A stretch of 64,000 nt of DNA from a virus: IMG/VR virus record IMGVR_UViG_3300027733_000033, one strand, 5' to 3'. The position numbers were made by a program, and so were the translations under genes. The notes below the pieces were generated by a model that saw nothing but the letters and a program-made list of their open reading frames with translations, was not told the origin of the DNA and ran no database searches. How positions within the stretch are numbered: the first letter of the stretch is position 1; every line of letters starts with the position of its first letter. Shown piece by piece: positions 1 through 64,000 of the stretch.

Positions 1-264
1 ATATCTTGGTTGACCAGATTTAGTGATTTTATGCAACAGCACTACGAATTCACAGTCAGGTGATAACAGTTCAGGAATGACTTCAAGTAAATTATCAATT
101 CCATCACATACGCCGTAATACCACGCAAAATCATTTGTTAAAAATTCAGGATCTTTAATATATGATTTAGAACGCTCGAGTGTATGTAACTGAAACGAAT
201 AATCGCTTAGATAAACGCCTTCTTGAAGTTCATTTTCTGTAATCATTGGGTTACTTTTTAACAT
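1..264 (-). CDS. hypothetical early protein, runs off the window edge (MLKSNPMITENELQEGVY...)
   Basis: Manual translation: open frame from ATG 264 to the window edge, GGAG SD, class-1 promoter cassette upstream. Confidence 0.7.
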   Translation of the reverse strand, partial: MLKSNPMITENELQEGVYLSDYSFQLHTLERSKSYIKDPEFLTNDFAWYYGVCDGIDNLLEVIPELLSPDCEFVVLLHKITKSGQPRY

Positions 265-270
265 AATATA

Positions 271-348
271 CACTCCGGATAATTCATTAAGGTTTAACTT
301 CATTAGACTCTATTATACTCGGTTTTTATCAAAAGTAAAGCTTTATTT
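271..348 (-). promoter_or_regulatory. class-1 early promoter cassette (TTTACT-17nt-TATAAT, conserved leader AGAGTCTAATGAAGTTA, GGAG SD)
   Basis: Sigma70-like -35/-10 with 17-nt spacer; 11 near-identical copies in the window. Confidence 0.85.
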
Positions 349-623
349 TAAATTATCTTGACTCTTTTAAAGATTTCTACATCAAGCTCATCGACATTCT
401 TTATAAAGGTATCACCTAAGTCATCATAGATAATTAACGACCAATTTCCCTCAAAATCGATGTGTTCGTCGATATAATTCACTTCTACTTTGTGTCCGTA
501 ATTCCGAATAACAATACGATAATCTTCAATTGGAATACATCTATACCGCTGTCCGTTGGTTTCTTCAGGTACAGGATACGGTTTTAGATAAGGCTTTAAA
601 TCTTTAAATTTTACAGTTTTCAT
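348..623 (-). CDS. hypothetical protein
   Basis: ORF track, 91 aa, on the coding strand. Confidence 0.6.
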   Translation of the reverse strand: MKTVKFKDLKPYLKPYPVPEETNGQRYRCIPIEDYRIVIRNYGHKVEVNYIDEHIDFEGNWSLIIYDDLGDTFIKNVDELDVEIFKRVKII

Positions 624-982
624 TTTAGGGTATATCCAAAATTGTTTTTGTCAAGAATATCTAATTGTTCATCTGTTAGTTTAGCATAGCAACTGAGCGA
701 ATCAACTTGTACTATCTCAAACTCAAATAGAGATAATATCTTAAATACATCTTCGCGGTTTAAAAGTACATATTTCATATTAAAACGAAATGGAAAGCAT
801 ATTCATTGTTACTGAGTGACTTTTAACCTTTCTGAATAAATACGAATTAGCAATGATATAATCAACACTAATATCGTCACCAGAATCATCAATGATGGTC
901 AAAGTTTGCTCAGTTTCAGAATCAATCAAGGTAGCTTTAGCGCCGTTCAATTGAAAGAAATACATTTTACGTTTCATTTTAC

Positions 983-1055
983 TCTCCAAAATAATTAAGG
1001 GATAACTTCATTACGATCTATTATACTAGAATTTTCCCAAAAGTAAAGCTTTTTT
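983..1055 (-). promoter_or_regulatory. class-1 early promoter cassette
   Basis: AAGCTTTACTTTTGGGAAAATTCTAGTATAATAGATCGTAATGAAGTTA on minus strand. Confidence 0.85.
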
Positions 1056-1248
1056 ATTCTTCAATTTCTTCATCTACTGCTAAAATGCTAATTCCATCGC
1101 CGTGTTTAAATATAGCACGTTTCACAGCATCTTCTTTATTTTCAGCTAAAATGCAATCATAACAAATTACGGTAGCTTTGGCGAAAAAATAATCGTATTT
1201 CTCATACTTGACTTCAAAGTTTTTTAAGGCTTTCCAGTTAACCGCCAT
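1054..1248 (-). CDS. hypothetical protein
   Basis: ORF track; GGAG SD. Confidence 0.6.
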   Translation of the reverse strand: MAVNWKALKNFEVKYEKYDYFFAKATVICYDCILAENKEDAVKRAIFKHGDGISILAVDEEIEE

Positions 1249-1257
1249 TTCAATCTC

Positions 1258-1395
1258 CTATTGATCAAGGTTTACCATAAATTCGATTACGCTTTCAACT
1301 TCATCAATTGACAATCCTTCTTCAAAGGCGATTTCGCGAATAGACATATTGTCATAAACATACATACTGTATATTGCTTCATATAATTCTTTCAT
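1258..1395 (-). CDS. small HTH-like protein, 45 aa (MKELYEAIYSMYVYDNMSIREIAFEEGLSIDEVESVIEFMVNLDQ), not in ORF track
   Basis: Manual translation; SD GGAGTG; MSIREIA..GLS..EV helix-turn-helix pattern. Confidence 0.6.
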   Translation of the reverse strand: MKELYEAIYSMYVYDNMSIREIAFEEGLSIDEVESVIEFMVNLDQ

Positions 1396-1400
1396 TTTAA

Positions 1401-1476
1401 CACTCCGATTAATTTAAGGGATAACTTCATTACGATCTATTATACTTGGTTTTATGGAAAAGTAAAGCTTTATTTT
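1401..1476 (-). promoter_or_regulatory. class-1 early promoter cassette
   Basis: Same repeat motif. Confidence 0.85.
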
Positions 1477-1495
1477 ATCTTTTTTAAAAATAAAT

Positions 1496-1771
1496 TTAGA
1501 GCTGGGTATTACACCAAACATGTTTAATTTTCCATTTTTCAAGAATAGGCTTACCGCATTCGTCTTCACCGATGCATATATATGCAACAGTTTTTTTCAC
1601 GTTGGCGAATCTAACAGACCCATCACAAATTGCTATTTCATGTTTAAAGCCGTTTTCGATTCCCCATGCCCCTTGTCCTTCAGCCTTTCCTTCGCTAACT
1701 CTGTATTCAAAATTAGCAAACCCGTTATAGAACAAACCACCATTTTCAACAGTACCTTTAAAATAAGACAT
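1496..1771 (-). CDS. hypothetical early protein
   Basis: ORF track; likely start MSYFKG after GGAG SD. Confidence 0.65.
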   Translation of the reverse strand: MSYFKGTVENGGLFYNGFANFEYRVSEGKAEGQGAWGIENGFKHEIAICDGSVRFANVKKTVAYICIGEDECGKPILEKWKIKHVWCNTQL

Positions 1772-1777
1772 TTTCAA

Positions 1778-1850
1778 CTCCAATTTAATTACGGTTTAAC
1801 TTCATTAGACTCTATTATACTATGTTTTTTCCAAAAGTAAAGCTTTATTT
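1778..1850 (-). promoter_or_regulatory. class-1 early promoter cassette
   Basis: Same repeat motif. Confidence 0.85.
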
Positions 1851-1880
1851 TATCTTTTTTAAAAATAAATTTTATGCGTG

Positions 1881-1905
1881 AAAAAGCCGGCTTCGCGCCG
1901 GCTTT
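1881..1905 (-). terminator. rho-independent terminator (AAAGCCGGC stem, U-tract on minus strand)
   Basis: GC hairpin then T-run, just upstream of a class-1 promoter. Confidence 0.8.
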
Positions 1906-1910
1906 AGTTG

Positions 1911-2126
1911 TTATCTAGGTTGATTACCCAGGAAGTCAGCATATTTTGAGATAGTATGGTCTTCATCCTCTTTAATCATTTTATTGAAGATCCCAGTAAT
2001 ATAATCGAATTCTTCCTCATGCCCTGAATCTTTAGCTAGGGATTTTGCTTTATCCCAATATTTCTCCAGTTTGGCAATTGGAATATTTTTCTCTTTCGAG
2101 ATTTTAGACATGTAAGCTGTAGGCAT
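1911..2126 (-). CDS. small helical phage protein (possibly ChaB-like)
   Basis: LEKYWDKAK...YITGIFNKM pattern recalled from small phage virion proteins; family call weak. Confidence 0.4.
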   Translation of the reverse strand: MPTAYMSKISKEKNIPIAKLEKYWDKAKSLAKDSGHEEEFDYITGIFNKMIKEDEDHTISKYADFLGNQPR

Positions 2127-2128
2127 TA

Positions 2129-2506
2129 TTACCCTATAAATTTGGTCAAATCTGGTTTAAAGTAAGATGCAGGTTTCATAATTTTACCTGCTTCATTTTT
2201 GATTGCCTTACCCGTATCTGGGTCAAGCTTACTGAGGTTTGACGCCGCGACTTCTTTCCAAGCACTATCAAAATCATATCCCGCCGCGATGCAATATCCA
2301 ATAATCACCCATACGGTATCAACCAACCCGTCCAAAGTTTCAATCGGGTCATTATTATTAACACCGTCAATAAACTCTGCGTATTCTTCCGCGATTAAGT
2401 CTTTATACAGATTAACCAATTCTGGACTCGGAATTTGCTCCCCACCGTCCATAAACGTTTTTACATCACCAAATAAATTAGGGTGGATATCACATTTACA
2501 TGCCAT
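2129..2506 (-). CDS. MazG-superfamily (PRA-PH-like) nucleotide pyrophosphohydrolase
   Basis: LIAEEYAEF...ETLDGLVD...EVAASNLSK...GKIMKP motifs. Confidence 0.85.
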   Translation of the reverse strand: MACKCDIHPNLFGDVKTFMDGGEQIPSPELVNLYKDLIAEEYAEFIDGVNNNDPIETLDGLVDTVWVIIGYCIAAGYDFDSAWKEVAASNLSKLDPDTGKAIKNEAGKIMKPASYFKPDLTKFIG

Positions 2507-2979
2507 TATTGTTTTCCTTCAATTTTATAAACAAGTTTTGCCGCTATATAGCCGCCCGTAAATGGCGAATAATACATAACCTTTTCATTCATTCTAAATG
2601 GACCAAAATAGCCGTCTACTTTCGTATAGCCGTCTACCATAGCATTTTCACTATTTAACACTCTTTCGTAGTGTAATCTCATTTTAACCCTTCTGGTATT
2701 TGTACACAAAATCATTTTGTTGTAAATAATTTACCATCACTTCTTCCATGTCAAAATTTGTTCGCACAGTTAATACTTGGGAATACACGCTGTTAGATAA
2801 GCATTTATTCCAATTTTCCCAACCCTTTCCCTTTGCTACAGTTTCACCATCCGTTGGTAAAAGCTTTTCTTCAAAAACCGCCGGCGCTATTTTATCTCCT
2901 ACGCGAACAGTTTTATTTTCTAAATCAAATACATGTTCTTGAAATAACTTATTCAAGAACGTAGAACATTTTAGAATAA

Positions 2980-3753
2980 TCATATTATAATTCGCTTAAA
3001 TTTGAAGTCGATAGAAGTTTCTTCGAAAGGATAACCCCGAGAATTATTTAGTAACGTACATCCATTGATGACAGGTGTTTTTGGATTATGTTGATGACCA
3101 AAAATAGCATAATCAAACATACTAAGCATAGAATCTAAGTTAGAACCAAATAGTCCATTCATAGTCCAATAGTCTTTATATTTATCTTCAGTAGTTTGAA
3201 ACGATGGAGAATGGTGCGTTACTAATATCACATTATCATACCCCATTTTGTCTACTTGAGTTACCCATTTGACAAAGTGTTTATGGCGTTCTAATATATT
3301 ACTGGAGGAAATAAGCTCACCATTATCGCGAATTCTACTATAGTCAGCAATTAGGCGGTTAGCCGTATATAACGTTGCTGGGTTCTCTTCATTAAAATTC
3401 GTCCATAACGTACCGCCTATGAATAATACATTATCTATAACGAGTGTATTGCCGTCTAAAATATGAACGTTGGTATATTTACTCAGTAATTTTTTTAGAG
3501 TCGTCACGGACGTTGAAAGATCCCCACCGTAGTATTCATGATTCCCCATAACCATAATGATGTTTTTGAATAACGCGGTTACTTTATCAAAAAAGTCATA
3601 CTCTACGGCAAACCCTGAATTAGCATCAAGCTCGAACAATTTAACATTTAAGATATCGCCTGCTAAAACTAACACATCACCACTAGGTGTATTTTCTGGG
3701 ATATCATAGGGTTCCCATTCATTATGTAGGTCAGACGCATATGCAATAATCAT
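2980..3753 (-). CDS. calcineurin-like metallophosphoesterase
   Basis: SDLH, LAGD, GNHE, THH, FGHQH motifs. Confidence 0.9.
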   Translation of the reverse strand: MIIAYASDLHNEWEPYDIPENTPSGDVLVLAGDILNVKLFELDANSGFAVEYDFFDKVTALFKNIIMVMGNHEYYGGDLSTSVTTLKKLLSKYTNVHILDGNTLVIDNVLFIGGTLWTNFNEENPATLYTANRLIADYSRIRDNGELISSSNILERHKHFVKWVTQVDKMGYDNVILVTHHSPSFQTTEDKYKDYWTMNGLFGSNLDSMLSMFDYAIFGHQHNPKTPVINGCTLLNNSRGYPFEETSIDFKFKRIII

Positions 3754-3757
3754 AATA

Positions 3758-3904
3758 TCACTCGCTAGGTTTTACCGGTTTTTCTTCTTTGGGTTCTTCT
3801 TTGGGTTTCTTGAATATTTTATCCCAATTATCTTCAAACTTTTGTCTAGATACTGCCATTGGTCTAGAATTATCGCCTTTACCGCCTTCCCACTGTTTTG
3901 CCAT
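3758..3904 (-). CDS. small phage protein, 48 aa (MAKQWEGGKGDNSRPMAVSRQKFEDNWDKIF...), not in ORF track
   Basis: Manual translation; GGAG SD; GKG..RP...F..NWD.IF pattern recalled from T4-like phages. Confidence 0.6.
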   Translation of the reverse strand: MAKQWEGGKGDNSRPMAVSRQKFEDNWDKIFKKPKEEPKEEKPVKPSE

Positions 3905-3906
3905 AC

Positions 3907-4326
3907 TTAACTCCCTAATGTGATAACATTCACATTATTTTCTGTTAAAAAATTAATTCCATCATCAGAACGATAGGCGTTTTTATAATACACCGTTGAA
4001 ATACCCGCGCCTTGTATTAATTTAGCGCATTGTAAACAAGGAGAGTGTGTTAAGAAAATAGTTGCCCCTTCAGACGATTCATTAGATTTTGCTAATTTTG
4101 CGATAAGATTACCCTCAGCATGTATGACGTAAGGGAAAGTCATACCGTTTTCATCTTCACATTGGTTTGATGAACCCGCCGTTGTACCGTTATATCCTTC
4201 AGAAATGATTCTGCCATTTTTAACCGCTATGGCACCAACCTTTAATTTATTTGCCGTAGATAGTTGCGCGGTTAACTCCGCAATTCCCATATAGTACGCA
4301 ATAAATTTAGGCTTCATCTTCATCAA
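3907..4326 (-). CDS. cd: dCMP deaminase
   Basis: GYNG, HAE and PCxxC zinc-deaminase motifs. Confidence 0.92.
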   Translation of the reverse strand: MMKMKPKFIAYYMGIAELTAQLSTANKLKVGAIAVKNGRIISEGYNGTTAGSSNQCEDENGMTFPYVIHAEGNLIAKLAKSNESSEGATIFLTHSPCLQCAKLIQGAGISTVYYKNAYRSDDGINFLTENNVNVITLGS

Positions 4327-4406
4327 TATCCTGTATTTCTAAATCAAGTTCAATTTCAAATTCGTATTCAAAAAACCACGTATTACTTCCAGCATAATAT
4401 ATCACA

Positions 4407-4589
4407 TTAGTCACCTTTATTTAATCTTGCCAATTTGGCTTCCCAAGTAGATATGAACCATTCAATATGGCTATCTTCCCACCCGTTATTATCTATAGTC
4501 GGCTTTGGTAAGTAACCAGAGTAGATAGCCATATCTACTTGGGTTCTGGTTACTTTTAGCCGGTTAACAATATCATTAATTGTAATCAT
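4407..4589 (-). CDS. small HTH DNA-binding protein (AlpA/excisionase-like)
   Basis: ITINDIVNRLKVTRTQV...GYLPKP...W pattern. Confidence 0.5.
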   Translation of the reverse strand: MITINDIVNRLKVTRTQVDMAIYSGYLPKPTIDNNGWEDSHIEWFISTWEAKLARLNKGD

Positions 4590-4597
4590 TTTACACC

Positions 4598-4990
4598 TTA
4601 GTTATCTCTAACAACGCGAACATAACAAAAAGCCGTTTTGCCATAGTAATCCTTAATACCACTATCAAATTCATATTGCCAAGAAGAACGATAGTCAAAT
4701 TCTGTACTAGACCAATAACCTTCTTTTTCAAAATCATTTTCAGATTTATAAATTAAATCTAATTCTTCTATAGTAGGTAAACGCCAGCCGTCACCTAACA
4801 ATTCTACATATTCAATCGCATCATACCAAGTTGATGGTTCTTCTGTTCTTTTATTCGCAACTTCAAAGGGTAAAGAGGATTTTGGTTTAACGCCTTTTAA
4901 TGCTTCTATTCTAACAAAAAACTCATCACTCAAAGGCTTAACCGCAGATGATTCCAATAACGTCAAAAATGCTAATTCAGTTTCATTCAT
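4598..4990 (-). CDS. DUF1566/Lcl-type (C-type-lectin fold) domain protein
   Basis: W.DA..Y...GWRLPT.EEL, YWSSTE, VRVVR motifs; likely start MNETE. Confidence 0.75.
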   Translation of the reverse strand: MNETELAFLTLLESSAVKPLSDEFFVRIEALKGVKPKSSLPFEVANKRTEEPSTWYDAIEYVELLGDGWRLPTIEELDLIYKSENDFEKEGYWSSTEFDYRSSWQYEFDSGIKDYYGKTAFCYVRVVRDN

Positions 4991-5000
4991 AATATAATTC

Positions 5001-5159
5001 CTATTCTTGGCAATCTTGAGCGCTACGGGTTGACCAACCGCGACCACGTTCTTCTTTCATACGAACCATTTGGTCAATGACTTCAGGGTCTTTAAGCAAT
5101 TTTTCAAATTCAACTTGAGGATCGTACATTTCGCCGGTAACTCTATCTTTAACTAACAT
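5001..5159 (-). CDS. small early protein, 52 aa (MLVKDRVTGEMYDPQVEFEKLLKDPEVIDQMVRMKEE...), not in ORF track
   Basis: Manual translation; first gene after a class-1 cassette; SD GGAGTG. Confidence 0.65.
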   Translation of the reverse strand: MLVKDRVTGEMYDPQVEFEKLLKDPEVIDQMVRMKEERGRGWSTRSAQDCQE

Positions 5160-5165
5160 ATCAAA

Positions 5166-5242
5166 CACTCCAACAATAATTTATAGGTTAACTTCATTAG
5201 ACTCTATTATACTTGATTATTTCTAAAAGTAAAGCTTTATTT
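5166..5242 (-). promoter_or_regulatory. class-1 early promoter cassette
   Basis: Same repeat motif. Confidence 0.85.
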
Positions 5243-5260
5243 TAAATTATTTTTGGTAAT

Positions 5261-5284
5261 AAAAAACCGGCACGAAGCCGGTTT
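5261..5284 (-). terminator. rho-independent terminator after uvsW C-fragment
   Basis: AAACCGGC/GCCGGTTT stem plus T-run on minus strand. Confidence 0.8.
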
Positions 5285-5287
5285 AGT

Positions 5288-5608
5288 TTACAAATCTACT
5301 GGGATAAGTTTGAATTTAAACTTTTCCTTTGAGTAAATTTTAATTCTTTCATCAAAGTGATTCAACGTATGATTGCGATGACTTTTACCCGTAGATAAAT
5401 TATCAGACAAGTCATAAAGATTACAGACAGTTTTTCCTTCGTTTAGCCGTAAGCCGCGCCCAATACTTTGTAAGACGCGAATCATAGATTTACTAGGAGA
5501 AGCAAATATGATATTATCAATAGAAGGAATTGATACCCCTGTTGATAAAACCCCGTAAGATGCTACGATAATATCGCCTTTGATGTTTTCAATTTTTGTT
5601 GGTTGCAT
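5288..5608 (-). CDS. uvsW: UvsW helicase, C-terminal fragment (motifs V-VI)
   Basis: IIVASYGVLSTGVSI...RVLQSIGRGLR...NHTLNHFDERIKIYSKEKF matches the C-terminus of T4-type UvsW. Confidence 0.9.
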   Translation of the reverse strand: MQPTKIENIKGDIIVASYGVLSTGVSIPSIDNIIFASPSKSMIRVLQSIGRGLRLNEGKTVCNLYDLSDNLSTGKSHRNHTLNHFDERIKIYSKEKFKFKLIPVDL

Positions 5609-5610
5609 AA

Positions 5611-5649
5611 TAATCTCCGTTGAAGTATTACCTTATTTAACGGAGATTA
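5611..5649 (-). promoter_or_regulatory. SD-occluding hairpin with late-promoter TAAATA in the loop (uvsW-C leader)
   Basis: Perfect 11-bp IR TAATCTCCGTT/AACGGAGATTA; GGAG in the 3' arm; TAAATA at 5634-5639. Confidence 0.75.
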
Positions 5650-5802
5650 AGATTTCTTTTTAGTCAGACATTCTTTTCCTGGTCCAATGGGACACTCGTC
5701 AGGATCTTCGAGTGTCTCATCACTTTTCAGTTGAACATCTTCTTGTTTACATTTTTTGGCTTCCGCTAAGGTTAACGCCTTATAATCAAGAAAAGATAAC
5801 AT
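5647..5802 (-). CDS. small putative internal head protein, 51 aa (MLSFLDYKALTLAE-AKKCKQED...), not in ORF track
   Basis: Manual translation; N-terminus parallels the two upstream genes and the T4 capsid-targeting sequence. Confidence 0.65.
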   Translation of the reverse strand: MLSFLDYKALTLAEAKKCKQEDVQLKSDETLEDPDECPIGPGKECLTKKKS

Positions 5803-5804
5803 AA

Positions 5805-6812
5805 CTATTTTTTAGCCTTAGAATCACACGATTCTTCACATTCTTCGTCATCTTCTTCTTCATCTTCATCTTCATCTTCTTCTTCAGCGTCATCTTCCTT
5901 TACAGGTTTCATAGCGCATTTTTCATCTAACTTAGCAAGCAAACTTTCCAAAACTTCGTTTTCTTCTTTGGTTAGTTTACCGGCGGCTGTTTTTTTCTTT
6001 GCACGAAGTAATTTGAAATCTTCAGCATCAAGTTCGCCGCTACCGTTAGCGTCTAATTTTTTATGGTTTGGGTGAGCAAACTTTTCATCAAGGTCTTCTT
6101 TAACAGCTTTGATTTGCTTTTTGCTTGCAGTAATGGCTTCATTATCGCCATGGAAAATTGTATAAGTAGGATCCGTATCACCTTTGAATTTTCTACTAAT
6201 TTCTCCAATATGACCGGTAATTCCTGCACCAGTGCCTTTATGAATAGTTACCTTATTTCCAATTTTATGTGCTTCATCAAGGTCTTCTTTAACATGACCA
6301 CCAGCTGGTTGTCTATAATATTTGACAGTACCTTTTTTGGCATCATGAATTGCAACTAATCCTGGAAGATTATGTTCAACTTGACCTCCGTCGTTTGCAA
6401 CCATTGCACTTGATTTTTTACCTAGACTATCAGTTTTTGATAGAACTTCTCTAAAATTCTTAGTACCATGTTCTTTTTCGTGATCAAGTCTCTTTTTAAG
6501 AATTGCATCATGTTCATCTTTACTAATCTGAACAAACCCCTTTGGTTTGCTAAATGTAGCAGCTTCATTCAGAGAAGATTCATCTAATATAACTTTATCA
6601 TCTATTGCAATAGATTTTAATTTTTTTGCAATAGATTCTGCTGATTTATTGTCGTTATGTTTTTTATAATATTCATAATCGCCAATATCCGCCATTATAT
6701 TGTCATGGTTAGAATAATGTTTTTTAATCGCAAGAAGCTGTTCTTTACTGAGTCCTTCATTCAGAGAAGATTCGGCTAATACCTTTTCTTTGAATTGAGC
6801 AAATGTTAACAT
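5805..6812 (-). CDS. putative internal head polyprotein B (targeting-like N-terminus, LNE/LDE linkers, acidic tail)
   Basis: MLTFAQFKEKVLAE; ESSLNE x2, VKEDLDE x2; KOW-like and EF-hand-like (LDANGSGELDAEDF) segments. Confidence 0.75.
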   Translation of the reverse strand: MLTFAQFKEKVLAESSLNEGLSKEQLLAIKKHYSNHDNIMADIGDYEYYKKHNDNKSAESIAKKLKSIAIDDKVILDESSLNEAATFSKPKGFVQISKDEHDAILKKRLDHEKEHGTKNFREVLSKTDSLGKKSSAMVANDGGQVEHNLPGLVAIHDAKKGTVKYYRQPAGGHVKEDLDEAHKIGNKVTIHKGTGAGITGHIGEISRKFKGDTDPTYTIFHGDNEAITASKKQIKAVKEDLDEKFAHPNHKKLDANGSGELDAEDFKLLRAKKKTAAGKLTKEENEVLESLLAKLDEKCAMKPVKEDDAEEEDEDEDEEEDDEECEESCDSKAKK

Positions 6813-6813
6813 C

Positions 6814-7611
6814 TTAATCCTCTAATTTAGCTAATAGGCTTTCTAAAACTTCGACTTCTTCTTTAGTCAATTTTTTATCAAATTTAGACGGGCGGCTTTT
6901 CAATGCTTGATCTTCTTCCCAGTCTTTTTGGCTTACATAATGTTTAGATTTTTCGTCAGCTTTGCCATTGTATTTTTTGTCAAATTTAGAAGGACGACTT
7001 TTTAAAGCTTGGTCTTCTTCCCAATCTTTTTGGTTAACGTGAACTTCGTCTAAAGATTCTAATGAATATTCTATAACATCATAGCCTTCTTTAACACCTT
7101 TGACTTCAGATACTTTGTATTTGATGCCATAATATTTTTTTTCGCCAGGAGACAATCCTTTGTTTAAACGTTTAGCATGAGCGGCGGCATCTTCTTTGGT
7201 TTCATGAGTTTTAACATGAGTTGGTCCACCACTTCCGATAGAACCACCATGTCTATGAACAGCAAACGCTTCATCTAATTCTTCTTCGTCTAATTTAGCT
7301 AATAGGCTTTCTAAAACTTCAATTTCTTCTTTTTGAAGTTTTTTGTAAGCAACATTCATACCTTTAACTCTTTTGGCTTTAGTTGCTCTAGCTTTTTCTT
7401 CATCAGATTCGCCGCTTTTAATTTTACTAGCATTAAAACTGTTAAGACCTGCTCTTTGTTTTCTAGCAGCTCCTTCAATATCTCTTTGTGCATGAAACGC
7501 GCTGTCCGCAGATTTTTTCATGTAAGAACCAAGCGTACCTTTAGATAATTCGTCTAATTGCTCTACTGATTCTGCTAATACCGCTTCCTTGAATTCATTG
7601 TAAGATAGCAT
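6814..7611 (-). CDS. putative internal head polyprotein A
   Basis: Start MLSYNEFKEAVLAE at 7611 with AAGGA SD; LDE linkers; KEExEVLESLLAKL x2; QKDWEEDQALKSRPSKFDKK x2. Confidence 0.75.
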   Translation of the reverse strand: MLSYNEFKEAVLAESVEQLDELSKGTLGSYMKKSADSAFHAQRDIEGAARKQRAGLNSFNASKIKSGESDEEKARATKAKRVKGMNVAYKKLQKEEIEVLESLLAKLDEEELDEAFAVHRHGGSIGSGGPTHVKTHETKEDAAAHAKRLNKGLSPGEKKYYGIKYKVSEVKGVKEGYDVIEYSLESLDEVHVNQKDWEEDQALKSRPSKFDKKYNGKADEKSKHYVSQKDWEEDQALKSRPSKFDKKLTKEEVEVLESLLAKLED

Positions 7612-8080
7612 CTTTTTTTCCTTTCTTTGGTTTGATGATTTGTGGTTTAACGTATCCCTCAGGGAAATGCGGCATAGGGAAAAACCCTGCTTCAACTATT
7701 TTCTCAAGAGTGATGTTTGGATAATCAGTTTCAAGAATCTGATCTTTTACTAATACTAACACCCGCGCTTCGTCTTTATGCATATTCTCGAGAGTCTGAA
7801 TAAACAAAATTTCTCTACGTGCACTTTTAACAGCGGGATTACAAAATTTCTCTAATCTTTTAGCTTCATAGGTTAAATTCGTTGGAGTCGTACCAATTGG
7901 TGATACGTTCTCTTTATAAGGACATTCCCCGCGTGGAAGTAAGAATAATGCTTTTGGGATATAACCATAGCCAAAAATAAATTTTAAGGCGTTATTATCT
8001 AAGTGTTGCTTCAAGGCTGCTATAGTATCTTTAGCAGAATTAATGTCTTTCAAAATCTCTGGGATAGTTTGTTGGCTCAT
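7595..8080 (-). CDS. conserved T4-like hypothetical protein
   Basis: LPRGECPYK...RREILFIQTLENMHKDEA.VLVLVKD pattern recalled from ORFs next to rnh in T4-like genomes. Confidence 0.65.
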   Translation of the reverse strand: MSQQTIPEILKDINSAKDTIAALKQHLDNNALKFIFGYGYIPKALFLLPRGECPYKENVSPIGTTPTNLTYEAKRLEKFCNPAVKSARREILFIQTLENMHKDEARVLVLVKDQILETDYPNITLEKIVEAGFFPMPHFPEGYVKPQIIKPKKGKKDAILQ

Positions 8081-8106
8081 TTGAATCTCATATAGTTTAA
8101 CATATA

Positions 8107-8115
8107 TTATTTAGT
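8107..8115 (-). promoter_or_regulatory. T4-type late promoter (ACTAAATAA)
   Basis: Same (c/a)TAAATA motif precedes gp13, gp18 and gp22 in this window. Confidence 0.7.
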
Positions 8116-8142
8116 TTATTTCATTTTGCACGACAGCTAAAA

Positions 8143-9042
8143 TCATTTAAAACTTTCGACTTCGTCCAACAGCAATCTGCAGTTATTTTTCATAAAATAC
8201 TCCATAATTCCGTTCAAATCACACTTAGGTTTTAACCCGTTAAACTCATCTAGAATTTTAGTTTCAACCCATTCTGGAATTTTATCAAGGTTAACTAATA
8301 GCTCGTTTCGTTGCCAGTTTCTACGTTCTTCATCGTTACGACAAGCTTCATACCCTAACTCTAGGAATTCGTCTAATCTTTTTCTTGATACCGGCGTTTG
8401 TCTAATGCCATTAACAAAACAGTCGTCACGACTAAAGATATTCGGCACACCATCGCCACCATCACCTCTGACCGTATGTTCTAGCAGTTTAGCCTTAACT
8501 TCTTTTTGTGTAGCAACAATAGCCTTTTTTGTCATATAGCTCCATTGTGATACATTTTTGTATTTTTGAAGTTGAATAAAGTCATTATCCGCTGAAATAA
8601 TCATATACGGCTTAGGGTCGGCGTCAAAAAATGAATCACCGATATCATTAGTTTGGCTCCACTTAGCTAAGACTGAGATGATATCATCCGCTTCAGCTTC
8701 TTGAATCTCGATGACTTTGAAAGGAAATGTTTCTGATAACTCTTTTTTGACAGTTTCCAAAGCCGAAAACAAACCCGCCCAGTTAATATCAGAGTTATCC
8801 CTACTTTTTTTCCTGTTAGCCTTATAGTGTTCAAAAACTTCCTTTCTCCAGTATTTTCTTCCATCGCACGCAATTACAACTTCTCCATATTTTTTACCGT
8901 ATTTTTTCTTGTAAGATAGTATCGTCGACAAAATAGTATGCCGCGCTAAATCCGTAATTTTTTCATCACTCGAATTCTGCAAATCAGATTTAAATGCTAA
9001 AATGTTTGAAATCGCACAACCCGAAAAATCTATAATAATCAT
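8143..9042 (-). CDS. rnh: RNase H / 5'-3' exonuclease
   Basis: IIIDFS, YWRK..F.HYKANRKKSR, EADDII, ISADNDFIQLQ, GDGGDGVPN motifs. Confidence 0.93.
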   Translation of the reverse strand: MIIIDFSGCAISNILAFKSDLQNSSDEKITDLARHTILSTILSYKKKYGKKYGEVVIACDGRKYWRKEVFEHYKANRKKSRDNSDINWAGLFSALETVKKELSETFPFKVIEIQEAEADDIISVLAKWSQTNDIGDSFFDADPKPYMIISADNDFIQLQKYKNVSQWSYMTKKAIVATQKEVKAKLLEHTVRGDGGDGVPNIFSRDDCFVNGIRQTPVSRKRLDEFLELGYEACRNDEERRNWQRNELLVNLDKIPEWVETKILDEFNGLKPKCDLNGIMEYFMKNNCRLLLDEVESFK

Positions 9043-9045
9043 TTT

Positions 9046-9318
9046 TTAATCCTTATCTGATTCGTATGGGTCAAAAGTTCCCATGAGACAATTGAGCTTA
9101 AACTCTTCTACCATCCAAAGTGCTGACTTAGCATCAACCCCGTTAGACGATATCAACATTTGCCCGCCCTTAGTATAAACTATAGATAAAACGTGCTCAA
9201 TATCATCAGACATTTCGTTCATGTATTGGTAATAATCTTCAAGCATTTCTTTATTAGTTTCTTCTAATTTTTCTTCAGAAGATTTTGTTTTGCCTTTCAA
9301 TACAATTAAGTCACTCAT
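9046..9318 (-). CDS. hypothetical protein
   Basis: ORF track; AGGA SD. Confidence 0.6.
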   Translation of the reverse strand: MSDLIVLKGKTKSSEEKLEETNKEMLEDYYQYMNEMSDDIEHVLSIVYTKGGQMLISSNGVDAKSALWMVEEFKLNCLMGTFDPYESDKD

Positions 9319-9333
9319 TATAAATTCCTTAGG

Positions 9334-9732
9334 TTAAGTGTTTGGGTCAATACCTAGCATAGCTTTCGCTCTATCTACCGCGCCGGTTTCAGTTAAGTAC
9401 ATAAGTCCTAATTTAAGTAGCATAGGTGCTCCCGACCAATCAGAATAACAACATGCATAAAAGTCTTCTTCACTAAAGCATGGGTAATAATACACGGCGT
9501 TCACGTCATCAGGTATCTCGTACAAACCGTCAGCAACCTTAAATCCATTCACATCTATAACCTTAGATGCTATTCTATAGGGTTGATTAGGTATTTCAAA
9601 TGAAGGCATAAAACTACATTTTATCCAAGATTCTTCTGTTACATCATAATATTCTAGGATATCCCAAGGCGTTTCGCTAACCCCTGCTCTTTTTGCTATT
9701 GCTGAAATAAATTCAAAATAAGGCGATTTCAT
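9334..9732 (-). CDS. hypothetical protein
   Basis: ORF track; likely start MKSPY. Confidence 0.6.
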   Translation of the reverse strand: MKSPYFEFISAIAKRAGVSETPWDILEYYDVTEESWIKCSFMPSFEIPNQPYRIASKVIDVNGFKVADGLYEIPDDVNAVYYYPCFSEEDFYACCYSDWSGAPMLLKLGLMYLTETGAVDRAKAMLGIDPNT

Positions 9733-9733
9733 A

Positions 9734-10669
9734 TTATACCCCAAAACTGGCTAATGACGCGGTTGATTTAACTTTAACGGTTCTTGGTTTTCTAGTCTTT
9801 TTAGCCGGCGCAGGTGCTACAACAGGCTTAACCTTTGGTGTTCTAGGCTTTCTAGTTTTAACCGGTTCAGGCGCAGGTTTAGGCGTTTTGGCTACCTTTA
9901 CAACTTTTACAGGTTTAACCGGCGCGACTTTAGGTTTGACCGTTCTAGTTTTTCTAGGTTTAGGTGCAGTCATAACGGCACAAGAATTAATCATTTTATC
10001 CAGTAAGTTTGAATAAGATTTTAGTTTAGCCTTACCAACCTTTGCGTAAGATTCATTCAGTTGTTCGCATTTACCGGCTAATGCTTCTTTAATTTCAACA
10101 CTCAATTTTTGTAGATAAACAGATAATCCTTTAATAACCGCAGGAGATTTTCCTACCAAATTATATTTAAACTGGTATGCAGTTGGATAACCGCTTCTAA
10201 TAAACTCATCCAACTCATCCTCAAATATAGAAATCTCAGAAGCAACTTTTGCTTTGATATTTTCTTGAACGTTTTGGGTAACGCCTACCGCCGCATGAGT
10301 TTCAACCCGTTCAATAGGAACATACTGTAGCAATTCCTCAGTTTTGGTTTTAATGTAACTGAGTTCTCTATCTTCAAGAATAGCGCCGTTAGATAAAATT
10401 CTAGACAACGCGCCTATAGTATGAAACTCGTAATCTGGAATATCATCTAATTTAGATTTTAATGATTTATCGTTCTTAGCAATATACTCAACAGCCCACT
10501 TTTTACACTCTTTATTTGAGTGGTATGCGTTATAAAAATTCAGCGCTTGGATTAGCGTCATTTTGTAGTTTAGAATATTGATTTGTGGCTCACCAACACC
10601 CTTAACAGATTTGATAATTTTTTCAACAAGTTCTTTGTTTTTCTCGGTTTTTGATTTTTTAATAGCCAT
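9734..10669 (-). CDS. hypothetical protein with Lys/Pro-rich (histone H1-like) C-terminal tail
   Basis: ALNFYN and EQLNESY motifs; KPRKTRTVKPK-type repeats; own sigma70-like promoter at ~10706-10741. Confidence 0.7.
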   Translation of the reverse strand: MAIKKSKTEKNKELVEKIIKSVKGVGEPQINILNYKMTLIQALNFYNAYHSNKECKKWAVEYIAKNDKSLKSKLDDIPDYEFHTIGALSRILSNGAILEDRELSYIKTKTEELLQYVPIERVETHAAVGVTQNVQENIKAKVASEISIFEDELDEFIRSGYPTAYQFKYNLVGKSPAVIKGLSVYLQKLSVEIKEALAGKCEQLNESYAKVGKAKLKSYSNLLDKMINSCAVMTAPKPRKTRTVKPKVAPVKPVKVVKVAKTPKPAPEPVKTRKPRTPKVKPVVAPAPAKKTRKPRTVKVKSTASLASFGV

Positions 10670-10751
10670 AATATTTACACCGGAGTTATAGTTAACTAGA
10701 ACAACTATTATACTATATTTTTATGAAAAGTAAAGCTTTATTTTAGGTATG

Positions 10752-10777
10752 CAAAAGCCGACTATTAAGCCGGCTTT
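10752..10777 (-). terminator. rho-independent terminator
   Basis: AAAGCCGG/TCGGCTTTT hairpin of the recurring type. Confidence 0.7.
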
Positions 10778-11347
10778 GACGTTAGATGTGTGTATAATTA
10801 TGTTTACTATACGACGCGACATAATTCACATTGTTTATCCAAAATGGATCAGTGTTTTGAATATCTACTGCTAACCGGTTAGCTATAGCGGCAGTATGTA
10901 TCACTTTATGAATATCAAACTTAATATCAGCATCTTTGATTAGATCGTATTTCATATGAACGCTTTGTAAGTTATCTGCTTCAAGATGCCTCAGTGAATT
11001 TATAGTGGCGTTAATTAGGGTCGGATTTGATACTGGAGATATAACCATATTGTCCTTTTTTTGTCGTGTACACAGATTTGTAAAAAGTGATAAAATCTAA
11101 TATGAACATAAAAATAATCATACTCAATATCAAAAATGATTTAAGCCGTTGCATCATGTTTTTCTAATTGGTAACACAGTTTCTCCTGTTCTGTTTGCGT
11201 ATAGATACCGCCTAACTTTTTACATGTTTCTTCAAAATGCTCATAATCATAATACAATGTTCCTAATGCTATGACAACATATAGCATTACAGCAATACTA
11301 ATTATCCAAACAATTTGTAATTTAGTTGTGCTTTCAAATTTCATAAT

Positions 11348-11554
11348 TTATTTTCCTCTGGCTGCTAACATAGCATCAGCAAGACCGTAAGCCAATTTTG
11401 CGATGTAGTCGTGGTTTTGATTTAAGTTTTCGTATCTGGCAATGATAGTGGGAAGCGCTTTAGCCGCGAAATAATCGCGCAAGTTCATCCCGTCACTATT
11501 TTCGCTAGGAAACGCCTTTTCGCGATACGGTGTATTGTAATTGTAGTCATCCAT
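11348..11554 (-). CDS. conserved small phage protein (LRDYFAAKA family)
   Basis: GMNLRDYFAAKAL...AYGLADAMLAAR motif. Confidence 0.75.
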   Translation of the reverse strand: MDDYNYNTPYREKAFPSENSDGMNLRDYFAAKALPTIIARYENLNQNHDYIAKLAYGLADAMLAARGK

Positions 11555-12353
11555 AATTATTTAACCTCTTATGATAGTAAGGAATTGGTTCTAAAAGCTG
11601 GGCGAGTAAACAGTGTATCCTCAGGAATTAATTTACTTTTATACAATCTGAACCTATCACAAATAAACTCTTCATCAGTGTCCCATATTCCATAACAATA
11701 AGTAGGTTCTGATACAAAGTAATAAAGTTCAAACAAATCGGTTCCAGTTTTTGGCTCTAACGCTAGGTATCTAAACTTAGGATCAATGTCTTTCCAGATT
11801 AATTTTTCATCAATCTTATCAAAATCAAATATCTTTTGTGTAAGGTTATTGTTAAGAACCTCATTAAATAAATCATTCAATTCCGACCAAGAAATAATAG
11901 CCGTTATTTTATTAAGAATCTCATCTACTCTATCTTTATTCATCTTTCACCATTCCAAGAGTTATTTCACGCCCAATAATAGCCTTTTCAATTTTAAGAT
12001 TAAGTATTCGTTCACGCGCCCGTTCAACTTCTTCTTCCTTCCACTTTAGCCGCGTCGTTTCAGTAGCCAGCTGATTACAAATAGAATCAAACTTCTCTCT
12101 AATATCATCCATATTTGAATACCCTGTTAGCCGGTTTATGTTTAATTAATCTAATAAGGACAGACTCATCAACTTTCATATCCTCGTTCATAAAATCAAA
12201 TAATCTGACTTTGAATTCTCTTAAGGTAATACCGCCTATAAAATCCTCAAAATACAGTTCACATAATTCCGCTAAGTTGATGTTTGGATCAGTTTCATCA
12301 ACGTCTTTTAAGAAAAACAGTTTCTTTCTTAGTTCTACTACAGTCAGCATAAT

Positions 12354-12692
12354 TTAATCCCATAAGTTGTAAAAATACTTAGCAAGTAAATCTATCCCAG
12401 CTTTAATTTTTGTATCCTTGACATCATCGCCTAAGTACATTTGATGTGTAGGGTATTCTTTAAACGCATATATCATGGTATCAAGCACATCATCCCAGCG
12501 CTTTCTATTTTCTTCTTCAGTAAATTCTTCAGAAGCAAACGCGCTTGGGTAGCCTGTACTTGTTTCCTTATACTTAACTAGCATAGGATGAATAATTCTG
12601 GATAAGGTAATATCCATATCCCAAACGTCAGAATCATCAATTACGATAGTTTCTTCAGGCGGTATAACGGTGTTATCAATTAATACTTTCAT
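12354..12692 (-). CDS. conserved phage hypothetical protein
   Basis: D.WDMD.TLSRII.PML..YK...GYP...WD.VLD.MI.AF...G..L..KYF.NLWD pattern. Confidence 0.7.
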   Translation of the reverse strand: MKVLIDNTVIPPEETIVIDDSDVWDMDITLSRIIHPMLVKYKETSTGYPSAFASEEFTEEENRKRWDDVLDTMIYAFKEYPTHQMYLGDDVKDTKIKAGIDLLAKYFYNLWD

Positions 12693-12707
12693 ATTGGTAC
12701 CTATAGA

Positions 12708-12787
12708 ATATTTTTAAGCGCTTAACCTCAATTCACGCCCGACTAAGCTATTATACGCGTGCAGGAGTAAAAAGTAAAGTTTTATTT
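12708..12787 (-). repeat. class-2 promoter element (AAATAAAACTTTACT..TATAAT, then AGCYTAGTCGGGCGTGAATTGAGGTTAAGCGCTTAAAAATAT)
   Basis: Four near-identical copies in the window. Confidence 0.85.
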
Positions 12788-13261
12788 TACATCAAATGTT
12801 TCTTTAATTATATCGCGAATCCGTTCTAATGCATCATAAGTCAAATCAGCGGCTAACTCACCAACTGGACTGTTACCTACAGAAATAGGATATTGCTCAA
12901 TGATATTTAAACATTCTTGAATAACTAATCGAGCAAAAAGTTCTTCATCAAATTTTTTACCTTGACCATAAGAATTGCCATACGCATCCATTTGATTATA
13001 ATATCGCATGGCTTTATTTTTAAATTCATTAATTTTATCGTTCATAAGCCTACCTTTGGAAAATAATGTTTTTTGACCCAGTTAATACAATTTTGGTCGC
13101 ATTCTAAATCAATTGGTTCATGTTCTTTACCGTTGCGATTTTTGTACCATGTTTCAATATTATAGTACCAGAATCTTTTATCAGTTTCATTGAAAGTATG
13201 GGTTGACTCTATGATAGTAAGGATAGCGCCGGTTAATTTCAAATCTAACATTTTATTCTCC

Positions 13262-13672
13262 TTAAATTATTCCAGCAGGGTATTGTTCAACTCGGTAAAT
13301 TTCAGCTTTGTTTTCATCAACAAACGAACGCAATTTGTCAAAAAACTTATCCATTTTGTTCAATAAATCTTTTTCATTTTTAGCGGTAAATTTTCTGAAG
13401 GGTAATTTAACGGTATTCATCGCATAATATGAATCTTTTTCAGGGTTAAGCGATAAGCCGCCCGCGATTAATTTTACTGTAAATTGTTCATCGTTTTGTT
13501 GAATTGATAGCACAGTGTGCATAGGATCGTTTTCACGAATTTTATTAGCACACAATTCAGTTTTACCGATTAAACCCAAACGGATAAAACTATAATTTTT
13601 GCCCAACGAAGCGCTGTTTTCAGCGAAATAGCCATTAGGGAATTTGTTTAAGAATAATTGTTCAATTGTCAT
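13262..13672 (-). CDS. hypothetical early protein
   Basis: ORF track; SD-led start MTIEQ, in frame with the cassette ATG at 13711. Confidence 0.7.
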   Translation of the reverse strand: MTIEQLFLNKFPNGYFAENSASLGKNYSFIRLGLIGKTELCANKIRENDPMHTVLSIQQNDEQFTVKLIAGGLSLNPEKDSYYAMNTVKLPFRKFTAKNEKDLLNKMDKFFDKLRSFVDENKAEIYRVEQYPAGII

Positions 13673-13677
13673 TTTAC

Positions 13678-13755
13678 ACTCTCCAGATAATTCATTAAGG
13701 TTTAACTTCATTAAGATCTATTATACTCGCTTTTTTCCAAAAGTAAAGCTTTTTT
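13678..13755 (-). promoter_or_regulatory. class-1 early promoter cassette
   Basis: Same repeat motif. Confidence 0.85.
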
Positions 13756-13758
13756 TAC

Positions 13759-13766
13759 TATAAATA
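13759..13766 (+). promoter_or_regulatory. T4-type late promoter TATAAATA
   Basis: Exact T4 gp55 consensus upstream of the plus-strand gene pair. Confidence 0.75.
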
Positions 13767-13797
13767 ATTAAAAATAATTTAATAAGGTCAAACTGTT

Positions 13798-14085
13798 ATG
13801 GACGACATCACAAGTTTATTAGGTATAATTTCGAAAGTTGGATTTCCTATAGTATCTTGCGCCGCCGCCGGTTATTTTGTGTTCTTGACGATAAAATTTA
13901 TTTTGGACACGATATTACATGCAATTTCAGAATGTAACGTTATAATTGAGAAGTTGGATAAAAGGGTTAATTATATGACTAATGATATGATAAAATTAGA
14001 TATTTTAATATCATCTGCTTTGAAAGTAAGACCAGACATTGAAAGAATATCTAGATCCGAAGCAGCGGACACTAGAAAGGACTAA
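13798..14085 (+). CDS. single-TM plus coiled-coil late protein (holin-like candidate)
   Basis: GFPIV + hydrophobic helix + NDMIKLD; paralogous to next ORF. Confidence 0.65.
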   Translation: MDDITSLLGIISKVGFPIVSCAAAGYFVFLTIKFILDTILHAISECNVIIEKLDKRVNYMTNDMIKLDILISSALKVRPDIERISRSEAADTRKD

Positions 14086-14086
14086 A

Positions 14087-14353
14087 ATGGATATTAATAT
14101 CGTGATCAAAGCCATAGATAGTTATGGATTCCCTATAGTAGAAACTATCGGAATCGCATATATTCTATATTATGTGTGGGTGTGGACTACAACAATTATC
14201 AAACCTATTATCGCAGAGCTGAACGAATCTCTGGTAGATTTAATTGATAGAATAAGAGTGCTGGATAATGACATGATTCGTTTGCATCAAAAAGTTAATG
14301 TCATAGTAGAGCTGAGAGAAAAGAAAGAATTTAATTTGCCAGATTCTGAATAA
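14087..14353 (+). CDS. single-TM plus coiled-coil late protein (holin-like candidate)
   Basis: YGFPIV + TM + LIDRIRVLDNDMIRL; start MDINI with AAGGA SD. Confidence 0.65.
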   Translation: MDINIVIKAIDSYGFPIVETIGIAYILYYVWVWTTTIIKPIIAELNESLVDLIDRIRVLDNDMIRLHQKVNVIVELREKKEFNLPDSE

Positions 14354-14354
14354 A

Positions 14355-14388
14355 AAAATGCCCGATTCCGGTTAAGGTTTCGGGCATT
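14355..14388. terminator. terminator between convergent genes
   Basis: AATGCCCGA/TCGGGCATT inverted repeat. Confidence 0.75.
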
Positions 14389-14392
14389 CATT

Positions 14393-14656
14393 TTATCTTT
14401 TTTTCCGCTTGATATTAGACCACTTTTCAAGCTTTTCAAATTTACGCTCAGAACAGCGTAACACTTCCTCTAAATCTATTAAATCGTTTTCCTCTAATAG
14501 ATACACCATAGCTAATAAATCCCCGAGTTCTTCTGTTAACCTCGTAGAGTTTTTAACGCCCTTATACTCATCATCATATCCAAACCTTAGGATTTTAGAT
14601 ACGGCTTGGATAACCTCACCACATTCTTCTTGTAAAATATAATATAATTCATTCAT
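14393..14656 (-). CDS. MazG-like pyrophosphohydrolase
   Basis: ILQEECGEVIQAVSKILRFG...LTEELGDL motif. Confidence 0.85.
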   Translation of the reverse strand: MNELYYILQEECGEVIQAVSKILRFGYDDEYKGVKNSTRLTEELGDLLAMVYLLEENDLIDLEEVLRCSERKFEKLEKWSNIKRKKR

Positions 14657-14664
14657 AACTTTCC

Positions 14665-17274
14665 TTAAAAGAAATCTTCAAGCGATGCTTTTTCTTCAGC
14701 AGTCCAACCTAATGGACTGATTAATATATTCATAACGTTCAGATACGATTTTTCAAACATAGTATCCTTATCGATGTATTTATGTAAACCCAGCTCGTCG
14801 GGCAATTTACTATTAAACCCTATGACGTTTTCTTTAATAGGATTTTTCTTATCAAGATACAGATATTTGATTTTATTGCCGTCTGAAATTAATTCGTACT
14901 GTTTATCTAACCTTTTCTCTTTAATGTAGAAATTGTATAATAGCGCCGCCCTTACACCAATCGGAGTACCAGATAAATAGATAGAAGAATCTCCGGCATA
15001 CTTTTTACAACCATTAACGCCCGTAGGAATAGCAATTTCTTCGGCTGTGAACGAATTAAAGCGATTTTTAAATTTAGATACATGTTTTTGTAACTCCGAC
15101 TCTTTACCGTATAATACGATATCTAACGAATCACGTAATGACTCTTTCACTTTGATTGGTGTAGACGATTTAACCAACTCCAACCCAATGACCTTTTTCT
15201 TAGGTTTAGCGTATCTAACACCCTCTGAATCCCAAACAGAAAGCACATATTTTTTCTTACCGTGCCAAATACCAACGTCAGCTAATACTTCTCGCTTCAT
15301 AGACATTTTATTTTCATAGGCGTAAGTGTAAGCTGCCAGATTATCATAACACTCTGAAATGGTAGGCTGGATAATATTTTTACAAAACATATCCATAAAG
15401 TTGATAATTTCTTCAGTAGATTTATCTTTTACCGGTGAATTTTGTACAACGTCATCTAAAGCAACATAGATAGAATCTGTATCACTGTATAGGATATAAT
15501 CGACACCCACCGTACCTAATACCTGATTAATTTTTTTAGATACATGTTTACCTACCCACAACACCGCCAGTTTACCAGACATCGTAATCGCTTCAGCTAA
15601 TTTAATATCGAAGAACAAGAAGTTGGCTTCACCAAACGCACCATAACCTGAGTTCAAGATACCAATTTTATACGCCTGCTCCATAGTAGATAAAATGGCG
15701 ATACGTTTACCCATTTCTTTATCTTTAGTCAGCTCATACTGCTGCTCTAACCGAAGCATTTCCTTTTTAGCCGTATTTCTTTCATTGTAGTATAATTCCA
15801 TAATAGCAGGAATAAACCCCTGTGTATCACGTTTAAAGCACCAACCAGAACCAGAAATAGCCAACCCGTTATTAGGTAAAGGTTTCTCGTCAACAAAGTA
15901 TTCTGTATCAAAGTCAAGAAATACACCAGTTAACATTTCAGGACTGATGTTATACTGCTGAATCAAATGAGGATACAGAGATGCTAAGTCGAATGACGCA
16001 ACGCATTTATGTTTACCTATTTTTGGCTCTTTAACATACGCGCCGCGATACTGTTCTTTTTTAGCTGAACGTTTGTGTAAAGGAATAGCAATATTTTTAT
16101 CAGCAAGATAATTGTACGATAGCGACTCCCAAATACCCACAGGCGAGAATACATCTTCATAATTAATTTTAGCCGCGTATGCAATACCAATTTGAAGACG
16201 AACCATATTTTTTTCATCTTCAAGCTGAGTAATCAACTCTGTATCGATTACGTTATAGTCTACAAACTTATTCCATGATAACTGCTTAATTACACTGCCC
16301 AGTCTATTATAATCAGCACTATTTTCGGGTAACAACAATTGTTCATAGGCTAACTTTTGAATATCATTACCGTCTTTATCAGGAATAGGAATACCAAGAT
16401 AAAAATGTTTAAACCCATCAAACTCGTTATGTTCAAGTTTAGCGTGACCCAATACTTCCTGCGTGATGAAATCTAACCTGTAAGACTCATACTTAGTCTG
16501 AGCATACTTTTTAAACAAATCCATATAATCTAAATTTGCGATACCATACAATCTGATGGTGATATTTTTATCTTCACCCTCTTTAAGAAAAGCCTTACCT
16601 GATGGGCTTTTGGGTGGCGCTCCTTTAACTATACTGAATGGTGATAGTTTATTAGCATAATCTTTGCCGATAACCTTTACCATTCTATTATACAGATATG
16701 GAATATCGAAATAGTTTGAATTCCAACCGGTAATAATATCAGGATAGTCATTTTTCCAAAAGTCAACGACTGCGCGAAGTAGCGCCTTTTCACTATCAAA
16801 ATGATGGTAATTAGTCAAATCGGACGTGTAGTTATTACAGCCAAATGTATGTTTGGTTTTTGTGTTAAAGTCAATCAATGTGACAAGTAATACTTCTTCA
16901 ACCGGATTTTTATAATCAGGAAAGCCGTTTTCAATCGTAGTCTCGATGTCAATCGCTAATACCCTAATATCATCCATATCAAAATCAATCTTTCCTGGAA
17001 ACTCTGAACGGATAAACTGATTTGTGTAATTAGTGCACCCATGTACACTAAAGCCGCTGACATGTTTATAATCATCTATAAATTTATCTGTATCTTTCAT
17101 CGTTCCTGGCTGGATAGGATAAACAGATTCACCTGTCAATAAGGTTTTAAACTCAGATGACTTATCTTTAGATGCGCTGACATAAAGAGTAGGCTTAAAA
17201 TCAACAACATCTGTGCCACTTGTGGATACACAATAAATTTTATCGCCATATTTAAAAACGTTTTTATACATCAA
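14665..17274 (-). CDS. 43: family B DNA polymerase
   Basis: DIET (ExoI), GWNS..FDIPY (ExoII), YNVID (ExoIII), SFDLASLYP, K...NSGYG, YSDTDS motifs. Confidence 0.97.
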   Translation of the reverse strand: MMYKNVFKYGDKIYCVSTSGTDVVDFKPTLYVSASKDKSSEFKTLLTGESVYPIQPGTMKDTDKFIDDYKHVSGFSVHGCTNYTNQFIRSEFPGKIDFDMDDIRVLAIDIETTIENGFPDYKNPVEEVLLVTLIDFNTKTKHTFGCNNYTSDLTNYHHFDSEKALLRAVVDFWKNDYPDIITGWNSNYFDIPYLYNRMVKVIGKDYANKLSPFSIVKGAPPKSPSGKAFLKEGEDKNITIRLYGIANLDYMDLFKKYAQTKYESYRLDFITQEVLGHAKLEHNEFDGFKHFYLGIPIPDKDGNDIQKLAYEQLLLPENSADYNRLGSVIKQLSWNKFVDYNVIDTELITQLEDEKNMVRLQIGIAYAAKINYEDVFSPVGIWESLSYNYLADKNIAIPLHKRSAKKEQYRGAYVKEPKIGKHKCVASFDLASLYPHLIQQYNISPEMLTGVFLDFDTEYFVDEKPLPNNGLAISGSGWCFKRDTQGFIPAIMELYYNERNTAKKEMLRLEQQYELTKDKEMGKRIAILSTMEQAYKIGILNSGYGAFGEANFLFFDIKLAEAITMSGKLAVLWVGKHVSKKINQVLGTVGVDYILYSDTDSIYVALDDVVQNSPVKDKSTEEIINFMDMFCKNIIQPTISECYDNLAAYTYAYENKMSMKREVLADVGIWHGKKKYVLSVWDSEGVRYAKPKKKVIGLELVKSSTPIKVKESLRDSLDIVLYGKESELQKHVSKFKNRFNSFTAEEIAIPTGVNGCKKYAGDSSIYLSGTPIGVRAALLYNFYIKEKRLDKQYELISDGNKIKYLYLDKKNPIKENVIGFNSKLPDELGLHKYIDKDTMFEKSYLNVMNILISPLGWTAEEKASLEDFF

Positions 17275-17295
17275 AACTCCTTACCAAAAAGACTA

Positions 17296-17325
17296 ATTAT
17301 ACTTTGTTTGTTGCCTAAAGTAAAC
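17296..17325 (-). promoter_or_regulatory. sigma70-like promoter for gp43
   Basis: TTTACT-17nt-TATAAT on minus strand. Confidence 0.7.
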
Positions 17326-17892
17326 CTACACACCATGAACTATCATCATAGCATCTAAGGCACAGTCTGCTGTAGGGTGATGCTTTAATACATTATCTCT
17401 ATTGAATCCTTCAAATTTGACTTCACAATATCCATTTTTGGAAGTAGAATGTAATAAATCAACGGCGGTTCTAACGTCACGATACATGTTGTATGCGGTA
17501 ATCCTTTCAACGCCTACCGCCTTACATAAACTGTCAAAAACCATTTGGTCTAACGAACCTCTAATGAATACCTGTTCTTTTTCTGGATTAGGCGTTTTGC
17601 TTTTCATCCAATCTTTAATGATTTGAATACCGGTAAGCGCCGATACATCATTTTTATGTGGGTATATGCTAAACTCTTTTGCTTGTTCGCATTGTTTAGA
17701 CCACCATTCCATAGTATCTTTGGATGATGTTCTACCATATTTTTGAATTTGTTCTTTAGCGTCAAATTTGACAAACACCCCATTTTGAATCAAACTTTCA
17801 TAAGATGCATCAACGTCAACATAAACCATACCGGCGGATAATACCACCGCAGTAGATTCGGTGTCAGTTGTCTCTATATCTAATAAAAACAT
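17326..17892 (-). CDS. dexA: DexA-like 3'-5' exonuclease (DEDDh)
   Basis: LDIET, TMEWWSKQ, RDVRT, H...DCALD motifs. Confidence 0.85.
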   Translation of the reverse strand: MFLLDIETTDTESTAVVLSAGMVYVDVDASYESLIQNGVFVKFDAKEQIQKYGRTSSKDTMEWWSKQCEQAKEFSIYPHKNDVSALTGIQIIKDWMKSKTPNPEKEQVFIRGSLDQMVFDSLCKAVGVERITAYNMYRDVRTAVDLLHSTSKNGYCEVKFEGFNRDNVLKHHPTADCALDAMMIVHGV

Positions 17893-17900
17893 AATATTCC

Positions 17901-18119
17901 TTATTTGTAAATAAATTTTTGGGGACGAGTTTCATAGGTATTTTCTGGAGAAATAGAGGTCTTAAACTTTTGAACAAAAAGACGTTTGGTTTTAAATCCA
18001 GTTATCCATTTTCCATCTACTAAGGTTGGAGAAAACTCGAACCAGTGCCATTTATGGTCAGTATCTTTGCATAAATACCGCGCCCAGTTAGGAGCGGTTT
18101 CCCATTTAGGTTTGCTCAT
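17901..18119 (-). CDS. hypothetical protein (W..AP.WA.YL..D...WHWFE family)
   Basis: Recurring small phage motif; ends TYETRP. Confidence 0.6.
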   Translation of the reverse strand: MSKPKWETAPNWARYLCKDTDHKWHWFEFSPTLVDGKWITGFKTKRLFVQKFKTSISPENTYETRPQKFIYK

Positions 18120-18498
18120 TAAGGTAATCCGCTACACATTCTAATGAATAAAATACAGAACCCAGATTCAGTTTAACCATATCAGCAGTTGCATAAAGCG
18201 AATGGAGCATTTGTGGGTCGAATAATTCAGTATCTTCTAACAAAATTGCGAATATGGTTTTCCATGGTCGCTTATTAGAATCATCAATGGCTTCAGCTAT
18301 AGAGTAAACGCCTTTAATTTCCGGTGTAATAACGTATAGTACAAAGTCACACTCATTTCGTTGAGTTAACTCCTCAAGTCGAGCTTCTTCGTTCCAGTCG
18401 TCAACAACAGGATTAAAATACTCGATATCAAGCATAGGAATTAATTTATCTCTCCAAGTTGAACCGTTACACGTGCCGCCTAAAAATACTCTTTTCAT
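18106..18498 (-). CDS. nucleoside 2-deoxyribosyltransferase-like protein
   Basis: VFLGGTC..STWR, YFNPVVDDW, YSIAE motifs. Confidence 0.8.
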   Translation of the reverse strand: MKRVFLGGTCNGSTWRDKLIPMLDIEYFNPVVDDWNEEARLEELTQRNECDFVLYVITPEIKGVYSIAEAIDDSNKRPWKTIFAILLEDTELFDPQMLHSLYATADMVKLNLGSVFYSLECVADYLNEQT

Positions 18499-18591
18499 TG
18501 ACCATCATCCCAAATAAAATAAACAAACACCCATGCCACGAATAACGAAAATAATATTACAACTTCTGAATCAGTAATTTCGTTCATAATG

Positions 18592-18720
18592 TCACCAGCG
18601 AGAGTAATGGTGATGATGGTGTGGGACGTAATAATAGCCGCGATAATGATGTGGATATGGTGCGTATGTGGCGCAACCGGTTAATAATAGCGCTATCATA
18701 AATAAGATATATGTTTTCAT
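18592..18720 (-). CDS. small His/Tyr-rich lipoprotein, 42 aa, not in ORF track
   Basis: MKTYILFMIALLLTG-CATYAPYPHHYRGYYYVPHHHHHYSRW; lipobox LTGC. Confidence 0.65.
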   Translation of the reverse strand: MKTYILFMIALLLTGCATYAPYPHHYRGYYYVPHHHHHYSRW

Positions 18721-19092
18721 TAGAATAGTTCCTCGTATTGTTTGATTACAAATAGATAATATGGAAATGATATTAAAATTCCAGCATTACAATCTAACGG
18801 ATTATAAAACCTTTCAACAATATTATATATTGGGTTTCCTGTTTCATCGTCGCTTTGAATGACAGTAGAGTATTCCGCTTCATAATAAGATACGTCATCA
18901 AAGGTATCGCCGTTTTCGTTATATTTGAAAATTTCAGGCTTATTTCTCATCATATAACGATAATCGCCTTCATCATATATCGGAATCCATTCTACTTCAG
19001 TAGCATTAATCCTAACTTTATAAGGATAATCCCCGCCTAAAGTTAATCCTTTATTATTACCATCAACGTATAAATTGAATGGGAGTTGCATA

Positions 19093-19293
19093 TTATACCC
19101 CAAATTGTAAGGTATAACCTAAAACTTTCAGCGCCGCCTTTGCTTTACGTTTTGCTTCAGTTTTAGTGCTACCATTGAAGTATAACTTTTCCATAGAGTA
19201 ATATCCTTCAATTGGGACATACACTTTAGCAGTAAAAAGTTTTCCAAGAATTCTTGAACGGGTTTCAATAATTTCAGCGGTTACAGTAGACAT
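19093..19293 (-). CDS. hypothetical early protein
   Basis: SD-led start MSTVT; in frame with the cassette ATG at 19329. Confidence 0.7.
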   Translation of the reverse strand: MSTVTAEIIETRSRILGKLFTAKVYVPIEGYYSMEKLYFNGSTKTEAKRKAKAALKVLGYTLQFGV

Positions 19294-19298
19294 TTTAT

Positions 19299-19373
19299 AC
19301 ACTCCAATTAATTTAAGGGATAACTTCATTAAGATCTATTATACTACTATTTTATGAAAAGTAAAGCTTTATT
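19299..19373 (-). promoter_or_regulatory. class-1 early promoter cassette
   Basis: Same repeat motif; terminator hairpin at 19394-19417 upstream. Confidence 0.85.
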
Positions 19374-19422
19374 TTAAATTATTTTTAGGCATGAAAAAGC
19401 CGACATATAGCCGGCTTAATTA

Positions 19423-20064
19423 CTAGTTGCGAACCAAAATTACATTATGCGTATCGCTTTTATCACCCCGATAAATGAATCCGTTAGAAAAGAATACAGA
19501 ACGATCGTCATCAGTTCCATCACAAGCCCAAAATTCTCCATCAAGGTTCAATTTCAGCAATTCTGTTGTCGTAGGTAAGCGCCACCCATTATGGCAATGC
19601 TCTTTAGCGTATTCAACTGCACCCCACCAATTTTCTTGAATAATTTTTGGAGTTTGTGAAGTAAATTTACCAATAGTTTCCAAATTGTTAGCAACTGCTT
19701 CAATAGCAAAAAAGTTTAGCATTTCATTATAAGCAAAATCAATTTTAGCATAAATAACATAGCATGCCCAAGCAGGCGCTTCGTTATTTACAATGTTTTT
19801 AAACATGGCATCTTCAATGCAGTAAAAACTAAAATTTTCTAAACATTCTCTGCGCGGTTGGCTACGCATACGATTTACCGCAATCCGTTTACCTAATTTT
19901 TTACTATACACGTCAACCTTAGAAGAAAAGGCTACACCAAATGTCACAACAGGTATTTTTGAGCCGTTAGCGCCTGTCATATAATCTGTTTCGTATGCAA
20001 TAGTGATAACATTAGTTCTTGCTAAACTGGTATCACCTAAAAAATAATATTTCACATTGCTCAT
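19423..20064 (-). CDS. two-domain protein with C-terminal DUF1566-like domain
   Basis: N-terminal D.YSKKLGKRIA..R motif; C-terminal W..AVEY...GWRLPT..EL...FW...VILVR. Confidence 0.65.
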   Translation of the reverse strand: MSNVKYYFLGDTSLARTNVITIAYETDYMTGANGSKIPVVTFGVAFSSKVDVYSKKLGKRIAVNRMRSQPRRECLENFSFYCIEDAMFKNIVNNEAPAWACYVIYAKIDFAYNEMLNFFAIEAVANNLETIGKFTSQTPKIIQENWWGAVEYAKEHCHNGWRLPTTTELLKLNLDGEFWACDGTDDDRSVFFSNGFIYRGDKSDTHNVILVRN

Positions 20065-20072
20065 AATTTATT

Positions 20073-20143
20073 ACTCCAATTTTATTAAGGTTTAACTTCA
20101 AGATCTATTATACTACTATTTTATGAAAAGTAAAGCTTTATTT
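20073..20143 (-). promoter_or_regulatory. class-1 early promoter cassette, variant lacking the leader ATG
   Basis: TATAATAGATCTTGAAGTTA: 3-nt deletion relative to the other copies. Confidence 0.8.
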
Positions 20144-20475
20144 ATTATCAGGAACCCCACCTAGGATTTCAATACATTCATTAACCCTAACAAAAATAGA
20201 TATCGGTATTTCATATTCGCATACATAATTAAGAAGTTCTCGTACTTCTTCCAGTTTTTCTAAAAGAATTTTGTCATTCATAATTTACCCATATAGCCGC
20301 TTAATTTCAAATTCATAACCCTTATATTCTTCGATTGCTTTTTCCATAGCAATTTCTGCTGATTCTCTGGTTCGATACAAACCTTCAGTAAATGTTTCTT
20401 CAGGACAGGATACTGCATTCCATCCAACAACTTCATATATTTTTAAATCTTTATTGAAATCGTCAGTTAATGAAC

Positions 20476-21006
20476 TCATAATTCCACCTCCCCGCTGTTC
20501 AACATACCGCAAGCACGTTCTGCATCACTTTTTGTTGTAAAATATACTGCTATTTTTTGGTATATACGAGTAACATCAATAGACCATCTGTCGTCATCAA
20601 CAATAAACTCAATCGTATATTTAAAACTCGATACGTCTGACCAATCCACCACATCATCACCGCATAATTCGTCACGCAAAGCCAGTAAACGATTGAACTT
20701 GCGCATCTCAACAGATGCTTTTTCTGCTTGCTCTCGGGTTGGGCGTTCATGCCCAAATTCTTTTGTTCCAACCCATGACGGTAAATTAGATATTTTACCA
20801 CCCGAATTAATGTTGCACGAACCTCCAACAGGCTGCCATTTAACCGGTTTACGGCGGTATTCGTATCCTTCATACCAATTAAAATTACCGGTAACACTTT
20901 CCCACTTATCATACATTTTAACTTCCCACAACTCCCATGGGGTTTTATTAGTAAATGCGTCTTTTGCATATTCTAACATCAAATCAGCGTGTTTATGTCC
21001 ACTCAT
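20476..21006 (-). CDS. hypothetical protein
   Basis: HKHADLMLEYAKDA...PWELWE...EYRRKP pattern seen in phage proteins. Confidence 0.65.
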   Translation of the reverse strand: MSGHKHADLMLEYAKDAFTNKTPWELWEVKMYDKWESVTGNFNWYEGYEYRRKPVKWQPVGGSCNINSGGKISNLPSWVGTKEFGHERPTREQAEKASVEMRKFNRLLALRDELCGDDVVDWSDVSSFKYTIEFIVDDDRWSIDVTRIYQKIAVYFTTKSDAERACGMLNSGEVEL

Positions 21007-21731
21007 TATTTACACCCAGCATGATTATCAATTTTATCTTTAGGGATAAAATTTAGTTTATGCTCACTGATACAATATTCATATTTATTTCCTCTCCAAG
21101 ACACTTCAGCTTCACCGGCTAACTCCGCTTGCCCACGAGTATTGAAAACACCAATCACATAACTATGATTTTCACGGTCACCCCAACGTAAGGCTTCAAC
21201 TACAAATAAAGAACCTTCCGCATATTGGGTTTCAAAGGCGGTGTATGTTTTATTTACTGAAGGAACAACAAATTCAGCAGTTTCCATTTTAATCTCCAAA
21301 TATAATAGTTTCAGCGGCTTTTTCAGCGCGGATAATTTCAGATTTTATTTTTACTAGAGTGTTAAGGTTATTTTCTAAGGCGGCGGCAATTTTATGCTTA
21401 ACCGGATCGCCACTTGCTTGATATTTATCTACCAGTTTACATCTTTTTTTAATTGTTTCATCTAAAGTATCAAGCACAATTTTCATATTAGACTTTTTGA
21501 ATCGTTCCATTTTTATTCGCCTGTTTCGCATTTTGCTGAGTAACCTAATAAACCGTCAACCAACGCCTGTTCAATTTCTGGTTTATGCTGTTCAAGATAA
21601 AACTCACACTCAGCATAGGATTGAAATTCCATAGTAATTTTTTCTGGAGTGCCGTGGTCAACTTGAGACGGTGTAAAATATAGTAAAAATGTTAAAACTA
21701 TTGCTTCCATTATAATATCCTCAAATTAAAA

Positions 21732-21908
21732 TTAAAGAGTAACAACCATATAGCGCATACCGTAGTATGATTTTTCACCAGGAGTCAGCATTTTATTCCA
21801 GTCTTTTGCCCGTTCCTTTGCTTCTTCTTTAGTTTCAAAAATGAATAAGATATTATCTTTACCACTTTTTGAACCGATACTGCCGCCTTTCAAATATATA
21901 CCAAACAT
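21732..21908 (-). CDS. small early protein, homologous to a module of polyprotein A
   Basis: GGSIGS...ETKE.A...AK..NK.L.PGEK.YYG shared with 7087-7269. Confidence 0.8.
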   Translation of the reverse strand: MFGIYLKGGSIGSKSGKDNILFIFETKEEAKERAKDWNKMLTPGEKSYYGMRYMVVTL

Positions 21909-21914
21909 ATCAAA

Positions 21915-21990
21915 CACTCCAATTAATTCAAGGGATAACTTCATTAATATCTATTATACTCGGTTTTATAGAAAAGTAAAGCTTTATTTT
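21915..21990 (-). promoter_or_regulatory. class-1 early promoter cassette
   Basis: Same repeat motif. Confidence 0.85.
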
Positions 21991-22001
21991 AAGGCTTAAT
22001 G

Positions 22002-22070
22002 ATATTTTTAAGCGCTTAACCTCAATTCACGCCCGACTAGGCTATTGGTCTATAAAGTAAAGTTTTATTT
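22002..22070 (-). repeat. class-2 element, copy with the -10 box deleted
   Basis: GACCAAT[GAGACTATAAT]AGCC deletion relative to the 46891 copy. Confidence 0.8.
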
Positions 22071-22112
22071 TATATGTGAAAAAGCCGACAATTAAGCCGG
22101 CTTGTTATGAGT

Positions 22113-22454
22113 TTAATAATCGCTGTAATTGCCACTAGATATTCTTGGCCAAGGCTCATCATCTTTAATCGCTTGAGCTAAATCAAACGCATACTTTTTG
22201 GCTGTTGCTAATTTAGAAAACACCCAACTTTCTTTATCGCCAACTTTCTTAAATGATTCTGGCTGTCCTTCATTCACCGACCATTCATTAAATCTTGTTC
22301 TATAAATATCAACAACTGAAGAATCAATCCCTAAACTATTTTTCTCAATAGAAATACGATACCAATCTGTATTAACTTTTCTGATTTTAAGCGGCGCTTC
22401 TTTTTTAGGTTTAGCCGCTTCATTTAAATTTTTGAATTCGTTATAACTTAACAT
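22113..22454 (-). CDS. putative internal head protein with targeting-like N-terminus
   Basis: MLSYNEFKNLNE-AAK; both TAAATA (22483-22488) and a sigma70-like promoter (~22497-22530) upstream. Confidence 0.7.
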   Translation of the reverse strand: MLSYNEFKNLNEAAKPKKEAPLKIRKVNTDWYRISIEKNSLGIDSSVVDIYRTRFNEWSVNEGQPESFKKVGDKESWVFSKLATAKKYAFDLAQAIKDDEPWPRISSGNYSDY

Positions 22455-22585
22455 TTGAACCTCATTTAATATTGACCTTACCTATTTATTAAATTCTATT
22501 ATACTCGGTTTTTATCAAAAGTAAAGCTTTTTTTAATTATTTTTTAGGCGCAAAAAAGCCGACAATTAAGCCGGCTTTCGTTTAA

Positions 22586-23275
22586 CTAATCAGCGTATGC
22601 AATCACAATATCTTTACAAATTCCTGACCTAACAATATCGTCTATATCAAAATGAACCCATCCTACATTGTTAAGATGTTTCAAACGGGTAAGCGCATCA
22701 TCTAAACCAGATAATCCTTTAATATCTTTTTGTTGTACGTCACCATCAACTACAACTTTACTGTTTTCGCCGATTCTAGTTAAGAACATTCGCAGTTGTG
22801 TTGGTGTACAATTTTGCGCTTCATCAAGAATAATAAAACTGTCTTCAAATGTACTTCCTCGCATATAGGCTAACGGTCTAAATTCAATAATTTTCCGTTT
22901 GAACAAATATTCAGTAAAAGAAGCGCCTAATCTTTTGTTTAAAATATCCAACATTGGTTGAAGATATGGCAAGGTTTTTTCTTCTAATTCTCCTGGAAGA
23001 AATCCTAAATGTTCACCAGCTTCTTGAATAGGTCTAGTGAGAACAATTTTATTAATCTTTTTGGCTTTTAATAATTCAGCGGCGTAAGCAATAGCAACAT
23101 AAGACTTACCTGTTCCAGCAGAACCTGTACCAAAAGTCAATACGTTTGTTTTTATCGAATTCAGGTAGCGTTTTTGGTTATGTGTTAAGGTAACAATTTC
23201 GGCAGGTTGTAATTCGTCAAGTTCAAAAGTAGGAGCAGTTTGACGTGTCTTTTTAATTTTGCTTGTGGTTGCCAT
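22586..23275 (-). CDS. phoH: PhoH-like ATPase
   Basis: GSAGTGKS, LGFLPG, YMRGSTF, LDEAQN, TRIGE, DIVRS motifs. Confidence 0.95.
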   Translation of the reverse strand: MATTSKIKKTRQTAPTFELDELQPAEIVTLTHNQKRYLNSIKTNVLTFGTGSAGTGKSYVAIAYAAELLKAKKINKIVLTRPIQEAGEHLGFLPGELEEKTLPYLQPMLDILNKRLGASFTEYLFKRKIIEFRPLAYMRGSTFEDSFIILDEAQNCTPTQLRMFLTRIGENSKVVVDGDVQQKDIKGLSGLDDALTRLKHLNNVGWVHFDIDDIVRSGICKDIVIAYAD

Positions 23276-23310
23276 ACAATTTCCATATGTTAAGTTAAAA
23301 TTAGTATTTT

Positions 23311-23404
23311 ACTAAATATTTTGTACAAAAAAGCTGGTCGCGATATCCCCATATCCACCAGCACTAATCATTCTAACGATAAAAGGAATTACCATGACCA
23401 GCAC
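23311..23404 (+). promoter_or_regulatory. late promoter plus structured leader of the homing endonuclease
   Basis: ACTAAATA; GCTGGT can pair with ACCAGC at 23357-23362 or with GACCAGC overlapping the ATG. Confidence 0.55.
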
Positions 23405-24035
23405 AAGTATTTATACCGCAATAGATCCCACCTATCTCTATATCAAACAACATTCCATAACCGGCTTAAAGTATTTTGGGAAAACAATAAAAGACCCATA
23501 CACATACAATGGCTCAGGCAAATACTGGTGTAACCACATCAAAGTCCACGGTAAAGAACACATCGTTACTCTTTGGGTTTCGGAACCTTACACAGACACA
23601 TCTATCGCTGAATTCGCCTTAAAGTTTTCTGCAGAAAACGATATTGTCAATTCTAAAAAATGGGCTAATCTGATGCCAGAAAATGGGTTAGATGGCGGAA
23701 GTGTGAAACATACAAACGAAACCAAAGCCAAAATGTCTGTCTCACAAAAAGGCAGAACTCACACAGAAGAAGCTAAAGCCAAAATGTCTGTCTCACAAAA
23801 AGGCAGAAAATGTAGCACATGTTCAGATAAAACTAAAGCCAAACTATCTGATGGTAATTTTTTAGGTAAAGCACACACAGAAGAATCTAAAGCTAAAATG
23901 CGTAAGCCTAAATCAGAAGAAACAAAGGCTAAAATGCGTAAACCGAAAAAACAAATAACATGTCCACATTGCGGTAAAACTGGTGGAGTGAGTGCAATGA
24001 AACAATGGCATTTTGACAACTGCAAATTAAAGTAA
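23394..24035 (+). CDS. free-standing homing endonuclease (GIY-YIG-like, NUMOD3 repeats, C-terminal CPHC..WHFDNC)
   Basis: YLYIKQH..TGLKYFGKT; HTEE.KAKMS repeats. Confidence 0.85.
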   Translation: MTSTSIYTAIDPTYLYIKQHSITGLKYFGKTIKDPYTYNGSGKYWCNHIKVHGKEHIVTLWVSEPYTDTSIAEFALKFSAENDIVNSKKWANLMPENGLDGGSVKHTNETKAKMSVSQKGRTHTEEAKAKMSVSQKGRKCSTCSDKTKAKLSDGNFLGKAHTEESKAKMRKPKSEETKAKMRKPKKQITCPHCGKTGGVSAMKQWHFDNCKLK

Positions 24036-24097
24036 AAAAAAAGTTCACAGCCAATTAAAACTGTGAACCTTTAAAATTAGTGATTATTGTTTATCCA

Positions 24098-24406
24098 TTA
24101 AACAATAATTTTACCATTTGAAACCAGCTGAATTGCTCCAGGATGAAACAATTTTGTATATTCATCTGCAAGTTTAGAATCTGGTTCAGCTTCAGCCGCA
24201 ACCGCAGATTTTTTAATTTTCACTTTGCCGTCAACAGCGAACGCAATAAACGGCGCGATTTGTACGCCAGATTGACCATCTGGGTTTGTGCCGATACTTA
24301 CATACGCAGGGTATGAAGTCACATATTCAAATTCATCCTCAGATTCCAAACGGGTTAAAACGTCTTCACCGGTTGTTAATTTTAGAGCAATTACAGTTGT
24401 AGTCAT
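24098..24406 (-). CDS. Sm-like fold protein of the type following hsp20 in T4-like phages
   Basis: LKLTTGEDVL...P..KLADEY pattern and position. Confidence 0.6.
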   Translation of the reverse strand: MTTTVIALKLTTGEDVLTRLESEDEFEYVTSYPAYVSIGTNPDGQSGVQIAPFIAFAVDGKVKIKKSAVAAEAEPDSKLADEYTKLFHPGAIQLVSNGKIIV

Positions 24407-24411
24407 ATAGT

Positions 24412-24828
24412 TTATTTCGCTTCAGTTAATAATTGAGGATTAGATTTGGTATTAATCAGAATTTGTTTTGGTTTTAAACTTTCTGGGATAACTTTGTTAA
24501 TATAGATACTTAGTAAACCATTATTCATATCAGCGCCTTTGACTACAGAATCAACGTCTAGCGTAAAGCTACGACTAAATGATTTTGAGCTAATACCCTT
24601 ATGAAAATATTTTGATTCAGCTGCATCAGTTTTAACAGAATAAGAAACTGTTAAAACCTGTTTTTCTAGCAAGATTGAAATATCATCTTCCGATAAGCCG
24701 GCAAGCGCTATTTCTACAATGGTATTAAAATCGTCCACATATTTAATATTGTATGGTGGATAATTAACCTTTTCCTGTCTAGCGATTTGGTTTTGTATTT
24801 CTTTTAATACTAAAATTGGATGTGTCAT
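24412..24828 (-). CDS. small heat-shock protein (Hsp20/IbpA-like)
   Basis: YPPYNI, EIALAG, YFHKGIS.KSF.RSFTL, A.MNNGLL.I motifs. Confidence 0.92.
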   Translation of the reverse strand: MTHPILVLKEIQNQIARQEKVNYPPYNIKYVDDFNTIVEIALAGLSEDDISILLEKQVLTVSYSVKTDAAESKYFHKGISSKSFSRSFTLDVDSVVKGADMNNGLLSIYINKVIPESLKPKQILINTKSNPQLLTEAK

Positions 24829-24834
24829 ATAAAA

Positions 24835-24877
24835 TCTCCTTTATAAAAAGCAAGAATTGTGTTCCTAATGGCAACAC
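24835..24877 (-). promoter_or_regulatory. ROSE-like RNA thermometer hairpins in the hsp20 leader
   Basis: TCTTGCT pairs with AGGAGA (SD) with a bulged G; upstream GTGTTGCC/GGAACAC hairpin. Confidence 0.65.
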
Positions 24878-24997
24878 AGGTTAAAAGTGGCTCAACTTAT
24901 CGTATTGAGGATGGTAGTTTCTATTGCTACACGGTCAGTTCCGTTGACGTAGAACTGTCCTACAAACCTATTTAGTAACGTTTTACCGCCTACTATT

Positions 24998-25167
24998 TTA
25001 GCAATTCCATTTCTTTAAGGCTAATGCCTTTCTTGTTGGTTTGCCATTTTTATCTTTCATTGGTCCGGATACGCCACTCATTCTGGCACAAAAGCTTTTG
25101 CGTCTTTTTGCTGCTTATCTCTCCAGCATTTAAAACTAAGAGGGTTCTTTTTTTCGTTTAATTCCAT
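24998..25167 (-). pseudogene. broken DUF6321-like head-protein gene
   Basis: AAKRRKSFCARMSG...PTRKALALKKWNC* is out of frame with the SD-led start MELNEKK and preceded by TAA. Confidence 0.6.
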
Positions 25168-25238
25168 AAATTTTCCTTTAATCATCTATAGAATTATTTA
25201 GGGTATGATAGCGAAAAGTAAGAACCAACGCAGGTATT

Positions 25239-25312
25239 TGGAGCCGGTACACAGAATCAAACTGTGATCTAAAGATTACAAGTCAATTGTATTATCATTA
25301 TACTATACCGGC
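25239..25312 (-). tRNA. degenerate tRNA-Thr(TGT)
   Basis: Acceptor GCCGGTA/TACCGGC plus CCA; two anticodon-stem mismatches, no D-loop GG, T-loop TTTGATT. Confidence 0.6.
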
Positions 25313-25318
25313 GTTATT

Positions 25319-25393
25319 TGGCTCCATCTCACGAAATCGAATCGCTCTCACACGGATTAACAGTTCGGTCGCACACCTTGTGCGTTAGATGGA
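25319..25393 (-). tRNA. atypical tRNA-Asn(GTT)
   Basis: TCCATCT/AGATGGA-G-CCA, CTGTTAA loop, TTCGA; imperfect anticodon and T stems. Confidence 0.55.
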
Positions 25394-25399
25394 ATAATT

Positions 25400-25475
25400 T
25401 GGTCTCCCTGCGTCGATTTGAACGACGGACAATGCGCCCCAAACGCATCATGTTACCAGACTACACTACAGAGAG
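25400..25475 (-). tRNA. tRNA-Pro(TGG)
   Basis: ATGCG-TTTGGGG-CGCAT anticodon arm; CCA end. Confidence 0.88.
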
Positions 25476-25480
25476 AATAT

Positions 25481-25587
25481 TCAGTTTGGTTATTTCAGTT
25501 TTTAACGTGGGACTAACCTATCACCACAATACAACATCAGTTTGGTTATTTCGGTTTTTAACGCGGAGCTAACCTACTGCCGCAACA
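25481..25587 (-). ncRNA. tandem ~50-nt repeat predicted to form pseudoknots
   Basis: Copies at 25481-25529 and 25537-25587; GCGG/CCGC vs GTGG/CCAC compensatory change. Confidence 0.55.
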
Positions 25588-25604
25588 TTATTTAATATAA
25601 AAAT

Positions 25605-25680
25605 TGGAGCCACTGAAAGGAATCGAACCCTCAACCCCCTGATTACAAGTCAGGTGCTCTACCAATTGAGCTACAGTGGC
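25605..25680 (-). tRNA. tRNA-Thr(TGT)
   Basis: Canonical cloverleaf, CCTGA-CTTGTAA-TCAGG, TTCGA, CCA. Confidence 0.93.
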
Positions 25681-25694
25681 GTTTAAAACTTATT

Positions 25695-25771
25695 AGGGGT
25701 GACTAGTGGGACTCGAACCCACAAAATCTCGAATCACAATCGAGGACGTCTACCAATTCCGTCATAGTCAC
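25695..25771 (-). tRNA. tRNA-His(GTG)
   Basis: CTCGA-TTGTGAT-TCGAG; C discriminator; ends CCT rather than CCA. Confidence 0.88.
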
Positions 25772-25791
25772 ACCTAATAAGTCTTTGTAAT

Positions 25792-25875
25792 TGGTGGAGA
25801 TCCCTGGATTCGAACCAGGTGCCCTTTGGGCACGGATTTACAGTCCGCTGCAGTCGCCTATGCCGCTCGACCTCC
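25792..25875 (-). tRNA. tRNA-Tyr(GTA)
   Basis: GCGGA-CTGTAAA-TCCGT, long variable arm, ACCA. Confidence 0.9.
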
Positions 25876-25913
25876 AAATATTTTTTAAAAAAGTAAAGGT
25901 TTAAAACTATTTG

Positions 25914-25985
25914 TGCCCTCGCCAGGATTCGAACCTGGAACCAAATTCTTATGAGGAATACGCTCTGCCGTTGAGCTAAAAGGGC
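25914..25985 (-). tRNA. tRNA with CAT anticodon (Met or Ile2)
   Basis: CTCATAA loop, G1-C72, TTCGAA; no encoded CCA. Confidence 0.85.
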
Positions 25986-25995
25986 AAATTTTTTA

Positions 25996-26083
25996 GATAG
26001 TCACCGGTACTGAACCTCCGGCATTACTGTTCTATTGGGCAGTCAACCTATTCTCTTGCGTATCAACCTACGCATTAACTATC
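25996..26083 (-). ncRNA. candidate structured small RNA in the tRNA operon
   Basis: Closing stem GATAGT/ACTATC; hairpins TGCGTA/TACGCA and CCGG/CCGG. Confidence 0.55.
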
Positions 26084-26323
26084 AAGTCATAAGTATTTAA
26101 CGGAGTTACATGTGCTGCCTAGTATGACCACAAACCCGACTAGAATGTAATACTTATGCTTCATAATGTTTGTCTTTCCAAACTGTCAGTTCTTTTTTGT
26201 GCTTTAAGGCTTTCCGCAGAACATACATTTGCCACTTTTAATTGGTAGTGCTTCCAATTTTGATAGTAACCCCGATCCAAACCGAATAGGCTACCAAAAC
26301 TCTTTAACTCAAACTACAGGTAT

Positions 26324-26360
26324 ATTATAATTTATTTACACAATAAAGTAAAGTTTTATT
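26324..26360 (-). promoter_or_regulatory. tRNA-cluster promoter: sigma70-like with TAAATA in the spacer
   Basis: TTTACT-TTATTGTGTAAATAAAT-TATAAT. Confidence 0.7.
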
Positions 26361-26605
26361 TAAAGAGCAGCAATCGCCGCTACTTCACCCACTTCTGTCA
26401 AAACCGCGATAGTTTCCGCGCTACCAGCAACTTCAGCTACAGTACCAGCGGCGGCAACAGTTCCTTCTACAGCGGCTGTACCAGTTGATACAATAGCATC
26501 ATAAGCAGTTTTAGCCGCTACACCGGTAGCAATATCAACCACGCCATTACCAACTGCCTCAGCTTCATGTTTAACAGCGTGACCGATTTTAGAAAAAATA
26601 TTCAT
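26360..26605 (-). CDS. Ala/Val-rich hypothetical protein
   Basis: ORF track, in operon context. Confidence 0.6.
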   Translation of the reverse strand: MNIFSKIGHAVKHEAEAVGNGVVDIATGVAAKTAYDAIVSTGTAAVEGTVAAAGTVAEVAGSAETIAVLTEVGEVAAIAAL

Positions 26606-26609
26606 GATG

Positions 26610-26963
26610 TTATCTCAAATTGTTTAGCTTATACAAAGTTTCGTTGTTCAAAGATTGTAAAGTATCTATAATGTTCTGAATTTCAGTTTCAGAACCACAA
26701 TCAGCACGATTAGCATCTACCCAAGAACGTAAGGTAGAAACCAATTGGACTGCATCACTAGGGTTATTAACAACAGGATAATCATTAATAATCCCATTTC
26801 TCCCTTGATGATTTTCCGCAAGCGAATCCGCAATGTCAATAACTGCATTATAGAACTCCTCCAGCGCCTTGTGCTGAGAAAAACTTGTTGTTTGTAAATG
26901 TGCGATATGTGCTTTATTTCTAGCATCAAACAATAAAGCAATTAGCTGTGGCATTTTATTCAT
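26610..26963 (-). CDS. ferritin/Dps-like four-helix protein (DUF5856-like)
   Basis: AHIAHLQT.SFSQHKALEEFY...D.LAE..QG...QNIID...TLYKL. Confidence 0.8.
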   Translation of the reverse strand: MNKMPQLIALLFDARNKAHIAHLQTTSFSQHKALEEFYNAVIDIADSLAENHQGRNGIINDYPVVNNPSDAVQLVSTLRSWVDANRADCGSETEIQNIIDTLQSLNNETLYKLNNLR

Positions 26964-27185
26964 TGTAATATATATTCCATTTTATTTATTCTTCAGTTGC
27001 TTCAGCTTGTTCTTCTTGAGCCGCCGCTAATTCTGCGGCTTCTACTTGAGGACGACCCTGATTTTGAATTTTAGTGATAATTTCACTAACATCACGATAA
27101 GGTTCTTCAGAAAGCATTTCAAGGATAAAATTCACTTCTTCAACAGGTAATTCTAATGTAATCAGCATATAGTCATTCCAAAAGG

Positions 27186-27575
27186 TTAAGATTTGTTGTT
27201 TCCCAAATTGTATTTTGGGCATAGTTCCCAGTCAGATTTCTCTTGAAAAGAAAGAATCTTTATGGTATTTAGTGAGCAAGTTTCAAGGTCAACTTTATTG
27301 ACAATTTCTAGTAAACCCCAATCGTTCAATAATTTGGCAATTGTGTTCCTGCGTTTAATATCATCATCTGATATAGAGGTAGGCTTATTATCAAGTTCAA
27401 ACAATTGTTTAAAATGCACCAGATAATATTTACCCTGTTTATGTAATATATGAGCAGTCTGGTAAAGTTTCTTTTCTTGTTTAGAAGCAATACCGATACG
27501 GCTTAATGTTTCACGAACCTTTAAAAAATCATCAGGCTGTTTTAATGTGATTTCTAATAAATCATACTTTTCCAT
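27186..27575 (-). CDS. regA: translational repressor RegA
   Basis: DDFLKVRETLSRIGIAS, LYQTAHILHKQGKYYLVHFK, RRNTIAKLL.DWGL. Confidence 0.95.
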   Translation of the reverse strand: MEKYDLLEITLKQPDDFLKVRETLSRIGIASKQEKKLYQTAHILHKQGKYYLVHFKQLFELDNKPTSISDDDIKRRNTIAKLLNDWGLLEIVNKVDLETCSLNTIKILSFQEKSDWELCPKYNLGNNKS

Positions 27576-27960
27576 GTTTTTGTTTCCCACCCGTACCCAT
27601 TTGTTCTCTGACAGTATCAATTTGACTTTCAGTTAATAAGGTAAGAGCCAACGCTCCTTTTTCTTTGCTGTAATTAAAATAATCGCACACCAAATTCAAA
27701 TCATCTGAACTATCGGCTTTCTTGACCCATTTAGAAAATCGTTTTTTCTTTTTAATAGACGCCAGTAAAAAATCATTTGCCATATCTTTTGGTAGATTAG
27801 GATAACGGTTCATTTCGTTAGCCTGTAACACCGTGTCGACATAATAAGATAAACCCCTGTTAATGATAAAAGGTGTATATTCTTTAACAGATTGTTCATC
27901 AACAAGTAAATTTTCTTTCGTGAAGTTTATAGCTGTTAAGTAATCAAACAATTTTGCCAT
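27562..27960 (-). CDS. 62: clamp loader small subunit
   Basis: FDYL.AIN, Y.PFIINRGLS, ANEMN, KKRFSKW; position after gp44. Confidence 0.93.
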   Translation of the reverse strand: MAKLFDYLTAINFTKENLLVDEQSVKEYTPFIINRGLSYYVDTVLQANEMNRYPNLPKDMANDFLLASIKKKKRFSKWVKKADSSDDLNLVCDYFNYSKEKGALALTLLTESQIDTVREQMGTGGKQKHGKV

Positions 27961-28371
27961 AGTGTATCCCATAATATAAATGTGACATCATTATTATTTA
28001 TAAGTTTTTATTCTTGGTCAATAATATAGATAATGTAATCTGGAAACGAATCTTTCAAATACTGAATTAAAGTGTTATAATCATCGCTTTTACCCAGATA
28101 CTTTGAAGTCTTATTTTCATAGGCGAAAAATAGGTCGTCATGTTTTTCTATTTTAACGTAAATAGATTTCGCACCATCAAACTTAAGAGTGCGCCCGTAT
28201 AACATACCTAGAAAAAAAGAAGCCGCCATTAAACAAACAGTAGAGATTAATTGAATCATAATTTATGTAATGTCTCAAAAGGATGGAAAATAAATTTAAT
28301 TATTTGTTCAGCTGTGTACCATATACCGGTTAAAACGTTTATGATACAGCTAATAATTACAGCTAATGTAT

Positions 28372-29322
28372 TCATTTGAAATTTACACTGGACATAATTT
28401 CAGTAAGCGCCGCCATAATATTTAACTCTTGATCGGCAACAAAAGCAGATTTATATGAATAGTCTGCCATAATTAAAATCAACTGAGGAACAGAATTAGG
28501 CTCAACCAAAGTCGATGAATAATCATAAAAATGTCTGAATAACTCTACGCAATCAACATCATTCATACCTACCCATTTTCTAACTTCAGTAAAGTTTTTT
28601 TCTTTTATATAGCCGATTAATGCTTTATAAGAATCATCACTAAAGTTAGACAATATACCAGAATCAATTTTACCTGATACAGAATAACGCTGTAATTCAT
28701 TAAGAACTCTACGGTAGTCTGGGAAGAATTTAGTAATAACCTCAGCTACCACCTTTGGGTCGTATTCAACTTTTTCTTCAACAAGAATAGCACATGCTCT
28801 TTTAAAGAATTTAGCCGCTAACTCTTGTTTCTCACTTTTTTCAATAGTGAAGTTCAAAGCCGTACATCTTGAATGAATAGGTGCAATCAACTTTTGAGGA
28901 AAATTACAAGTAAGAATAAATCTACAATTAGCACTGAAAGTTTCAATAAAACCACGCAATGCTGGCTGAAAAGAATTAGCGTTTAAGCCGTCAGCTTCAT
29001 CAAGAATAACAACTTTAGTGCCACCGCCAAATGATACAGTAGAAGCAAATGATTGGATTTTACTTCTAAGAACATCAATACCAGACTCCATAGATGCGTT
29101 AATGAATAAAACGTCAGCATCTAATTCATTACAAAGCGCAAATGCTGCTGTAGTTTTACCAGTACCCGCGCCGCCTGAAAATAACATATTAGGAATCTCG
29201 CCTTGTTTTACGATATCTTTTAATGTTTGTTTCATTCGTTCAGGTAAAATACAATCCTCAATTTTAGATGGACGGTATTTTTCAACGTACAAAAATTCTT
29301 CTGGTTTTGCTATCAAACTCAT
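28372..29322 (-). CDS. 44: clamp loader large subunit
   Basis: EKYRP, GGAGTGKTT, ILDEAD, HSRC, FPDYRR motifs. Confidence 0.96.
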   Translation of the reverse strand: MSLIAKPEEFLYVEKYRPSKIEDCILPERMKQTLKDIVKQGEIPNMLFSGGAGTGKTTAAFALCNELDADVLFINASMESGIDVLRSKIQSFASTVSFGGGTKVVILDEADGLNANSFQPALRGFIETFSANCRFILTCNFPQKLIAPIHSRCTALNFTIEKSEKQELAAKFFKRACAILVEEKVEYDPKVVAEVITKFFPDYRRVLNELQRYSVSGKIDSGILSNFSDDSYKALIGYIKEKNFTEVRKWVGMNDVDCVELFRHFYDYSSTLVEPNSVPQLILIMADYSYKSAFVADQELNIMAALTEIMSSVNFK

Positions 29323-29392
29323 AAGTGTATCCTCAATAATATCATAATAAACAATTGAAGCTGATTATCGGCTCAGCTTCAAGCCGGCTATC

Positions 29393-30052
29393 TTACTCGA
29401 ATGAAGAATCTGACTCAACGGCAAGGAAATACACGGTATCTTTGGTTTTATGTTTAAATCTTGAAATCTTTTTAGTCGAGATAGATACGGTATAATCGCC
29501 GTGTACTAATTTTAACAAACCAATTTTTAGGTAAACTTTAAATGTGGTAGAAGTGGAACCAACTTCAACTTCATACACGTTAGACGAATCAACCTTTTTA
29601 TCGCCGACTCGGATAACAATCTTATTGCCATCGCCAATTAAGGCTAAGTCTTGCGCTTTCAATACCGATGCTGTACGATTAATCATATCAAGCATACTGT
29701 CGGTTAACTCAAACTCAATATCTGCATCAGGAAATTTAATTTCTTTAGTCGGTACGGTTAAAACGTTTTCAGCCGCTGAGTAATATTTAATGGAGTTATT
29801 GCCCTCAGCAATAGTGACATATTTATCGTTAAATGTCAACTCAGGATCGTTAAACAAAGAAACAGCACCCAAGAATTCTGAAATATCGTAGATGCCAAAA
29901 GTGGTATCAAATGATTCAGCAATAGCACTATCAGCCATAATGTTTTTTTGTACTGAAACCGTAGAAAGTTTGTTTCCAGGTTTTAGCATCACATTAGGAT
30001 TAATAGACGCAAAGTTTTTTAGAATTGCTTGGGTTTCTTTTGACAATTTCAT
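29393..30052 (-). CDS. 45: sliding clamp
   Basis: ILKNFASIN, FGIYD..EFL, C-terminal LAVESDS; position before gp44. Confidence 0.95.
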   Translation of the reverse strand: MKLSKETQAILKNFASINPNVMLKPGNKLSTVSVQKNIMADSAIAESFDTTFGIYDISEFLGAVSLFNDPELTFNDKYVTIAEGNNSIKYYSAAENVLTVPTKEIKFPDADIEFELTDSMLDMINRTASVLKAQDLALIGDGNKIVIRVGDKKVDSSNVYEVEVGSTSTTFKVYLKIGLLKLVHGDYTVSISTKKISRFKHKTKDTVYFLAVESDSSFE

Positions 30053-30977
30053 AATGTTCCTTAATAATGTAAATAAAAATATATAGTAAATGATTTTGCG
30101 TCAAAAGTAAAATTCACTTTTGAATACACTGTAATGTATACGAACCTGAAATATCGCTGAACATGCTAGCAAGAATAGTCTTTTCAATTTTTAAGGCGTT
30201 TTCACATGTTAATGCGTTATTTAATTCAGTTGACGTAATTTTTAAGTCATAGCCGCCGTCTATATGAGTCATAGTTGTAATCAATAATATAAATGTTTTC
30301 AAAATTTCACCTTGAAGTCCAGTTTGTTGCGGGTTAAAAACTCAATCGCTTTTTCGTATGTAGCATCATCTTCAGCATTAACTTCAAACAGGTCGTCGTA
30401 AACGATACCTTCTAAGTTATCAGAAACATCACCCTCAACACGTAAAACAATTTTATAGGGTTGACGAATAGCTTCTAGCGTAAGGTTTTTGTTGTTATTT
30501 ATAACAGAAAGCGTAATAAGGCTCATATTATCTCCCCATTGGATTAGTGTTAACAACACGGATTCTATCGCCGTAATGGATTTTTCTATATGTATAGAAT
30601 TTATCGCGTTTTATGTCAATCCTAACTTTACGGTTCAAATGCTCTCTTGATTTACGCATTGGAGTAATAATCGAAAACAATTCGTCTTTCTCGCTAATCA
30701 TGGTATCACCTCAAAAATTAATAATAAATTTAAACTACAATAGCAATTATACTCTGTTTTTATAAAAAGTAAAGCTTTTTTTAATAATCTGCGCTAATAT
30801 AAACCCGTTCACTTTGTTCTGACGTTTCAACATGTAAACAGTATCCAACAGGAATAATCATATCGTCAATCAAAACATCGTCACCTCTACGGTAAACCAT
30901 AGACCCATGTTTACAGTGGTCGTGAATTAAATCTGATAAAGCTTTGAAGTTTTTACCGGTATATCTTACTGAGGATT

Positions 30978-31340
30978 TCATTCAATACCCCGTTCATCAA
31001 ACTCATACAAAAACATTAAATTACATGCGGCGTGGAGTAAATGGGATTTGCCTGTTTCGTCATCATTTTTATCACCTTTAAGGTAATCGTACACATGTCG
31101 TAATAACGCATCAGTATAACGTTTTCTAGCATCTGGTACGATTAACCAATTATCTTCATCGTACTTTTCAGCGCCGCTTGTTAGTATAGAACCAACACCC
31201 TCTATGAAATATGGACTTAACAATCTGTATTTAACCTTTCCAGTATCAAATTTTCTTCCAACTGAGGATAGGTCTTTTGTTTCTGTTTCATTTTTAGAAT
31301 TACTGTAATTAGCGAATGCCACGTCTTTTTCTCTCTTCAA
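30978..31340 (-). CDS. dATP/dGTP diphosphohydrolase N-terminal-domain (DUF5664-like) protein
   Basis: KFDTGK, GAEKY..DNW, ALLRH, D.ETG.SHL.HAACNLMFL. Confidence 0.85.
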   Translation of the reverse strand: MKREKDVAFANYSNSKNETETKDLSSVGRKFDTGKVKYRLLSPYFIEGVGSILTSGAEKYDEDNWLIVPDARKRYTDALLRHVYDYLKGDKNDDETGKSHLLHAACNLMFLYEFDERGIE

Positions 31341-31845
31341 TTATATCATCTAACGAAATAGGGTAAAAATCAGTTCTTTCAACACTGACGTTCATATACC
31401 TATTATCTGGAGTTCCGTCCGGTAAAAGTACAACTTCATTATGTAAATGTCCATGAATTTGAAACCCCCACCGCCCTAAACAATCTGGGTGGACCGGAAT
31501 ATGACCAAACAACATATTATCAATAACATGATATGCCCTGATGTCTTTAAAGTAAGGTAGATATTTGTCCAATTTGAAAATATCATGATTCCCTTTAATC
31601 AACCTCAAATCTTTACAGTTCAGCCGTTCTAACATAGGGAGCGCTCTTAAATTTAAAGCAACATCACCTAAAATGTAACATTTATCTTCTGGTTTAACCC
31701 TTTCGTTGAAACGCTCAACTAAAACTTCGTCCATTTCTTCGATTGAATCCCATGGTCTAAGTTTACTCCCATCATAATTTAAAAATTTACACATTCCGTG
31801 ATGCCCAAAGTGCAAATCCGAAGTAAGCCAGATGTTCATTTTCAC
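31309..31845 (-). CDS. metallophosphoesterase
   Basis: SDLHFGH, LGD, GNHD, HIP, HGHLH, NVSVE motifs. Confidence 0.9.
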   Translation of the reverse strand: MKMNIWLTSDLHFGHHGMCKFLNYDGSKLRPWDSIEEMDEVLVERFNERVKPEDKCYILGDVALNLRALPMLERLNCKDLRLIKGNHDIFKLDKYLPYFKDIRAYHVIDNMLFGHIPVHPDCLGRWGFQIHGHLHNEVVLLPDGTPDNRYMNVSVERTDFYPISLDDIIEERKRRGIR

Positions 31846-33200
31846 TCCTTATGTAGTTTCTTAGATTTAATCCAAGAATTATCAATATCATTATCTAATG
31901 TCAAATCTTTACCCTTTATAATAGCGCCGCCGGTTAATACTACATCTTCATTATCGGCAATCACTAGATATGCCTCACCAAAGTAAACCTTTCTAGACTT
32001 CTTAGTTGAATTCAGCAAATTACGAATATCATTCCGTTCAGAGGTATCAACCTCCCCAGAAACATAATGTATCGTTCTGTCAGAACCTTTATCTTTTAAC
32101 AGCTCTAATATTGCCTTTCCGTGTGATATATAGTTAAACAGAATCAAAGTAACGCCGTCTAAAGACAATGTCAAATTTGAGATAAATTTGTTTCGCTTAC
32201 TGTCTAACGTCAAAAACTTAATTTCTTTTTGGTATTCTATTTTTTTACATAAGTCTTTAGATTCTTTAGGGTGATTTAATATAAGGCAATTAATGTTTAA
32301 TGGAGTGACTTCTTTATTATCCATCAACTCTTTTGTTGTTATTACCTTATAAACTTCACCAAATAAGCCGGTTAATTGTAGTTCTGATATATTTTTACCA
32401 TTAAGCGTTCCTGTTGTACCAAATCTGTATTTTACATCTGGCATATTATTCAGCAAAGTTGATGCTGATTTAGCCGCGTATGTATGACACTCATCTCCGA
32501 TAACAACATCTATATTTTCAAGGTCTTTAGGCTTTAATTTGTACAAACTTTGCCATGTTGAAATAGCACAGTTATGTTTAAATTCTCTAGTAAACCCTGA
32601 ATAGATTTTGTTACAGTTAGCATCTACACTCCACCCATTATGGCTTGAGTAATCTTGAAAATCAGAATACATTTGCTCAACTAAGGTTGTTGATGGAACG
32701 ATAATCAAACATCTTTTACCGGCGTTAATATACCAACGAATTAAACTGTAAATCATTAAAGACTTACCAGATGATGTTGGTGACACAAGAATACATCTAT
32801 TAAGATTAAGCGCCTTATGTACCGCGTCAAGTTGGTAATGTCTAAAATCAATAGGTTTGCTTCTTGCGTGTGGCTTTAATGCAGAACAAAAATTGTTTAC
32901 CAATTCAAGTGGATAATTGTTTTGTTCTTTTACATCATTTTTATATGCGATTTTGTATTCATTAATATCTGCGAATTTTTCAACATAACCTATTAAACCG
33001 GTCTGTAACAGCTTTTTATGAATATCGTATAACCGTGCTTTTCCATCCCAAATTTTGTTACGGAAAAGTGGCATAAATTTATATCCAGGAACAAAAAATG
33101 AGAAGTATTCATACAATTCAGATTCTATACCAAAATCATCAGCTGTTATCTTAATAAAGGCTTCATTCAGTTTTTCAACATAAAGCGTGCCGTTCGACAT
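31842..33200 (-). CDS. uvsW: UvsW helicase, N-terminal fragment (motifs Q-IV) with a 54-aa non-helicase tail
   Basis: FSFFVPGYKFMP..WDGK, PTSSGKS, STWQS, DECH, GTTGT, SGEVD..ER; motifs V-VI absent. Confidence 0.92.
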   Translation of the reverse strand: MSNGTLYVEKLNEAFIKITADDFGIESELYEYFSFFVPGYKFMPLFRNKIWDGKARLYDIHKKLLQTGLIGYVEKFADINEYKIAYKNDVKEQNNYPLELVNNFCSALKPHARSKPIDFRHYQLDAVHKALNLNRCILVSPTSSGKSLMIYSLIRWYINAGKRCLIIVPSTTLVEQMYSDFQDYSSHNGWSVDANCNKIYSGFTREFKHNCAISTWQSLYKLKPKDLENIDVVIGDECHTYAAKSASTLLNNMPDVKYRFGTTGTLNGKNISELQLTGLFGEVYKVITTKELMDNKEVTPLNINCLILNHPKESKDLCKKIEYQKEIKFLTLDSKRNKFISNLTLSLDGVTLILFNYISHGKAILELLKDKGSDRTIHYVSGEVDTSERNDIRNLLNSTKKSRKVYFGEAYLVIADNEDVVLTGGAIIKGKDLTLDNDIDNSWIKSKKLHKE

Positions 33201-33203
33201 TAA

Positions 33204-33244
33204 AAATCCTCATATATTCTATAATGAATTATATATAAGGATTT
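33204..33244 (-). promoter_or_regulatory. SD-occluding hairpin upstream of uvsW-N
   Basis: AAATCCTTATATA/TATATGAGGATTT 13-bp stem with one G-U covering GAGG; TATATA late-promoter-like sequence in the 5' arm. Confidence 0.65.
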
Positions 33245-33499
33245 CTGATTTAGCCGGCGTTGAATGAAGATATAATAATTTCGTTTGGTTTGATTCCTTT
33301 ATAGGCTAACCCGATAATTTCAACATTAACAGTATCAGGAGAATATGCCCAAACATCAGAACCCCATCTTCCTCCATATTGTCTGCTAGGATGAATTTCT
33401 TTAGCTTCTTCCTCAGAATATGCAGATACGACCATAGAATCGTATGTATCGTAGCCGCTTCGTTCAATTTGCCATAATCTATACAGAAAAAGTGATTTG

Positions 33500-34168
33500 T
33501 TATCCATTAATTTTAACTCTATCAAGTACTCGTTGGACTGAAACTGCTTGCCATTTACAACCTCTAGACGTTTTTACGTTTAATTTATTAAGATTATTCG
33601 CAATAGAATTTAAGGATTCTCCATTTTTTATGTTGTCTATAATAATATCGAATATAGAATATGCAAACAAATCAGCATTAGCCTTTCTAACAAGTAAACC
33701 CTTTTTTCTAGCAATAGGTAAGCTTTGTAAATTTCCTAAAGTTTCTCCTTTATCCTTTTTTACTTTTAGAGCAGCTTTAGTGCGTTTAGAAATTAATAAA
33801 ACTTCTTCCTCGGCTTTAGCTACATTCAATAAAAGTTTAGAATTGTCTATAGGTAACCCAATATCAACACAAACCAATTTTACGTTTTGCTGTAACAAAT
33901 TGGAAACAGCCCAAACATTTCTACTTAACCTGTCTGCAGAACTGACTATCAACATTAAATTGTCAGTTTTGCATTCTGATAAAATTTTACTTATGACTTT
34001 CCTATTTTTAAACTCACCTTTAGCAGATTTAATTTCATACTCAATTTTTACCAAATCAATATTATGTGAAATACAAAACTGTTCGATTTGCTTTTGCTGA
34101 GATTCTAAACCTAACCCTGATTCACCTTGTTCTTTAGAGCTAACTCTTACATAACCAATTGCTTTCAT
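33500..34168 (-). CDS. serine recombinase (resolvase/invertase domain plus C-terminal DNA-binding domain)
   Basis: YVRVSS.EQ (catalytic Ser), GLESQ, DRLSRN, ISKRTKAAL; IAN.LN...TSRGCKW..VSVQR. Confidence 0.9.
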   Translation of the reverse strand: MKAIGYVRVSSKEQGESGLGLESQQKQIEQFCISHNIDLVKIEYEIKSAKGEFKNRKVISKILSECKTDNLMLIVSSADRLSRNVWAVSNLLQQNVKLVCVDIGLPIDNSKLLLNVAKAEEEVLLISKRTKAALKVKKDKGETLGNLQSLPIARKKGLLVRKANADLFAYSIFDIIIDNIKNGESLNSIANNLNKLNVKTSRGCKWQAVSVQRVLDRVKING

Positions 34169-34531
34169 TGTTTATCCTTTACGTTTTGCAGTAGCCTTTC
34201 TTTTGTTAGAACGAATTAAACGTTCAGCGTAATCAAAACAAATACTTGGCATTTCTTCATTTTCATTAAGATCGCCTTCAAAGATTTTGTTTAACATACC
34301 GCGCTGTTCTACTCCATATTCATCGATATAAACCTCAACTTTGGCACCAAGTTTGATGTTAGCGTCAATAAAATCGCACGCAAAATATTCTAAATCTTTA
34401 CCTTTAGAAGTCTTAAATTTAAGCTTAGAATAAATCACTTGTTTAACGTGTTTTCTTTGTTCAACAGGGAAAGAGTTGATGAATACTTCAGATAGTGGTA
34501 AAGTAGTTGCTTCAGTCATGGTATTCTCCAA

Positions 34532-34780
34532 TTAGATATTAGACATTAATTCGTTAATTTTAGATTCTAATTCAGCTTCATTAAAACATATAAAAGAGAT
34601 ACCGCCGCCATAAGATTTGTTGCTGTACTTTTTACCGCCTATCTTTTTGGCTCTTGATAACGCAATGTTATAAGTAGCGTCAATATCATACCCATCACTT
34701 TCTTTAATGAACGTAAAAAAATGGCAAACAACTCTTGGGTTACCATCAACAGTACGGTTAATTCTTTCAAACTTAATCAT
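34532..34780 (-). CDS. hypothetical early protein
   Basis: GNPRVVCHF...GGKKY..KSYGGGI.F; in frame with the cassette ATG at 34816. Confidence 0.7.
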   Translation of the reverse strand: MIKFERINRTVDGNPRVVCHFFTFIKESDGYDIDATYNIALSRAKKIGGKKYSNKSYGGGISFICFNEAELESKINELMSNI

Positions 34781-34786
34781 ATTAAA

Positions 34787-34861
34787 CACTCCAATAACGT
34801 TATAGGTTAACTTCATTAATATCTATTATACTATGTTTTTATCAAAAGTAAAGCTTTATTT
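34787..34861 (-). promoter_or_regulatory. class-1 early promoter cassette
   Basis: Same repeat motif. Confidence 0.85.
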
Positions 34862-34876
34862 TTAATAAAACCTAAA

Positions 34877-34957
34877 ATATTTTTAAGCGCTTAACCTCAA
34901 TTCACGCCCGACTAGGCTATTATACGTGTTTGAAGATATAAAGTAAAGTTTTATTTT
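34877..34957 (-). repeat. class-2 promoter element
   Basis: Same ~42-nt conserved block after TATAAT. Confidence 0.85.
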
Positions 34958-34963
34958 AGGCAC

Positions 34964-34992
34964 AAAAAAGCCGACGATTAAGTCGGCTTTTT
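34964..34992. terminator. rho-independent terminator after gp3
   Basis: AAAAAGCCGAC/GTCGGCTTTTT perfect IR. Confidence 0.85.
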
Positions 34993-34993
34993 G

Positions 34994-35506
34994 CTATAGG
35001 GTTTCAAATTTGAAGAAAGTATAATTGAACGTCACATCACATGTTAGATAAGTAACATCTGACTGGTTAGTAACCATTGTCAACCCACCTAATTCTATCG
35101 GTCGTAAATCATAAAACGTTATATTTCGAATCACATTATTAGATGAAGATAAAATTTGTAAATTACCATCAGATACTTCATTCAAATTACTCCCCGCTAT
35201 AAAATCGCTAAACTGGATTCTTGCTTCGGGAAACCCTAACCCAACCATCCATTTATAAATAGCTAGATAATTGCTCATATCTTCATCTACTATAAAGCTA
35301 ACAGTCAAGTCTGAATACTGAAGATTGACCCCTGATGTATAAAAAGTAGATAGAGGAGTTTGAATTTCAGCTGGAGGTAAAGACACACTGGGTAACGTTA
35401 CTTCTTGAGCAAAGTAAGTTAACTCAGGTATCTTCTGGATGCTGAATGTAAATCCAGACGCACTTAACGGATTCACATTATGCTGATTTGCGACAAAGTT
35501 TGCCAT
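34994..35506 (-). CDS. 3: tail tube terminator / tail completion protein
   Basis: NPLS..GF.F.I.KIP...YF.Q.V.LP, FIVDEDMSNY..IYKWM.GLGFPE; position near gp23/uvsY. Confidence 0.88.
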   Translation of the reverse strand: MANFVANQHNVNPLSASGFTFSIQKIPELTYFAQEVTLPSVSLPPAEIQTPLSTFYTSGVNLQYSDLTVSFIVDEDMSNYLAIYKWMVGLGFPEARIQFSDFIAGSNLNEVSDGNLQILSSSNNVIRNITFYDLRPIELGGLTMVTNQSDVTYLTCDVTFNYTFFKFETL

Positions 35507-36275
35507 TTTTAACCTTTTAACGAAAGTGGAATTTTTAGGCTTATCTGTGCTACTTGGATAAAAAACATACCAACACCAAATAGCGCAATATATGTTCCTA
35601 GAATTGGTTCAATACCGGTTACCATCAACAGGATACCAATAAAGGCTAACCCGTTGGTGTAAATTGTATAATACTCGCTTTTTTTCATAATTGAAAAATC
35701 CCATTGTAGGGTTGAAATAATGTTACTCACGGTTGAGTAACCTCTTTAGTTTTGGGAGTAATTTTGCTCGTGACATTTTTACTTCCACTAGTATTTAATG
35801 GTAGATACCCGTTCAACAAATTTGACACTGTGTAAATAGCGTAAACTACAATTCCGCAACCCATTGCTGCTTTAAGCGTTGACGCAAGGTTATAGCCAAT
35901 TTCTATCATAATATAATCCTCAAATTTACCAATTAGATTCATCAACGACCGGAATGGTCAATTCTGTCATAATACCGTTAACCTGATATTCAAATTTTAC
36001 ATGCAAAGTATATCCGATGCCGGTTGTATCTGTATGTAATAAATCAATATGCTGTACTTCAGGGAATTTCTGTAACAAACTAGAAATATCGTTTACATCA
36101 CTCACACTGATGTTTTTTATCTTATTCATAATCACCGCGCAAGTAAGCTTTAATCCCGTCTTCAATCTCACGGGTTCGTTTTTTCTTAGGTAAATGAACA
36201 TGACTTTTTCTTAACAAAGGACTGTTTAAAATCTTTTCCTTTGTTAAATCATCATAATTGTACCCACCTTTTATT

Positions 36276-36551
36276 TTACCATCTGTATAGTTCATATTCT
36301 CCACGCTCAAGCATACGCTGTCTTAATTGGTTTTCTCTAATTTGTTCTCTTAACATTTCTCTTCTTTCATACTCTCTATATCCATATTCCCTTTCACGTA
36401 AGATAACAACATCTCTTTCCACAGGTTGACTATATACTGACCCAAGAATAACACCGCCGATTATAGCAGGTGCTATCCAATCATTTTCATGTGCAACCCC
36501 AACAGAAGGGATAGTTAAGGCTAACGCCGCAATCAATAATTTGTTTTTCAT
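36276..36551 (-). CDS. secreted or membrane small protein
   Basis: Signal peptide MKNKLLIAALAL; WIAPAIIGGVILG segment. Confidence 0.65.
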   Translation of the reverse strand: MKNKLLIAALALTIPSVGVAHENDWIAPAIIGGVILGSVYSQPVERDVVILREREYGYREYERREMLREQIRENQLRQRMLERGEYELYRW

Positions 36552-36555
36552 ATTA

Positions 36556-36624
36556 CACTCCATTAAGGTTTAACTTCATTAAGATCTATTATACTATGAT
36601 TTTTGTAAAAGTAAAGCTTTATTT
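36556..36624 (-). promoter_or_regulatory. class-1 early promoter cassette
   Basis: Same repeat motif. Confidence 0.85.
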
Positions 36625-36688
36625 TAAATTATTTTTCATCAAATATAAAAAGCTAGACTTTTCTATTTTATCTATAATTTTTATCTAG

Positions 36689-36774
36689 GTTTTTCGTAAG
36701 TCATTGATTTATAAAGGTTTATTAAAATTAGGGATAAAAATAAAAGCTAATGAAATCAATGACTTACGAAAAAC
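36689..36774. repeat. 22-bp perfect inverted repeat, each arm an IHF-consensus site
   Basis: GTTTTTCGTAAGTCATTGATTT / AAATCAATGACTTACGAAAAAC; AATCAATGACTTA fits WATCAANNNNTTR. Confidence 0.8.
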
Positions 36775-36821
36775 GTAAAATTAAATTGGTGACCCTGTAG
36801 GTAAGGTAGGGTTGAAAATAG

Positions 36822-36850
36822 TTTACTTTTATAACGAAATTATTTATAAT
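36822..36850 (+). promoter_or_regulatory. sigma70-like promoter of uvsY
   Basis: TTTACT-17nt-TATAAT. Confidence 0.75.
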
Positions 36851-36880
36851 ACATACTATAGAATACAACCGTGAGGGCAT

Positions 36881-37318
36881 ATGAATATAAGCGAACTACA
36901 AGAACAGTGGGAAATTGATTCGGAAATAGATGGAGTACAGTTAGACATAGAATCCATTAAATCTTCAAAACTTCATTCAAAATATATTGGGATATTGGTT
37001 GAGTCTAAACTGAAACTGATAAAGCTGAGACAGGAATACGCTAATTTAAGAACATTGAAGTTTAGGTATTACCGTGGGGAATTATCTAGAACAGAATTAG
37101 CAGAATTAAACTGGGTACAGTGCCAGTTAGGAAAGCCGCTAAAATCTGAGATGGACGAGATATTGAAGGGTGATACTGACTTAACTACAATCGAAACCAA
37201 AATTGAATATATGGTATCTATGATATACATGCTTGAGTCTATATTAAATTCAATAAAAGATAGAACTTGGAGTATTAGAAACGCTATCGAATTTAAGAAG
37301 TTTCAAGCCGGCGTATAA
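36881..37318 (+). CDS. uvsY: recombination mediator UvsY
   Basis: W..DS.ID...L..ES.K...LHSKY, YYRGEL, R.WSIRNAIEFKKFQAG. Confidence 0.92.
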   Translation: MNISELQEQWEIDSEIDGVQLDIESIKSSKLHSKYIGILVESKLKLIKLRQEYANLRTLKFRYYRGELSRTELAELNWVQCQLGKPLKSEMDEILKGDTDLTTIETKIEYMVSMIYMLESILNSIKDRTWSIRNAIEFKKFQAGV

Positions 37319-37332
37319 AATTTTAACAAAAG

Positions 37333-37356
37333 AAAAGGGAGCCGAAGCTCCCTTTT
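37333..37356. terminator. bidirectional terminator between uvsY and gp23
   Basis: AAAAGGGAGC-CGAA-GCTCCCTTTT. Confidence 0.88.
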
Positions 37357-37381
37357 CATTTACATTAATGTAAAATAAATT

Positions 37382-38728
37382 CTACATAATGTTGCGTACA
37401 CGAACAACACGATAGAAATAGTTTTTAGCTGCATATAAGCCAGTGTTACCAGAACCAGCATCCAATGTGCAGAATGGGTTAGCAGTGATACCATAACGTG
37501 TAGCAAAACCAATTTTTGGTTGGAACGTGTTAGGATCAGAAGCTCTCATTAATTGCAATGGAATATATGGGCAGTAGAAAATACCGGCGTCAAACGCGCT
37601 TGTACCTTTATAACCAACAACGAAGTATTGTTCGTTGCTCAAGTTACTTGAATAAGGATCGATGAATACTTTATAACGACCGTTCAATACACCAGCATAA
37701 GTTGTAGATGTATCGTCAACGTTTAAGTTAGTGTTCAAAGCAGGAGCATAATCTAATGCGCCAGCCATCGCTAAAGCTGAAGCAACGTCAGCTGAAGTGA
37801 TAATGAAGTTACCACGACCACGACGAGTCAATTGACCAATCGCATTAGCTTCACGTTCAATTTGGAACAATAAGCCTTTGAATTTTTCAACTGACCAACG
37901 ACCATTTGAATCTGTATCTAAGTCGAAGATGCCAGCAGTAGTTGTACCGTTTTGTGCACCTGGAAGAGCAGAAAGATAAACAGTACGGATAACTTCACGG
38001 TTAATCTCAGCAAGAATTTCTGTGCTTAAGATGTTAACCAATTCAGACTCAGCATCCAAGCCGTGTACTGATTGAAGATCTTGTGCTAATTCATTTGTAT
38101 ATTCAGCTTTCAACGCACGTGATTTAGCAATAACGTGAGTTTTTTCGATAGAGAACGCCATTTCGTTGAAAGTAGCGCCGCCGCTAGAACCTAAAGCTTC
38201 TTTTGTAGCTGTAGACATAGCAGTGCCAGTATTATAACTAGCAGCACCAGGATAAGTACCAGTTTGGTCGCCGTTTACTGGAGTGCCAGTACCGTCAAAC
38301 AACGCATTAGTAGCGCCGGCGAATTCTGTGTTAGCTTCGTTATAAAGCGCTTCTGTGCCGTTTTGTGAACCGTAACGTGATTTCATCGCGAAGATCAAAC
38401 CAGTAGGTTGAGTCATAGGTTGAACGCCGCAAATATCATAAGCAATAAGTTGTGGCATTGAACGACGAACCAAAGAAATCAAGATAGGATCGTAACCAGA
38501 AACAGTACCAGTACCCGCGCCTGTACCACCTAAAGCGATACCAGTACCGCCGGCATTAGCAGGAGCTGCTTCATTAAGCATACCGCTTGATTGTGTGCGC
38601 ATATCATTTTCTTGGTTTTCCAATAATACCGCTGTTACTTCACGACGATATTTATCTTTGATTTCTGGCATTGCAGAATGCTCAAGGATAGGATTCCATT
38701 TTTTTAATAATTCAGGACGTGTAGACAT
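37382..38728 (-). CDS. 23: major capsid protein
   Basis: LISLVRR.MP.LIAYDICGVQPM..PTGLIFAM, SRALKAEY..ELAQDL, EINRE, FYCPY, FQPKIGF.TRYG. Confidence 0.98.
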   Translation of the reverse strand: MSTRPELLKKWNPILEHSAMPEIKDKYRREVTAVLLENQENDMRTQSSGMLNEAAPANAGGTGIALGGTGAGTGTVSGYDPILISLVRRSMPQLIAYDICGVQPMTQPTGLIFAMKSRYGSQNGTEALYNEANTEFAGATNALFDGTGTPVNGDQTGTYPGAASYNTGTAMSTATKEALGSSGGATFNEMAFSIEKTHVIAKSRALKAEYTNELAQDLQSVHGLDAESELVNILSTEILAEINREVIRTVYLSALPGAQNGTTTAGIFDLDTDSNGRWSVEKFKGLLFQIEREANAIGQLTRRGRGNFIITSADVASALAMAGALDYAPALNTNLNVDDTSTTYAGVLNGRYKVFIDPYSSNLSNEQYFVVGYKGTSAFDAGIFYCPYIPLQLMRASDPNTFQPKIGFATRYGITANPFCTLDAGSGNTGLYAAKNYFYRVVRVRNIM

Positions 38729-38763
38729 TTTTAAAAATTTCCTTATAATAGATGAAGCAAAAA

Positions 38764-39588
38764 TTATTTAACGTGACGGTCAATTGCCGCAACATATTTA
38801 TTGATAGATGGGTTTGAGTTGTAGCTTTCGTTTAGCTGTTCAACTGGAGCATCAGTAATAAAAGATACAGAAGGTTTTGTTGAACTCGGTTTGCTGAAAT
38901 AATGCTCATTGATTGTATTCAATTTTGAACGGTAAGCCGCTTCACTAGAATAAGATAATTCTTCAGCAAGTTCACGGAAACGTTCAGCATCAGTATCTAC
39001 GAGTTTAGAAGTGAATTCTTCAACGATTAAAGAACGAGCAGATTCTTCTAATTTATATTTATATTGAATAGAAGTATCAACAGCTTCTTTTAATTTAGAT
39101 TGTAAGGTTTCAATTTGTTGTGCTTGTTCAGAAACAACATCAATTTTTGACTCAGGAATTTCGATATAAGAAGATTCGAATAAACCTTTTAAGCCGCCAA
39201 TGAATCCTTCAACAATTTCGGTTTTTAATCCAGTGTCGATAGCTAAAGCGTTTTGTTTAATGAACTGTTCAGAAACATAACCCAAATAACCATCGATGCT
39301 TTCATCTAAAGACTCTGTATATTCATTAAATTTGTCTTCATATACATCAGATAATTCGTCAAATTTAACTTCATAAGATTCTTCCAACTTATTGAATTTT
39401 GATTCATACATTTCTTCAATAACTTGTATTTCTGACTTAGCACGTTGAGCAACAGCATTCTCAAATGCCTCAACTAATTTACCTTTGGCTTCATCATCGA
39501 ATCCTTCTAGTAAACCGTCAATAGAACCATCAGTTAATGACGCATCATTAACCATTGATTCGTATAATTTTTCTTTGATTGACATCAA
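38764..39588 (-). CDS. 22: prohead core scaffold protein
   Basis: DGYLGYV.EQF...N.LAID.GLKTEI.EGF..GLK.LF; position. Confidence 0.92.
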   Translation of the reverse strand: MMSIKEKLYESMVNDASLTDGSIDGLLEGFDDEAKGKLVEAFENAVAQRAKSEIQVIEEMYESKFNKLEESYEVKFDELSDVYEDKFNEYTESLDESIDGYLGYVSEQFIKQNALAIDTGLKTEIVEGFIGGLKGLFESSYIEIPESKIDVVSEQAQQIETLQSKLKEAVDTSIQYKYKLEESARSLIVEEFTSKLVDTDAERFRELAEELSYSSEAAYRSKLNTINEHYFSKPSSTKPSVSFITDAPVEQLNESYNSNPSINKYVAAIDRHVK

Positions 39589-39622
39589 TTTCCCCTAATT
39601 AAATTCTTATTTTATTATTTAG

Positions 39623-40273
39623 CTATTTTACATTTCTAAGAAATTGTTCAAAAGATTCAACGCAAACCCGTTTAAGATCCTTTGAAGATGCAGATAAAAT
39701 AGCCTGTTTAGTTTGTTCAGCATACATAGGTTGATAATGTCCGTTAATCAAAACCCATTCAGCATTTTCCATAATACCGTTAACCCAACAATCTATACCA
39801 GACGGCTCAGACACGATGTCAATAGTTCTTAAAAAGAAATCCGGTTGAACTTGGTTAACACCGTTAACCTGTTTCAGACTACCAATCCCACGAGTTGAAA
39901 CACCTAACTTAATCCCTTCTTTTAAAAGCGCCGCCGCTATAGCTCCTTGTGGCATCGATTCTAAAATCTTAGCTTTCCCATAAACATCATTTTTACCCTC
40001 AAATCTTAAATCGGTAATTTTATGAGAAATTCTATCAGGGTTAACCGTCATAGTATCGGGATGACCCAACTCACCAGTTGAACGGTTTTCTTTAATTAAA
40101 GACTGGAAGTTATTAACTTCACGGTTCATAGTGTCCGCTTCGTAAACTCTTCCGTTTCTATTAGTTACGCCGGCTTGAGCAAAAACACCCTCAATATAAT
40201 AACTTTTTTGCTTATCAGCACCTTCTAAAATGCTGTACGAAACACTTTCAGACAAATCAGTAAATAATTTCAT
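39623..40273 (-). CDS. 21: prohead protease
   Basis: YIEGVF.Q....NRNGRVY, GELGHP, LGVSTRG.GSL, DIV.EPS; start MKLFTD. Confidence 0.95.
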   Translation of the reverse strand: MKLFTDLSESVSYSILEGADKQKSYYIEGVFAQAGVTNRNGRVYEADTMNREVNNFQSLIKENRSTGELGHPDTMTVNPDRISHKITDLRFEGKNDVYGKAKILESMPQGAIAAALLKEGIKLGVSTRGIGSLKQVNGVNQVQPDFFLRTIDIVSEPSGIDCWVNGIMENAEWVLINGHYQPMYAEQTKQAILSASSKDLKRVCVESFEQFLRNVK

Positions 40274-40274
40274 G

Positions 40275-40703
40275 TTACGATCCCACCACATCAGTGTTGT
40301 CATATTCACCAAATAATGGAGTTTCAATTTTAGATAGGTAGCCATCAACTTTTCTTAATCTAACCCAAAGTTGCGCTTCACCACCTGAAATTGTTACAAC
40401 CATATTTGATGCGTTTTCTGTATCATCTGGAGGAACCATAGCACCAGAAAAATCAAAAAAGCCTGACGCACCGCAGTTAAGGGTAAACACAGTCACTGAA
40501 TTTCTTACCATTGTTATAACGCTAGTTGCGTCCCCAGTCCATTGGAGAGCAGCAACATTCACACGTCTAGGAACAGCAGCAAGTGTTTCTGTACTAACTT
40601 TAAGGTCGGTGTCTAAACTAATAGTAGCAGAACCGGCGTTACCGGCTATTTTCAAAAAGCATTCTTTTTCAGATGCTTTGATGATACTCTTAGTGACAGC
40701 CAT
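40275..40703 (-). CDS. virion/prohead-associated protein (gp68 position)
   Basis: Between portal and protease; family not recognised. Confidence 0.55.
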   Translation of the reverse strand: MAVTKSIIKASEKECFLKIAGNAGSATISLDTDLKVSTETLAAVPRRVNVAALQWTGDATSVITMVRNSVTVFTLNCGASGFFDFSGAMVPPDDTENASNMVVTISGGEAQLWVRLRKVDGYLSKIETPLFGEYDNTDVVGS

Positions 40704-40705
40704 GA

Positions 40706-40858
40706 TTATTCTTCCGTATCAATCACTAAATTTTTAGCAATATTTTGTTTAAGGTGTTCAAGATTATCTTGAATTTTGTCTGCCATAATAGCATTAAAGG
40801 TTTCTTGGATTAAATCCACATTACCTTGCTCAATGGCTTCTAGTAACTCATTGTTCAT
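40706..40858 (-). CDS. small prohead core protein (gp67-like position)
   Basis: MNNELLEAIEQGN...F.AIMADKI...LE..K..IA pattern right after the portal. Confidence 0.65.
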   Translation of the reverse strand: MNNELLEAIEQGNVDLIQETFNAIMADKIQDNLEHLKQNIAKNLVIDTEE

Positions 40859-43655
40859 TTTGTGTATCCTGTGTTGTTTGTTGCGTATTATCTTCAGTAG
40901 ATTGGTCAGATGTTTGCTGTTCAGCATTAGCCTGCAAAGTTGAATCTTCCTTGTTTTCTTTATCTATCTGTTTAATTTCTTCTTCAGTTTGATGTAATAC
41001 GTTTTTGCGTATCCAATCAACAGAGTAATATTTACCTACATATGGGTCAATTAATTGTAGAGTTTGAATTCTTCCTTGAATAATCTCATTATCTTTTAAT
41101 TCAGCATAATGGTTATCTTCCGCGAACTCAAAATACAAAATTCGTTCAAGTTCTTCCCAGTCATCAGAACTGACAATACCTTTACCGATCGTTTGGACTC
41201 TTAATAAATCAATAAACAGAGCAGTAAATTTATGTCTTAATCGACCAATAAATTTAGCAAACTTAACTTCGTCTCTTGATATTTCAGAAGAACGCCCTAT
41301 ATTAAACCCAGATTCTGGAGTTAATCTTGAAGCAGGAACATTCAAAGATTTGTAAAGTTTATTTTGGAAAAACACAACATCGTCAATTTGACCTAACGAT
41401 TGTCCACCTGGAAGGGTAACAATTTCTGTGCCTTTAGAGTTCATCACAAAAATGCCTGAAGATAAAGCAAAATTGTGATAATCGTGATGTATATGCTGTT
41501 CATCGATAGTTAACGTACCGACATCAATTGTATCCGTTCTAGTTACAACTTTTAATACCTTATGATTATTTAAGGATTTTGCTTTGTACGAACGGCGTTT
41601 TCCAACTTCATCAAAATTTCTAATGACAAAATCTGAAATTGAATCATACCCTTGTTCAAACAATGCTCTACTTAAAGATTTTTTGCTTGATAAGTTAGGG
41701 TAAATAGAACTGGCAATTTCAACAATTTCTGAGTTTTTTATATTTGGATAATATGATTGTTTGATTGACTCAACCAACACATTAAAATCATAACTTTTGC
41801 ATAAAGAAGAAAATGCTTCGTTACGGTTAGCTAAATTCTTTTTCCATTTTTCATTAAATTCAGTTTCTGATAAAATTTCTTTATCTATTTTACGTTTTTC
41901 AGAAGCAACAGAACCAATCAAAGGCATTTCTTTGGTAAATCCTGGAGACCATTTTTTAAGATATTCTTCTTTTGATAAAATAAGTTTATCTGCATTTCTT
42001 GATTCAGTTATATGTTCTCTTCCGAGTTTTAAACCTTTCCAAACATTTTCACATTCTGCATTAAACTTAGAAATCTCTTCTTTGCGAGCTAAACCATTTT
42101 CAGTTAAAAAGAAGGCTTTACCTGATTCAGACAGTTTAAGTTTCCATTCATCAACCTTTTCTGTCGTTCTCCAATGAGTAGAATATCCAGAATGCAATTT
42201 AAAATGGTCATCTTTATCCATAATAACCAAATTAGATGGATTATTATTGAATCTGTTAAAATCTATATGGTGGACAACTTCATTTTTGACTAAATTTCTT
42301 TCGGCAAACGAAGATACCATTTTATGAGTAGTAATCCATTTGTTGGATTCATTATCAAAAACATAATTGTAATCTTTATTTTCATACAATACACGTTTTT
42401 CTACATCACAAGGCATCAATGATATGCCAGCAGATAAATCTTTAGCTTCTACCTTTAAGCCATTTCTTAAGATAAATTTATGGTCTGGGGTACACGTTAC
42501 GATTTGACCGTTGTCTAGATAAACATCAACAATTGTCGCATCATTTCGAGTAACACCTGCCCAAGAAATTAATCCAGGAACAACTTTACCGGTAGGTGAA
42601 ACAGAATAGACCCAGTTTTCTTTTCCTGCATTATGCTCAACTATGAGTTGACCTAATTCTACATCTCTGCCATCTAAAAGTTTTATTTTAGTCGATAAAT
42701 CAAAACAGCCGTCTCTCCGTGGCATCCAATAATCTTCAATCATTGAAGGAGATTTGCGATCCTCGCTTATTTCTCCAGTCGTTGAGTTATAGACAAGTTT
42801 ATTTCTAAACCTTGCCATAGTATCTTGAACATATTGGTCAGCCTTAATTTTAGGTAAAGAACCAACATCAATATAAAACACACGGCGTTCTGGTGCGCGG
42901 GTATAACGGTAGATAATCATTGCGTCTTCAGCCATTTTAAGCTGATTGACCAATTTGACACATTTATGCAGATAACTCTTAGCCAATCCAGTATTAGAAT
43001 CAATTAAACCGGAATTAACATAAATTACAGAATCTGTTGAGAGTTTGATACCTTGGTTTGTAGTAGAAGTAAACCCTTTATCGTTGTAAAGATAATAAGA
43101 ATCACCATCAACGTGAACATCATTCCCTGATGCGTCTTTTACCTTTTTAACTTCTTTAATTTTACGAATTTTTCTTGGGTCGATATACCGGACTTCAACA
43201 ATCCCATTTTTCAGATTATCTTTATCAAGTACAATATGGAAATACATTCTTCCATCAATGTACCATTGTCTAAAGAAATCATACCCTTTTTTATTGAAGT
43301 CAAGAATGCTTAATATGCCATTAAATTCATCTCTAATTTTATTTTTAATCCCTTCAGAGTATTTAACCCCGTCCAGATTAATAGAAACTGGAGATTTAAT
43401 GCCATCAAACGTAATTGCTTCATTCGTAATATCATCAATAGCAGATGAACAATCAGGATAATCAGCAGCAATTCTATACTGTCTGATTAACTGATTTTCG
43501 TCTTTAACAACGCCGTCTAAGTCTAAGGCTAGACCATAAGCAGAATAAGCGCTTATGATCGAGCCGTCGTCATTAGATGGAGGAACAATCGATTCAATTT
43601 TTTTCTTAGATTTATCTTCTTTTTTACCGATAGTAAATCCGAATATTCCAGCCAT
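40848..43655 (-). CDS. 20: portal vertex protein with intein
   Basis: WYIDGR, RYIDPRKI, RAPERRVFYIDVG.LPK.KA, EDYWMPRR, TEI.TLPGG, LNVP.SRL, RDEVKF. Confidence 0.96.
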   Translation of the reverse strand: MAGIFGFTIGKKEDKSKKKIESIVPPSNDDGSIISAYSAYGLALDLDGVVKDENQLIRQYRIAADYPDCSSAIDDITNEAITFDGIKSPVSINLDGVKYSEGIKNKIRDEFNGILSILDFNKKGYDFFRQWYIDGRMYFHIVLDKDNLKNGIVEVRYIDPRKIRKIKEVKKVKDASGNDVHVDGDSYYLYNDKGFTSTTNQGIKLSTDSVIYVNSGLIDSNTGLAKSYLHKCVKLVNQLKMAEDAMIIYRYTRAPERRVFYIDVGSLPKIKADQYVQDTMARFRNKLVYNSTTGEISEDRKSPSMIEDYWMPRRDGCFDLSTKIKLLDGRDVELGQLIVEHNAGKENWVYSVSPTGKVVPGLISWAGVTRNDATIVDVYLDNGQIVTCTPDHKFILRNGLKVEAKDLSAGISLMPCDVEKRVLYENKDYNYVFDNESNKWITTHKMVSSFAERNLVKNEVVHHIDFNRFNNNPSNLVIMDKDDHFKLHSGYSTHWRTTEKVDEWKLKLSESGKAFFLTENGLARKEEISKFNAECENVWKGLKLGREHITESRNADKLILSKEEYLKKWSPGFTKEMPLIGSVASEKRKIDKEILSETEFNEKWKKNLANRNEAFSSLCKSYDFNVLVESIKQSYYPNIKNSEIVEIASSIYPNLSSKKSLSRALFEQGYDSISDFVIRNFDEVGKRRSYKAKSLNNHKVLKVVTRTDTIDVGTLTIDEQHIHHDYHNFALSSGIFVMNSKGTEIVTLPGGQSLGQIDDVVFFQNKLYKSLNVPASRLTPESGFNIGRSSEISRDEVKFAKFIGRLRHKFTALFIDLLRVQTIGKGIVSSDDWEELERILYFEFAEDNHYAELKDNEIIQGRIQTLQLIDPYVGKYYSVDWIRKNVLHQTEEEIKQIDKENKEDSTLQANAEQQTSDQSTEDNTQQTTQDTQNEQ
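41439..42707 (-). mobile_element. 423-aa intein with HNH endonuclease domain
   Basis: G|CFDLSTKI start, TPDH block B, VVHHIDFNRFNNNPSNL HNH, HNFAL..GIFVMN|S end. Confidence 0.93.
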
Positions 43656-43682
43656 AATTTATATTATTCCAAAAATAAAGTT

Positions 43683-44228
43683 TTAATTAGTTGGTCCTGT
43701 AGATAATACTTCAGGTTTGTCACCATCTGCAAAGGTAAAGTAATCATATGTAAATGTTACTGTAAATTCTTCGATAGCATCACCCTGACCGTAATCTAAC
43801 TGAATATCGCTAACACTGCTAGGGTATGCATTATGTAGCACGTATTGACGTAGAATGGTATCAGCATTTCTGTCTAATTGGTTAACTATAATGTTTCCCC
43901 AATAGCCACGTAAATCACCGCCGATAGAATCATTGTTAGAAATAGCATAGTGCCATTCTTCAAACACTCTACGGTTACTGAATTCATTATCGTTAATAAA
44001 GGTAGCAGTCCATTGCGCAAAAGTTTTTTCACCGGCAAAATGGATAGTTTTACCACGAAATGGTACGGCTACGTCACCAACATCAAATGCTGGTAAAGCA
44101 GCTGCTTTCAATAAAACTGCTTTAGTGGTATCAAATCCACGGTCACCTGGAAGGATAACACTGAATTGATTTGCTCTCGCGCCGCCTGTTGAAAGAGCAG
44201 CTTTAAATCTGTCGATAGTTGTAGACAT
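43683..44228 (-). CDS. 19: tail tube protein
   Basis: GGARANQF, VPFRG..I.FAGE.TF..W, V.QLDR, AYP..VS.IQLD, IEEF.VTF.YDY. Confidence 0.95.
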   Translation of the reverse strand: MSTTIDRFKAALSTGGARANQFSVILPGDRGFDTTKAVLLKAAALPAFDVGDVAVPFRGKTIHFAGEKTFAQWTATFINDNEFSNRRVFEEWHYAISNNDSIGGDLRGYWGNIIVNQLDRNADTILRQYVLHNAYPSSVSDIQLDYGQGDAIEEFTVTFTYDYFTFADGDKPEVLSTGPTN

Positions 44229-44231
44229 TTA

Positions 44232-46811
44232 TTATGCTCCTGCTGTAGTAAACGCAACTGATTGACGAGTTGCAACGAAGTTAAGAGTGATATAGTTGAT
44301 GCTATAATTAGGTTTGACGAAAATGTCGGCAACGAAATTATTTGTTTCAACAACATTAGCGGTGTTGTTAGTTGCATCACAAACAACTTTAAAGTCGTTA
44401 ATGCCGCGTCTACCTTTAATATCTCTTAAGAAAGGTTCGATCAAGTTTTTAAACTGTGCTCTTGTTGTGTCATCATTAATAGCGAACAATTGATATTGAG
44501 CAGATTTTTCGATAGATTTTTCTAACAAAATAAACAATCTACGAACACCGATACGGTCAAACGCGCTTGGGCGGTCTAACAAAGTTTTATCGCCGAACAA
44601 TACAGTTCCTTGACCTTTAAAGGTAACAACTGGGTTAACATTTTGAGGATACAAATTATCGCGATCAGCTTTTGTAGGATTAACTGCTAATTTGATAACG
44701 TTTTTAATTTGACCGTTGTTAAAGCCGCCATTTGAAACCCATGGTTCAGATGTAATAGCAGCAAGACCAGCAATGTCACCGTTTAAAGCAATCCAACGAC
44801 GTTTATCATTATAAGCGTCATATTGATATTTAGCGCCTGTATCTAAGAAGCCATATGAAGACGATGGTAATTCTGAACGATACTCAAGCAATTTATCAAT
44901 AGCATCAGAACCAGTACCTTTGATGAATTCACCGGTAATAGTATCTTCTGGAGAAATAAATACGATAACGTCTTTTCTTGTTTCAGCTAAAGCAACAGCA
45001 TGACTAGCAACAGTTGAAGAAGCTTTTCCTAAAGCGATAAAGGCAAAATTATATAAGTCTTTATTTGCAAGCAAATCTAAAGCAAGAATTTTTTCACCAT
45101 CTGTAATCGATGCAGCATCAGTACCGCCGCTTAATTCAACATATAATGGATATGTTAAAGATTTGAATGATTGAGTTTTAACAATCACATCAGCTAATTC
45201 TGTGTTCCATGCGATACCTGTACCAGAAACGGCACTTGGAATATCCAACCAGTAAACATAAGCAGACGCGCTGTTGATAACAGTTTTATAGTAGCTTGAA
45301 GAACCATCATCATATTTAGCATCAGATGCTTTAGATAAGAATGAATACTTTTCAAGGGTAGCACCTTTCACACCAGTAAACGCACCATCTTTGTCGATAA
45401 CTAAGATATGGATTTCGTCTTTAGCATTTAATACGCCTTTGCTTTTCGCATAAGAAGAAGTAGCAGGAGCTGAAGTAAATTGACCAGTATAAGAACTTGC
45501 AATTGAAACTTCAAAGGCAACACCTGAAACAGCAACTTTGCCGAAATTAACTAAAGTCAAAGATGTATTAGTTTCAATAGAAGCAACTGTGCCAATAACT
45601 GTATGGGTTGAATCAGCTTTATGGATAACTTCACCAACTTTTAAAGTTGATAAGAAAGAAGTACCAACACCGGTAAGCGTTTTAGAAGATGTTGTAGAAG
45701 TAACAGTTCCAACACGAGATTGATATTGGAAAGTGTTAGAGTCAACAACAACGACTTGAATAGAGTTACCTAATTTGCCTGGATAACGAGCAGCAAATTC
45801 ACCGATATTCAAACCGCCGTTAATATAGTTTGATTCATAATCGTCATAGTTATTGATTTTGATACGATTATCTTTAAAGGTTTTTATTTGTATATTATAT
45901 GAAACACCAGAAACACCAACTACACCGTTAGCAGTTAAACTTAACTGTGTGTTATTTGTGATAGAAGCAATCGTACCGATAACGATACCAGCAACAGTTG
46001 TTAAAACATCACCGATAGCTAAAATTTCAGAGAAATTAGTACCAACACCAACAACAGTTGTTGAATTTGTTAAGCTTGTAATTGTTCCTACTAATTTTGG
46101 AGCTGTGCCAAATGAAACACCTGAAGCAACAACAGCTGAATTAGCCGCTAACGTGATATGTGTATCGTCTGCGATAGAAAGAACTGTGCCTAAAATATCA
46201 AAACCAGCAGAGCTTGCTGTTAATTTAGTAACAAAACCGCCAACAGCAAGCTCTGTTGTAAATAACGTACCAACACCAACAACAGAACTAGAACCAGTTG
46301 AAGCTGTAATTGTACCTGTTAATGAATCGATAGAAGATGTAGTTGAAGCAGTGCTTAAAGTTAACTGTGTATTATTTGTAATAGAAGCAACTGAACCAAT
46401 AACATTATAGTCAGCATCAATTAAGTTTTGACCAATTGTTAATGTAGAAAACTGTGTTCCATTAAAACCAAAAACAGCAGTAGAACCAGCAACAAAATGC
46501 GCAGTACCGGTTAAAAGTACAGAAGGAGTTTTAACAGAGGTGTATTGAGCATCAGCATCAGCACGAATGTTAATTAAGTTATTAGAGTAAGCTAAAAAAT
46601 TAGCAGCTGTAAACCAACTTTGAGCATTTGAATCTGTAGGTTTCCAGAATAATTCTTTCAAATTGAGTTCTGAAGTAACTGTAGTCGGTTGAAGAACTGG
46701 TCCCCAGTTAAACAACCCTACATGCGCAGCGGCTGTTGAATTAAGACCAGAAACTGTTGAAGTGTTGTCAATTTCATTGACTTCAATTCCTGGCGAGACT
46801 TGGTATGACAT
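44232..46811 (-). CDS. 18: tail sheath protein with four inserted beta-rich repeat domains
   Basis: SPGIEV.EID, WGPV, F.ARYPG..GN, FGDKT, SAFDRI.VRRLF, IFVKP..SINYITLNFVATR. Confidence 0.96.
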   Translation of the reverse strand: MSYQVSPGIEVNEIDNTSTVSGLNSTAAAHVGLFNWGPVLQPTTVTSELNLKELFWKPTDSNAQSWFTAANFLAYSNNLINIRADADAQYTSVKTPSVLLTGTAHFVAGSTAVFGFNGTQFSTLTIGQNLIDADYNVIGSVASITNNTQLTLSTASTTSSIDSLTGTITASTGSSSVVGVGTLFTTELAVGGFVTKLTASSAGFDILGTVLSIADDTHITLAANSAVVASGVSFGTAPKLVGTITSLTNSTTVVGVGTNFSEILAIGDVLTTVAGIVIGTIASITNNTQLSLTANGVVGVSGVSYNIQIKTFKDNRIKINNYDDYESNYINGGLNIGEFAARYPGKLGNSIQVVVVDSNTFQYQSRVGTVTSTTSSKTLTGVGTSFLSTLKVGEVIHKADSTHTVIGTVASIETNTSLTLVNFGKVAVSGVAFEVSIASSYTGQFTSAPATSSYAKSKGVLNAKDEIHILVIDKDGAFTGVKGATLEKYSFLSKASDAKYDDGSSSYYKTVINSASAYVYWLDIPSAVSGTGIAWNTELADVIVKTQSFKSLTYPLYVELSGGTDAASITDGEKILALDLLANKDLYNFAFIALGKASSTVASHAVALAETRKDVIVFISPEDTITGEFIKGTGSDAIDKLLEYRSELPSSSYGFLDTGAKYQYDAYNDKRRWIALNGDIAGLAAITSEPWVSNGGFNNGQIKNVIKLAVNPTKADRDNLYPQNVNPVVTFKGQGTVLFGDKTLLDRPSAFDRIGVRRLFILLEKSIEKSAQYQLFAINDDTTRAQFKNLIEPFLRDIKGRRGINDFKVVCDATNNTANVVETNNFVADIFVKPNYSINYITLNFVATRQSVAFTTAGA

Positions 46812-46890
46812 ATGTACTCCTAAGAGAATTGGTTGTTAAATTATAGTTATAAAAATATTTAGTGAAAAATGATTTTTAATTTATGTTCAA

Positions 46891-46968
46891 AAATAAAACT
46901 TTACTTTTTAGACCAATGAGACTATAATAGCCTAGTCGGGCGTGAATTGAGGTTAAGCGGCTAAAATA
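46891..46968 (+). repeat. class-2 promoter element, inverted, between gp15 and gp18
   Basis: AAATAAAACTTTACT...TATAATAGCCTAGTCGGGCGTGAATTGAGGTTAAGCGGCTAAAATA. Confidence 0.85.
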
Positions 46969-47682
46969 TTATACCCCAAAGTTAAATGTCCATTGGTCTT
47001 GAGTTAATGTTCCTGGAACTGTAGCCGCCGTTTGATAGTTTCCATTTACATCAGGTAGATTAGCCGTTACATGTCTAATCAATTTAGATCTTGTTATTTC
47101 ACCAAATAAATTAACTTTAAGCGTAAAAGAAAATGTGTGAATTATAGATCGTCTTGTTCTAAAATCTGATTCATAATCATCTTCTACTGACACCCCGTTT
47201 AAAACTAAAGGCACATCATTGATGATATTCATATCTGGAACAGCATCAATCGTAATTGTATAATGCGGAGTAAACATTGGCAGTATTTGTTCCATCACCA
47301 TCAACCCGTCTTCAACATTTTTAGTTTGTAGATAAAGGTTAATATCAATATTATATGGAACAGGTGAAAACTGTGTATTCGCTTCAGTAGGCGTAGCGCT
47401 AGATGCTATCTTTTGCATCGAATTAACCTTTCTACTTGAATCGTACGAATAATTAGTTATTTCAAACCCAAATCTAGGCATCGTAGTTAACGTATGATTG
47501 GTCAAATTTGGGTCTTGTTCAATTCTAGTAAGCCATTTCTGTTTGCTAGAATATGCTATAGGTATGTTAATAGTTTGTCCGACTGTACCATCAGTATTTA
47601 GCCTTTCAATTTGAAATTGAGAAAACAAGCTACCGAAAACTGTAATAGTCTTTTTGATTATACCGGCGTAATGTGGTGTCAT
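46969..47682 (-). CDS. 15: tail sheath stabilizer / terminator
   Basis: FGSLF, PIAY..KQKWL.R, PR.GFE..YDSSRK, PVPYNI, EQILP.F.P. Confidence 0.93.
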   Translation of the reverse strand: MTPHYAGIIKKTITVFGSLFSQFQIERLNTDGTVGQTINIPIAYSSKQKWLTRIEQDPNLTNHTLTTMPRFGFEITNYSYDSSRKVNSMQKIASSATPTEANTQFSPVPYNIDINLYLQTKNVEDGLMVMEQILPMFTPHYTITIDAVPDMNIINDVPLVLNGVSVEDDYESDFRTRRSIIHTFSFTLKVNLFGEITRSKLIRHVTANLPDVNGNYQTAATVPGTLTQDQWTFNFGV

Positions 47683-48338
47683 TAAAATTCCCCAAAAATA
47701 TTAGTTTCGTCGAATTTAATTGTAGAAGCCTTAGTTTGGAATTTGCTATTATCACCAAATGAATCCTGATCGTCAGTATCTGTATTGATATCAATATCAA
47801 ATGATTTTAAGGTTTCAAACACATCAATATCAACTTCACCTGTATTAATTTTTTCTGAAGAATACTGGAATAATTCAACGGTAAGCTTATACACATAAAG
47901 TCTGCCAATTTGATAAAATGGATCTTGATGTGCAACAAATTTAATTTCAAACAAACCGCCCGTTAAAGGAAAATACAGCAAATCTCCTTCAGCTGGTCTT
48001 TCAGGTAGGATAGTTGTCCCGTATGCCCCAACTAAATCTAACCATTCTTTTCTTGCTACGGTAAGCGTAGCAGACTGATCCATAGTTAAACCAAATTTAG
48101 ACATAAACGCGCCCTGTCCTTCGAACGAGTCTATGTTCTCAAAATAAGTCACTATAGGGTATGAATTGTTAAATTGAGATAGGGTATCTTCCCCTAAAAT
48201 ATCATCAACACCAACCAATGTTCTAGGAATATAAAACATTTCCTGTCCATAAATATTGATTGTTTCTATGATTATACTTTCATAAAGGTTTTGTTCTGAT
48301 GTAGATTTACCAAAATTAAAATATTGGTTGCGTGGCAT
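47682..48338 (-). CDS. 14: neck protein
   Basis: EQNLYE..IIE.I.IYG..MFYIPR, SKFG, RP.EGDLLYFP, FYQIG, ELFQYSSE. Confidence 0.94.
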   Translation of the reverse strand: MPRNQYFNFGKSTSEQNLYESIIIETINIYGQEMFYIPRTLVGVDDILGEDTLSQFNNSYPIVTYFENIDSFEGQGAFMSKFGLTMDQSATLTVARKEWLDLVGAYGTTILPERPAEGDLLYFPLTGGLFEIKFVAHQDPFYQIGRLYVYKLTVELFQYSSEKINTGEVDIDVFETLKSFDIDINTDTDDQDSFGDNSKFQTKASTIKFDETNIFGEF

Positions 48339-48348
48339 AATTTAATCC

Positions 48349-49077
48349 TTAACCAATAAACATATCTAATAAGCCAGATTCATTAGCCGCTTGTTGTTCT
48401 AATGCGGAAATCTCAGAAACGGCTGTATCATACATTGATTGTCCGTCAATAGTAACCCCACCTGGAAGAGAAACGCCGTTGTATTTGCTTAGGTTTTGAC
48501 CCCATTGCATTTTGAATTTGGCAACCACATAAGCCTTTAACCAAACGTCATCATACATTTTAGTTTCTAATTCAGGATCTATAGCCTGATAACAATCAAC
48601 AATAATGTAATGAAATGGTGATAATTTATCCCAATTCATATCGATGTACAGTTTACCGTTATTTTTATTGAATCTCAACTGATTTTGTCCAGATAACAAT
48701 GTGTCTAACATCTGAAGATGATTCATTGTCATTTGGTAATCTGTAATATTTGAATTGTGTAAATTCGCAATCATATCCATACGGAACTGCGTTTCATAAT
48801 TCAAAATTGAGTTAGACGAATTTGCGTTTAAAGAAAAAACTCGAGTTATACCGCGTATGTCGTCAGGCAACTGAATATATTTGTTTGTCATATTAGTGCT
48901 AGTGATAAGATGCTTAAGATACATCTTTTCCACACCATCATAATGATACATGTTATAATATGCTATGGCGTCATCAAGTCTATCTTCTAATTGCTCATCT
49001 GCCACATTGACTTCAATAACAGGAGCGCCTAACGCTCTTAATGCGTACTGTTTTAATTGTTCTCTTGAACGAATCAT
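48349..49077 (-). CDS. 13: neck protein
   Basis: LRALGAPVIEVNV.DEQ.EDR, QWGQNLSKY.G..LPGGVT.DG. Confidence 0.94.
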   Translation of the reverse strand: MIRSREQLKQYALRALGAPVIEVNVADEQLEDRLDDAIAYYNMYHYDGVEKMYLKHLITSTNMTNKYIQLPDDIRGITRVFSLNANSSNSILNYETQFRMDMIANLHNSNITDYQMTMNHLQMLDTLLSGQNQLRFNKNNGKLYIDMNWDKLSPFHYIIVDCYQAIDPELETKMYDDVWLKAYVVAKFKMQWGQNLSKYNGVSLPGGVTIDGQSMYDTAVSEISALEQQAANESGLLDMFIG

Positions 49078-49124
49078 ATTTTACCTATTTGAAGTTGGCT
49101 TTGGTATATTATATTTAGTGAAAT

Positions 49125-49160
49125 AAAAAACCCTGTCAACCAGTTAAGATTGACAGGGTT
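49125..49160 (-). terminator. terminator upstream of the gp13 late promoter (CACTAAATA ~49112-49120)
   Basis: AACCCTGTCAA/TTGACAGGGTT IR plus T-run. Confidence 0.8.
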
Positions 49161-49181
49161 AGCACAACAATTCAATATGAT

Positions 49182-49373
49182 TTATTTGTTACAGTGAATT
49201 TCTATTGAGTTTGGTTCTAATGTTTTTGCTACTTTTTCACGCAAAGTAATTCTAGCAAACTCTGGTGCTTTACAGTAATCCGTTACCGCCGCGCTGATTA
49301 AAGTTTCCGTTTCAACCAAAGCCGCACATCCTGTTAACATAAGGGTAAGCGCCGCCAATAATACTAATTTCAT
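49182..49373 (-). CDS. small lipoprotein (possible o-spanin)
   Basis: Lipobox LTGC; spanin role is inference. Confidence 0.6.
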   Translation of the reverse strand: MKLVLLAALTLMLTGCAALVETETLISAAVTDYCKAPEFARITLREKVAKTLEPNSIEIHCNK

Positions 49374-50083
49374 AATTTCTCCAAGTTTTTAATGTAGTTT
49401 TTCATTTCATGATTAACGAAAAAATTGACCTTTCCTTTCTTTAATCCCAAAATAGTTCCTTTGATTTTGTCTTTAACCATTTGAAAGACAGTCATATCAG
49501 TTAAGTCACCGTTATGATCAAAATAATTTAATTCACCATGATGATAGTATGGGAATATTGGATTTCTAGGTACAATATCAGCATTATTAACCCAACGATG
49601 ATGCTCAATATTTAATGTGTTTAAGAAATTGATATAGGTATAATTCCCAACTCTTGGTGAACCAAAGGTATATAGGACTGGATTTGGCATATCAGGAAAT
49701 CTGTGGCAACGACCAGCAATAAGAGTAGCCATAGCCGCGCCTAACGAATGTCCTGTAAGATACACTTTTCTGTTAGGGTATTTGAGGAATAATTTAGATA
49801 AGTCATCCCAAATATTATCTACAGATGCTTTAAAGCCGTGATGGACTTTACCTATACCGGAACTGCTAGGAACTAATCTGAATCTAATATCCGCGATAAT
49901 ATCTTCAAGTTTAGTAGGTTGAGTTCCTCTACAAACAACAATAATTGTATCAATGTTAAAAAGAAAATAAGCCTGCGAGCCGTTTTTATCCAAAAATATG
50001 GTATTCCAATCTTGGAATTTGTAATCATCAGTGTAAGCTAATTCACTGAATTTTGCCATCATTAACGGCGTAATCATTTTCAC
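49370..50083 (-). CDS. class-3 lipase (alpha/beta hydrolase)
   Basis: RGT, VHHGF, TGHSLGAAMA, TFGSPRVG, DIVP motifs. Confidence 0.92.
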   Translation of the reverse strand: MKMITPLMMAKFSELAYTDDYKFQDWNTIFLDKNGSQAYFLFNIDTIIVVCRGTQPTKLEDIIADIRFRLVPSSSGIGKVHHGFKASVDNIWDDLSKLFLKYPNRKVYLTGHSLGAAMATLIAGRCHRFPDMPNPVLYTFGSPRVGNYTYINFLNTLNIEHHRWVNNADIVPRNPIFPYYHHGELNYFDHNGDLTDMTVFQMVKDKIKGTILGLKKGKVNFFVNHEMKNYIKNLEKL

Positions 50084-50086
50084 CTC

Positions 50087-50392
50087 CTATAAGCGTTTTC
50101 TTACAGTCACCTGTATAACATCTTTACATGTAACAATTTTTGTATTAGCATCTGTTATGACAACATCAAACGACATTGATGGAGGTTCCAACTCACCGAC
50201 ATCAAAATTATATTGGACGATACCAGCAGGTGCATCTAAAATAATCATATTTTTTAATTTTGTGACTTTAGCCTTAGTCACCCATCTAATTTTTACCGTT
50301 GAGCCGGTTAAGTCTATTGGTGCAGAAGAAACAGTATCAATACATTTTACTTGAATCGCAGACCCTGTATCTCCTTCGACGAAATTATACAT
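50087..50392 (-). CDS. BppU-N-like virion protein
   Basis: GDT.......PIDLTG.TV.....DAPAG.VQY pattern. Confidence 0.6.
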   Translation of the reverse strand: MYNFVEGDTGSAIQVKCIDTVSSAPIDLTGSTVKIRWVTKAKVTKLKNMIILDAPAGIVQYNFDVGELEPPSMSFDVVITDANTKIVTCKDVIQVTVRKRL

Positions 50393-51645
50393 TATTTCAA
50401 CCCTTTCGCATTTAGTTTGTTAGTGAATTCAGAAATCGTAGATTCTTCAGTCGTAACAGAATCTGTAGATTTGATAACATTTGTAAATTTATTATTCGCA
50501 TTAATAGTTTTACCCGCGTTGACCATCGTTTTATCAACATCAGTAAATTTGGCTTTATGATAAATTGCTTGGCTAAAGTTAGATGTCGTATAATCAAATT
50601 TGGTAAATTTCTCATTAGACGAAATAACCGGTAAGAACGTAGACTCAACACTTTCAATAGCACTAAATTCGCTGCTTGGATACAAGAATTTAGTGAAACT
50701 AATATCAGCATAATCTGTTTCAGTAAACGCCCTTGATGTATAGAGCACAGATAATTCAGATTTGAAGTGGTCTAAATTACCTAATTCAACAAATATGTTA
50801 TTGCTTCTTAATGGTAATGCCGCCGCGCCCGTAACACTTGAAACGTTAGACCCAAATTGTATGCCAGATATATCTGCTGTATAGACAACGAACACGTCTG
50901 ATATTTCAGTTTTAATTGTGTTAGATGTTAATCCAAATCCTATAGATGTTAAAATAGATTGGATATCAGAAGATAGGCTATTAGATTCTACAGATTTATA
51001 GGTAACGGAAGATAAATTTTCAACTGAAGAAGCTGCTGTGTAACCAGAAACATTAACGGTTGAATCTGATGAAACACCGAATGATTCTAATCCAGAATAG
51101 GTTACTATTGATGGGAGAACGTTTGATAAGCTTTTATCTAATGTGCCAACATAAGAACTAAAATAATTTGACTGAATTGGCGCCAGATTATTTGGATTTA
51201 GATTAGCCAGATTTGACTGTATAGAGTTAAACCGTAAATTAGATAAAACTGAACTGTATGAAGCAAAGGCATTATTTTCAGACGCAATAGAATTAGTTTG
51301 TAATAATTTGCGTGTATTTGAATAAACGGAGTTGATGCTTGTTGAACCATAAACGCCGGTTAAAATATCATTTGAATCTAAACGAATAGCAACAGACCCT
51401 ATGTTTGTTATTGTTGTTGTGTTACTAAGGGTAAGCGTGTTAAATTTATTTGATATTGAATTTACAAATGGTGTTATTGATAATGAAGATAGGTTATTAT
51501 ATGGAGCCAATACATTATTGACAGCATTTATTGAACCAGACGTGACAACATAGGCATCTGGTTCAATATAGTTTGCTTCAACGTAATATTCCCAACTGTC
51601 CAGATATTTAAAAACATTAGATAATGCTATGGTAATATCTGACAT
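50392..51645 (-). CDS. Ser/Thr-rich virion structural protein
   Basis: Composition and operon context. Confidence 0.55.
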   Translation of the reverse strand: MSDITIALSNVFKYLDSWEYYVEANYIEPDAYVVTSGSINAVNNVLAPYNNLSSLSITPFVNSISNKFNTLTLSNTTTITNIGSVAIRLDSNDILTGVYGSTSINSVYSNTRKLLQTNSIASENNAFASYSSVLSNLRFNSIQSNLANLNPNNLAPIQSNYFSSYVGTLDKSLSNVLPSIVTYSGLESFGVSSDSTVNVSGYTAASSVENLSSVTYKSVESNSLSSDIQSILTSIGFGLTSNTIKTEISDVFVVYTADISGIQFGSNVSSVTGAAALPLRSNNIFVELGNLDHFKSELSVLYTSRAFTETDYADISFTKFLYPSSEFSAIESVESTFLPVISSNEKFTKFDYTTSNFSQAIYHKAKFTDVDKTMVNAGKTINANNKFTNVIKSTDSVTTEESTISEFTNKLNAKGLK

Positions 51646-51652
51646 AGGCGTA

Positions 51653-52111
51653 TTAGGTTAATCTTAAAAGACCAGTAACATTATCGTTAACAGGCATTGT
51701 TAGTGTAAATGTTCCAGCCGTTACAATTTGATTACCAAATGTATGAACTGAAACCGCGTTTTTACCGCTTGACGTGTAATTATAAATTAGGACAGTATCA
51801 AACGGAGTAGATAATGTAACATTAGAAAAGATAATTGATGCTGTCGGCGTAACGTAAGCGACGCCATTTGTCACCAACGGTGCAGTATTAAATTCAACAG
51901 CAACACCACCGGCAGTATAACCTGTTCCAGTAACTTCACCAGTTGATGTGTATGCTGTAGTTGATGCATTAATAGTAGCAGTCGATAAATAAAGCGCCGC
52001 GTAAAAAGTATCTTTTGCTGTTGACGCCCTTACTACACTTGGACCAAACGCATGAATGCCGTTCAGTAAATCCTTTTTAAATGTGTTACACATCGCTTGT
52101 GTATTAGCCAT
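51653..52111 (-). CDS. conserved virion structural protein
   Basis: FKKDLL.G.H.F....F.AALY...Y...GEV.GTGYTAGG...TAGTFT..MP. Confidence 0.7.
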   Translation of the reverse strand: MANTQAMCNTFKKDLLNGIHAFGPSVVRASTAKDTFYAALYLSTATINASTTAYTSTGEVTGTGYTAGGVAVEFNTAPLVTNGVAYVTPTASIIFSNVTLSTPFDTVLIYNYTSSGKNAVSVHTFGNQIVTAGTFTLTMPVNDNVTGLLRLT

Positions 52112-52497
52112 TAGAAATTCCCTATTTCTGACGATGTTGTTATAGGCTTAATTGCAACATCAGTATCTAATCTAACAACTTCACCATGTAACACATATTC
52201 AGTAAGAATAGACACAGTGCCATCTCCCTCAATACGATTAATGGTTTTAGTTAAAAGAGATTCTTCAACATCACCTTTTGTTGTATATATTAATGCCATA
52301 ATTTACTCAAAAGACATTCCGATAGAAACATATTCATGTTTGGAAAACTCTGGGACTTCAGAAATTGTTCCTACAATTCCAGTTTCTACATCAATATACT
52401 TTTGTACTATAATAGAGTCAATTTCTTCTTGGGTTAACCCTTGATAAAAATGTGAACAATTTGGTAATTTGTCTGATAATTTTAGTGTTGCCATAGT

Positions 52498-53502
52498 TTA
52501 GCTCCAGAATTGGATTAATATTTTGGTTGGTGTTTTATCTGTTTGTTGCCATCCAGGTGGTAATGCTGAGTAAATTTTTACTATTCTCATACCAGTAAAC
52601 GGCACAGTTGAATATTCGGAATTTAGTTTTGTCAATATATTAGCAAGGTATGATGTATTCATACCTGATCCATAATTGAATGTAGTTGTAAACTTGTAAT
52701 CTGTTAATGATATGATTACAGGTGCTTTAATTGTCGATGTTCCACCAAATATAGTTTGGAGTTCTTGTATTTTGCTAAAAGGACTCGACGCCTTTATAGT
52801 TGAGGTTTTGAACAGTTCTGTATCACGATAAAACTTAACGGATAACACTTCGCCTGGACCACAAAAACTAAACGCAATTTTATCCAGTGGAGTATTTAGT
52901 GATGTATACCTGACATTACCAAAAACTGGTAATGTCATACCAAAAAATGCACTTCGCATAATATCTATAGATGGATTATCGCCGAATACGTATGGATACT
53001 TTATAAAACTTACTAATTTTGGTATTATAGGAAACGTTGTTTTGAACAATTCTGTATTCAGGTAAAACTTAACAGATATTATCTTTGGTGTGTATAATAT
53101 AGCACCAACATCAAATCTAAGTTTACTATTATTCAAAATTGTGAATAATTTTTGTGTACTTAACCCAGCATACTTATAAATGTTGTTTATGGCATTATTG
53201 GTAAATACTTTTGCCGGTTGTATAGCCGTAAAATTGTTGGTTGTTGCTATAGAATAGCTTGATGACAATATTGTAGTTTTCACAAATGAATGCTCAAATA
53301 TAAGCATTGTCGCAAATCTAACAAAAGTCGTAATATTTTTTGGAGATTGTATGCTTGTTATTCTATTGGAAGTCGCAATACTATAACTTCCAATTTTCAT
53401 AGGGTTTAATGGTGATATCCCACGAGTTAACGATCCAATAGCCGCTGAGCGGCTACCGAATCCAAAAATATAACTTCCTGTTACATCAACCAGCGTTATC
53501 AT
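52498..53502 (-). CDS. virion-associated protein with internal repeats
   Basis: SYSIAT.N..T.IQ x2, SVKFY..TELFKT x2; ends IQFWS. Confidence 0.5.
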   Translation of the reverse strand: MITLVDVTGSYIFGFGSRSAAIGSLTRGISPLNPMKIGSYSIATSNRITSIQSPKNITTFVRFATMLIFEHSFVKTTILSSSYSIATTNNFTAIQPAKVFTNNAINNIYKYAGLSTQKLFTILNNSKLRFDVGAILYTPKIISVKFYLNTELFKTTFPIIPKLVSFIKYPYVFGDNPSIDIMRSAFFGMTLPVFGNVRYTSLNTPLDKIAFSFCGPGEVLSVKFYRDTELFKTSTIKASSPFSKIQELQTIFGGTSTIKAPVIISLTDYKFTTTFNYGSGMNTSYLANILTKLNSEYSTVPFTGMRIVKIYSALPPGWQQTDKTPTKILIQFWS

Positions 53503-55703
53503 GCAGGCATTGCTATTTGAGCAAGGTTAATTACACCAGTTGGGTTTCCTCCAACTGAAAGCCCACCATTTACATTGCTGTAAACTTTTAATCCAGTATC
53601 AACTGATACGTAAATTCTCGAACCATCAAAATATGCTAAACAGTTTGTTGTAGCAAATGTGTTGGTTGTTCCTTGGTCTATCATTAACACAGGAGCGGTC
53701 AATGAAGTTGTTATACCTTTACCAACCGAAGTTATGAACCAGTTATTAGCAACAACAGAATTTCTAGGTATCATAACTATCGACCCTTGACATTTAAACG
53801 CGGTTAATGCTACGTTTGATGTCAATGCTGATGCTGTACTAACTGAAGTTGCACTAATTAATGCGCCAGTTCTTGTATTGAATTGAGTTTGATAAATTGC
53901 ACCTGATGATACTGCTTGCCATGAAATAGCATTATTGCCATCTAGTATTTGCAAGTTTACATTAACAGGAATACCAGCTGTTGCAAGAGCTATAAACAGG
54001 GTAGGTGCAGTGCCGTTGTATGGAATTTTGATAATTCTGAAACTTGCTGCAGCTACTGGAATTGGAGTCGCTAAGAAGTTACCTTCAAAATCAGGTTTAA
54101 TATCACGAACAATTTGAGTTTCAGCCGATGGTAATGCAGGGCAAGTAACCGTTGCTGTTGTAGCAGGAGTAATTGCTGATAATGTACCAGTTGAAGCTTG
54201 AGTATTAAATCTGTAAAAGATTGGTGTATTTGATGCTGCAGCTGGTGAGCATATAATAGTACCACCGCTGATACCAATTGATCCATAACCAACGGAACTG
54301 TATGTTACTAAAGTTGTATCATCAGCAGTATCTAAACGCGATAACGAGATACCTACTGTACTTGATGTAAAATACACATAACGCTCACCATCAAATTCAA
54401 TATCAGTATAACCGCCGCCCGAAGCAACTGTACTTACCGTTTTTGTGTCAAGTCTAAATCTAACAACCGAAGCACCACCTGCTAAAATAGCATAAATTGC
54501 TGTTCCTGTATAACATACTGCATCAGGTCGTCCACCAAATGCATATACCTCGTTAGTCCACGAGGTATTAGCAAACCACGATGTATTATCTGTACTTGCT
54601 GTTTTATGGTGGCAATTCAATAACCAATGAGATCTATCAGTACCGGTTGCAGACGCATTACCATCAGAATCACAAGGTATAGTAATCTTGTTCATGTTTT
54701 GGCCAATAGGAGCCAAAACTTTTAACCCATAAATTTGACCATAGTTTGTTATTGTACCTGCATAATCATATATTGGTTTGATTGGCAAAGTTAATCTTCG
54801 TGTAGAATCCCAACCATTTGATATGAATTTATTTGCACCATTGCCCAAATACCAAATGAAAGCATTTACTGTAGTAGATAACCAGTTTGGCATAAATGTT
54901 GCACCATAGTCACCACCCCAGTTTTTAGCAGCATTGATACTAGTATTACCATTACGAACTCTAGGCATGCTTATAAGCGTATAGTCGCCAGCATTCAATG
55001 GTTTACCAGAACCTCCAGCAGTTTGAGCGCCCAATGTCCATAATGTAGATGATACCCAACCCCAGCAAGGATAATTTGCTGTTGTTGTATCCATAACATC
55101 TTCACGTTGAGTTTCAAAAATGCCTGCCCACATTGATGGTTCATTATTGATATATGAGTGAATGACACCCCAGCGTGGAGAGAAATTAACGATAAAATCA
55201 CATGAAGTTAAATTGAAAGCGACTGGTGCACTATCCATATAGGTATATGCTTCATTTACACCAGTATGACTTGATACAGCGGCAGGAGATGCTGCTGCAT
55301 AGTTAACTGGGTTGTCCCAATATTCAAAGCAAGTAATGTTGGCTGTTAATCGTTTTAGATTGTATCTAATAACGGCATTTTTATATGTCACTGCATCTTT
55401 GTTAATACATCTAAAAACTTGAGTATAAATTGGTGATTGTGTTCCGGTCGTATTATCTTGACCACCCCAGAATGAATCAAATAGTGTCCATCCGCTATCG
55501 GTTTGAGCAGTTACGCCAGATGCAGCAGTAAATGTGACGCCACCTAATGCTCCTGCACTTCCTGGTGTAGTATCGGTAATAGCATCAGCAATTGTATTTG
55601 CGAATGTCATAAATGTAGTTAAATTCCCAGCACCTGAGGTAGGTGTAAATTGGGTTGATACTTGTACAGTTGATGTACCTATGTATTTGGCTGAAATTGT
55701 CAT
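53499..55703 (-). CDS. large beta-rich virion/fibre-associated protein
   Basis: 734 aa, Thr/Ser/Ala/Gly-rich, in tail accessory operon. Confidence 0.6.
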   Translation of the reverse strand: MTISAKYIGTSTVQVSTQFTPTSGAGNLTTFMTFANTIADAITDTTPGSAGALGGVTFTAASGVTAQTDSGWTLFDSFWGGQDNTTGTQSPIYTQVFRCINKDAVTYKNAVIRYNLKRLTANITCFEYWDNPVNYAAASPAAVSSHTGVNEAYTYMDSAPVAFNLTSCDFIVNFSPRWGVIHSYINNEPSMWAGIFETQREDVMDTTTANYPCWGWVSSTLWTLGAQTAGGSGKPLNAGDYTLISMPRVRNGNTSINAAKNWGGDYGATFMPNWLSTTVNAFIWYLGNGANKFISNGWDSTRRLTLPIKPIYDYAGTITNYGQIYGLKVLAPIGQNMNKITIPCDSDGNASATGTDRSHWLLNCHHKTASTDNTSWFANTSWTNEVYAFGGRPDAVCYTGTAIYAILAGGASVVRFRLDTKTVSTVASGGGYTDIEFDGERYVYFTSSTVGISLSRLDTADDTTLVTYSSVGYGSIGISGGTIICSPAAASNTPIFYRFNTQASTGTLSAITPATTATVTCPALPSAETQIVRDIKPDFEGNFLATPIPVAAASFRIIKIPYNGTAPTLFIALATAGIPVNVNLQILDGNNAISWQAVSSGAIYQTQFNTRTGALISATSVSTASALTSNVALTAFKCQGSIVMIPRNSVVANNWFITSVGKGITTSLTAPVLMIDQGTTNTFATTNCLAYFDGSRIYVSVDTGLKVYSNVNGGLSVGGNPTGVINLAQIAMPA

Positions 55704-56083
55704 GAATATACCAATGTTATGTTTAAGTTAGATCCACCAGTAGCAGAAATGATGTCCATAGTTATAAAATCTTCCGTTGTCAGCTGTACGTTAACAGAAA
55801 CAGAATTTGATTTATGTTGAGTTGATGTTAAGGTAAGGTAAGATCCTAAAATACTACTGCCATTCTTTTTTATATTTATTTGAATATTATCAGATGACAC
55901 TACACCAATAGTAGCAAAAACACTTAAAATTGTAATTGGTTTATCTGGATACCATCTAGCAGTTCCATAGGTAGGTTCTAGTTGACCAAAAAAATTTAAA
56001 GTTTTAGTTTGAGTTATACCAGAAAGAGTATCAGTATCTTTTAATTGACGGAGTCTTCCATCTTCTATAACTATAGGGCGCAT
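55700..56083 (-). CDS. virion accessory protein
   Basis: Beta-sandwich-like INIKKNG.S...DFITMDI pattern. Confidence 0.5.
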   Translation of the reverse strand: MRPIVIEDGRLRQLKDTDTLSGITQTKTLNFFGQLEPTYGTARWYPDKPITILSVFATIGVVSSDNIQINIKKNGSSILGSYLTLTSTQHKSNSVSVNVQLTTEDFITMDIISATGGSNLNITLVYS

Positions 56084-56084
56084 A

Positions 56085-56597
56085 TTATGCTAATTCAACT
56101 GGATCAGCAAATTCAACATTAATCGTAGTTGCGCTGGTTGCAACCCCTACTTTTTGAACAACGTTACCAGTTGTTGATGGAGGAGTGCTAGTAAATCCTC
56201 CTGGAGTTGTACTTAAAAATACGTTTCCAGCGGTAGCGCCCGTAACAGTATTATTCGATCCTTCAAAATATACAGTCGCAGTTGACGGATGAGTAAATGA
56301 TGATAAAACAAATCCATGTGCTTCTTTACCAACAGTTGTGGCATCTGCTAAACGAACAGCAGGCGAACCTGAGTTATTCCAAATGTTAACAAATTTACCC
56401 GCGCTTAATGATTCACTGGTAGCAATAGCCGCTGTATCAGCACCAATACCAACAGGAAGAAAAGATGAATCTAATCTTCCGCTAACGTCTAACGCCGGTA
56501 ATTTACCCGCGTCGCCTGCACCAGCAGAAGTCTGTACTCCACCATCAATCAATTTATGATTTCCGGCAGATAATGTAACAAATTTTTGAATAGCCAT
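56085..56597 (-). CDS. decoration/cement-like protein
   Basis: ESLSAG.FV, A.GFV, FLSTTPG..T.TPP...GNVVQ.VGVA.SAT. Confidence 0.6.
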   Translation of the reverse strand: MAIQKFVTLSAGNHKLIDGGVQTSAGAGDAGKLPALDVSGRLDSSFLPVGIGADTAAIATSESLSAGKFVNIWNNSGSPAVRLADATTVGKEAHGFVLSSFTHPSTATVYFEGSNNTVTGATAGNVFLSTTPGGFTSTPPSTTGNVVQKVGVATSATTINVEFADPVELA

Positions 56598-56601
56598 ATG
56601 T

Positions 56602-57036
56602 TTACTCGATTAAAATAGGTTGAGATAAAGATATAATAAGTGTATCAGAAGAATACGCGACACCGATTTGTTGAGATATACCGGTAGAAACTGCTGTAAC
56701 AATATTGCCGTTGTTTCCCAAATAATAGGTTGTTCCTGCAACTAAACCAGAAAATCCATTTAGTGTTCCAGACGACATAACATTAGCAACATTACCAGAA
56801 GTCACAGCTTGAGTTGTTACACCTACTACTTTACCAATATGAGATGGTGTATCTTTATCAGCATATTGGCATCCTGTTGGAGTCATAATAACAACCCTGT
56901 TACCGCCTAAAGTTATAGCAGCTGTAATGGATAACGTTAAAGGCGCTTTGTTTGTATCTAAAAAATTAAAATTAGCATCCATCTCATTAGATGTGAGAGG
57001 AGAACCTTTTGCTGAACGTAATGTTACATTACCCAT
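56602..57036 (-). CDS. decoration/cement-like protein
   Basis: LR..KGSPLT..EMD.NF N-terminus; GL..G.TYYL...G...Q.IGVA. Confidence 0.6.
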   Translation of the reverse strand: MGNVTLRSAKGSPLTSNEMDANFNFLDTNKAPLTLSITAAITLGGNRVVIMTPTGCQYADKDTPSHIGKVVGVTTQAVTSGNVANVMSSGTLNGFSGLVAGTTYYLGNNGNIVTAVSTGISQQIGVAYSSDTLIISLSQPILIE

Positions 57037-57051
57037 ATTATAAACTCTATT

Positions 57052-57444
57052 TTATTTAGTAATTTCTTTCTTGACTCTTGGTTTCCGTGTTACCGGCGCT
57101 TTACCCGTTTTCAATATTTGTGTTCCATTAGCAGGTTGGACTTCATTTGGTTTATCAATAAACCGCTCAACTGCTTTGCTAAAATAATAAAAGGCTATTA
57201 TATCAATCCCAATATCTTTACATGCCCAAAGTGGTAAAGTCGCATCACTAGGCGACACGCCAGTTCCCAAATAAATGATGTTTCTGAATACTTGTGAAAG
57301 TAACCCAACAACAGCTAACAGTAACCCTATTTTATGCCAAACTGGATACAAACGAAGTCTGTCGCTAAGTAAGCCGCAAAACAATATTACGGAAGCAAGT
57401 ATGTTAAAAAATGTTAATGCTACAAATCCAACGTCTGCTATCAT
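57052..57444 (-). CDS. multi-TM membrane protein (holin candidate)
   Basis: About three hydrophobic helices and a basic C-tail. Confidence 0.55.
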   Translation of the reverse strand: MIADVGFVALTFFNILASVILFCGLLSDRLRLYPVWHKIGLLLAVVGLLSQVFRNIIYLGTGVSPSDATLPLWACKDIGIDIIAFYYFSKAVERFIDKPNEVQPANGTQILKTGKAPVTRKPRVKKEITK

Positions 57445-57446
57445 GT

Positions 57447-57863
57447 CTATTTACCGGTTGGTTCTTTTGGTGTTCTAGGTTTTCTTGGTTTAGTAGGTGG
57501 CTTTCTGGTAGCCTTTGGAGCTGTTTTACGCAGTTCTTGAGTCACTTCAAGAATATCTTGCCCTTCTCTATTATCGAAAAATTTGGCTATGAATGATAAC
57601 ACACCCACAGCACAAATTCCGATAATATAACCAACTCCCATTATAGATTCAGTATCAGTAGGCGGTATTTCAAGCATGCGCAAAGCAATCCCACAAAGCG
57701 CAAAACTAGCTCCGATTGACATCCCGCCAATCATTAAACCGGCTACGAATTCACCGTATTTATGGAGCTGTTTTGGTTGCCAAAATAAACCGATACTGAT
57801 ACCACCAAGAAATGCTGAAAAACTACTAAACAGTTTGGCAACCAGTGGAATAGTCTCATTCAT
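57447..57863 (-). CDS. multi-TM membrane protein (holin candidate)
   Basis: Three hydrophobic helices and a Lys/Pro-rich C-tail. Confidence 0.55.
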   Translation of the reverse strand: MNETIPLVAKLFSSFSAFLGGISIGLFWQPKQLHKYGEFVAGLMIGGMSIGASFALCGIALRMLEIPPTDTESIMGVGYIIGICAVGVLSFIAKFFDNREGQDILEVTQELRKTAPKATRKPPTKPRKPRTPKEPTGK

Positions 57864-57905
57864 TTTAAATCCTTTTAATTGTTTCTTGATGTGTTTAATT
57901 TATGC

Positions 57906-58280
57906 TTATTCTGGTTTTGGATATTTAGTTTTAACTGCTAGGCATGCATCAATGTATGACTTCATTTGAACTTTGTCACCTTTGACGATCCCGTCCAAGT
58001 AATCTTTAAAGTCTGGGTATTCAGCCGCCCGTTGTCTTTGATACTCAGTTTGGATAAACTCAATATTTTTGGCATGTAAAATAGCCTTTTCTTCATCAGA
58101 TAACTTAGGTCTGAAATAATTAATATTTCCACCCAAAGTTGCTGCGAAAAATTCTACTTCTTCTGCGGAACTAAATGGAACCAATGTTTCGGGATTATAT
58201 GATGGTAATACACACTCATATAGGGCATCATCATCTGTAGTTATTGTGCTTGTTAAATCATCATTAATTGTTACTATCAT
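57906..58280 (-). CDS. tail fibre-associated protein
   Basis: YQRQRAAEYP...YLD......VK.KYPKP C-terminus typical of fibre-adjacent ORFs. Confidence 0.6.
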   Translation of the reverse strand: MIVTINDDLTSTITTDDDALYECVLPSYNPETLVPFSSAEEVEFFAATLGGNINYFRPKLSDEEKAILHAKNIEFIQTEYQRQRAAEYPDFKDYLDGIVKGDKVQMKSYIDACLAVKTKYPKPE

Positions 58281-58591
58281 TATGATTCTACTCCTAAAAT
58301 GGCAAACCCTACATAAGATACACCATTAGTAAATACTGTACCTCCTTGCATACCATTCAGTGGAAAATACGATATGCCCGTTGATACACCAGTGCCTGAT
58401 GAATACACCTCCACGCCATTAATGGATAATTGACCATATCCATTTTGACAAATTGCGATACCATTAAATACTCTGCCAGAAGGAACAGTGTATATGACTG
58501 TGTTTGTTGAACCGCTTTTTGCCGATATAGTTCTAGGTGCGACTAGCGCGGATGCGGTTGATACTGTTGATACTGTTAACATATTATTTCC

Positions 58592-59101
58592 TTATACCGT
58601 TTTTATTCCAGTGATTCTAAGAGTCGTTGTTGGTCCGTATGTATTTTTTTGTGCTGTTGTAGCAGCATCATTAAAAATTGGTTGAACAATACTTGTGCTT
58701 GTTATTCTAAGATTTGAAATAGATTTTGAATCAATTATGGATAAATTTCTGTCAACTATTACTAATTTTGAAGTTGCGCCTATTCCAATAATGCCAACTT
58801 TATATTTCTTTAAAAGTTTGACTATATCATCCCAGACATGGTCAACGGATGCTTTGAATCCTTTATGGACTTTACCAATACCAGAACTACTAGTCACAAG
58901 TTTGAATCTAATATCGGCAACTATGTCTTGCCACTCGGTAACTTGAGTACCTCGGCAAACTATAATGATAGTGTCTATATTGAATAGGAAATAGGCTTGA
59001 GAACCTTTCTTATCAATAAGAATACTTTGATAGCCAGGGAAGTCCTGGTTATCGTTATAAGCAAGATTGCTAAATTGTGCTAGTAGTAATGGTATTGTCA
59101 T
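58592..59101 (-). CDS. chimeric ORF: truncated lipase paralog fused to a tail-protein-like C-terminus
   Basis: First ~100 aa nearly duplicate 49370-50083 up to just before GHSLG; ends TLRITGIKTV. Confidence 0.7.
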   Translation of the reverse strand: MTIPLLLAQFSNLAYNDNQDFPGYQSILIDKKGSQAYFLFNIDTIIIVCRGTQVTEWQDIVADIRFKLVTSSSGIGKVHKGFKASVDHVWDDIVKLLKKYKVGIIGIGATSKLVIVDRNLSIIDSKSISNLRITSTSIVQPIFNDAATTAQKNTYGPTTTLRITGIKTV

Positions 59102-59102
59102 G

Positions 59103-59411
59103 TTATAATTGAGATCTTAATGTTTCAATTTGAAGTTCAACGTCTGCAAGCCATGCTGTGCCGATACCTAAAATAGCTTCACGCTGTCTGCGCGGTGTCA
59201 CTGACGCTTCTAGTACGGCAATGTTTGCTTTGATTTTCGCTTTCTCATCTATAACGGGTATATTTTCATTTATAAAATTCCCATTGATATATGCCCAACC
59301 AATTCCTACACCTTCTGGCATTAGAATCCAACCCTGCTCTGCCGCATATTCTGGTCCTGATACAACATTATTGATTACTTTATTATTTTCTATTACTGCG
59401 TAATTATTCAT
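59103..59411 (-). CDS. tail fibre assembly-like protein
   Basis: YAVIEN.KV.N...GIGW.Y..G.F pattern after a Gly-rich fibre gene. Confidence 0.6.
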   Translation of the reverse strand: MNNYAVIENNKVINNVVSGPEYAAEQGWILMPEGVGIGWAYINGNFINENIPVIDEKAKIKANIAVLEASVTPRRQREAILGIGTAWLADVELQIETLRSQL

Positions 59412-60295
59412 TATGCGTATTCCTCAACGATTACAATACCCGCTCCACCATTATCACCTGCTCCATTTGGAGCACCTCCAGTCCCCCCTGCTCCATACGC
59501 GGCATTACTATTAGAAGAACCTCCCCAGTAAGATACGCCCCCTGGCATCTTATTTGAGTTTGTAGAACCTGTTCCTGTGCTTGGAATTCCCTTTCCACCA
59601 TATAAATTTATATTACCAGCAGATGCACTTCCTCCATTGCCAGCATAACCACTGCCGCCTGAAATTGTGCCAGCAGTACCACCGTCTCCAGTTCCATCAG
59701 CACCAAAACTACTACTTCCTCCACTAGTTCCATTTCCGCCTGTAGCACCGCCAGTTCCGACTGCTCCTACAGTTACAGTTACAGTAGTAAGACTAGTAGC
59801 ACTTAAGAATTTAATACTTGTTCCGCCTGCTCCGCCAGAACCACCGTATGCGTTAAACGAGCTAGACGCACCACCACTGCCACCTCCTCCGCCTCCAGTA
59901 ACAGTAACACGAATGTTATTAGTCCCAGCACCTTTAGTCCAAGTCCCAGAAGATGTAAAAACTGTCATTCTTAAAAGAGAACCTGAAGATGGCGTTTGCC
60001 AAGTTGCATCAGTTGAACTTGTTGCTATTAATGCTTGTCCGGCTGTTGGAGCAGTTGCTCCGCTGACAGATACAGTTGTTGTTGCTGATTTTATACCGTA
60101 AGCTATTGCATATGTACAACTTGAAAGATTACCGCTAGAAGGCGTTCCAAGTACCGGCGTAACAAGTGTAGGGGATATTGATAATACATTATTACCGCTA
60201 CCAGTAGATACCGTTACACCAGTACCACCATTTGCAACCTGCAATGGATTAGTTCCGCCACCTGCTCTTAATATATTTGAAAGACTTTTTGTCAT
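59411..60295 (-). CDS. glycine-rich tail fibre protein
   Basis: VANGGTG, SPTLVTPVLGTPSSG, FTSSGTWT..G...V..GGGGGG, GIVIVEEY. Confidence 0.8.
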   Translation of the reverse strand: MTKSLSNILRAGGGTNPLQVANGGTGVTVSTGSGNNVLSISPTLVTPVLGTPSSGNLSSCTYAIAYGIKSATTTVSVSGATAPTAGQALIATSSTDATWQTPSSGSLLRMTVFTSSGTWTKGAGTNNIRVTVTGGGGGGSGGASSSFNAYGGSGGAGGTSIKFLSATSLTTVTVTVGAVGTGGATGGNGTSGGSSSFGADGTGDGGTAGTISGGSGYAGNGGSASAGNINLYGGKGIPSTGTGSTNSNKMPGGVSYWGGSSNSNAAYGAGGTGGAPNGAGDNGGAGIVIVEEYA

Positions 60296-60306
60296 TTCTT
60301 ATTTCC

Positions 60307-60786
60307 TTATAGTTGAGTTGGCCAAATCACGGTAAACGGAAATCCTTCTTGGCTAGTGATATCCCTTAATTCTTGTCTATATATCGACCAAGCATCTTTA
60401 TCAACTGGAGCATCTGCTACTTGAGTCCAATCAGTATCCTTCAATAACTGGTTTCTTGTGTTTCTTACCGAAGTACCTTGTTGGGTATCAATTCGTGCTT
60501 TGTATTCAGCTTCTTGTTCAAGAGCAGTCTGAGTTTCATTATCAGTAAAGACTGGTCCCAAACTATACTTAGTAAAATATTGACCTTTGACTTTCTTAAC
60601 ACCCTCACGGAATGAATATTGATAAGGCGTAGTCGGAACAGCCTGTTCACCTTCAAGAACTGGAGCAGCACCAAAATCTGCTAGGATATCTTCAGTAATG
60701 ATTGGAGGGAAACTAGTGTTAGCATTAAGGTTTCTGAATTCCTGTTCAGAAACCACTTGTTGAGTTTTTGTAAAGATAATTTCCAT
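60307..60786 (-). CDS. tail fibre assembly chaperone
   Basis: RN.LL..TDWTQVAD.P...W..YRQELRDI..Q.GFP..V.WP; start MEIIF. Confidence 0.8.
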   Translation of the reverse strand: MEIIFTKTQQVVSEQEFRNLNANTSFPPIITEDILADFGAAPVLEGEQAVPTTPYQYSFREGVKKVKGQYFTKYSLGPVFTDNETQTALEQEAEYKARIDTQQGTSVRNTRNQLLKDTDWTQVADAPVDKDAWSIYRQELRDITSQEGFPFTVIWPTQL

Positions 60787-60794
60787 TTGATGTC

Positions 60795-62744
60795 CTATGA
60801 TATTGCTAAGAAGATGTAGGATACTCCAGAAGCATTTGCTGAAGCAGTTGTTTGGTTTACTGTAAATCCAGGCGCATAAGGATCTAACCAATCTTCACCA
60901 GTAACTTCAGCCGCTGATGAATTAAGAGATAATATTGGATCATTTCCAGATACGATTCCTCTAGCAGTATCGGCCACTAACCAGTCACCAGTAGTTGAGG
61001 TAGCTTTTACCAAGACAAATCTTGCGCCTGCCGCAAATCCACATTCGATATTTTGACTAGAACCATTACCTGTGTAGGAGCCTACTTTAGAGATTCCTGC
61101 GAGTGTGGCGAATAGGTAGGCGACGTAGGTGTGTGTTGATACATTTGGTGTATATGATCCATACGAACTGTCTAAACTAAATGTAGTCGATGTAGCAGCG
61201 GTAATAATATTTGCATATGAAGTTGAAAATGCGTTGGTAAAATATAACCACGCACCCTTTGCACTCAAACCTAGTTGAGAGCATGCAACTTGCCAAGTTG
61301 TAAAATTTGCGCCACTTGACGTTCTGTCAGCAAAAATAAGTAGTTCTGGTGAGCTAGTTAGATTGTGGTTTATGTTTTGTGTAGCCCCATTCCCCGTATA
61401 ACAAACTTCATCAAAGAATCCGGGGGCGCGTTTGAGATGATGTTGGATATATGTATAACCACTTCCATTAAACGATTGCGAGCTATTTCCATCGGAACCA
61501 AGTTTGATACCATCCATTTCAAAACTTTGAATTGCGCTAGTGTCTGAACGTTCTGCTTCAGTATTATCATTTCTCAAATATGAGTTGGGACCTCGTAATT
61601 TATCGCACCAAACTGGATGCCATCCCGCAGCATCACGACGTTGACCACGAACTACGTCTGGAGAAAATCCAATTCCGGTAATTGTAGTTATGGTTGCGTT
61701 GCCAGTTCTCGCAATAGCGTTATAAACCTGCGTCCCACTCGTTGGCGGCTTGTTTGGGCGACGGATTGCCATGTAGATGTAAGTGGCAGTCGTACTAGGA
61801 GTAAAGTTAGATACTCCGCTAAACCCCGTAGCGTTAGGACCAAGATAATAAGACGTTCCTGTTTCAAAACCGCTAGTGTTTGGGGCTAATACTTGAGTAA
61901 CGTCATTACCCGATGCTGCGATAGCGTTAAATGCAGGGCGCATAACATCCATCACAGCCCAATTTTCTGCAATATCAGTACGTCTTATTAAAATGTATTG
62001 AGGTTCCCACCCTAAAGTTATATTTGGGTATTGCAAATAAGTGCTAGTAAACGACCCGCACTGAATAATTCCAGTTGATGACGTGTCATGAGCGAATAGG
62101 TAGGCGACGTAAGTACCGCCAGAAGCATTAACAGTAGCATCTGTACCCACAGAAAACACGGAGCTTGTCGGTGCTGTTGAGTTCCATACGGTAGGTACTG
62201 AGGCTTGTGCATCACGTAAATTTAGCTGTATTGAATATGCGGCTGACGTTAAACTTCTATGATAAACCTGCCAATCTGCTGTTGTGTCAGTACGCTTAAC
62301 TATAATCATTCCCGGAGCAACACCAAGACTATGTGCAATCGTTCTTGCACTACCTGTCCCCGTATAAGTCACCACATCAAAAAACTTCGCGGCTTTGCGG
62401 AATGTCCATGAGACGTAGGTAGAACCTGAATTATTACCACCATTATTTAATGAAACAGCAAACCCTGATGCGCTTACAGAATCTACAATATCATTGCCAA
62501 CAGATTGTGCGCTAGTGTCATTGCTAACAAGACTGTTTTGAATACCTCTAGTTGTATCTTGTAAATAATTGTTATATGTTGTGCTTCTACTTTTTAACCA
62601 AACCATCCCGCCTTTACCCGCCAAGTCAATGCCGTTAGTGATGGTTTGCGTTGAGGCGTTGCCGGTATAGAGATAGGTTGAAAAGACCGAATCGGAATAA
62701 AGAGTTTCACCATCATCAGAATTAGAATTTAACATTAAACTCAT
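60795..62744 (-). CDS. tail fibre / receptor-binding protein with repeated YTGNG domains
   Basis: Repeats of YTG.G..Q.I, P.MI.VK, N.SG.TYVAY.FA. Confidence 0.8.
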   Translation of the reverse strand: MSLMLNSNSDDGETLYSDSVFSTYLYTGNASTQTITNGIDLAGKGGMVWLKSRSTTYNNYLQDTTRGIQNSLVSNDTSAQSVGNDIVDSVSASGFAVSLNNGGNNSGSTYVSWTFRKAAKFFDVVTYTGTGSARTIAHSLGVAPGMIIVKRTDTTADWQVYHRSLTSAAYSIQLNLRDAQASVPTVWNSTAPTSSVFSVGTDATVNASGGTYVAYLFAHDTSSTGIIQCGSFTSTYLQYPNITLGWEPQYILIRRTDIAENWAVMDVMRPAFNAIAASGNDVTQVLAPNTSGFETGTSYYLGPNATGFSGVSNFTPSTTATYIYMAIRRPNKPPTSGTQVYNAIARTGNATITTITGIGFSPDVVRGQRRDAAGWHPVWCDKLRGPNSYLRNDNTEAERSDTSAIQSFEMDGIKLGSDGNSSQSFNGSGYTYIQHHLKRAPGFFDEVCYTGNGATQNINHNLTSSPELLIFADRTSSGANFTTWQVACSQLGLSAKGAWLYFTNAFSTSYANIITAATSTTFSLDSSYGSYTPNVSTHTYVAYLFATLAGISKVGSYTGNGSSQNIECGFAAGARFVLVKATSTTGDWLVADTARGIVSGNDPILSLNSSAAEVTGEDWLDPYAPGFTVNQTTASANASGVSYIFLAIS

Positions 62745-63490
62745 ATCACTAACTCCTTACAATTATCAAAATGCCATCTTTTCATAATTCCAATACCACC
62801 CATTTTAGTGCAATGCGGACACTTTACTTTTTGTTTAGGAACACCAATTAAGGCTTTGGATATCTTTAAACTGTGTTCTTGTGTTTTAGGTATATCTTTT
62901 AAGGCAAGTGATGTTTTTCTTTTTGTTTCTTCAGATGGTTTGTAATCCGATTCTAATCTTGCCTTTGCAATATTAAGTCTACCTTGTTCCGATTTAGGTT
63001 TTCTCATATTTTGCTTGTGTTCTTCACTGATTGTTTTTCCTTTCTGTTTTTCTGACTGCTTACGCTTAGTTTCTTCGGTATGGTGTCTTCCCCACCATAT
63101 AGAATCTTCTCCGCGTTTTCCGTAGTTTGGATTATTTTCTCCAGATAAATTTCTATTTAAGCCAGACAATCCTTCACCGCCATCAGTTAGATTGGTAAGT
63201 ATTCCAGTTTTATTATCACGTCTACCAAGCAATTCTATTACAAACATTTCTAATTCAAAGGCAAGTTTTTCTGTCAAATTTGTATCACTATATTTTATAA
63301 TGACTTCACCATTTTTAGATACAATTTCTCTAATAGTGTTAAGTTTATGCTTATTTGATTTCTTAGTATCTGGGTAAGCCGCTTCATTTATATGGTCCAT
63401 TGCTCTATTTTTCTTACCTTTACCAATATAGAATGGTTGATTAGTAAATGGATTTATTAAAGCGTATGTATAATAATTATTCATATTCAA
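62741..63490 (-). CDS. GIY-YIG homing endonuclease with NUMOD3 repeats
   Basis: YYTYAL..P...PFYIGKG..NR, LTNLTDGGEG, HTEETK, CPHC...RWHFDNC. Confidence 0.88.
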   Translation of the reverse strand: MNMNNYYTYALINPFTNQPFYIGKGKKNRAMDHINEAAYPDTKKSNKHKLNTIREIVSKNGEVIIKYSDTNLTEKLAFELEMFVIELLGRRDNKTGILTNLTDGGEGLSGLNRNLSGENNPNYGKRGEDSIWWGRHHTEETKRKQSEKQKGKTISEEHKQNMRKPKSEQGRLNIAKARLESDYKPSEETKRKTSLALKDIPKTQEHSLKISKALIGVPKQKVKCPHCTKMGGIGIMKRWHFDNCKELVI

Positions 63491-63512
63491 TTCCTGCTAT
63501 TGGAAACATAAT

Positions 63513-64000
63513 TTAACCCACGTTCAATTTAATGCCAGTATTAACCAAATAATAATTGGTCCCGTCTGTACTTGCTACCACAAAAGTCAATACATCAATT
63601 TTTCCACTTGTTCCGGTTAATGTAGGAGCAGTAGAAGCCGTCCATTTCATATTAGCATTCCATGAAATTGTACTACCACCATTATACCGTACAATTGCTT
63701 CATATTGATTACCAACCAAACTACTTAATGTTCCAGTCAAATTGAATGTAGTAATATTAGCATTCAGATTGATTCTGAAAATCTGATTAGTAGTCAAATC
63801 CCATGTAACTGCATTAGTCGATGGAGCAGTTTCTGCTGAAGTAGAAGGAGTTTGAGGTTTTGTAAAGGTTGTAGCAGTTCCTGGAGCAACATAATCCGTT
63901 CCAGCAGATGCTGCGGTTAACGCGCCACCTGAATTTGCTTTTAATAATGACGTCCCTGAAGGAGGAGCAAGATAATCTGTGCCAGCAGTCGCATTCGATA
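63513..64000 (-). CDS. tail fibre protein, C-terminal part (partial)
   Basis: AGTDY repeats and W.ASTAPTLT.TSGKIDVLTF; frame appears to extend toward the window end. Confidence 0.7.
   Translation of the reverse strand, partial: SNATAGTDYLAPPSGTSLLKANSGGALTAASAGTDYVAPGTATTFTKPQTPSTSAETAPSTNAVTWDLTTNQIFRINLNANITTFNLTGTLSSLVGNQYEAIVRYNGGSTISWNANMKWTASTAPTLTGTSGKIDVLTFVVASTDGTNYYLVNTGIKLNVG

Follow-up and report, generated by a model that had tools for sequence, protein, structure and literature searches.

In Aeromonas phage Aeh1, insertion of mobE split NrdA into NrdA-a and NrdA-b (Crona et al., 2011, PMC3045599; reviewed in PMC2988022), and the cassette-derived tails of the split enzyme are essential (PMC3045599). 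The T4 topoisomerase genes gp39/gp60 were split by a MobA element (PMC2988022; Manning and Atkins, bioRxiv 10.1101/2022.08.31.505936), and split topoisomerases of the T4 type have always retained the cassette tails (bioRxiv 10.1101/2022.08.31.505936). Fractured genes that carry split inteins together with a free-standing endonuclease gene have also been described (Dassa et al., 2009, PMC2677866), in a text that does not mention UvsW, and a putative intron, I-LimI, has been reported in uvsW of Dickeya phage LIMEstone1 (Adriaenssens et al., 2012, PMC3296691).

Here we analyse a window of 64,000 nucleotides, the whole stretch of viral DNA under study (IMG/VR record IMGVR_UViG_3300027733_000033), from a freshwater T4-like phage whose repair helicase UvsW is encoded by two unlinked genes. 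Taking the sequence comparisons and structural models as a whole, we judge it probable that this UvsW is a non-covalent heterodimer, made from a gene that was split by a cassette and later dispersed. As in Aeh1 NrdA, a Mob-type HNH gene appears to have cut the gene of a conserved enzyme, with a C-terminal and an N-terminal tail coming with the insertion; the two Aeh1 chains reassemble without RNA or protein splicing, and our models lead us to propose the same here. The Aeh1 halves flank mobE, however, whereas the phage studied here has lost the endonuclease and carries its halves 26 kb apart; furthermore, the present case concerns a helicase cut inside a RecA domain, with a longer, intein-like tail, and is known from sequence and models. 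Dispersed split genes of Nanoarchaeum equitans have halves at unlinked loci that are assembled in trans; some of these use split inteins or are tRNA halves, in a cellular genome and with no link to a homing-endonuclease cassette. In the literature searched, phage genes-in-pieces that had drifted to distant genome sites were not described.

Two unlinked halves of uvsW

The N-half gene (31842..33200, minus strand) encodes 452 residues. They begin with the N-terminal domain of UvsW, continue through RecA1 into RecA2, which is present as far as motif IV, and end in a C-terminal tail. The product matches UvsW_N (PF21241), ResIII (PF04851) and DEAD (PF00270) in Pfam and aligns with residues 23-397 of the T4 UvsW structure 2oca (E 1e-68); 2oca (E 3e-30) and 1rif (TM 0.88) are its top Foldseek matches. 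Residues 399-452 are without counterpart in UvsW, in agreement with the initial annotation of this gene as the start of UvsW followed by a 54-residue tail. The C-half gene (5288..5608, minus strand, 106 residues) was said there to resume UvsW through motifs V-VI to a normal C-terminus, and so it does: after a new six-residue N-terminus, MQPTKI, its product matches Helicase_C in Pfam, aligns with 2oca residues 391-500 (E 1e-16), and carries motif V (ASYGVLSTG), motif VI (QSIGRGLR) and the UvsW C-terminus. The break falls between motifs IV and V, inside the second RecA domain, with the motif IV region on the N-half and motifs V and VI on the C-half; no part of UvsW is missing, and 26,233 bp separate the N-half stop from the C-half start, close to the 26 kb first estimated. 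More than 100 full-length relatives have UvsW as one continuous polypeptide of about 493 residues, in place of the two ORFs found here.

The 26.2-kb block between the halves (5609..31841, minus strand) holds core genes of T4 type, namely gp45, gp44, PhoH, the gp43 DNA polymerase, exonucleases and an RNase H-like gene, and the PHROG assignments over it include no mobile element. The N-half abuts a phosphoesterase gene; the C-half comes after a 51-aa ORF and lies between an RNase H-like gene and a dCMP deaminase gene, and a homing endonuclease gene is absent at both. About 300 bp upstream of the N-half stands a serine recombinase gene of the resolvase family (33500-34168), a neighbour that would fit rejoining at the DNA level, with excision or inversion by the recombinase restoring an intact uvsW in some genomes. 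We regard such rejoining as highly unlikely: a search at both break points found neither direct nor inverted repeats, the intervening block holds gp43, gp44 and gp45, close relatives have the same split without the recombinase gene (a 662-bp presence/absence difference), and no contig joint or loose end occurs at the break in the read runs compared. Moreover, in two relatives' contigs of 249 and 235 kb that carry both halves, about 67 and 84 kb separate the halves, which are on opposite strands.

A chimeric contig could also have parted one gene, given that the window comes from a metagenome and that the best-matching read run may be the window's own source. Against this, the same two junctions are present in six independent IMG/VR contigs, which come from four samples, as well as in contigs assembled in other studies. 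Across the C-half junction, contigs L002 and L003 (97% identical) run colinear with the window; L053 (98.5%) and L054/L055 (87%) do so across the N-half end, and contigs from two further studies, of other lake metagenomes, span 31554-32149 and 31731-32322 without any alternative joint at the break. In the same comparison, the one metatranscriptome run covers small pieces of the stretch, with nothing usable for the N-half, and another run (X2) covers a short repeat only. Furthermore, orthologues as distant as 44% identity retain the tail and the new N-terminus. The check for mis-assembly that had been advised thus found no assembly join at the breakpoints, with the junctions crossed in independent assemblies, and we consider an artefact scarcely credible.

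Each half has its own Shine-Dalgarno sequence (GAGGA ahead of the N-half, GGAG ahead of the C-half), and an intrinsic terminator, a GC-rich stem of 8 bp that leads into a stretch of T, lies 3' of the C-half (5264..5284, minus strand), all as first annotated. The GGAG ribosome-binding site is buried in an 11-bp hairpin (5611..5649, minus strand; -14.2 kcal/mol, z -3.85), in which L002 has one compensatory change, from U-A to C-G. At the boundary of the hairpin's 5' arm and loop is TTAAATA (5634-5640), which, in analogy to the T4 genes e and soc, we take to be late-promoter-like. Because the ribosome-binding site lies in a hairpin with this element at its arm/loop boundary, late transcripts are probably the only ones from which the C-half is translated. 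When the late-promoter word TATAAATA was scanned for, it had fewer matches than in shuffled sequence, and the scan was uninformative.

Relatives and the origin of the split

A search for the same break in relatives recovered it in adjacent form and, within the window's clade, in dispersed form. In four contigs (L059, L063, L064 and L065) and in the cultured Dickeya phage phiDP23.1, an N-half with the tail, an HNH endonuclease gene and a C-half beginning MKPxK follow one another; the initial annotation had rightly remarked that, in the known cases, the pieces of a fractured phage gene usually sit next to each other or on either side of a single endonuclease gene, and these relatives have exactly that layout. 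The endonuclease gene, in the same four contigs and in L066, matches phrog_655, phrog_12434 and phrog_10820, and two further relatives (L051 and L056) have endonuclease remnants between the halves. Dispersed halves with the endonuclease gone are common to the window's clade, which unites seven window-type N-halves with 99% support in a tree from which the trait columns were left out; in four relatives (L047, L049, L061 and L062), the DNA downstream of the N-half (about 6-10 kb) contains no C-half. With 3 changes on the tree and a p-AU of 0.146, the phylogeny neither supports nor rejects one common origin for all split forms. The relatives' adjacent halves, with an HNH gene between them, explain the window's split: the sequence comparisons indicate that the split is of cassette origin and that the window is a later stage than the adjacent, endonuclease-bearing relatives, while the order of events is one that we infer.

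In the proposed order, a Mob-like HNH homing-endonuclease cassette would have entered uvsW between motifs IV and V, bringing both extensions; the endonuclease gene would have been lost later, in the window's clade; and a rearrangement would then have placed the C-half at its present site between the RNase H-like and dCMP deaminase genes. A mobile cassette that adds conserved C-terminal and N-terminal extensions is a likeness to T4 gp39/gp60, as is the stepwise decay, which removes the endonuclease first and the bypass next but leaves the split and the tails in place. Also as in gp39/gp60, a short coding gap occurs in some of the window's relatives, with a stop codon soon after the second gene begins. 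The gap is 5-6 nt in these relatives, however, and there is none in the window, compared with 50 nt and matched take-off and landing codons in T4, where the halves are adjacent.

The insertion site and the Mob-like kind of endonuclease match those of I-LimI in LIMEstone1, and the LIMEstone1-related phiDP23.1 has a tail and an MKPTK C-half homologous to the window's. The LIMEstone1 element was described as an intron, yet its flanks are separate ORFs with cassette extensions; furthermore, halves of the LIMEstone1 type are adjacent, whereas those of the window are unlinked.

The 54-residue tail of the N-half

The tail (31845..32006, minus strand) had been set down as unrelated to UvsW. This stands insofar as no UvsW counterpart exists; the description needs correcting in that the tail is conserved, being kept in every split orthologue examined and absent from intact UvsW, with a dN/dS (0.132) that points to purifying selection. 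As the tail occurs in relatives where the halves flank an HNH endonuclease gene or its remnants, this comparison indicates that it is a conserved extension brought by the endonuclease cassette and not junk.

Modelled alone in AF2, the tail forms a small beta domain of four strands and a short helix (pLDDT 88.7). Among the structural matches to the tail model, a 57-residue predicted model, at Z of at least 2, 29 of 31 are inteins or Hint domains (Z 2.1-4.5). Foldseek returned the VidaL intein at a probability of 0.60, with nothing at E <=0.001, hhalign against a mini-intein gave a weak match (probability 10%), and a Pfam search with the tail gave none; by the structural matches and hhalign, the tail spans about half of a Hint domain. 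From the look of the model, and at these low Z values, it is probably a catalytically dead intein fragment. Two other identities were considered and dropped: a KtrA-like segment, the sole match in a PDB sequence profile search, consisted of two stretches each at E 5 and was judged spurious, and a decayed copy of the lost UvsW C-terminal region, hinted at by MAFFT, was rejected after hhalign (probability 0.2%), the tail having no homology to the C-half.

A fold matched almost only by inteins could instead mean that the tail and the C-half N-terminus form an active, atypically split intein that joins the halves covalently by trans-splicing, and the ancestral layout, with the halves flanking an endonuclease gene, is indeed that of the fractured split-intein genes (PMC2677866). 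In the tail alignment, however, the tail start has no conserved Cys or Ser and there is no block B TxxH, the position of the block B His being occupied by G, A, S or T; only F, L, D and W are invariant. Likewise, in the homologue alignment the C-half has only about six extra residues and no conserved dipeptide of a terminal Asn (or Gln/Asp) and a Cys/Ser/Thr nucleophile. As splicing residues are missing and the tail amounts to no more than about half a Hint domain, both in contrast to the genes of Dassa et al., we expect no trans-splicing and hold an active intein to be very unlikely; the likeness to those genes would lie in the ancestral gene order and in the modelled Hint-like fold of the tail.

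Probable partnership of the two chains

The initial annotation had proposed dN/dS as a check against decaying halves. The values for the N-half core (0.031, against L054/L055) and for the C-half (0.049), at dS of about 0.8-0.9, together with that of the tail, indicate at the sequence level that purifying selection acts on the two halves and on the tail, and that none of the three is decaying. The orthologue alignment of N-halves shows no variation in Walker A, DExH or motif III, with S140-S147 and D236/E237/H239 among the invariant residues, and motifs V and VI are invariant in 13 stand-alone C-half homologues. The C-half falls in phrog_17901, a family of stand-alone C-halves. The MKPxK start is conserved and does not occur in intact UvsW. 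Some N-half orthologues harbor a mini-intein inside the Walker A motif, which suggests that these N-halves are still in use.

Multimer prediction, another of the proposed analyses, supports predicted binding between the two products: the complex model of N-half and C-half scores 0.76, a mark reached by 58 of 80 solved complexes and by 2 of 110 mismatched pairs, and the best of three controls scores 0.01. The runs agree in at least 91% of contacts, with a partner pLDDT of at least 78. In the model, strands 13-15 and 31-34 of the C-half pair with residues 350-354 and 377-378 of the N-half, the RecA2 sheet is rebuilt, and the tail touches the C-half. Because T4 UvsW was solved as one chain (2oca), the score may reflect likeness to that single-chain structure rather than this particular pair.

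It could also be that the two products no longer cooperate, the N-half serving an ATPase-independent role and the C-half being a leftover or serving another partner; the genes are unlinked, their expression may differ, and AF2 of the lone N-half gives a folded N-domain, RecA1 and tail. We find this improbable. The RecA2 part of the lone N-half is strandless (pLDDT 52-83), and its sheet is completed by the C-half in the complex model; motifs V and VI stay invariant in a C-half of low dN/dS; and both halves are present in all three long clade contigs checked. Furthermore, the N-half keeps Walker A and DExH, which in SF2 enzymes are useless without the motif VI arginine. The functional two-chain SF2 helicase first suggested for this locus remains the best-supported reading, drawing on independent junctions, selection, retained motifs, co-occurrence and the complex model.

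In this heterodimer, the N-terminal domain and RecA1, with its Walker A and DExH motifs, would come from chain 1 (452 aa), which would also contribute the opening strands and helices of RecA2. Chain 2 (106 aa) would add the other RecA2 strands, together with motifs V and VI, as well as the C-terminus, and a single RecA2 sheet would be built from both chains. The tail, probably with the short new N-terminus of chain 2, would act as a docking clasp. A further proposal, which we offer tentatively and are inclined to doubt, is that the dead half-intein serves as a portable high-affinity clasp permitting unlinked halves, and that the late 106-aa C-half acts as a timed activator of UvsW, shifting origin-dependent to recombination-dependent replication.

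For annotation, "helicase" ORFs of about 105 aa (phrog_17901) and UvsW of about 450 aa lacking motifs V and VI would be partners rather than fragments, and the uvsW "intron" of LIMEstone-like phages merits re-examination. The 54-aa, probably intein-derived docking module may also offer protein engineers a non-splicing dimerisation tag. More broadly, the phage offers a natural experiment on whether an SF2 motor works when its second RecA domain is put together from two polypeptides, and the locus would represent the end stage of a homing-endonuclease invasion, in which the selfish gene is gone and the enzyme is permanently in two pieces.

Two genes that together encode UvsW

The window comes from an uncultured freshwater T4-like myophage (GC 35%, nearly all genes on the minus strand) whose stretch is represented in lake metagenomes from 17 studies. 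Here UvsW is encoded by two genes: a 452-aa N-half (31842-33200, minus strand), with the UvsW N-terminal domain and ResIII/DEAD core, and a 106-aa C-half (5288-5608, minus strand). The N-half aligns to T4 UvsW (PDB 2oca) over residues 23-397 (E 1e-68), and 2oca and 1rif come first in a structure search with its AF2 model; the C-half aligns to 2oca over residues 391-500 and carries motifs V and VI. N-half residues 399-452, hereafter the tail, find no counterpart in UvsW. These alignments bear out the initial annotation, which held that essentially nothing of UvsW is missing and that the break lies inside the second RecA domain; we place it between motifs IV and V. The expression signals it described were also found, with Shine-Dalgarno sequences preceding both ORFs and a clear terminator after the C-half.

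Independent contigs reproduce both junctions, so the mis-assembly that the initial annotation wished to exclude does not account for the split. Across the upstream C-half junction the window is colinear with L001-L003, three IMG/VR contigs from other assemblies; a further three (L053-L055) stay colinear through the tail into the next genes; and contigs from two further studies span 31554-32149 and 31731-32322, with no alternative joint or loose end at the break. The intervening 26.2 kb holds genes for a phosphoesterase, a MazG-like enzyme, gp45, gp44, PhoH, gp43 DNA polymerase, exonucleases and an RNase H-like protein; these are ordinary core genes, so this stretch does not represent an inserted element. 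Elsewhere in the window, the portal (gp20) gene (40848-43655) codes for 935 aa in which an in-frame intein containing an HNH endonuclease domain separates two Portal_T4 stretches; LR796208.1 has the same.

Just upstream of the N-half lies a gene for a 222-aa resolvase-family serine recombinase (33500-34168). Rejoining of uvsW at the DNA level by this neighbor is unlikely, as a search for repeats at both breaks returned none and close relatives with the identical split are missing the gene. Its presence or absence is a clean 662-bp indel (33514-34175), with the shorter form in L053-L055 and in contigs of two other lake studies and both forms in one run; it looks like a small mobile gene.

Selection has acted on both genes. 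Measured against relatives at dS of about 0.8-0.9, dN/dS comes to 0.031 in the N-half core and 0.049 in the C-half, with 0.132 in the tail, low values that speak against the decay considered at the outset. Walker A, DExH and motif III are all invariant among N-half orthologues, as are motifs V and VI among 13 stand-alone C-halves (54-95% identity), all of which start with MKPxK or a close variant. Four N-half orthologues (P0123, P0124, P0125 and P0127; loci include L049:6001-7749, L061:1005-2810 and L062:7740-9479) harbor a 129-145-aa mini-intein within the Walker A motif (boundaries SPTS/CLDP...HHN/SGKS), which suggests that these genes are still in use; the window N-half is without it. Given this motif conservation and the co-occurrence of the halves, it is unlikely that they are no longer partners. 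The two-gene UvsW is real and, we predict, very probably functional.

Separately, the C-half differs from its L002 counterpart (L002:10001-10318) at 46 of 318 nt although the flanking 8.8 kb is 97% identical, which resembles local allelic exchange at the C-half.

Predicted pairing of the chains and the intein-like tail

The two-chain helicase put forward initially gains support from multimer prediction. For the C-half together with N-half residues 286-452 the complex score was 0.76, and the best of 3 controls gave 0.01; that mark was attained by 58 of the 80 solved complexes and 2 of the 110 mismatched pairs. A structure of T4 UvsW as a single chain exists, however, and likeness to it may account for the pass. 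Contact agreement among runs was at least 91%, with partner pLDDT of at least 78. In the model, strands 13-15 and 31-34 of the C-half join N-half 350-354 and 377-378 in the canonical RecA2 sheet, and the interface takes in tail residues 401-408, 411, 413, 423 and 433-444 together with C-half residues 1-21. The model thus supports binding of the two halves to each other. Modelled alone, the N-half has a RecA2 part without strands and at lower confidence, which fits a need for the C-half.

No homology was seen between the tail and the C-half, and no Pfam family matched the tail. Modelled alone it forms four strands and a short helix (pLDDT 88.7), with the same elements in the whole N-half model. 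Exhaustive structural comparison returned 31 chains with Z of at least 2, 29 of them inteins or Hint domains (PI-PfuI, Npu DnaE, VidaL, gp41-1, NrdJ-1 and hedgehog among others), the match falling in the second half of the N-terminal lobe. The Z values are low (2.1-4.5), so the likeness rests on the near-exclusive match list rather than on any single score; hhalign placed the tail against positions 39-86 of the Walker A mini-intein with a probability of only 10%. Because splicing residues are absent from the tail and from the C-half N-terminus, we read the tail, on structural likeness, as a dead intein fragment; trans-splicing of the UvsW halves is likewise unlikely because the catalytic residues are missing. 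The closest tested precedent is the split Aeh1 NrdA, whose activity requires the tails that arose when mobE inserted (PMC3045599).

Expression of the C-half

An 11-bp hairpin (5611-5649; -14.2 kcal/mol, z -3.85) holds the C-half GGAG in its 3' arm and shows one compensatory change in L002; TTAAATA runs from its 5' arm into the beginning of the loop. In T4 genes e and soc, a hairpin-hidden ribosome-binding site is freed on late transcripts; by analogy, late transcripts beginning within this hairpin would expose the C-half ribosome-binding site. A late unit ending at the 5264 terminator may have the C-half as its final cistron.

The genes just upstream (5647-8078) contain internal repeats and encode N-terminal peptides resembling T4 capsid-targeting sequences (MLTFAQFKEKVLAE, MLSFLDYKALTLAE); CTAAATA precedes the ATG at 8078. 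The minus strand also carries seven copies of a ~88-nt early-promoter-like repeat (5158-5245, 13672-13759, 19290-19377, 20059-20146, 21905-21992, 22450-22537 and 30698-30785), each with TTTAC-type and TATAAT boxes and several adjoining terminator hairpins.

Origin and dispersal of the split

More distant relatives have adjacent halves with a homing endonuclease gene in between. Locus L059 runs from a tailed N-half through an HNH endonuclease gene (304 aa) to the C-half, an order shared by L063, L064 and L065 (endonucleases of 223-229 aa, phrog_655, E down to 8e-53), while mere remnants of the endonuclease gene are left in L051 (NCBI LR796208.1) and L056-L058. The cassette is also found in a cultured member of the Ackermannviridae, Dickeya phage phiDP23.1 (L066; KM209320.1, 68882-71280). 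There, a UvsW N part whose tail is homologous precedes an HNH endonuclease gene, and this is followed by an MKPTK C-half of 110 aa (phrog_17901, E 7e-76) homologous to that of the window. For the related LIMEstone1 the break in uvsW has been described as a putative intron bearing a Mob-like endonuclease (PMC3296691); in phiDP23.1 the pieces are ORFs of their own that carry the cassette's extensions, which suggests genes in pieces rather than an intron.

These layouts, with an endonuclease gene, remnants or neither, point to a series in which a mobile HNH cassette would have cut an intact uvsW, adding C-terminal and N-terminal extensions, after which the endonuclease gene would have been lost and the halves unlinked. 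The series parallels the MobA element of T4-type topoisomerase genes, where the endonuclease and then the bypass were lost and the split and extensions always kept (bioRxiv 10.1101/2022.08.31.505936).

Where relatives have the halves side by side, a break in the C-half ORF falls directly after the motif V Tyr codon (L051:11554-11880, L059:2389-2710 and L056:11586-11906; also L057, L058 and L060). The gap is 5 nt in L051 and L059 (TAT TGA AT GGT) and 6 nt in L056-L058 (TAT TAG AAC GGA), and omitting 5 or 6 nt gives back the canonical ASYGT(L/F)STG. Beyond it, L051 and L059 differ by 55 nt and just 5 aa, so this part is still under selection. The gap could be bridged by a short hop of the ribosome, by a -1 frameshift or read-through, or by re-initiation at TTG, and it recalls the bypass in T4 gene 60, which is tied to MobA; the window C-half has no such gap.

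N-half orthologues that share this tail and lack the Helicase_C domain span 44-100% identity, and a 161-kb contig carries the N-half protein. Within the window's clade the halves lie on opposite strands about 67 kb apart in a 249-kb contig (N-half 19069-20418, minus; C-half 87878-88195, plus) and about 84 kb apart in a 235-kb contig (N-half 65709-67457, plus; C-half 151671-151988, minus), and no C-half was found in about 6-10 kb downstream of the N-half at four further loci of the clade. In the window and both of these relatives the C-half follows an RNase H-like gene and is succeeded 3' by dCMP deaminase, metallophosphoesterase and MazG-like genes; its relocation is therefore older than their divergence. 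When the trait columns were excluded from the tree, the seven N-halves of the window type grouped as a clade at 99% support; a single origin of the ten split forms taken together is neither demonstrated nor rejected (p-AU 0.146). A search for the same break in relatives, advised in the initial annotation, thus found the split common to the whole clade, with the half-to-half distance varying. The unlinked halves and the intein-like tail are the notable features within a known genes-in-pieces arrangement, to which the window contributes the endonuclease-free, dispersed stage of a split uvsW.

Follow-up and report, generated by a model that had tools for sequence, protein, structure and literature searches.

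Whether a T4-like phage can load several unrelated small proteins into its head behind a single targeting leader is the question raised by three consecutive genes in the window, which is the whole 64,000-nucleotide stretch of viral DNA analyzed here (IMG/VR record IMGVR_UViG_3300027733_000033). The internal proteins of phage T4 are the textbook case of proteins delivered together with phage DNA, and IPI* blocks a restriction system. The phage of the window was a T4-like myovirus. Its gp23 shared about 62% identity with major capsid proteins of T4-like phages of Pelagibacter, Methylophilales and cyanobacteria. Pfam domains identified a prohead protease (Peptidase_S77), a T4-type portal and a T4-type scaffold (PF25623, E 2.7e-48) among the genes of the window. 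Near-identical DNA was carried by lake-water metagenomes of many studies, which indicated a freshwater phage.

The three genes, named A, B and C, were located in a minus-strand four-gene unit in the order DUF6433-A-B-C, which was bounded by rnh (9042-8143) and a C-terminal fragment of uvsW (5608-5288) and lay about 32 kb away from the head gene cluster of the window. The unit and its parts were as follows.

8108..8113, minus strand: TAAATA late-promoter-like motif (motif match only), 33 nt upstream of the DUF6433 gene
7595..8080, minus strand: DUF6433 gene heading the unit, its 3' end overlapping gene A by 17 nt (PF20025, E 1.2e-21; phrog_461, function unknown)
6814..7611, minus strand: gene A, 265 aa, composed of leader, A1, A2 and A3
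7611-7570, minus strand: gene A leader, residues 1-14
7569-7270, minus strand: gene A helical unit A1 with linkers, residues 15-114
7269-7045, minus strand: gene A module A2, residues 115-189
7044-6817, minus strand: gene A A3, residues 190-265, containing an internal tandem repeat at 34-residue spacing
5805..6812, minus strand: gene B, 335 aa, composed of leader, M1 to M4 and tail
6812-6771, minus strand: gene B leader
6755-6564, minus strand: gene B module M1
6563-6273, minus strand: gene B module M2
6272-6084, minus strand: gene B module M3
6083-5922, minus strand: gene B module M4, with an EF-hand-like loop
5921-5808, minus strand: gene B acidic Cys-bearing tail
5647..5802, minus strand: gene C, 51 aa, a 14-residue leader and a 37-residue Cys-bearing peptide, kept in the related loci L001 and L004 with dN/dS 0.08
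5611..5649, minus strand: stable hairpin directly 3' of the gene C stop (-14.2 kcal/mol, z -3.85)

The module borders of gene B were the rearrangement breakpoints relative to L004. Three tandem genes had been described in the original prediction, and all of the open reading frames were present with the N-termini quoted there; their 14-residue leaders were near-identical. The TAAATA motif that it had placed ahead of these genes was confirmed, but it is the only one ahead of the four-gene unit and precedes the DUF6433 gene and not gene A. TAAATA was also found ahead of gp22 (36 nt), gp23 (42 nt) and a putative tail gene with its start at 46811 (50 nt). The description of the segments as mostly basic held for four predicted pieces, with net charges of +5.9, +2.3, +1.2 and +1.2, but the others ranged from neutral to acidic, the tail of gene B carrying -15. 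The hairpin carried TAAATA in its loop and the GGAG of the next gene in its 3' arm, and was rejected as a canonical terminator.

The leaders of genes A, B and C shared Met1, Ser/Thr3, Tyr/Phe4, Glu/Gln6 (Asp in gene C) and Phe/Tyr7, and ended with L-A-E at residues 12-14. The capsid-targeting sequence of T4 is MKTYQEFIAE (PMC8442874). Its main targeting determinants are residues 4 and 7, its processing determinants residues 8 and 10, and gp21 cuts after L/I-x-E (PMC9026906). Compared to the T4 internal proteins, the cut site of the window leaders was predicted four residues later. The leaders of some relatives were almost that of T4 itself, for example MKTFQEFIEE, and a loose leader pattern was matched by 50 of the 135 relatives, some ORFs among the rest being incomplete. 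A six-frame regex scan of the window for the leader returned genes A, B and C only; in a fourth leader-bearing gene, L-N-E comes earlier.

22113..22454, minus strand: fourth leader-bearing gene, with a 12-residue leader ending in LNE (residues 10-12) followed by a single domain of about 100 aa

The fourth gene shared its first eight residues with these leaders, and the aromatic residues (Y/F at position 4, F/Y at position 7) were present in all four genes. The search for relatives of the fourth gene returned close homologues only.

Two metagenomic protein sets, of 1.8 and 5.8 billion sequences, were searched for relatives of the chains. The resulting family was large and wholly unannotated, and its members combined the pieces of A and B in many ways. 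More than eight architectures were built from the same modules, with 60-100% identity per module, and the architecture was not kept among close relatives. Compared to gene B of the window (L-M1-M2-M3-M4-tail, where L is the leader), close relatives showed the orders L-M1-M3-M4, L-M3-M1-M4, L-M2-new module-M4 and gene A leader-M1-M4. Further architectures sat behind a second leader type, and in a contig from another lake M1 was placed between a type-2 leader and the start of M4. The locus L004, whose flanks were 90-94% identical to and collinear with the window, contained a reordered gene B and an extra leader-plus-module gene (L-M2 and L-M3-M2-M1-M4). The breakpoints between the two loci fell at 6760, 6588/6587, 6281/6277 and 6088/6084, all of them in linker repeats. 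A module was also lost in frame in some natural variants.

6273..6578, minus strand: 306-nt in-frame segment (M2 and one linker copy), missing in some natural variants, as seen from a 6272-to-6579 joint in contigs of runs X14 and X16

A contig with the undeleted gene B was also present in X14 beside the M2-deleted form, and the same deletion was carried by protein P0038. Both runs were RNA libraries in which DNA may be present, and their contigs cannot show transcription. Synonymous divergence from L004 varied by segment from 0.11 to 0.55, which indicated a mosaic history, and every module was under purifying selection, with dN/dS of 0.05-0.58. The shuffling of modules at the linkers was thus shown directly. 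The original prediction had held that modules are gained, lost or swapped at the repeats and had proposed comparing related genomes for conserved linkers and variable modules; both were found, and the reordering in L004, the 306-nt deletion and the variant architectures bore out the claim.

The linker repeats in DNA were likewise found where they had been predicted. An exact 19-mer was repeated at 6563-6581 and 6755-6773, for which the chance expectation in 2.1 kb is estimated at roughly 1e-5, and an exact 22-mer at 6084-6105 and 6273-6294. The 65-nt copies at 6812-6876 and 7280-7344 agreed at 85% of positions and included a long stretch of exact identity. The two copies of the EVLESLLAKLDE linker in gene A are near-identical, which points to recent duplication or conversion. 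A third, older copy of this linker was present in gene B and was just 69% alike in DNA. The gene B copy differed from both gene A copies by 6 changes, all of them synonymous, which indicated that the peptide itself is under selection.

Two further features of the window bear on cleavage at the linkers.

39623..40273, minus strand: prohead protease, gp21 type, presumed cutter of the joints (PF03420 Peptidase_S77, E 3e-29)
38570..38581, minus strand: candidate maturation site of gp23, MLNE then Ala, residues 50-54, upstream of the Pfam Gp23 domain

The matching MLNE-Ala site that had been reported for gp23 was confirmed at these residues. L-x-E is a short motif, and the proteins are rich in Glu and Leu. 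The [LI]-x-E sites in genes A, B and C were located at a leader end or a module border in 13 of 14 cases, and most such borders were homology or rearrangement breakpoints in relatives too. Inside the modules, 1 such site was observed against 5.4 expected by shuffling (P 0.02), a comparison that is partly circular since the borders were set at those sites, and more weight is given to the homology breakpoints. M3 was the best-sampled module, with 44 copies from diverse phages. [LIVM]-x-E stood immediately before the module start in 42 of them and was shifted by one residue in the other 2, compared to a background of 2.6% per position; P1 was Glu in 42 of the 44 copies and P1' was Ala in 39. In T4, Asp in place of the P1 Glu prevents processing. 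In P0097 (74 aa), L025 (78 aa), P0051 and L006-L010, M3 started directly after the x-x-E of the leader. The same module start was therefore found directly behind an N-terminal leader, which makes the internal joints positionally equivalent to the leader cleavage site.

The genomic position of the relatives also linked the chains to the head. In L028, L029 and L031/L032, M3-containing chains of 352-883 residues were encoded in the interval from the portal to the prohead-protease gene. The chain of L016 lay in the head region, a few kb past the protease gene, and in L005 an A2-like module was contained in a protein encoded beside the protease. Other loci retained the rnh neighbourhood of the window. 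Among 50,697 cultured-phage records, no match was obtained by blastn and tblastn with the region, genes A and B, or M3 and M4, nor with the chain of L028. The chain of L030 matched Caulobacter phage Cr30, the only cultured-phage match. Its gp064 (YP_009098822, annotated as hypothetical) is a 682-aa chain that adjoins a cytidyltransferase gene and resembles the window chains in its A1-like units and repeated ...LNE and ...INE linkers, but the identity was about 30%, the units were of A1 type only, the short N-terminus was different and M1-M4 were absent. Since Cr30 is cultured and has a relative of the chains, the idea can be tested in a laboratory host.

Taken together, the comparison gave good support to the view that A and B would be capsid-targeted polyproteins cut at L-x-E, because the leaders keep the T4 determinants, the joints equal the leader site and relatives are encoded between portal and protease. 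Head targeting and cutting are accordingly regarded as quite probable from comparison of sequences. The distance of about 32 kb from the head cluster in the window, the later cut site of the leader, the many relatives that do not match the leader pattern, a modelled helix across the M3-M4 joint and the brevity of L-x-E in proteins rich in Glu and Leu weigh against this view. The fuller explanation, which we consider probable, is that A, B, C and the gene at 22454-22113 encode internal head proteins, that the A and B chains are cut by the prohead protease and that their modules are reshuffled at the linkers. The T4-type leader would attach each protein to the prohead core. In A and B, acidic linkers that end in L-x-E would connect modules of 6-11 kDa, each folding by itself. 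The gp21-type protease would strip the leader and cut every linker, so that the small modules would stay behind in the head beside the DNA and probably enter the cell along with it. Homologous recombination at the linker repeats in the DNA removes, duplicates and permutes modules in frame, so that the predicted cargo differs among co-occurring strains.

The main rival explanation is that the chains are expendable accessories of the prohead core or scaffold like gp22, gp67 and gp68, which would be cut to peptides that are mostly expelled or kept as DNA counter-ions and would have no function in the next host. The relatives between portal and protease occupy the slot of gp67 and gp68, A1 was predicted to be helical and was repeated in tandem in relatives, and in T4 the protease cleaves core proteins behind numerous L/I-x-E motifs, the fragments leaving the head (PMC9026906; PMC7411985). 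However, the number and order of modules varied among strains of 90-97% identity, which fits poorly with a size-determining scaffold, and the phage already has its PF25623 scaffold gene, a family to which none of A, B and C was matched, no other Pfam match above cut-off being found for them either. Moreover, in the chains of some relatives a cytidylyltransferase-like enzyme domain followed straight after the leader, and A2 also occurred as a separate gene in the window.

21732..21908, minus strand: leaderless stand-alone A2 copy, 27 of 54 residues identical (50%), E 3e-14

This copy, read from 21908 to 21732, was preceded by a sigma-70-like promoter (TTTACT-N17-TATAAT). On balance, the core explanation was considered unlikely. 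The free A2 copy, which would be early, the enzyme domains in relatives and the variability at strain level hint weakly that the modules are kept in the head, ejected and directed at the host, which is put forward tentatively; the first two also lend indirect support to the ejected effectors of the original prediction.

A second alternative is that A and B are internal or structural proteins that stay uncleaved like beads on a string, in which the acidic linkers are flexible spacers and L-x-E is structural or a by-product of a recombining DNA repeat. The AF2 models of A and B had a mean pLDDT of about 61-63 and a pTM of 0.25-0.29, with no fixed arrangement between modules, which favours the main explanation. 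Four of the 5 internal joints were in low-confidence stretches, which in gene A covered 109-112 and 173-193. The M3-M4 joint was modelled within a helix, which together with the conservation of the repeats as DNA is in favour of uncleaved chains; M3 itself was poorly modelled, and its alignment probably mixes permuted relatives. Against this, the hydrophobic-x-Glu before M3 was kept in all 44 copies, the shifted ones included, across phages with unrelated linker DNA, the same module start was found directly after the leader in stand-alone proteins, and the older linker copy kept its peptide despite the 6 synonymous changes, and uncleaved chains were therefore judged improbable. The models gave nothing at E <= 0.001 in Foldseek searches against PDB and BFVD, and no usable match was obtained by PDB sequence search and ESM Atlas. 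Pfam and PHROGs returned only matches that were sub-threshold or of unknown function, including a weak EF-hand on M4 and phrog_26930, and no module matched a known fold or family in Pfam, PHROGs, PDB, BFVD or ESM Atlas, so that homology gives no support to an effector role.

A third alternative is that the products are cytoplasmic proteins of late infection and that the N-terminus they share acts in translation or regulation or as a handle for recombination. It is consistent with the position of the genes next to rnh and the uvsW fragment rather than head genes, and with the 74% similarity of the A and B leader regions across 47 nt in which the ribosome-binding site is included. It is very improbable, however, given that the peptide sequence of the leader, with aromatics at 4 and 7, is conserved in distant phages and matches the tag defined experimentally in T4, and that relatives of the chains are encoded in head-gene clusters.

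The proposed internal head proteins were compared with known systems, of which the targeting sequence with gp21 and the multi-site processing in giant phages are already established. The chains resembled IPI, IPII, IPIII and Alt of T4 in the short leader, the aromatics at positions 4 and 7 and the L/I-x-E end, and both phages encode a gp21-type protease and a gp22-type scaffold. The cargo of the T4 internal proteins is also small and diverse, and their genes are hypervariable among related phages (PMC3012670; PMC9026906). Differently, the T4 proteins have one cargo per leader and one cut (PMC8442874), whereas here several unrelated modules with internal candidate sites follow one leader, the variation arises by in-frame shuffling inside one gene, and no sequence similarity to any T4 cargo was found. 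As in gp22, gp67 and gp68 of T4, many L/I-x-E sites are present per chain and relatives' chains occupy the same portal-protease slot; the T4 core proteins are conserved assembly parts with mostly expelled fragments, but the chains here are strain-variable, lack PF25623 and consist of separately conserved small domains.

In the inner-body and ejection proteins of phiKZ, 201phi2-1 and SPN3US, a protease related to gp21 cleaves behind the Glu of a short motif, in some of them at multiple sites, and the proteins are ejected into the host (PMC9026906; PMC7411985). In these giant phages, which belong to another lineage, the motif is S/A-x-E or A-x-E, the extra sites mainly remove propeptides and no arrays of exchangeable modules have been described. 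The phiKZ-type S/A-x-E was not seen in the present chains, in which P3 of the joint was L, I, M or V in 42 of the 44 M3 copies, and gp23 was T4-like. The promoter-stem-loop (PeSL) cassettes of T4-like genomes likewise use short conserved repeats as recombination handles for variable genes (PMC4122927). PeSLs are described there as intergenic and moving whole genes (PMC4122927), whereas here a coding linker would be the handle and the modules lie within one frame. In the literature searched, mostly outside subscription journals, neither multi-module chains behind one leader nor in-frame shuffling at protease-site linkers was found for T4-like phages.

These results suggested, as a possibility to be held with caution, a cassette array at the level of protein. 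One capsid tag may load unrelated small effectors, the protease may separate them and the linkers may double as recombination handles. Each lake strain would then inject its own set of proteins for host takeover or against host defences, a set that is rapidly reshuffled, ahead of any phage gene expression. Such chains occur widely among uncultured T4-like phages, always under the annotation hypothetical. If the explanation is true, pre-made injected phage proteins would be far more numerous than is implied by single-gene annotation, and in-frame exchange would be a simple route by which injected cargo is traded among strains. The grammar of leader plus linker would then be a rule by which candidate injected effectors could be recognised in metagenomic sequence, and could guide the loading of several proteins into T4-type capsids.

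The cargo genes of the window, genes A, B and C, which encode the proposed capsid-targeted proteins on the minus strand, were examined together with their flanking regions.

7595-8080, minus strand: DUF6433 (phrog_461) gene, the first gene after the late-type motif
5288-5649, minus strand: C-terminus of UvsW, a 106-aa Helicase_C fragment, with its upstream hairpin
4598-5047, minus strand: ORF matching the C-terminal domain of Lcl (PF07603, E 3e-11)

The DUF6433 gene and gene A overlapped by 17 nt, and among the loci of relatives compared, the association of DUF6433 with the cargo genes was kept in close relatives only. Downstream of the cargo genes, UvsW coding at 5288-5649 was limited to the C-terminal fragment, and a hairpin of -14.2 kcal/mol was found whose 3' arm is the GGAG ribosome-binding site of this fragment, while the late-promoter-like motif TAAATA was located in its loop. 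Compared with the window, the 90%-identical relative (L004) showed a different arrangement 3' of the cargo genes.

Another feature of the window was found in the portal gene.

40848-43655, minus strand: portal (gp20) ORF of 935 aa, matching Portal_T4

The Portal_T4 match in Pfam fell in two separate parts, and weak, sub-threshold matches to Intein_splicing and HNH_3 were detected between them (residues ~332-738). The divided match and the matches in between suggested that the portal gene contains an intein with a homing endonuclease.

Within genes B and C, Cys-bearing peptides and a module with an EF-hand-like loop were identified.

5922-6083, minus strand: M4, the last module of gene B, with an EF-hand-like loop (sub-threshold Pfam EF-hand matches, E 0.02-0.04)
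5808-5921, minus strand: acidic tail of gene B
5650-5760, minus strand: predicted mature part of gene C

The gene B tail and the predicted mature gene C peptide had a pattern in common, in which Lys-Cys near the start is followed by an acidic run, two further Cys and a Lys-rich end. Both were strongly conserved (dN/dS 0.05-0.08), and judged from sequence they may be paralogous peptides. No other piece of M4 recurred as widely among relatives as the EF-hand-like loop, which was frequently positioned there directly after the T4-like, putative capsid-targeting leader.

An enzyme domain was also found at the head of chains in two relatives.

L026:5424-9008 and L019:428-1993: chains with a cytidylyltransferase-like domain (PF01467)

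In these chains, with lengths of at least ~520 and 1194 residues, the domain immediately followed the leader; in Caulobacter phage Cr30 (L042:2629-3435), the cytidylyltransferase-like enzyme was encoded by its own gene, adjoining the chain gene. Some relatives carried a second conserved, helix-like N-terminus of ~25 residues ending in L-[DN]-E, which took the place of the T4-like leader before the same modules in the metagenomic proteins P0041, P0042, P0045, P0048, P0054, P0063 and P0069. This second N-terminus may be another targeting sequence.

Follow-up and report, generated by a model that had tools for sequence, protein, structure and literature searches.

The 64,000-nt stretch of viral DNA analyzed here (the window) encodes the same small domain twice on its minus strand, as a module of a larger, putatively packaged protein and as a free gene, which bears out what had been proposed in an initial annotation of this DNA. 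Considering the motifs that surround the two copies, we lean towards a model in which the larger protein (ORF A) would be packaged and its module excised and injected, while a leaderless paralog would be made early from a promoter cassette. Packaging, excision, injection and early timing are each plausible readings of these motifs.

Two copies of one domain in the window

The embedded copy lies at 7087..7269 (minus strand), corresponding to residues 115-175 of ORF A, and was recognized from the translation, from its invariant residues and by BLASTP against the free gene, which spans 21732..21908 on the same strand (stop codon included) and encodes a protein of 58 aa. BLASTP aligned the embedded module and the free protein with 27/55 identical and 34/55 positive residues and a single 2-residue gap (E 1e-16), thereby upholding an earlier manual estimate of about 27 identities in 58, and six-frame tblastn searches of the whole 64-kb window showed that each copy is the sole significant match of the other (E 3e-12 and 2e-12), with the next matches at E >1. 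The alignment covers residues 1-55 of the free protein and begins one residue past the LDE site of ORF A, so that the borders of the module and of the free protein coincide, as had been claimed. The domain core of the embedded copy occupies about 7111-7269, and its short tail, SEVKGVKE, ends with the VKE site. The residues conserved in 90% or more of the family (G8, G9, S10, G12, A30, A34, L41, G44, E45, K46, Y49 and Y53) are all present in both copies. Structure prediction of the free copy, which had been suggested with the initial annotation, gave a confident beta-beta-alpha-beta fold (AlphaFold2, mean pLDDT 94).

ORF A has a packaging-type leader in a T4-like phage

Judging from its genes, the source of the window is a distant, uncultured T4-like phage; its DNA polymerase is 40% identical to cyanomyovirus gp43, and the window also encodes portal, sheath, scaffold and capsid proteins. 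T4-type packaging requires a gp21-family protease and a T4-type scaffold in the same phage, and both were found: a gp21-type prohead serine protease (Peptidase_S77, 39623..40348, minus strand; Pfam PF03420, E 3e-29; 102 bits, cut-off 27), from which cleavage at (L/I)xE is expected, and a scaffold core matching the T4_CASP profile (E 3e-48). PF03420 was absent from the three relatives searched, all of which are fragmentary, so that this absence is uninformative. The gp23-type major capsid protein (37382..38728, minus strand; Pfam Gp23, E 5e-141, domain from residue 76) has an N-terminal propeptide ending GMLNE|AAPA, and this LNE|A site lies at the position where T4 gp23 is cut.

ORF A itself (6814..7611, minus strand; 265 aa, ATG at 7611), as taken from the ORF list and its translation, consists of a leader, an LSKGTLGSY module, a linker, the GGSIG module, two QKDWEEDQALKSRPSKFDKK repeats and a linker, with (L/I/V)xE sites separating the small modules. 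It fell into no family in Pfam and PHROG searches and had no tblastn match among GenBank phages, nor did megablast of 5000-9100 find any match there. A T4-type internal protein is required to have a leader of ~10-20 residues ending in (L/I)xE, and ORF A begins with such a CTS-like leader (MLSYNEFKEAVLAE, 7570..7611, minus strand), which ends in an LxE site with cleavage expected before S (MLSYNEFKEAVLAE|S). This leader (M-L-S-Y-N-E-F-K...LAE) resembles that of T4, MKTYQEFIAE.

Altogether, four ORFs of the window have leaders of this kind, in the sense of the T4 CTS concept (PMC9026906, PMC3012670), as judged by leader comparison: ORF A; ORF B (5805..6812, minus strand; 335 aa), a second CTS-led multi-module protein from the ORF list (MLTFAQFKEKVLAE) that has the linker KEExEVLESLLAKLDE in common with ORF A; ORF C (22113..22454, minus strand; 113 aa; MLSYNEFKNLNE); and a 51-aa ORF (5647..5802, minus strand; MLSFLDYKALTLAE). 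A TAAATA late-promoter-like motif (8108..8113, minus strand) precedes by 27 nt the start codon (ATG) of gene 7595-8080, the first in the run from 8080 through ORF A to ORF B. Within the 60 nt upstream of genes, 15 copies of TAAATA were counted where ~6 are expected, this being a 6-mer enriched only 2.5-fold. The promoter at 10707-10734, which is of early type, likewise points towards ORF A, and no terminator was noted between the two, so that ORF A may not be strictly late. ORF C is preceded by TAAATA as well as by a promoter of the early type.

The free gene lies behind an early-type promoter cassette

In agreement with the earlier placement of the free gene behind an early promoter, a sigma-70-like, early-type promoter (TTTACT-N16-TATAAT) lies at 21953..21980 on the minus strand, one of 20 copies of TTTACT-N15-17-TATAAT in the window against 0.26 expected by chance. 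It is followed by a cassette leader (21909..21952, minus strand) that was recognized by comparison of cassettes: this leader, ATGAAGTTA...TTGGAGTG, comes after 10/18 minus-strand promoter copies, in varying frames. An SD-like GGAG at 21917-21920, located 8 nt before the ATG at 21908, agrees with the start assigned to the free gene. The alternative in-frame start at ATG 21944, giving 70 aa, was rejected as a leader artefact: it is without SD, it is placed 8 nt after the -10 hexamer and it falls inside the untranslated leader that is conserved as DNA in varying frames of other cassettes. The identical 70-aa ORF call, which contains the free gene, was found on 20 contigs from several samples and had no tblastn match among GenBank phages, and the free protein matched nothing in PHROGs.

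A terminator-like GC hairpin with a T-run, read from the sequence 3' of ORF C (22079..22102, minus strand), parts ORF C from the promoter of the free gene and recurs ahead of the ORF C promoter. Unlike gene 7595-8080, the free gene has no TAAATA upstream. Free forms in other phages lie within operons without recognizable promoters, so that early timing cannot be generalized. We also observed that relatives differ in the genes between cassettes.

A widespread family with cleavage motifs at its borders

The basic GGSIG..PGEKxYYG domain, of ~55-60 residues, has neither a name nor a Pfam family and belongs, by sequence searches, to a family that is widespread in uncultured phages. The search that had been proposed for free versus LxE-flanked forms, done exhaustively, returned 538 clusters (50% identity) at E<=0.001, 220 of them at E<=1e-10, whose members stand alone, follow a short leader or form part of larger proteins, the longest of 1370 aa. 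Among 152 classified members, 29 were binned as free (including two put there by a scoring artefact), 37 as short with an N-terminal extension and 86 as multi-module; free ORFs of ~60 aa and CTS-like-led single domains both occur in other phages. Of 111 members extended N-terminally by 15 aa or more, 61 have an (L/I)xE motif at residues 7-20, compared with 22/110 control ORFs taken from the window. Because Pfam gave only one DUF3175 match and one weak HypA match on the 86 multi-module relatives, function cannot be assigned by association.

A viral polyprotein requires protease sites that border independently folding units, and the motif enrichment and the free forms agree with such an arrangement. 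(L/I)xE occurs within 13 aa upstream of the domain in 67/120 members (56%, against 17% expected) and within 20 aa downstream of it in 44/76 (58%, against 24%), an enrichment of about three-fold at both borders. In the close relatives L014, L015 and L048, a near-identical module, E|AFAVH to VKE|, has other modules as neighbours; in each case an xxE site immediately precedes AFAVH, and VKE follows the module. The proposal that the segment is an autonomous unit is thus well supported by its free, single-domain and embedded forms, by its shuffling in relatives and by the enriched border motifs. LxE is a frequent motif of acidic linkers, and not every occurrence has to be cleaved. To our knowledge, T4 does not release several functional proteins from one internal protein.

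Fold, charge and search for relatives

A net positive charge was found in 98% of 122 aligned domain copies, with a median pI of 9.4. A sequence profile search of the PDB gave no match at E<=1, and Foldseek against the PDB gave nothing below E 3. The best matches of a wide VIA-align search had Z scores of 5.0-5.1 (a topoisomerase III fragment and ClpS), with a Cas3-complex chain and a PaoP5 nuclease lower at Z 4.0; all were rejected as clues to function because the tool classes scores in this range as a common arrangement. Most of the weak fold matches (Z 3.5-5, not significant) are alpha/beta domains that bind nucleic acids, among them RRM-like ones. In BFVD, the sole clear match was a family member embedded in an uncharacterized protein of 535 aa, and searches of the ESM Atlas by shape and by features gave unnamed clusters only, apart from a shape match to a DUF7336 cluster (TM 0.62). 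The WGR profile gave no significant match (E 0.35; 11.5 bits, cut-off 22), and no WGR chain is among the fold matches listed, an absence that does not count against a WGR fold.

DUF7336 (PF24024) matched 4/122 members at E<=0.01 (best E 4e-4) and DUF2188 (PF09954) matched 6/122 (best E 2.4e-4), the latter with neither window copy at E<=0.01; those member matches with bit scores fall below the gathering score. For DUF7336, the gathering threshold of 25 bits was missed by the 70-aa ORF call (18.4 bits) and by the 58-aa free protein (17.2 bits). In common with the domain, both families comprise small beta-beta-alpha-beta proteins of phages or bacteria whose helix reads 'xF.TKEEA...A'; their matches leave out the GGSxG and PGEKxYY signature of the domain, and any kinship would be distant at most. 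Fold, family and fusion partners thus give no pointer to the anti-defence or host-takeover role that had been expected of the domain, and an anti-defence role is speculation.

A model for the two copies and its alternatives

In the model that we favour, the CTS-like leader would take ORF A, as a T4-type internal protein, into the prohead core, where the gp21-type protease would remove the leader and probably also cut the acidic (L/I/V)xE linkers, thereby freeing a basic beta-beta-alpha-beta domain of ~60 residues, AFAVH...VKE, that would enter the next cell along with the DNA. The leaderless paralog would be made immediately after infection from the early promoter and leader cassette. Since the invariant GGSxG loop and the PGEKxYY..Y patch are kept, both copies most likely bind the same kind of ligand, and because the domain is basic and presumably co-packaged with DNA, a nucleic acid or a nucleic-acid-associated host factor is our favoured candidate.

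By sequence, the two copies are old paralogs and no recent duplicate: a recent intragenomic duplication was rejected considering that their identity is no more than 49% and that the tree, which has 67 columns only and is poorly resolved, does not place them as sisters. Embedded domains of other phages, at 57-63% identity, resemble the free copy more than the module of its own genome does. A single copy was found in each of five other phage records, including one that is 97% complete, so that double supply is no general property of the family; the earlier statement that the domain is supplied twice is plausible for this genome, with its paralog pair and a leader on one copy only, and does not extend to the family. 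An Alt/Mod-type arrangement requires just such a pair, with a packaging leader on one copy and none on the other. At the codon level, purifying selection on the domain is shown by comparisons of the embedded module with L023 (6 synonymous and 0 non-synonymous changes) and with L013-L015 (22-23 synonymous and 12 non-synonymous changes). The free state is scattered over the tree, with 19 changes for 21 free rows against a mean of 19.4 in label shuffles. This scatter, the single copies elsewhere and the divergence of the pair would all suit paralogs that have moved to different targets or target variants, their delivery routes reflecting different jobs; we hold this to be possible and somewhat doubtful, as the invariant residues common to both copies probably mean the same core activity and the underlying tree is the poorly resolved one.

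That the similarity is due to chance or low complexity, or that the free ORF is no gene, has nothing but the short length in its favour and is refuted, its probability being negligible: the E value, the many related clusters and the confident fold speak for homology, and the exact recurrence of the 70-aa call on 20 contigs, the exclusively synonymous changes in the codons of the free gene and its SD and promoter speak for a gene. A more serious alternative accepts the packaging of ORF A and denies the polyprotein: the leader alone would be removed, the GGSIG domain would act within a protein of 250 residues, and the LxE-rich linkers would be acidic hinges or redundant sites for clearing propeptide pieces. 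T4 virion-retained proteins lose terminal propeptides only, the phiKZ/SPN3US motifs lie in propeptides (PMC9026906, PMC5694885) and many family members are 500-1370 aa long, all in line with this idea, which we nevertheless judge to be rather improbable, given that the (L/I)xE enrichment sits exactly at the domain borders, that the unit shuffled among relatives is the unit between sites and that CTS-led single-domain members suggest that the domain alone suffices as cargo. The domain could also be a housekeeping DNA- or core-associated protein that acts on phage DNA and not on the host, for instance by charge neutralization, DNA condensation or DNA-end protection, with the early copy coating replicating or incoming DNA. 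Its charge, the mostly RRM-like (not significant) fold matches and the fact that T4 internal proteins are also basic and embedded in packaged DNA (PMC9026906, PMC3012670) would fit; the strongly conserved loop patch suggests a specific ligand over generic charge, and the patchy family and hyperplastic context are as expected of accessory genes, leaving this a possibility to which we give limited credence.

The domain at this locus belongs to a large family that has no name (at least 538 clusters at 50% identity) and that, in uncultured phages, goes strongly with capsid-targeting leaders and cleavage-site linkers; the locus also provides a natural test case, with the domain present in one genome with and without a packaging context. 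The classic case of proteins that enter the cell with phage DNA to overcome host defences is that of the T4 internal proteins, of which only a handful are characterized. Tentatively, the domain might represent a new, widespread family of injected effectors of T4-like and larger phages, loaded into the capsid alone or as a polyprotein bead, with an immediate-early backup here; capsid-delivered effector strings would then be a strategy of general use, and their modules would swap freely at the cleavage-site linkers. If excision does take place, the T4 paradigm would extend from one leader and one cargo to strings of exchangeable modules, and a leader followed by LxE-bounded modules would become a simple rule by which injected effectors could be sought in metagenomes. 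As the domain is small and confidently folded and would be easy to express, its binding partners and structure are within reach.

Comparison with known systems

In T4 internal proteins as here, small basic proteins that are otherwise unrelated carry a short leader with (L/I)xE at its end, and the two systems have in common a gp21-type protease in the genome, diverse cargo and hyperplastic loci (PMC3012670, PMC9026906); T-even internal proteins are diverse cargo with only the CTS in common (PMC3012670). ORF A differs from them in that it has no sequence similarity to any and that its packaging is predicted, and ORFs A and B are made of several small modules on repeated LxE linkers whereas T4 internal proteins are single cargo domains. 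The closest precedent for a double supply is the Alt/ModA/ModB family, pre-made from the capsid as well as early-expressed: in T4, Alt enters by injection and the related ModA and ModB are produced early (PMC2988021). Alt and Mod act as ADP-ribosyltransferases on targets that are known, whereas the domain described here has 55 residues and no enzyme-like fold match; since Alt and Mod differ in target range, identical roles should not be assumed for the two copies.

In phiKZ and SPN3US, as here, head proteins are cut after Glu at x-X-E by a T4-related prohead protease, with multiple sites per protein and paralogous families (PMC5694885, PMC9026906). Their motifs are A/S-x-E, and the extra sites lie in long, discarded propeptides. 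We know of no described release of several folded domains from one precursor in these phages. The promoter-early stem-loop (PeSL) cassettes of T4-type phages, reportedly described by Arbiol, Comeau and Krisch in 2010, are by description similar to the cassette found here, since in both a repeated terminator hairpin and an early promoter flank small accessory ORFs in a variable region; unlike PeSL, the cassette of this phage has a conserved 45-nt leader with its own SD.

Two copies of a small domain

The domain studied here (GGSIG..PGEKxYYG) is encoded twice on the minus strand of the window: as a module at 7087-7269 (translation AFAVHRHGGSIGS...KYKVSEVKGVKE) inside ORF A (6814-7611), a 265-aa protein whose sensible start is ATG 7611, and as a free gene at 21732-21908, giving a 58-aa protein (MFGIYLKGGSIGS...RYMVVTL). 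The similarity that the initial annotation had drawn from a manual alignment was recovered by BLASTP (27 identities over 55 columns with one 2-residue gap, E 1e-16), and six-frame tblastn searches of the whole window showed that each copy matches solely the other (E about 3e-12; next matches E >1). Since the alignment begins one residue past the ...ELDE of ORF A and spans the free protein nearly end to end, the borders of the module and of the free gene truly coincide, as had been claimed.

Both copies retain every residue that is at least 90% conserved among 122 aligned family members. Compared with its ortholog in the related contig L023, the module shows 6 synonymous and 0 non-synonymous changes; with those in L013-L015, it shows 22-23 synonymous and 12 non-synonymous changes, the latter partly from a tail indel. 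This excess of synonymous changes indicates that the module sequence is under purifying selection.

AlphaFold2, run on a 122-row alignment, gave a confident model (mean pLDDT 94) with three strands, a 13-residue helix and a short helix, and 98% of the 122 aligned copies are basic, with a median pI of 9.4. None of the solved structures was a convincing match; the match in BFVD was a family member within a 535-aa uncharacterised protein, and the ESM Atlas returned unnamed clusters and a DUF7336 cluster at TM 0.62. Pfam matches were limited to DUF7336 in just 4 and DUF2188 in just 6 of the 122 members, and both scores from the window against DUF7336, those of the 70-aa ORF call and of the 58-aa free protein, were under threshold.

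A widespread domain family

Relatives were sought with a word-index search, a scan of IMG/VR and an exhaustive HMMER search with a three-sequence profile. The word-index search returned few, including a 92-aa protein starting MNTYKDLLE, a 185-aa protein with the N-terminus MKSYKSFLNE and a 1370-aa multi-module protein, while the IMG/VR scan gave 38 loci and HMMER 538 representative proteins (50% clusters) at E<=0.001 (220 at E<=1e-10), members being 58 to 1370 aa long. Free and flanked forms both exist: among 152 classified members, 29 were binned as free (two of them through an artefact of scoring), 37 are short and extended at the N-terminus, and 86 are multi-module. Many of the 37 short extended members have leaders that are plainly like a capsid-targeting sequence (CTS), such as MKTYRDILE, and a Pfam scan of the 86 multi-module relatives found essentially no Pfam domain.

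An (L/I)xE motif with its Glu at 7-20 was present in 61 of the 111 members extended at the N-terminus by 15 residues or more, versus 22 of 110 control ORFs from the window. Such motifs also lie at most 13 residues upstream of the domain in 67/120 members (17% expected) and at most 20 residues downstream in 44/76 (24% expected), the expected rate being the background within the same proteins. Peptidase_S77 was found in three of the five other domain-carrying phage records, the 97%-complete one among them. The observation made on the window extends to a new, widespread domain family linked to capsid-targeting leaders and cleavage-site linkers.

One member (L029:4001-4168, IMG/VR 3300025122_000010) carries an in-frame TAA within its domain (FGVYL*GGSIG); the gene may be a pseudogene, or the TAA may be a recoded stop or an error of sequencing.

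A distant T4-like phage

The ORF at 14665-17274 encodes an 869-aa gp43 DNA polymerase whose best matches, ~40% identical, come from cyanomyoviruses; among GenBank phages, the locus under study was matched neither in DNA nor in protein. The window also encodes T4 RNase H, a clamp loader, helicase, portal, tail sheath, scaffold and major head protein, as well as a Peptidase_S77 prohead protease (39623-40348, minus strand, E 3e-29). The scaffold protein is T4-type and the capsid protein is Gp23, its propeptide ending GMLNE|AAPA immediately ahead of the Gp23 domain; T4 gp23 is cleaved at this position and motif. Since the polymerase, structural genes, protease, scaffold and Gp23 propeptide site all concur, this is a distant T4-like phage possessing the T4 head-maturation machinery. 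Related contigs, at 93-98% DNA identity, were drawn from several metagenomes.

In one close relative (L001:1-583, JGI 3300046009, ~94% DNA identity), an AmoC/PmoC-family gene lies upstream of hsp20 and phoH, suggesting kinship with the freshwater pmoC-phages of methanotrophs (PMC7674155); it is absent at that place in the window (compare 24034-25000) and in a further contig, L003. The 935-aa portal protein (40848-43655, minus strand) matches portal proteins in two stretches, one on either side of an HNH endonuclease region (residues ~427-541), and the insert, which starts ...DGCFDL and ends ...VMN|S, resembles an intein that carries a homing endonuclease. A helicase C-terminal piece at 5288-5608, matching positions 207-305 of 306 of a PHROG DNA helicase, lies ~26 kb away from the N-terminal part (31842-33200; both minus strand), and the two look like a split UvsW-like helicase.

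ORF A and module shuffling

The leaders of four minus-strand ORFs resemble the T4 CTS: those of ORF A (beginning MLSYNEFKEAVLAE), ORF B (5805-6812, MLTFAQFKEKVLAE), ORF C (22113-22454, MLSYNEFKNLNE) and a 51-aa ORF (5647-5802, MLSFLDYKALTLAE). In T4, the CTS is a 10-residue N-terminal peptide that brings internal proteins to the prohead core and is cleaved off by gp21 after Glu (PMC9026906, PMC5694885), and the internal proteins of T-even phages are varied cargo with nothing in common but this leader (PMC3012670). The part of ORF A past the leader is a series of short segments with acidic linkers containing (L/I/V)xE motifs between them; one linker, KEExEVLESLLAKLDE, is found at two places in ORF A and at one in ORF B, and is also a repeat at the DNA level (65 nt, 85% and 69% identity). 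ORF A thus looks like a capsid-targeted protein assembled from modules.

A TAAATA motif, which is late-promoter-like, lies 27 nt upstream of the gene heading the run 8080 -> A -> B; it also lies 25-36 nt upstream of the capsid and scaffold genes and is enriched ~2.5-fold upstream of genes overall. This placement fits late expression of ORF A but is no proof of it. An early-type promoter at 10707-10734 is also directed towards ORF A.

In close relatives of the phage, a near-identical module occurs beside different neighbours. The module order of L014 is that of ORF A; in L015 and L016, the module is placed after an EF-hand-like module that in the window belongs to ORF B; and in L048, an LSKxTLGSY module comes after the GGSIG module, not before. 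Whatever the neighbours in these relatives, AFAVH comes right after an xxE site, and the domain is followed by VKE; the shuffled unit is the one lying between the predicted cleavage sites. That the segment is an autonomous module, as the initial annotation had it, is well supported by such comparisons, in which free, single and multi-module forms occur and the unit between sites is shuffled.

ORF A residues 15-110 (7549-7611 and 7280-7548) hold a segment, LSKGTLGSYMKKSA..., that is itself a recurring module, with two similar segments (ELSPATMKSYVKKA and ELSPKTLSSYKDKA) in the 1370-aa family member P0006 and one downstream of the GGSIG module in L048. The EF-hand-like segment of ORF B (KLDANGSGELDAEDFKLL, residues ~258-297, 5922-6041) has weak Pfam EF-hand matches (E 0.02-0.04, below cut-off); its counterpart is fused directly to the GGSIG module in L015 and L016, a further instance of module exchange.

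The free gene and its promoter cassette

The class-1 early promoter noted initially before the free gene proved to be a repeated element: TTTACT-N15-17-TATAAT is present in 20 copies in the window, where chance would give 0.26, and the coding strand carries 18 of them. It agrees with how T4 early promoters are described in general, as a very strong sigma-70 type with additional conserved positions (PMC2988021). The 18 cassettes (312-36615, minus strand; e.g. 21909-21980, 19294-19365 and 1396-1466) are laid out as an A-rich block, gcTTTACTTTT...AGTATAAT and a ~45-nt leader (agatNtTAATGAAGTTAnnCCTTAA..TTGGAGTG) terminating in a Shine-Dalgarno sequence (SD). A conserved leader, ATGAAGTTA...TTGGAGTG, is present in 10 of the 18, and there the gene ATG lies 42-47 nt past the -10 hexamer. 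The mini-ORF that starts at the leader's own ATG (MKLNLNGV-like) stands in different frames with respect to the gene.

At the free gene, the leader is by chance in frame and stop-free, and gene callers therefore give a 70-aa product starting at ATG 21944. We rejected this start since it has no SD, lies only 8 nt past the -10 hexamer and belongs to a leader that is out of frame or stop-closed in the other cassettes; the start is therefore ATG 21908, as initially annotated, and GGAG stands 8 nt ahead of it. Between the cassette and ORF C lies a terminator-like hairpin, and no TAAATA was found upstream of the free gene, a cassette-borne gene of early type.

One function supplied twice?

A recent duplication within this genome is ruled out as the origin of the pair: the free copy shares 57-63% identity with embedded domains of other phages versus 49% with the module of its own genome, and the two copies are not neighbours in a tree, which has only 67 columns and is of poor resolution. 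On this tree, the free state takes 19 changes for 21 free rows, about the mean of label shuffles (19.4), so that either free and fused forms swap readily or the tree lacks the power to resolve them. Since the copies are not recent duplicates and the five other phage records with the domain have one copy each, the dual arrangement belongs to the lineage of this phage, not to the family.

The pair parallels T4 Alt, which is injected from the head, and the related ModA and ModB, which are early products; ModA modifies the same RNA polymerase alpha residue as Alt, with a different target range (PMC2988021). This good precedent supports the initial proposal that one function may be supplied twice, and it is also a caution that paralogs reaching the cell by two routes may differ somewhat in what they do. 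Excision and injection, the timing of expression and an anti-defence role, if there is one, are inferred. The arrangement is akin to T4-type internal proteins and to dual delivery of the Alt/Mod type.

Upstream of ORF C (22455-22525, minus strand), an early-type promoter is found together with a TAAATA 28 nt ahead of the ATG, which together with its CTS-like leader makes ORF C a possible packaged protein with early and late expression.
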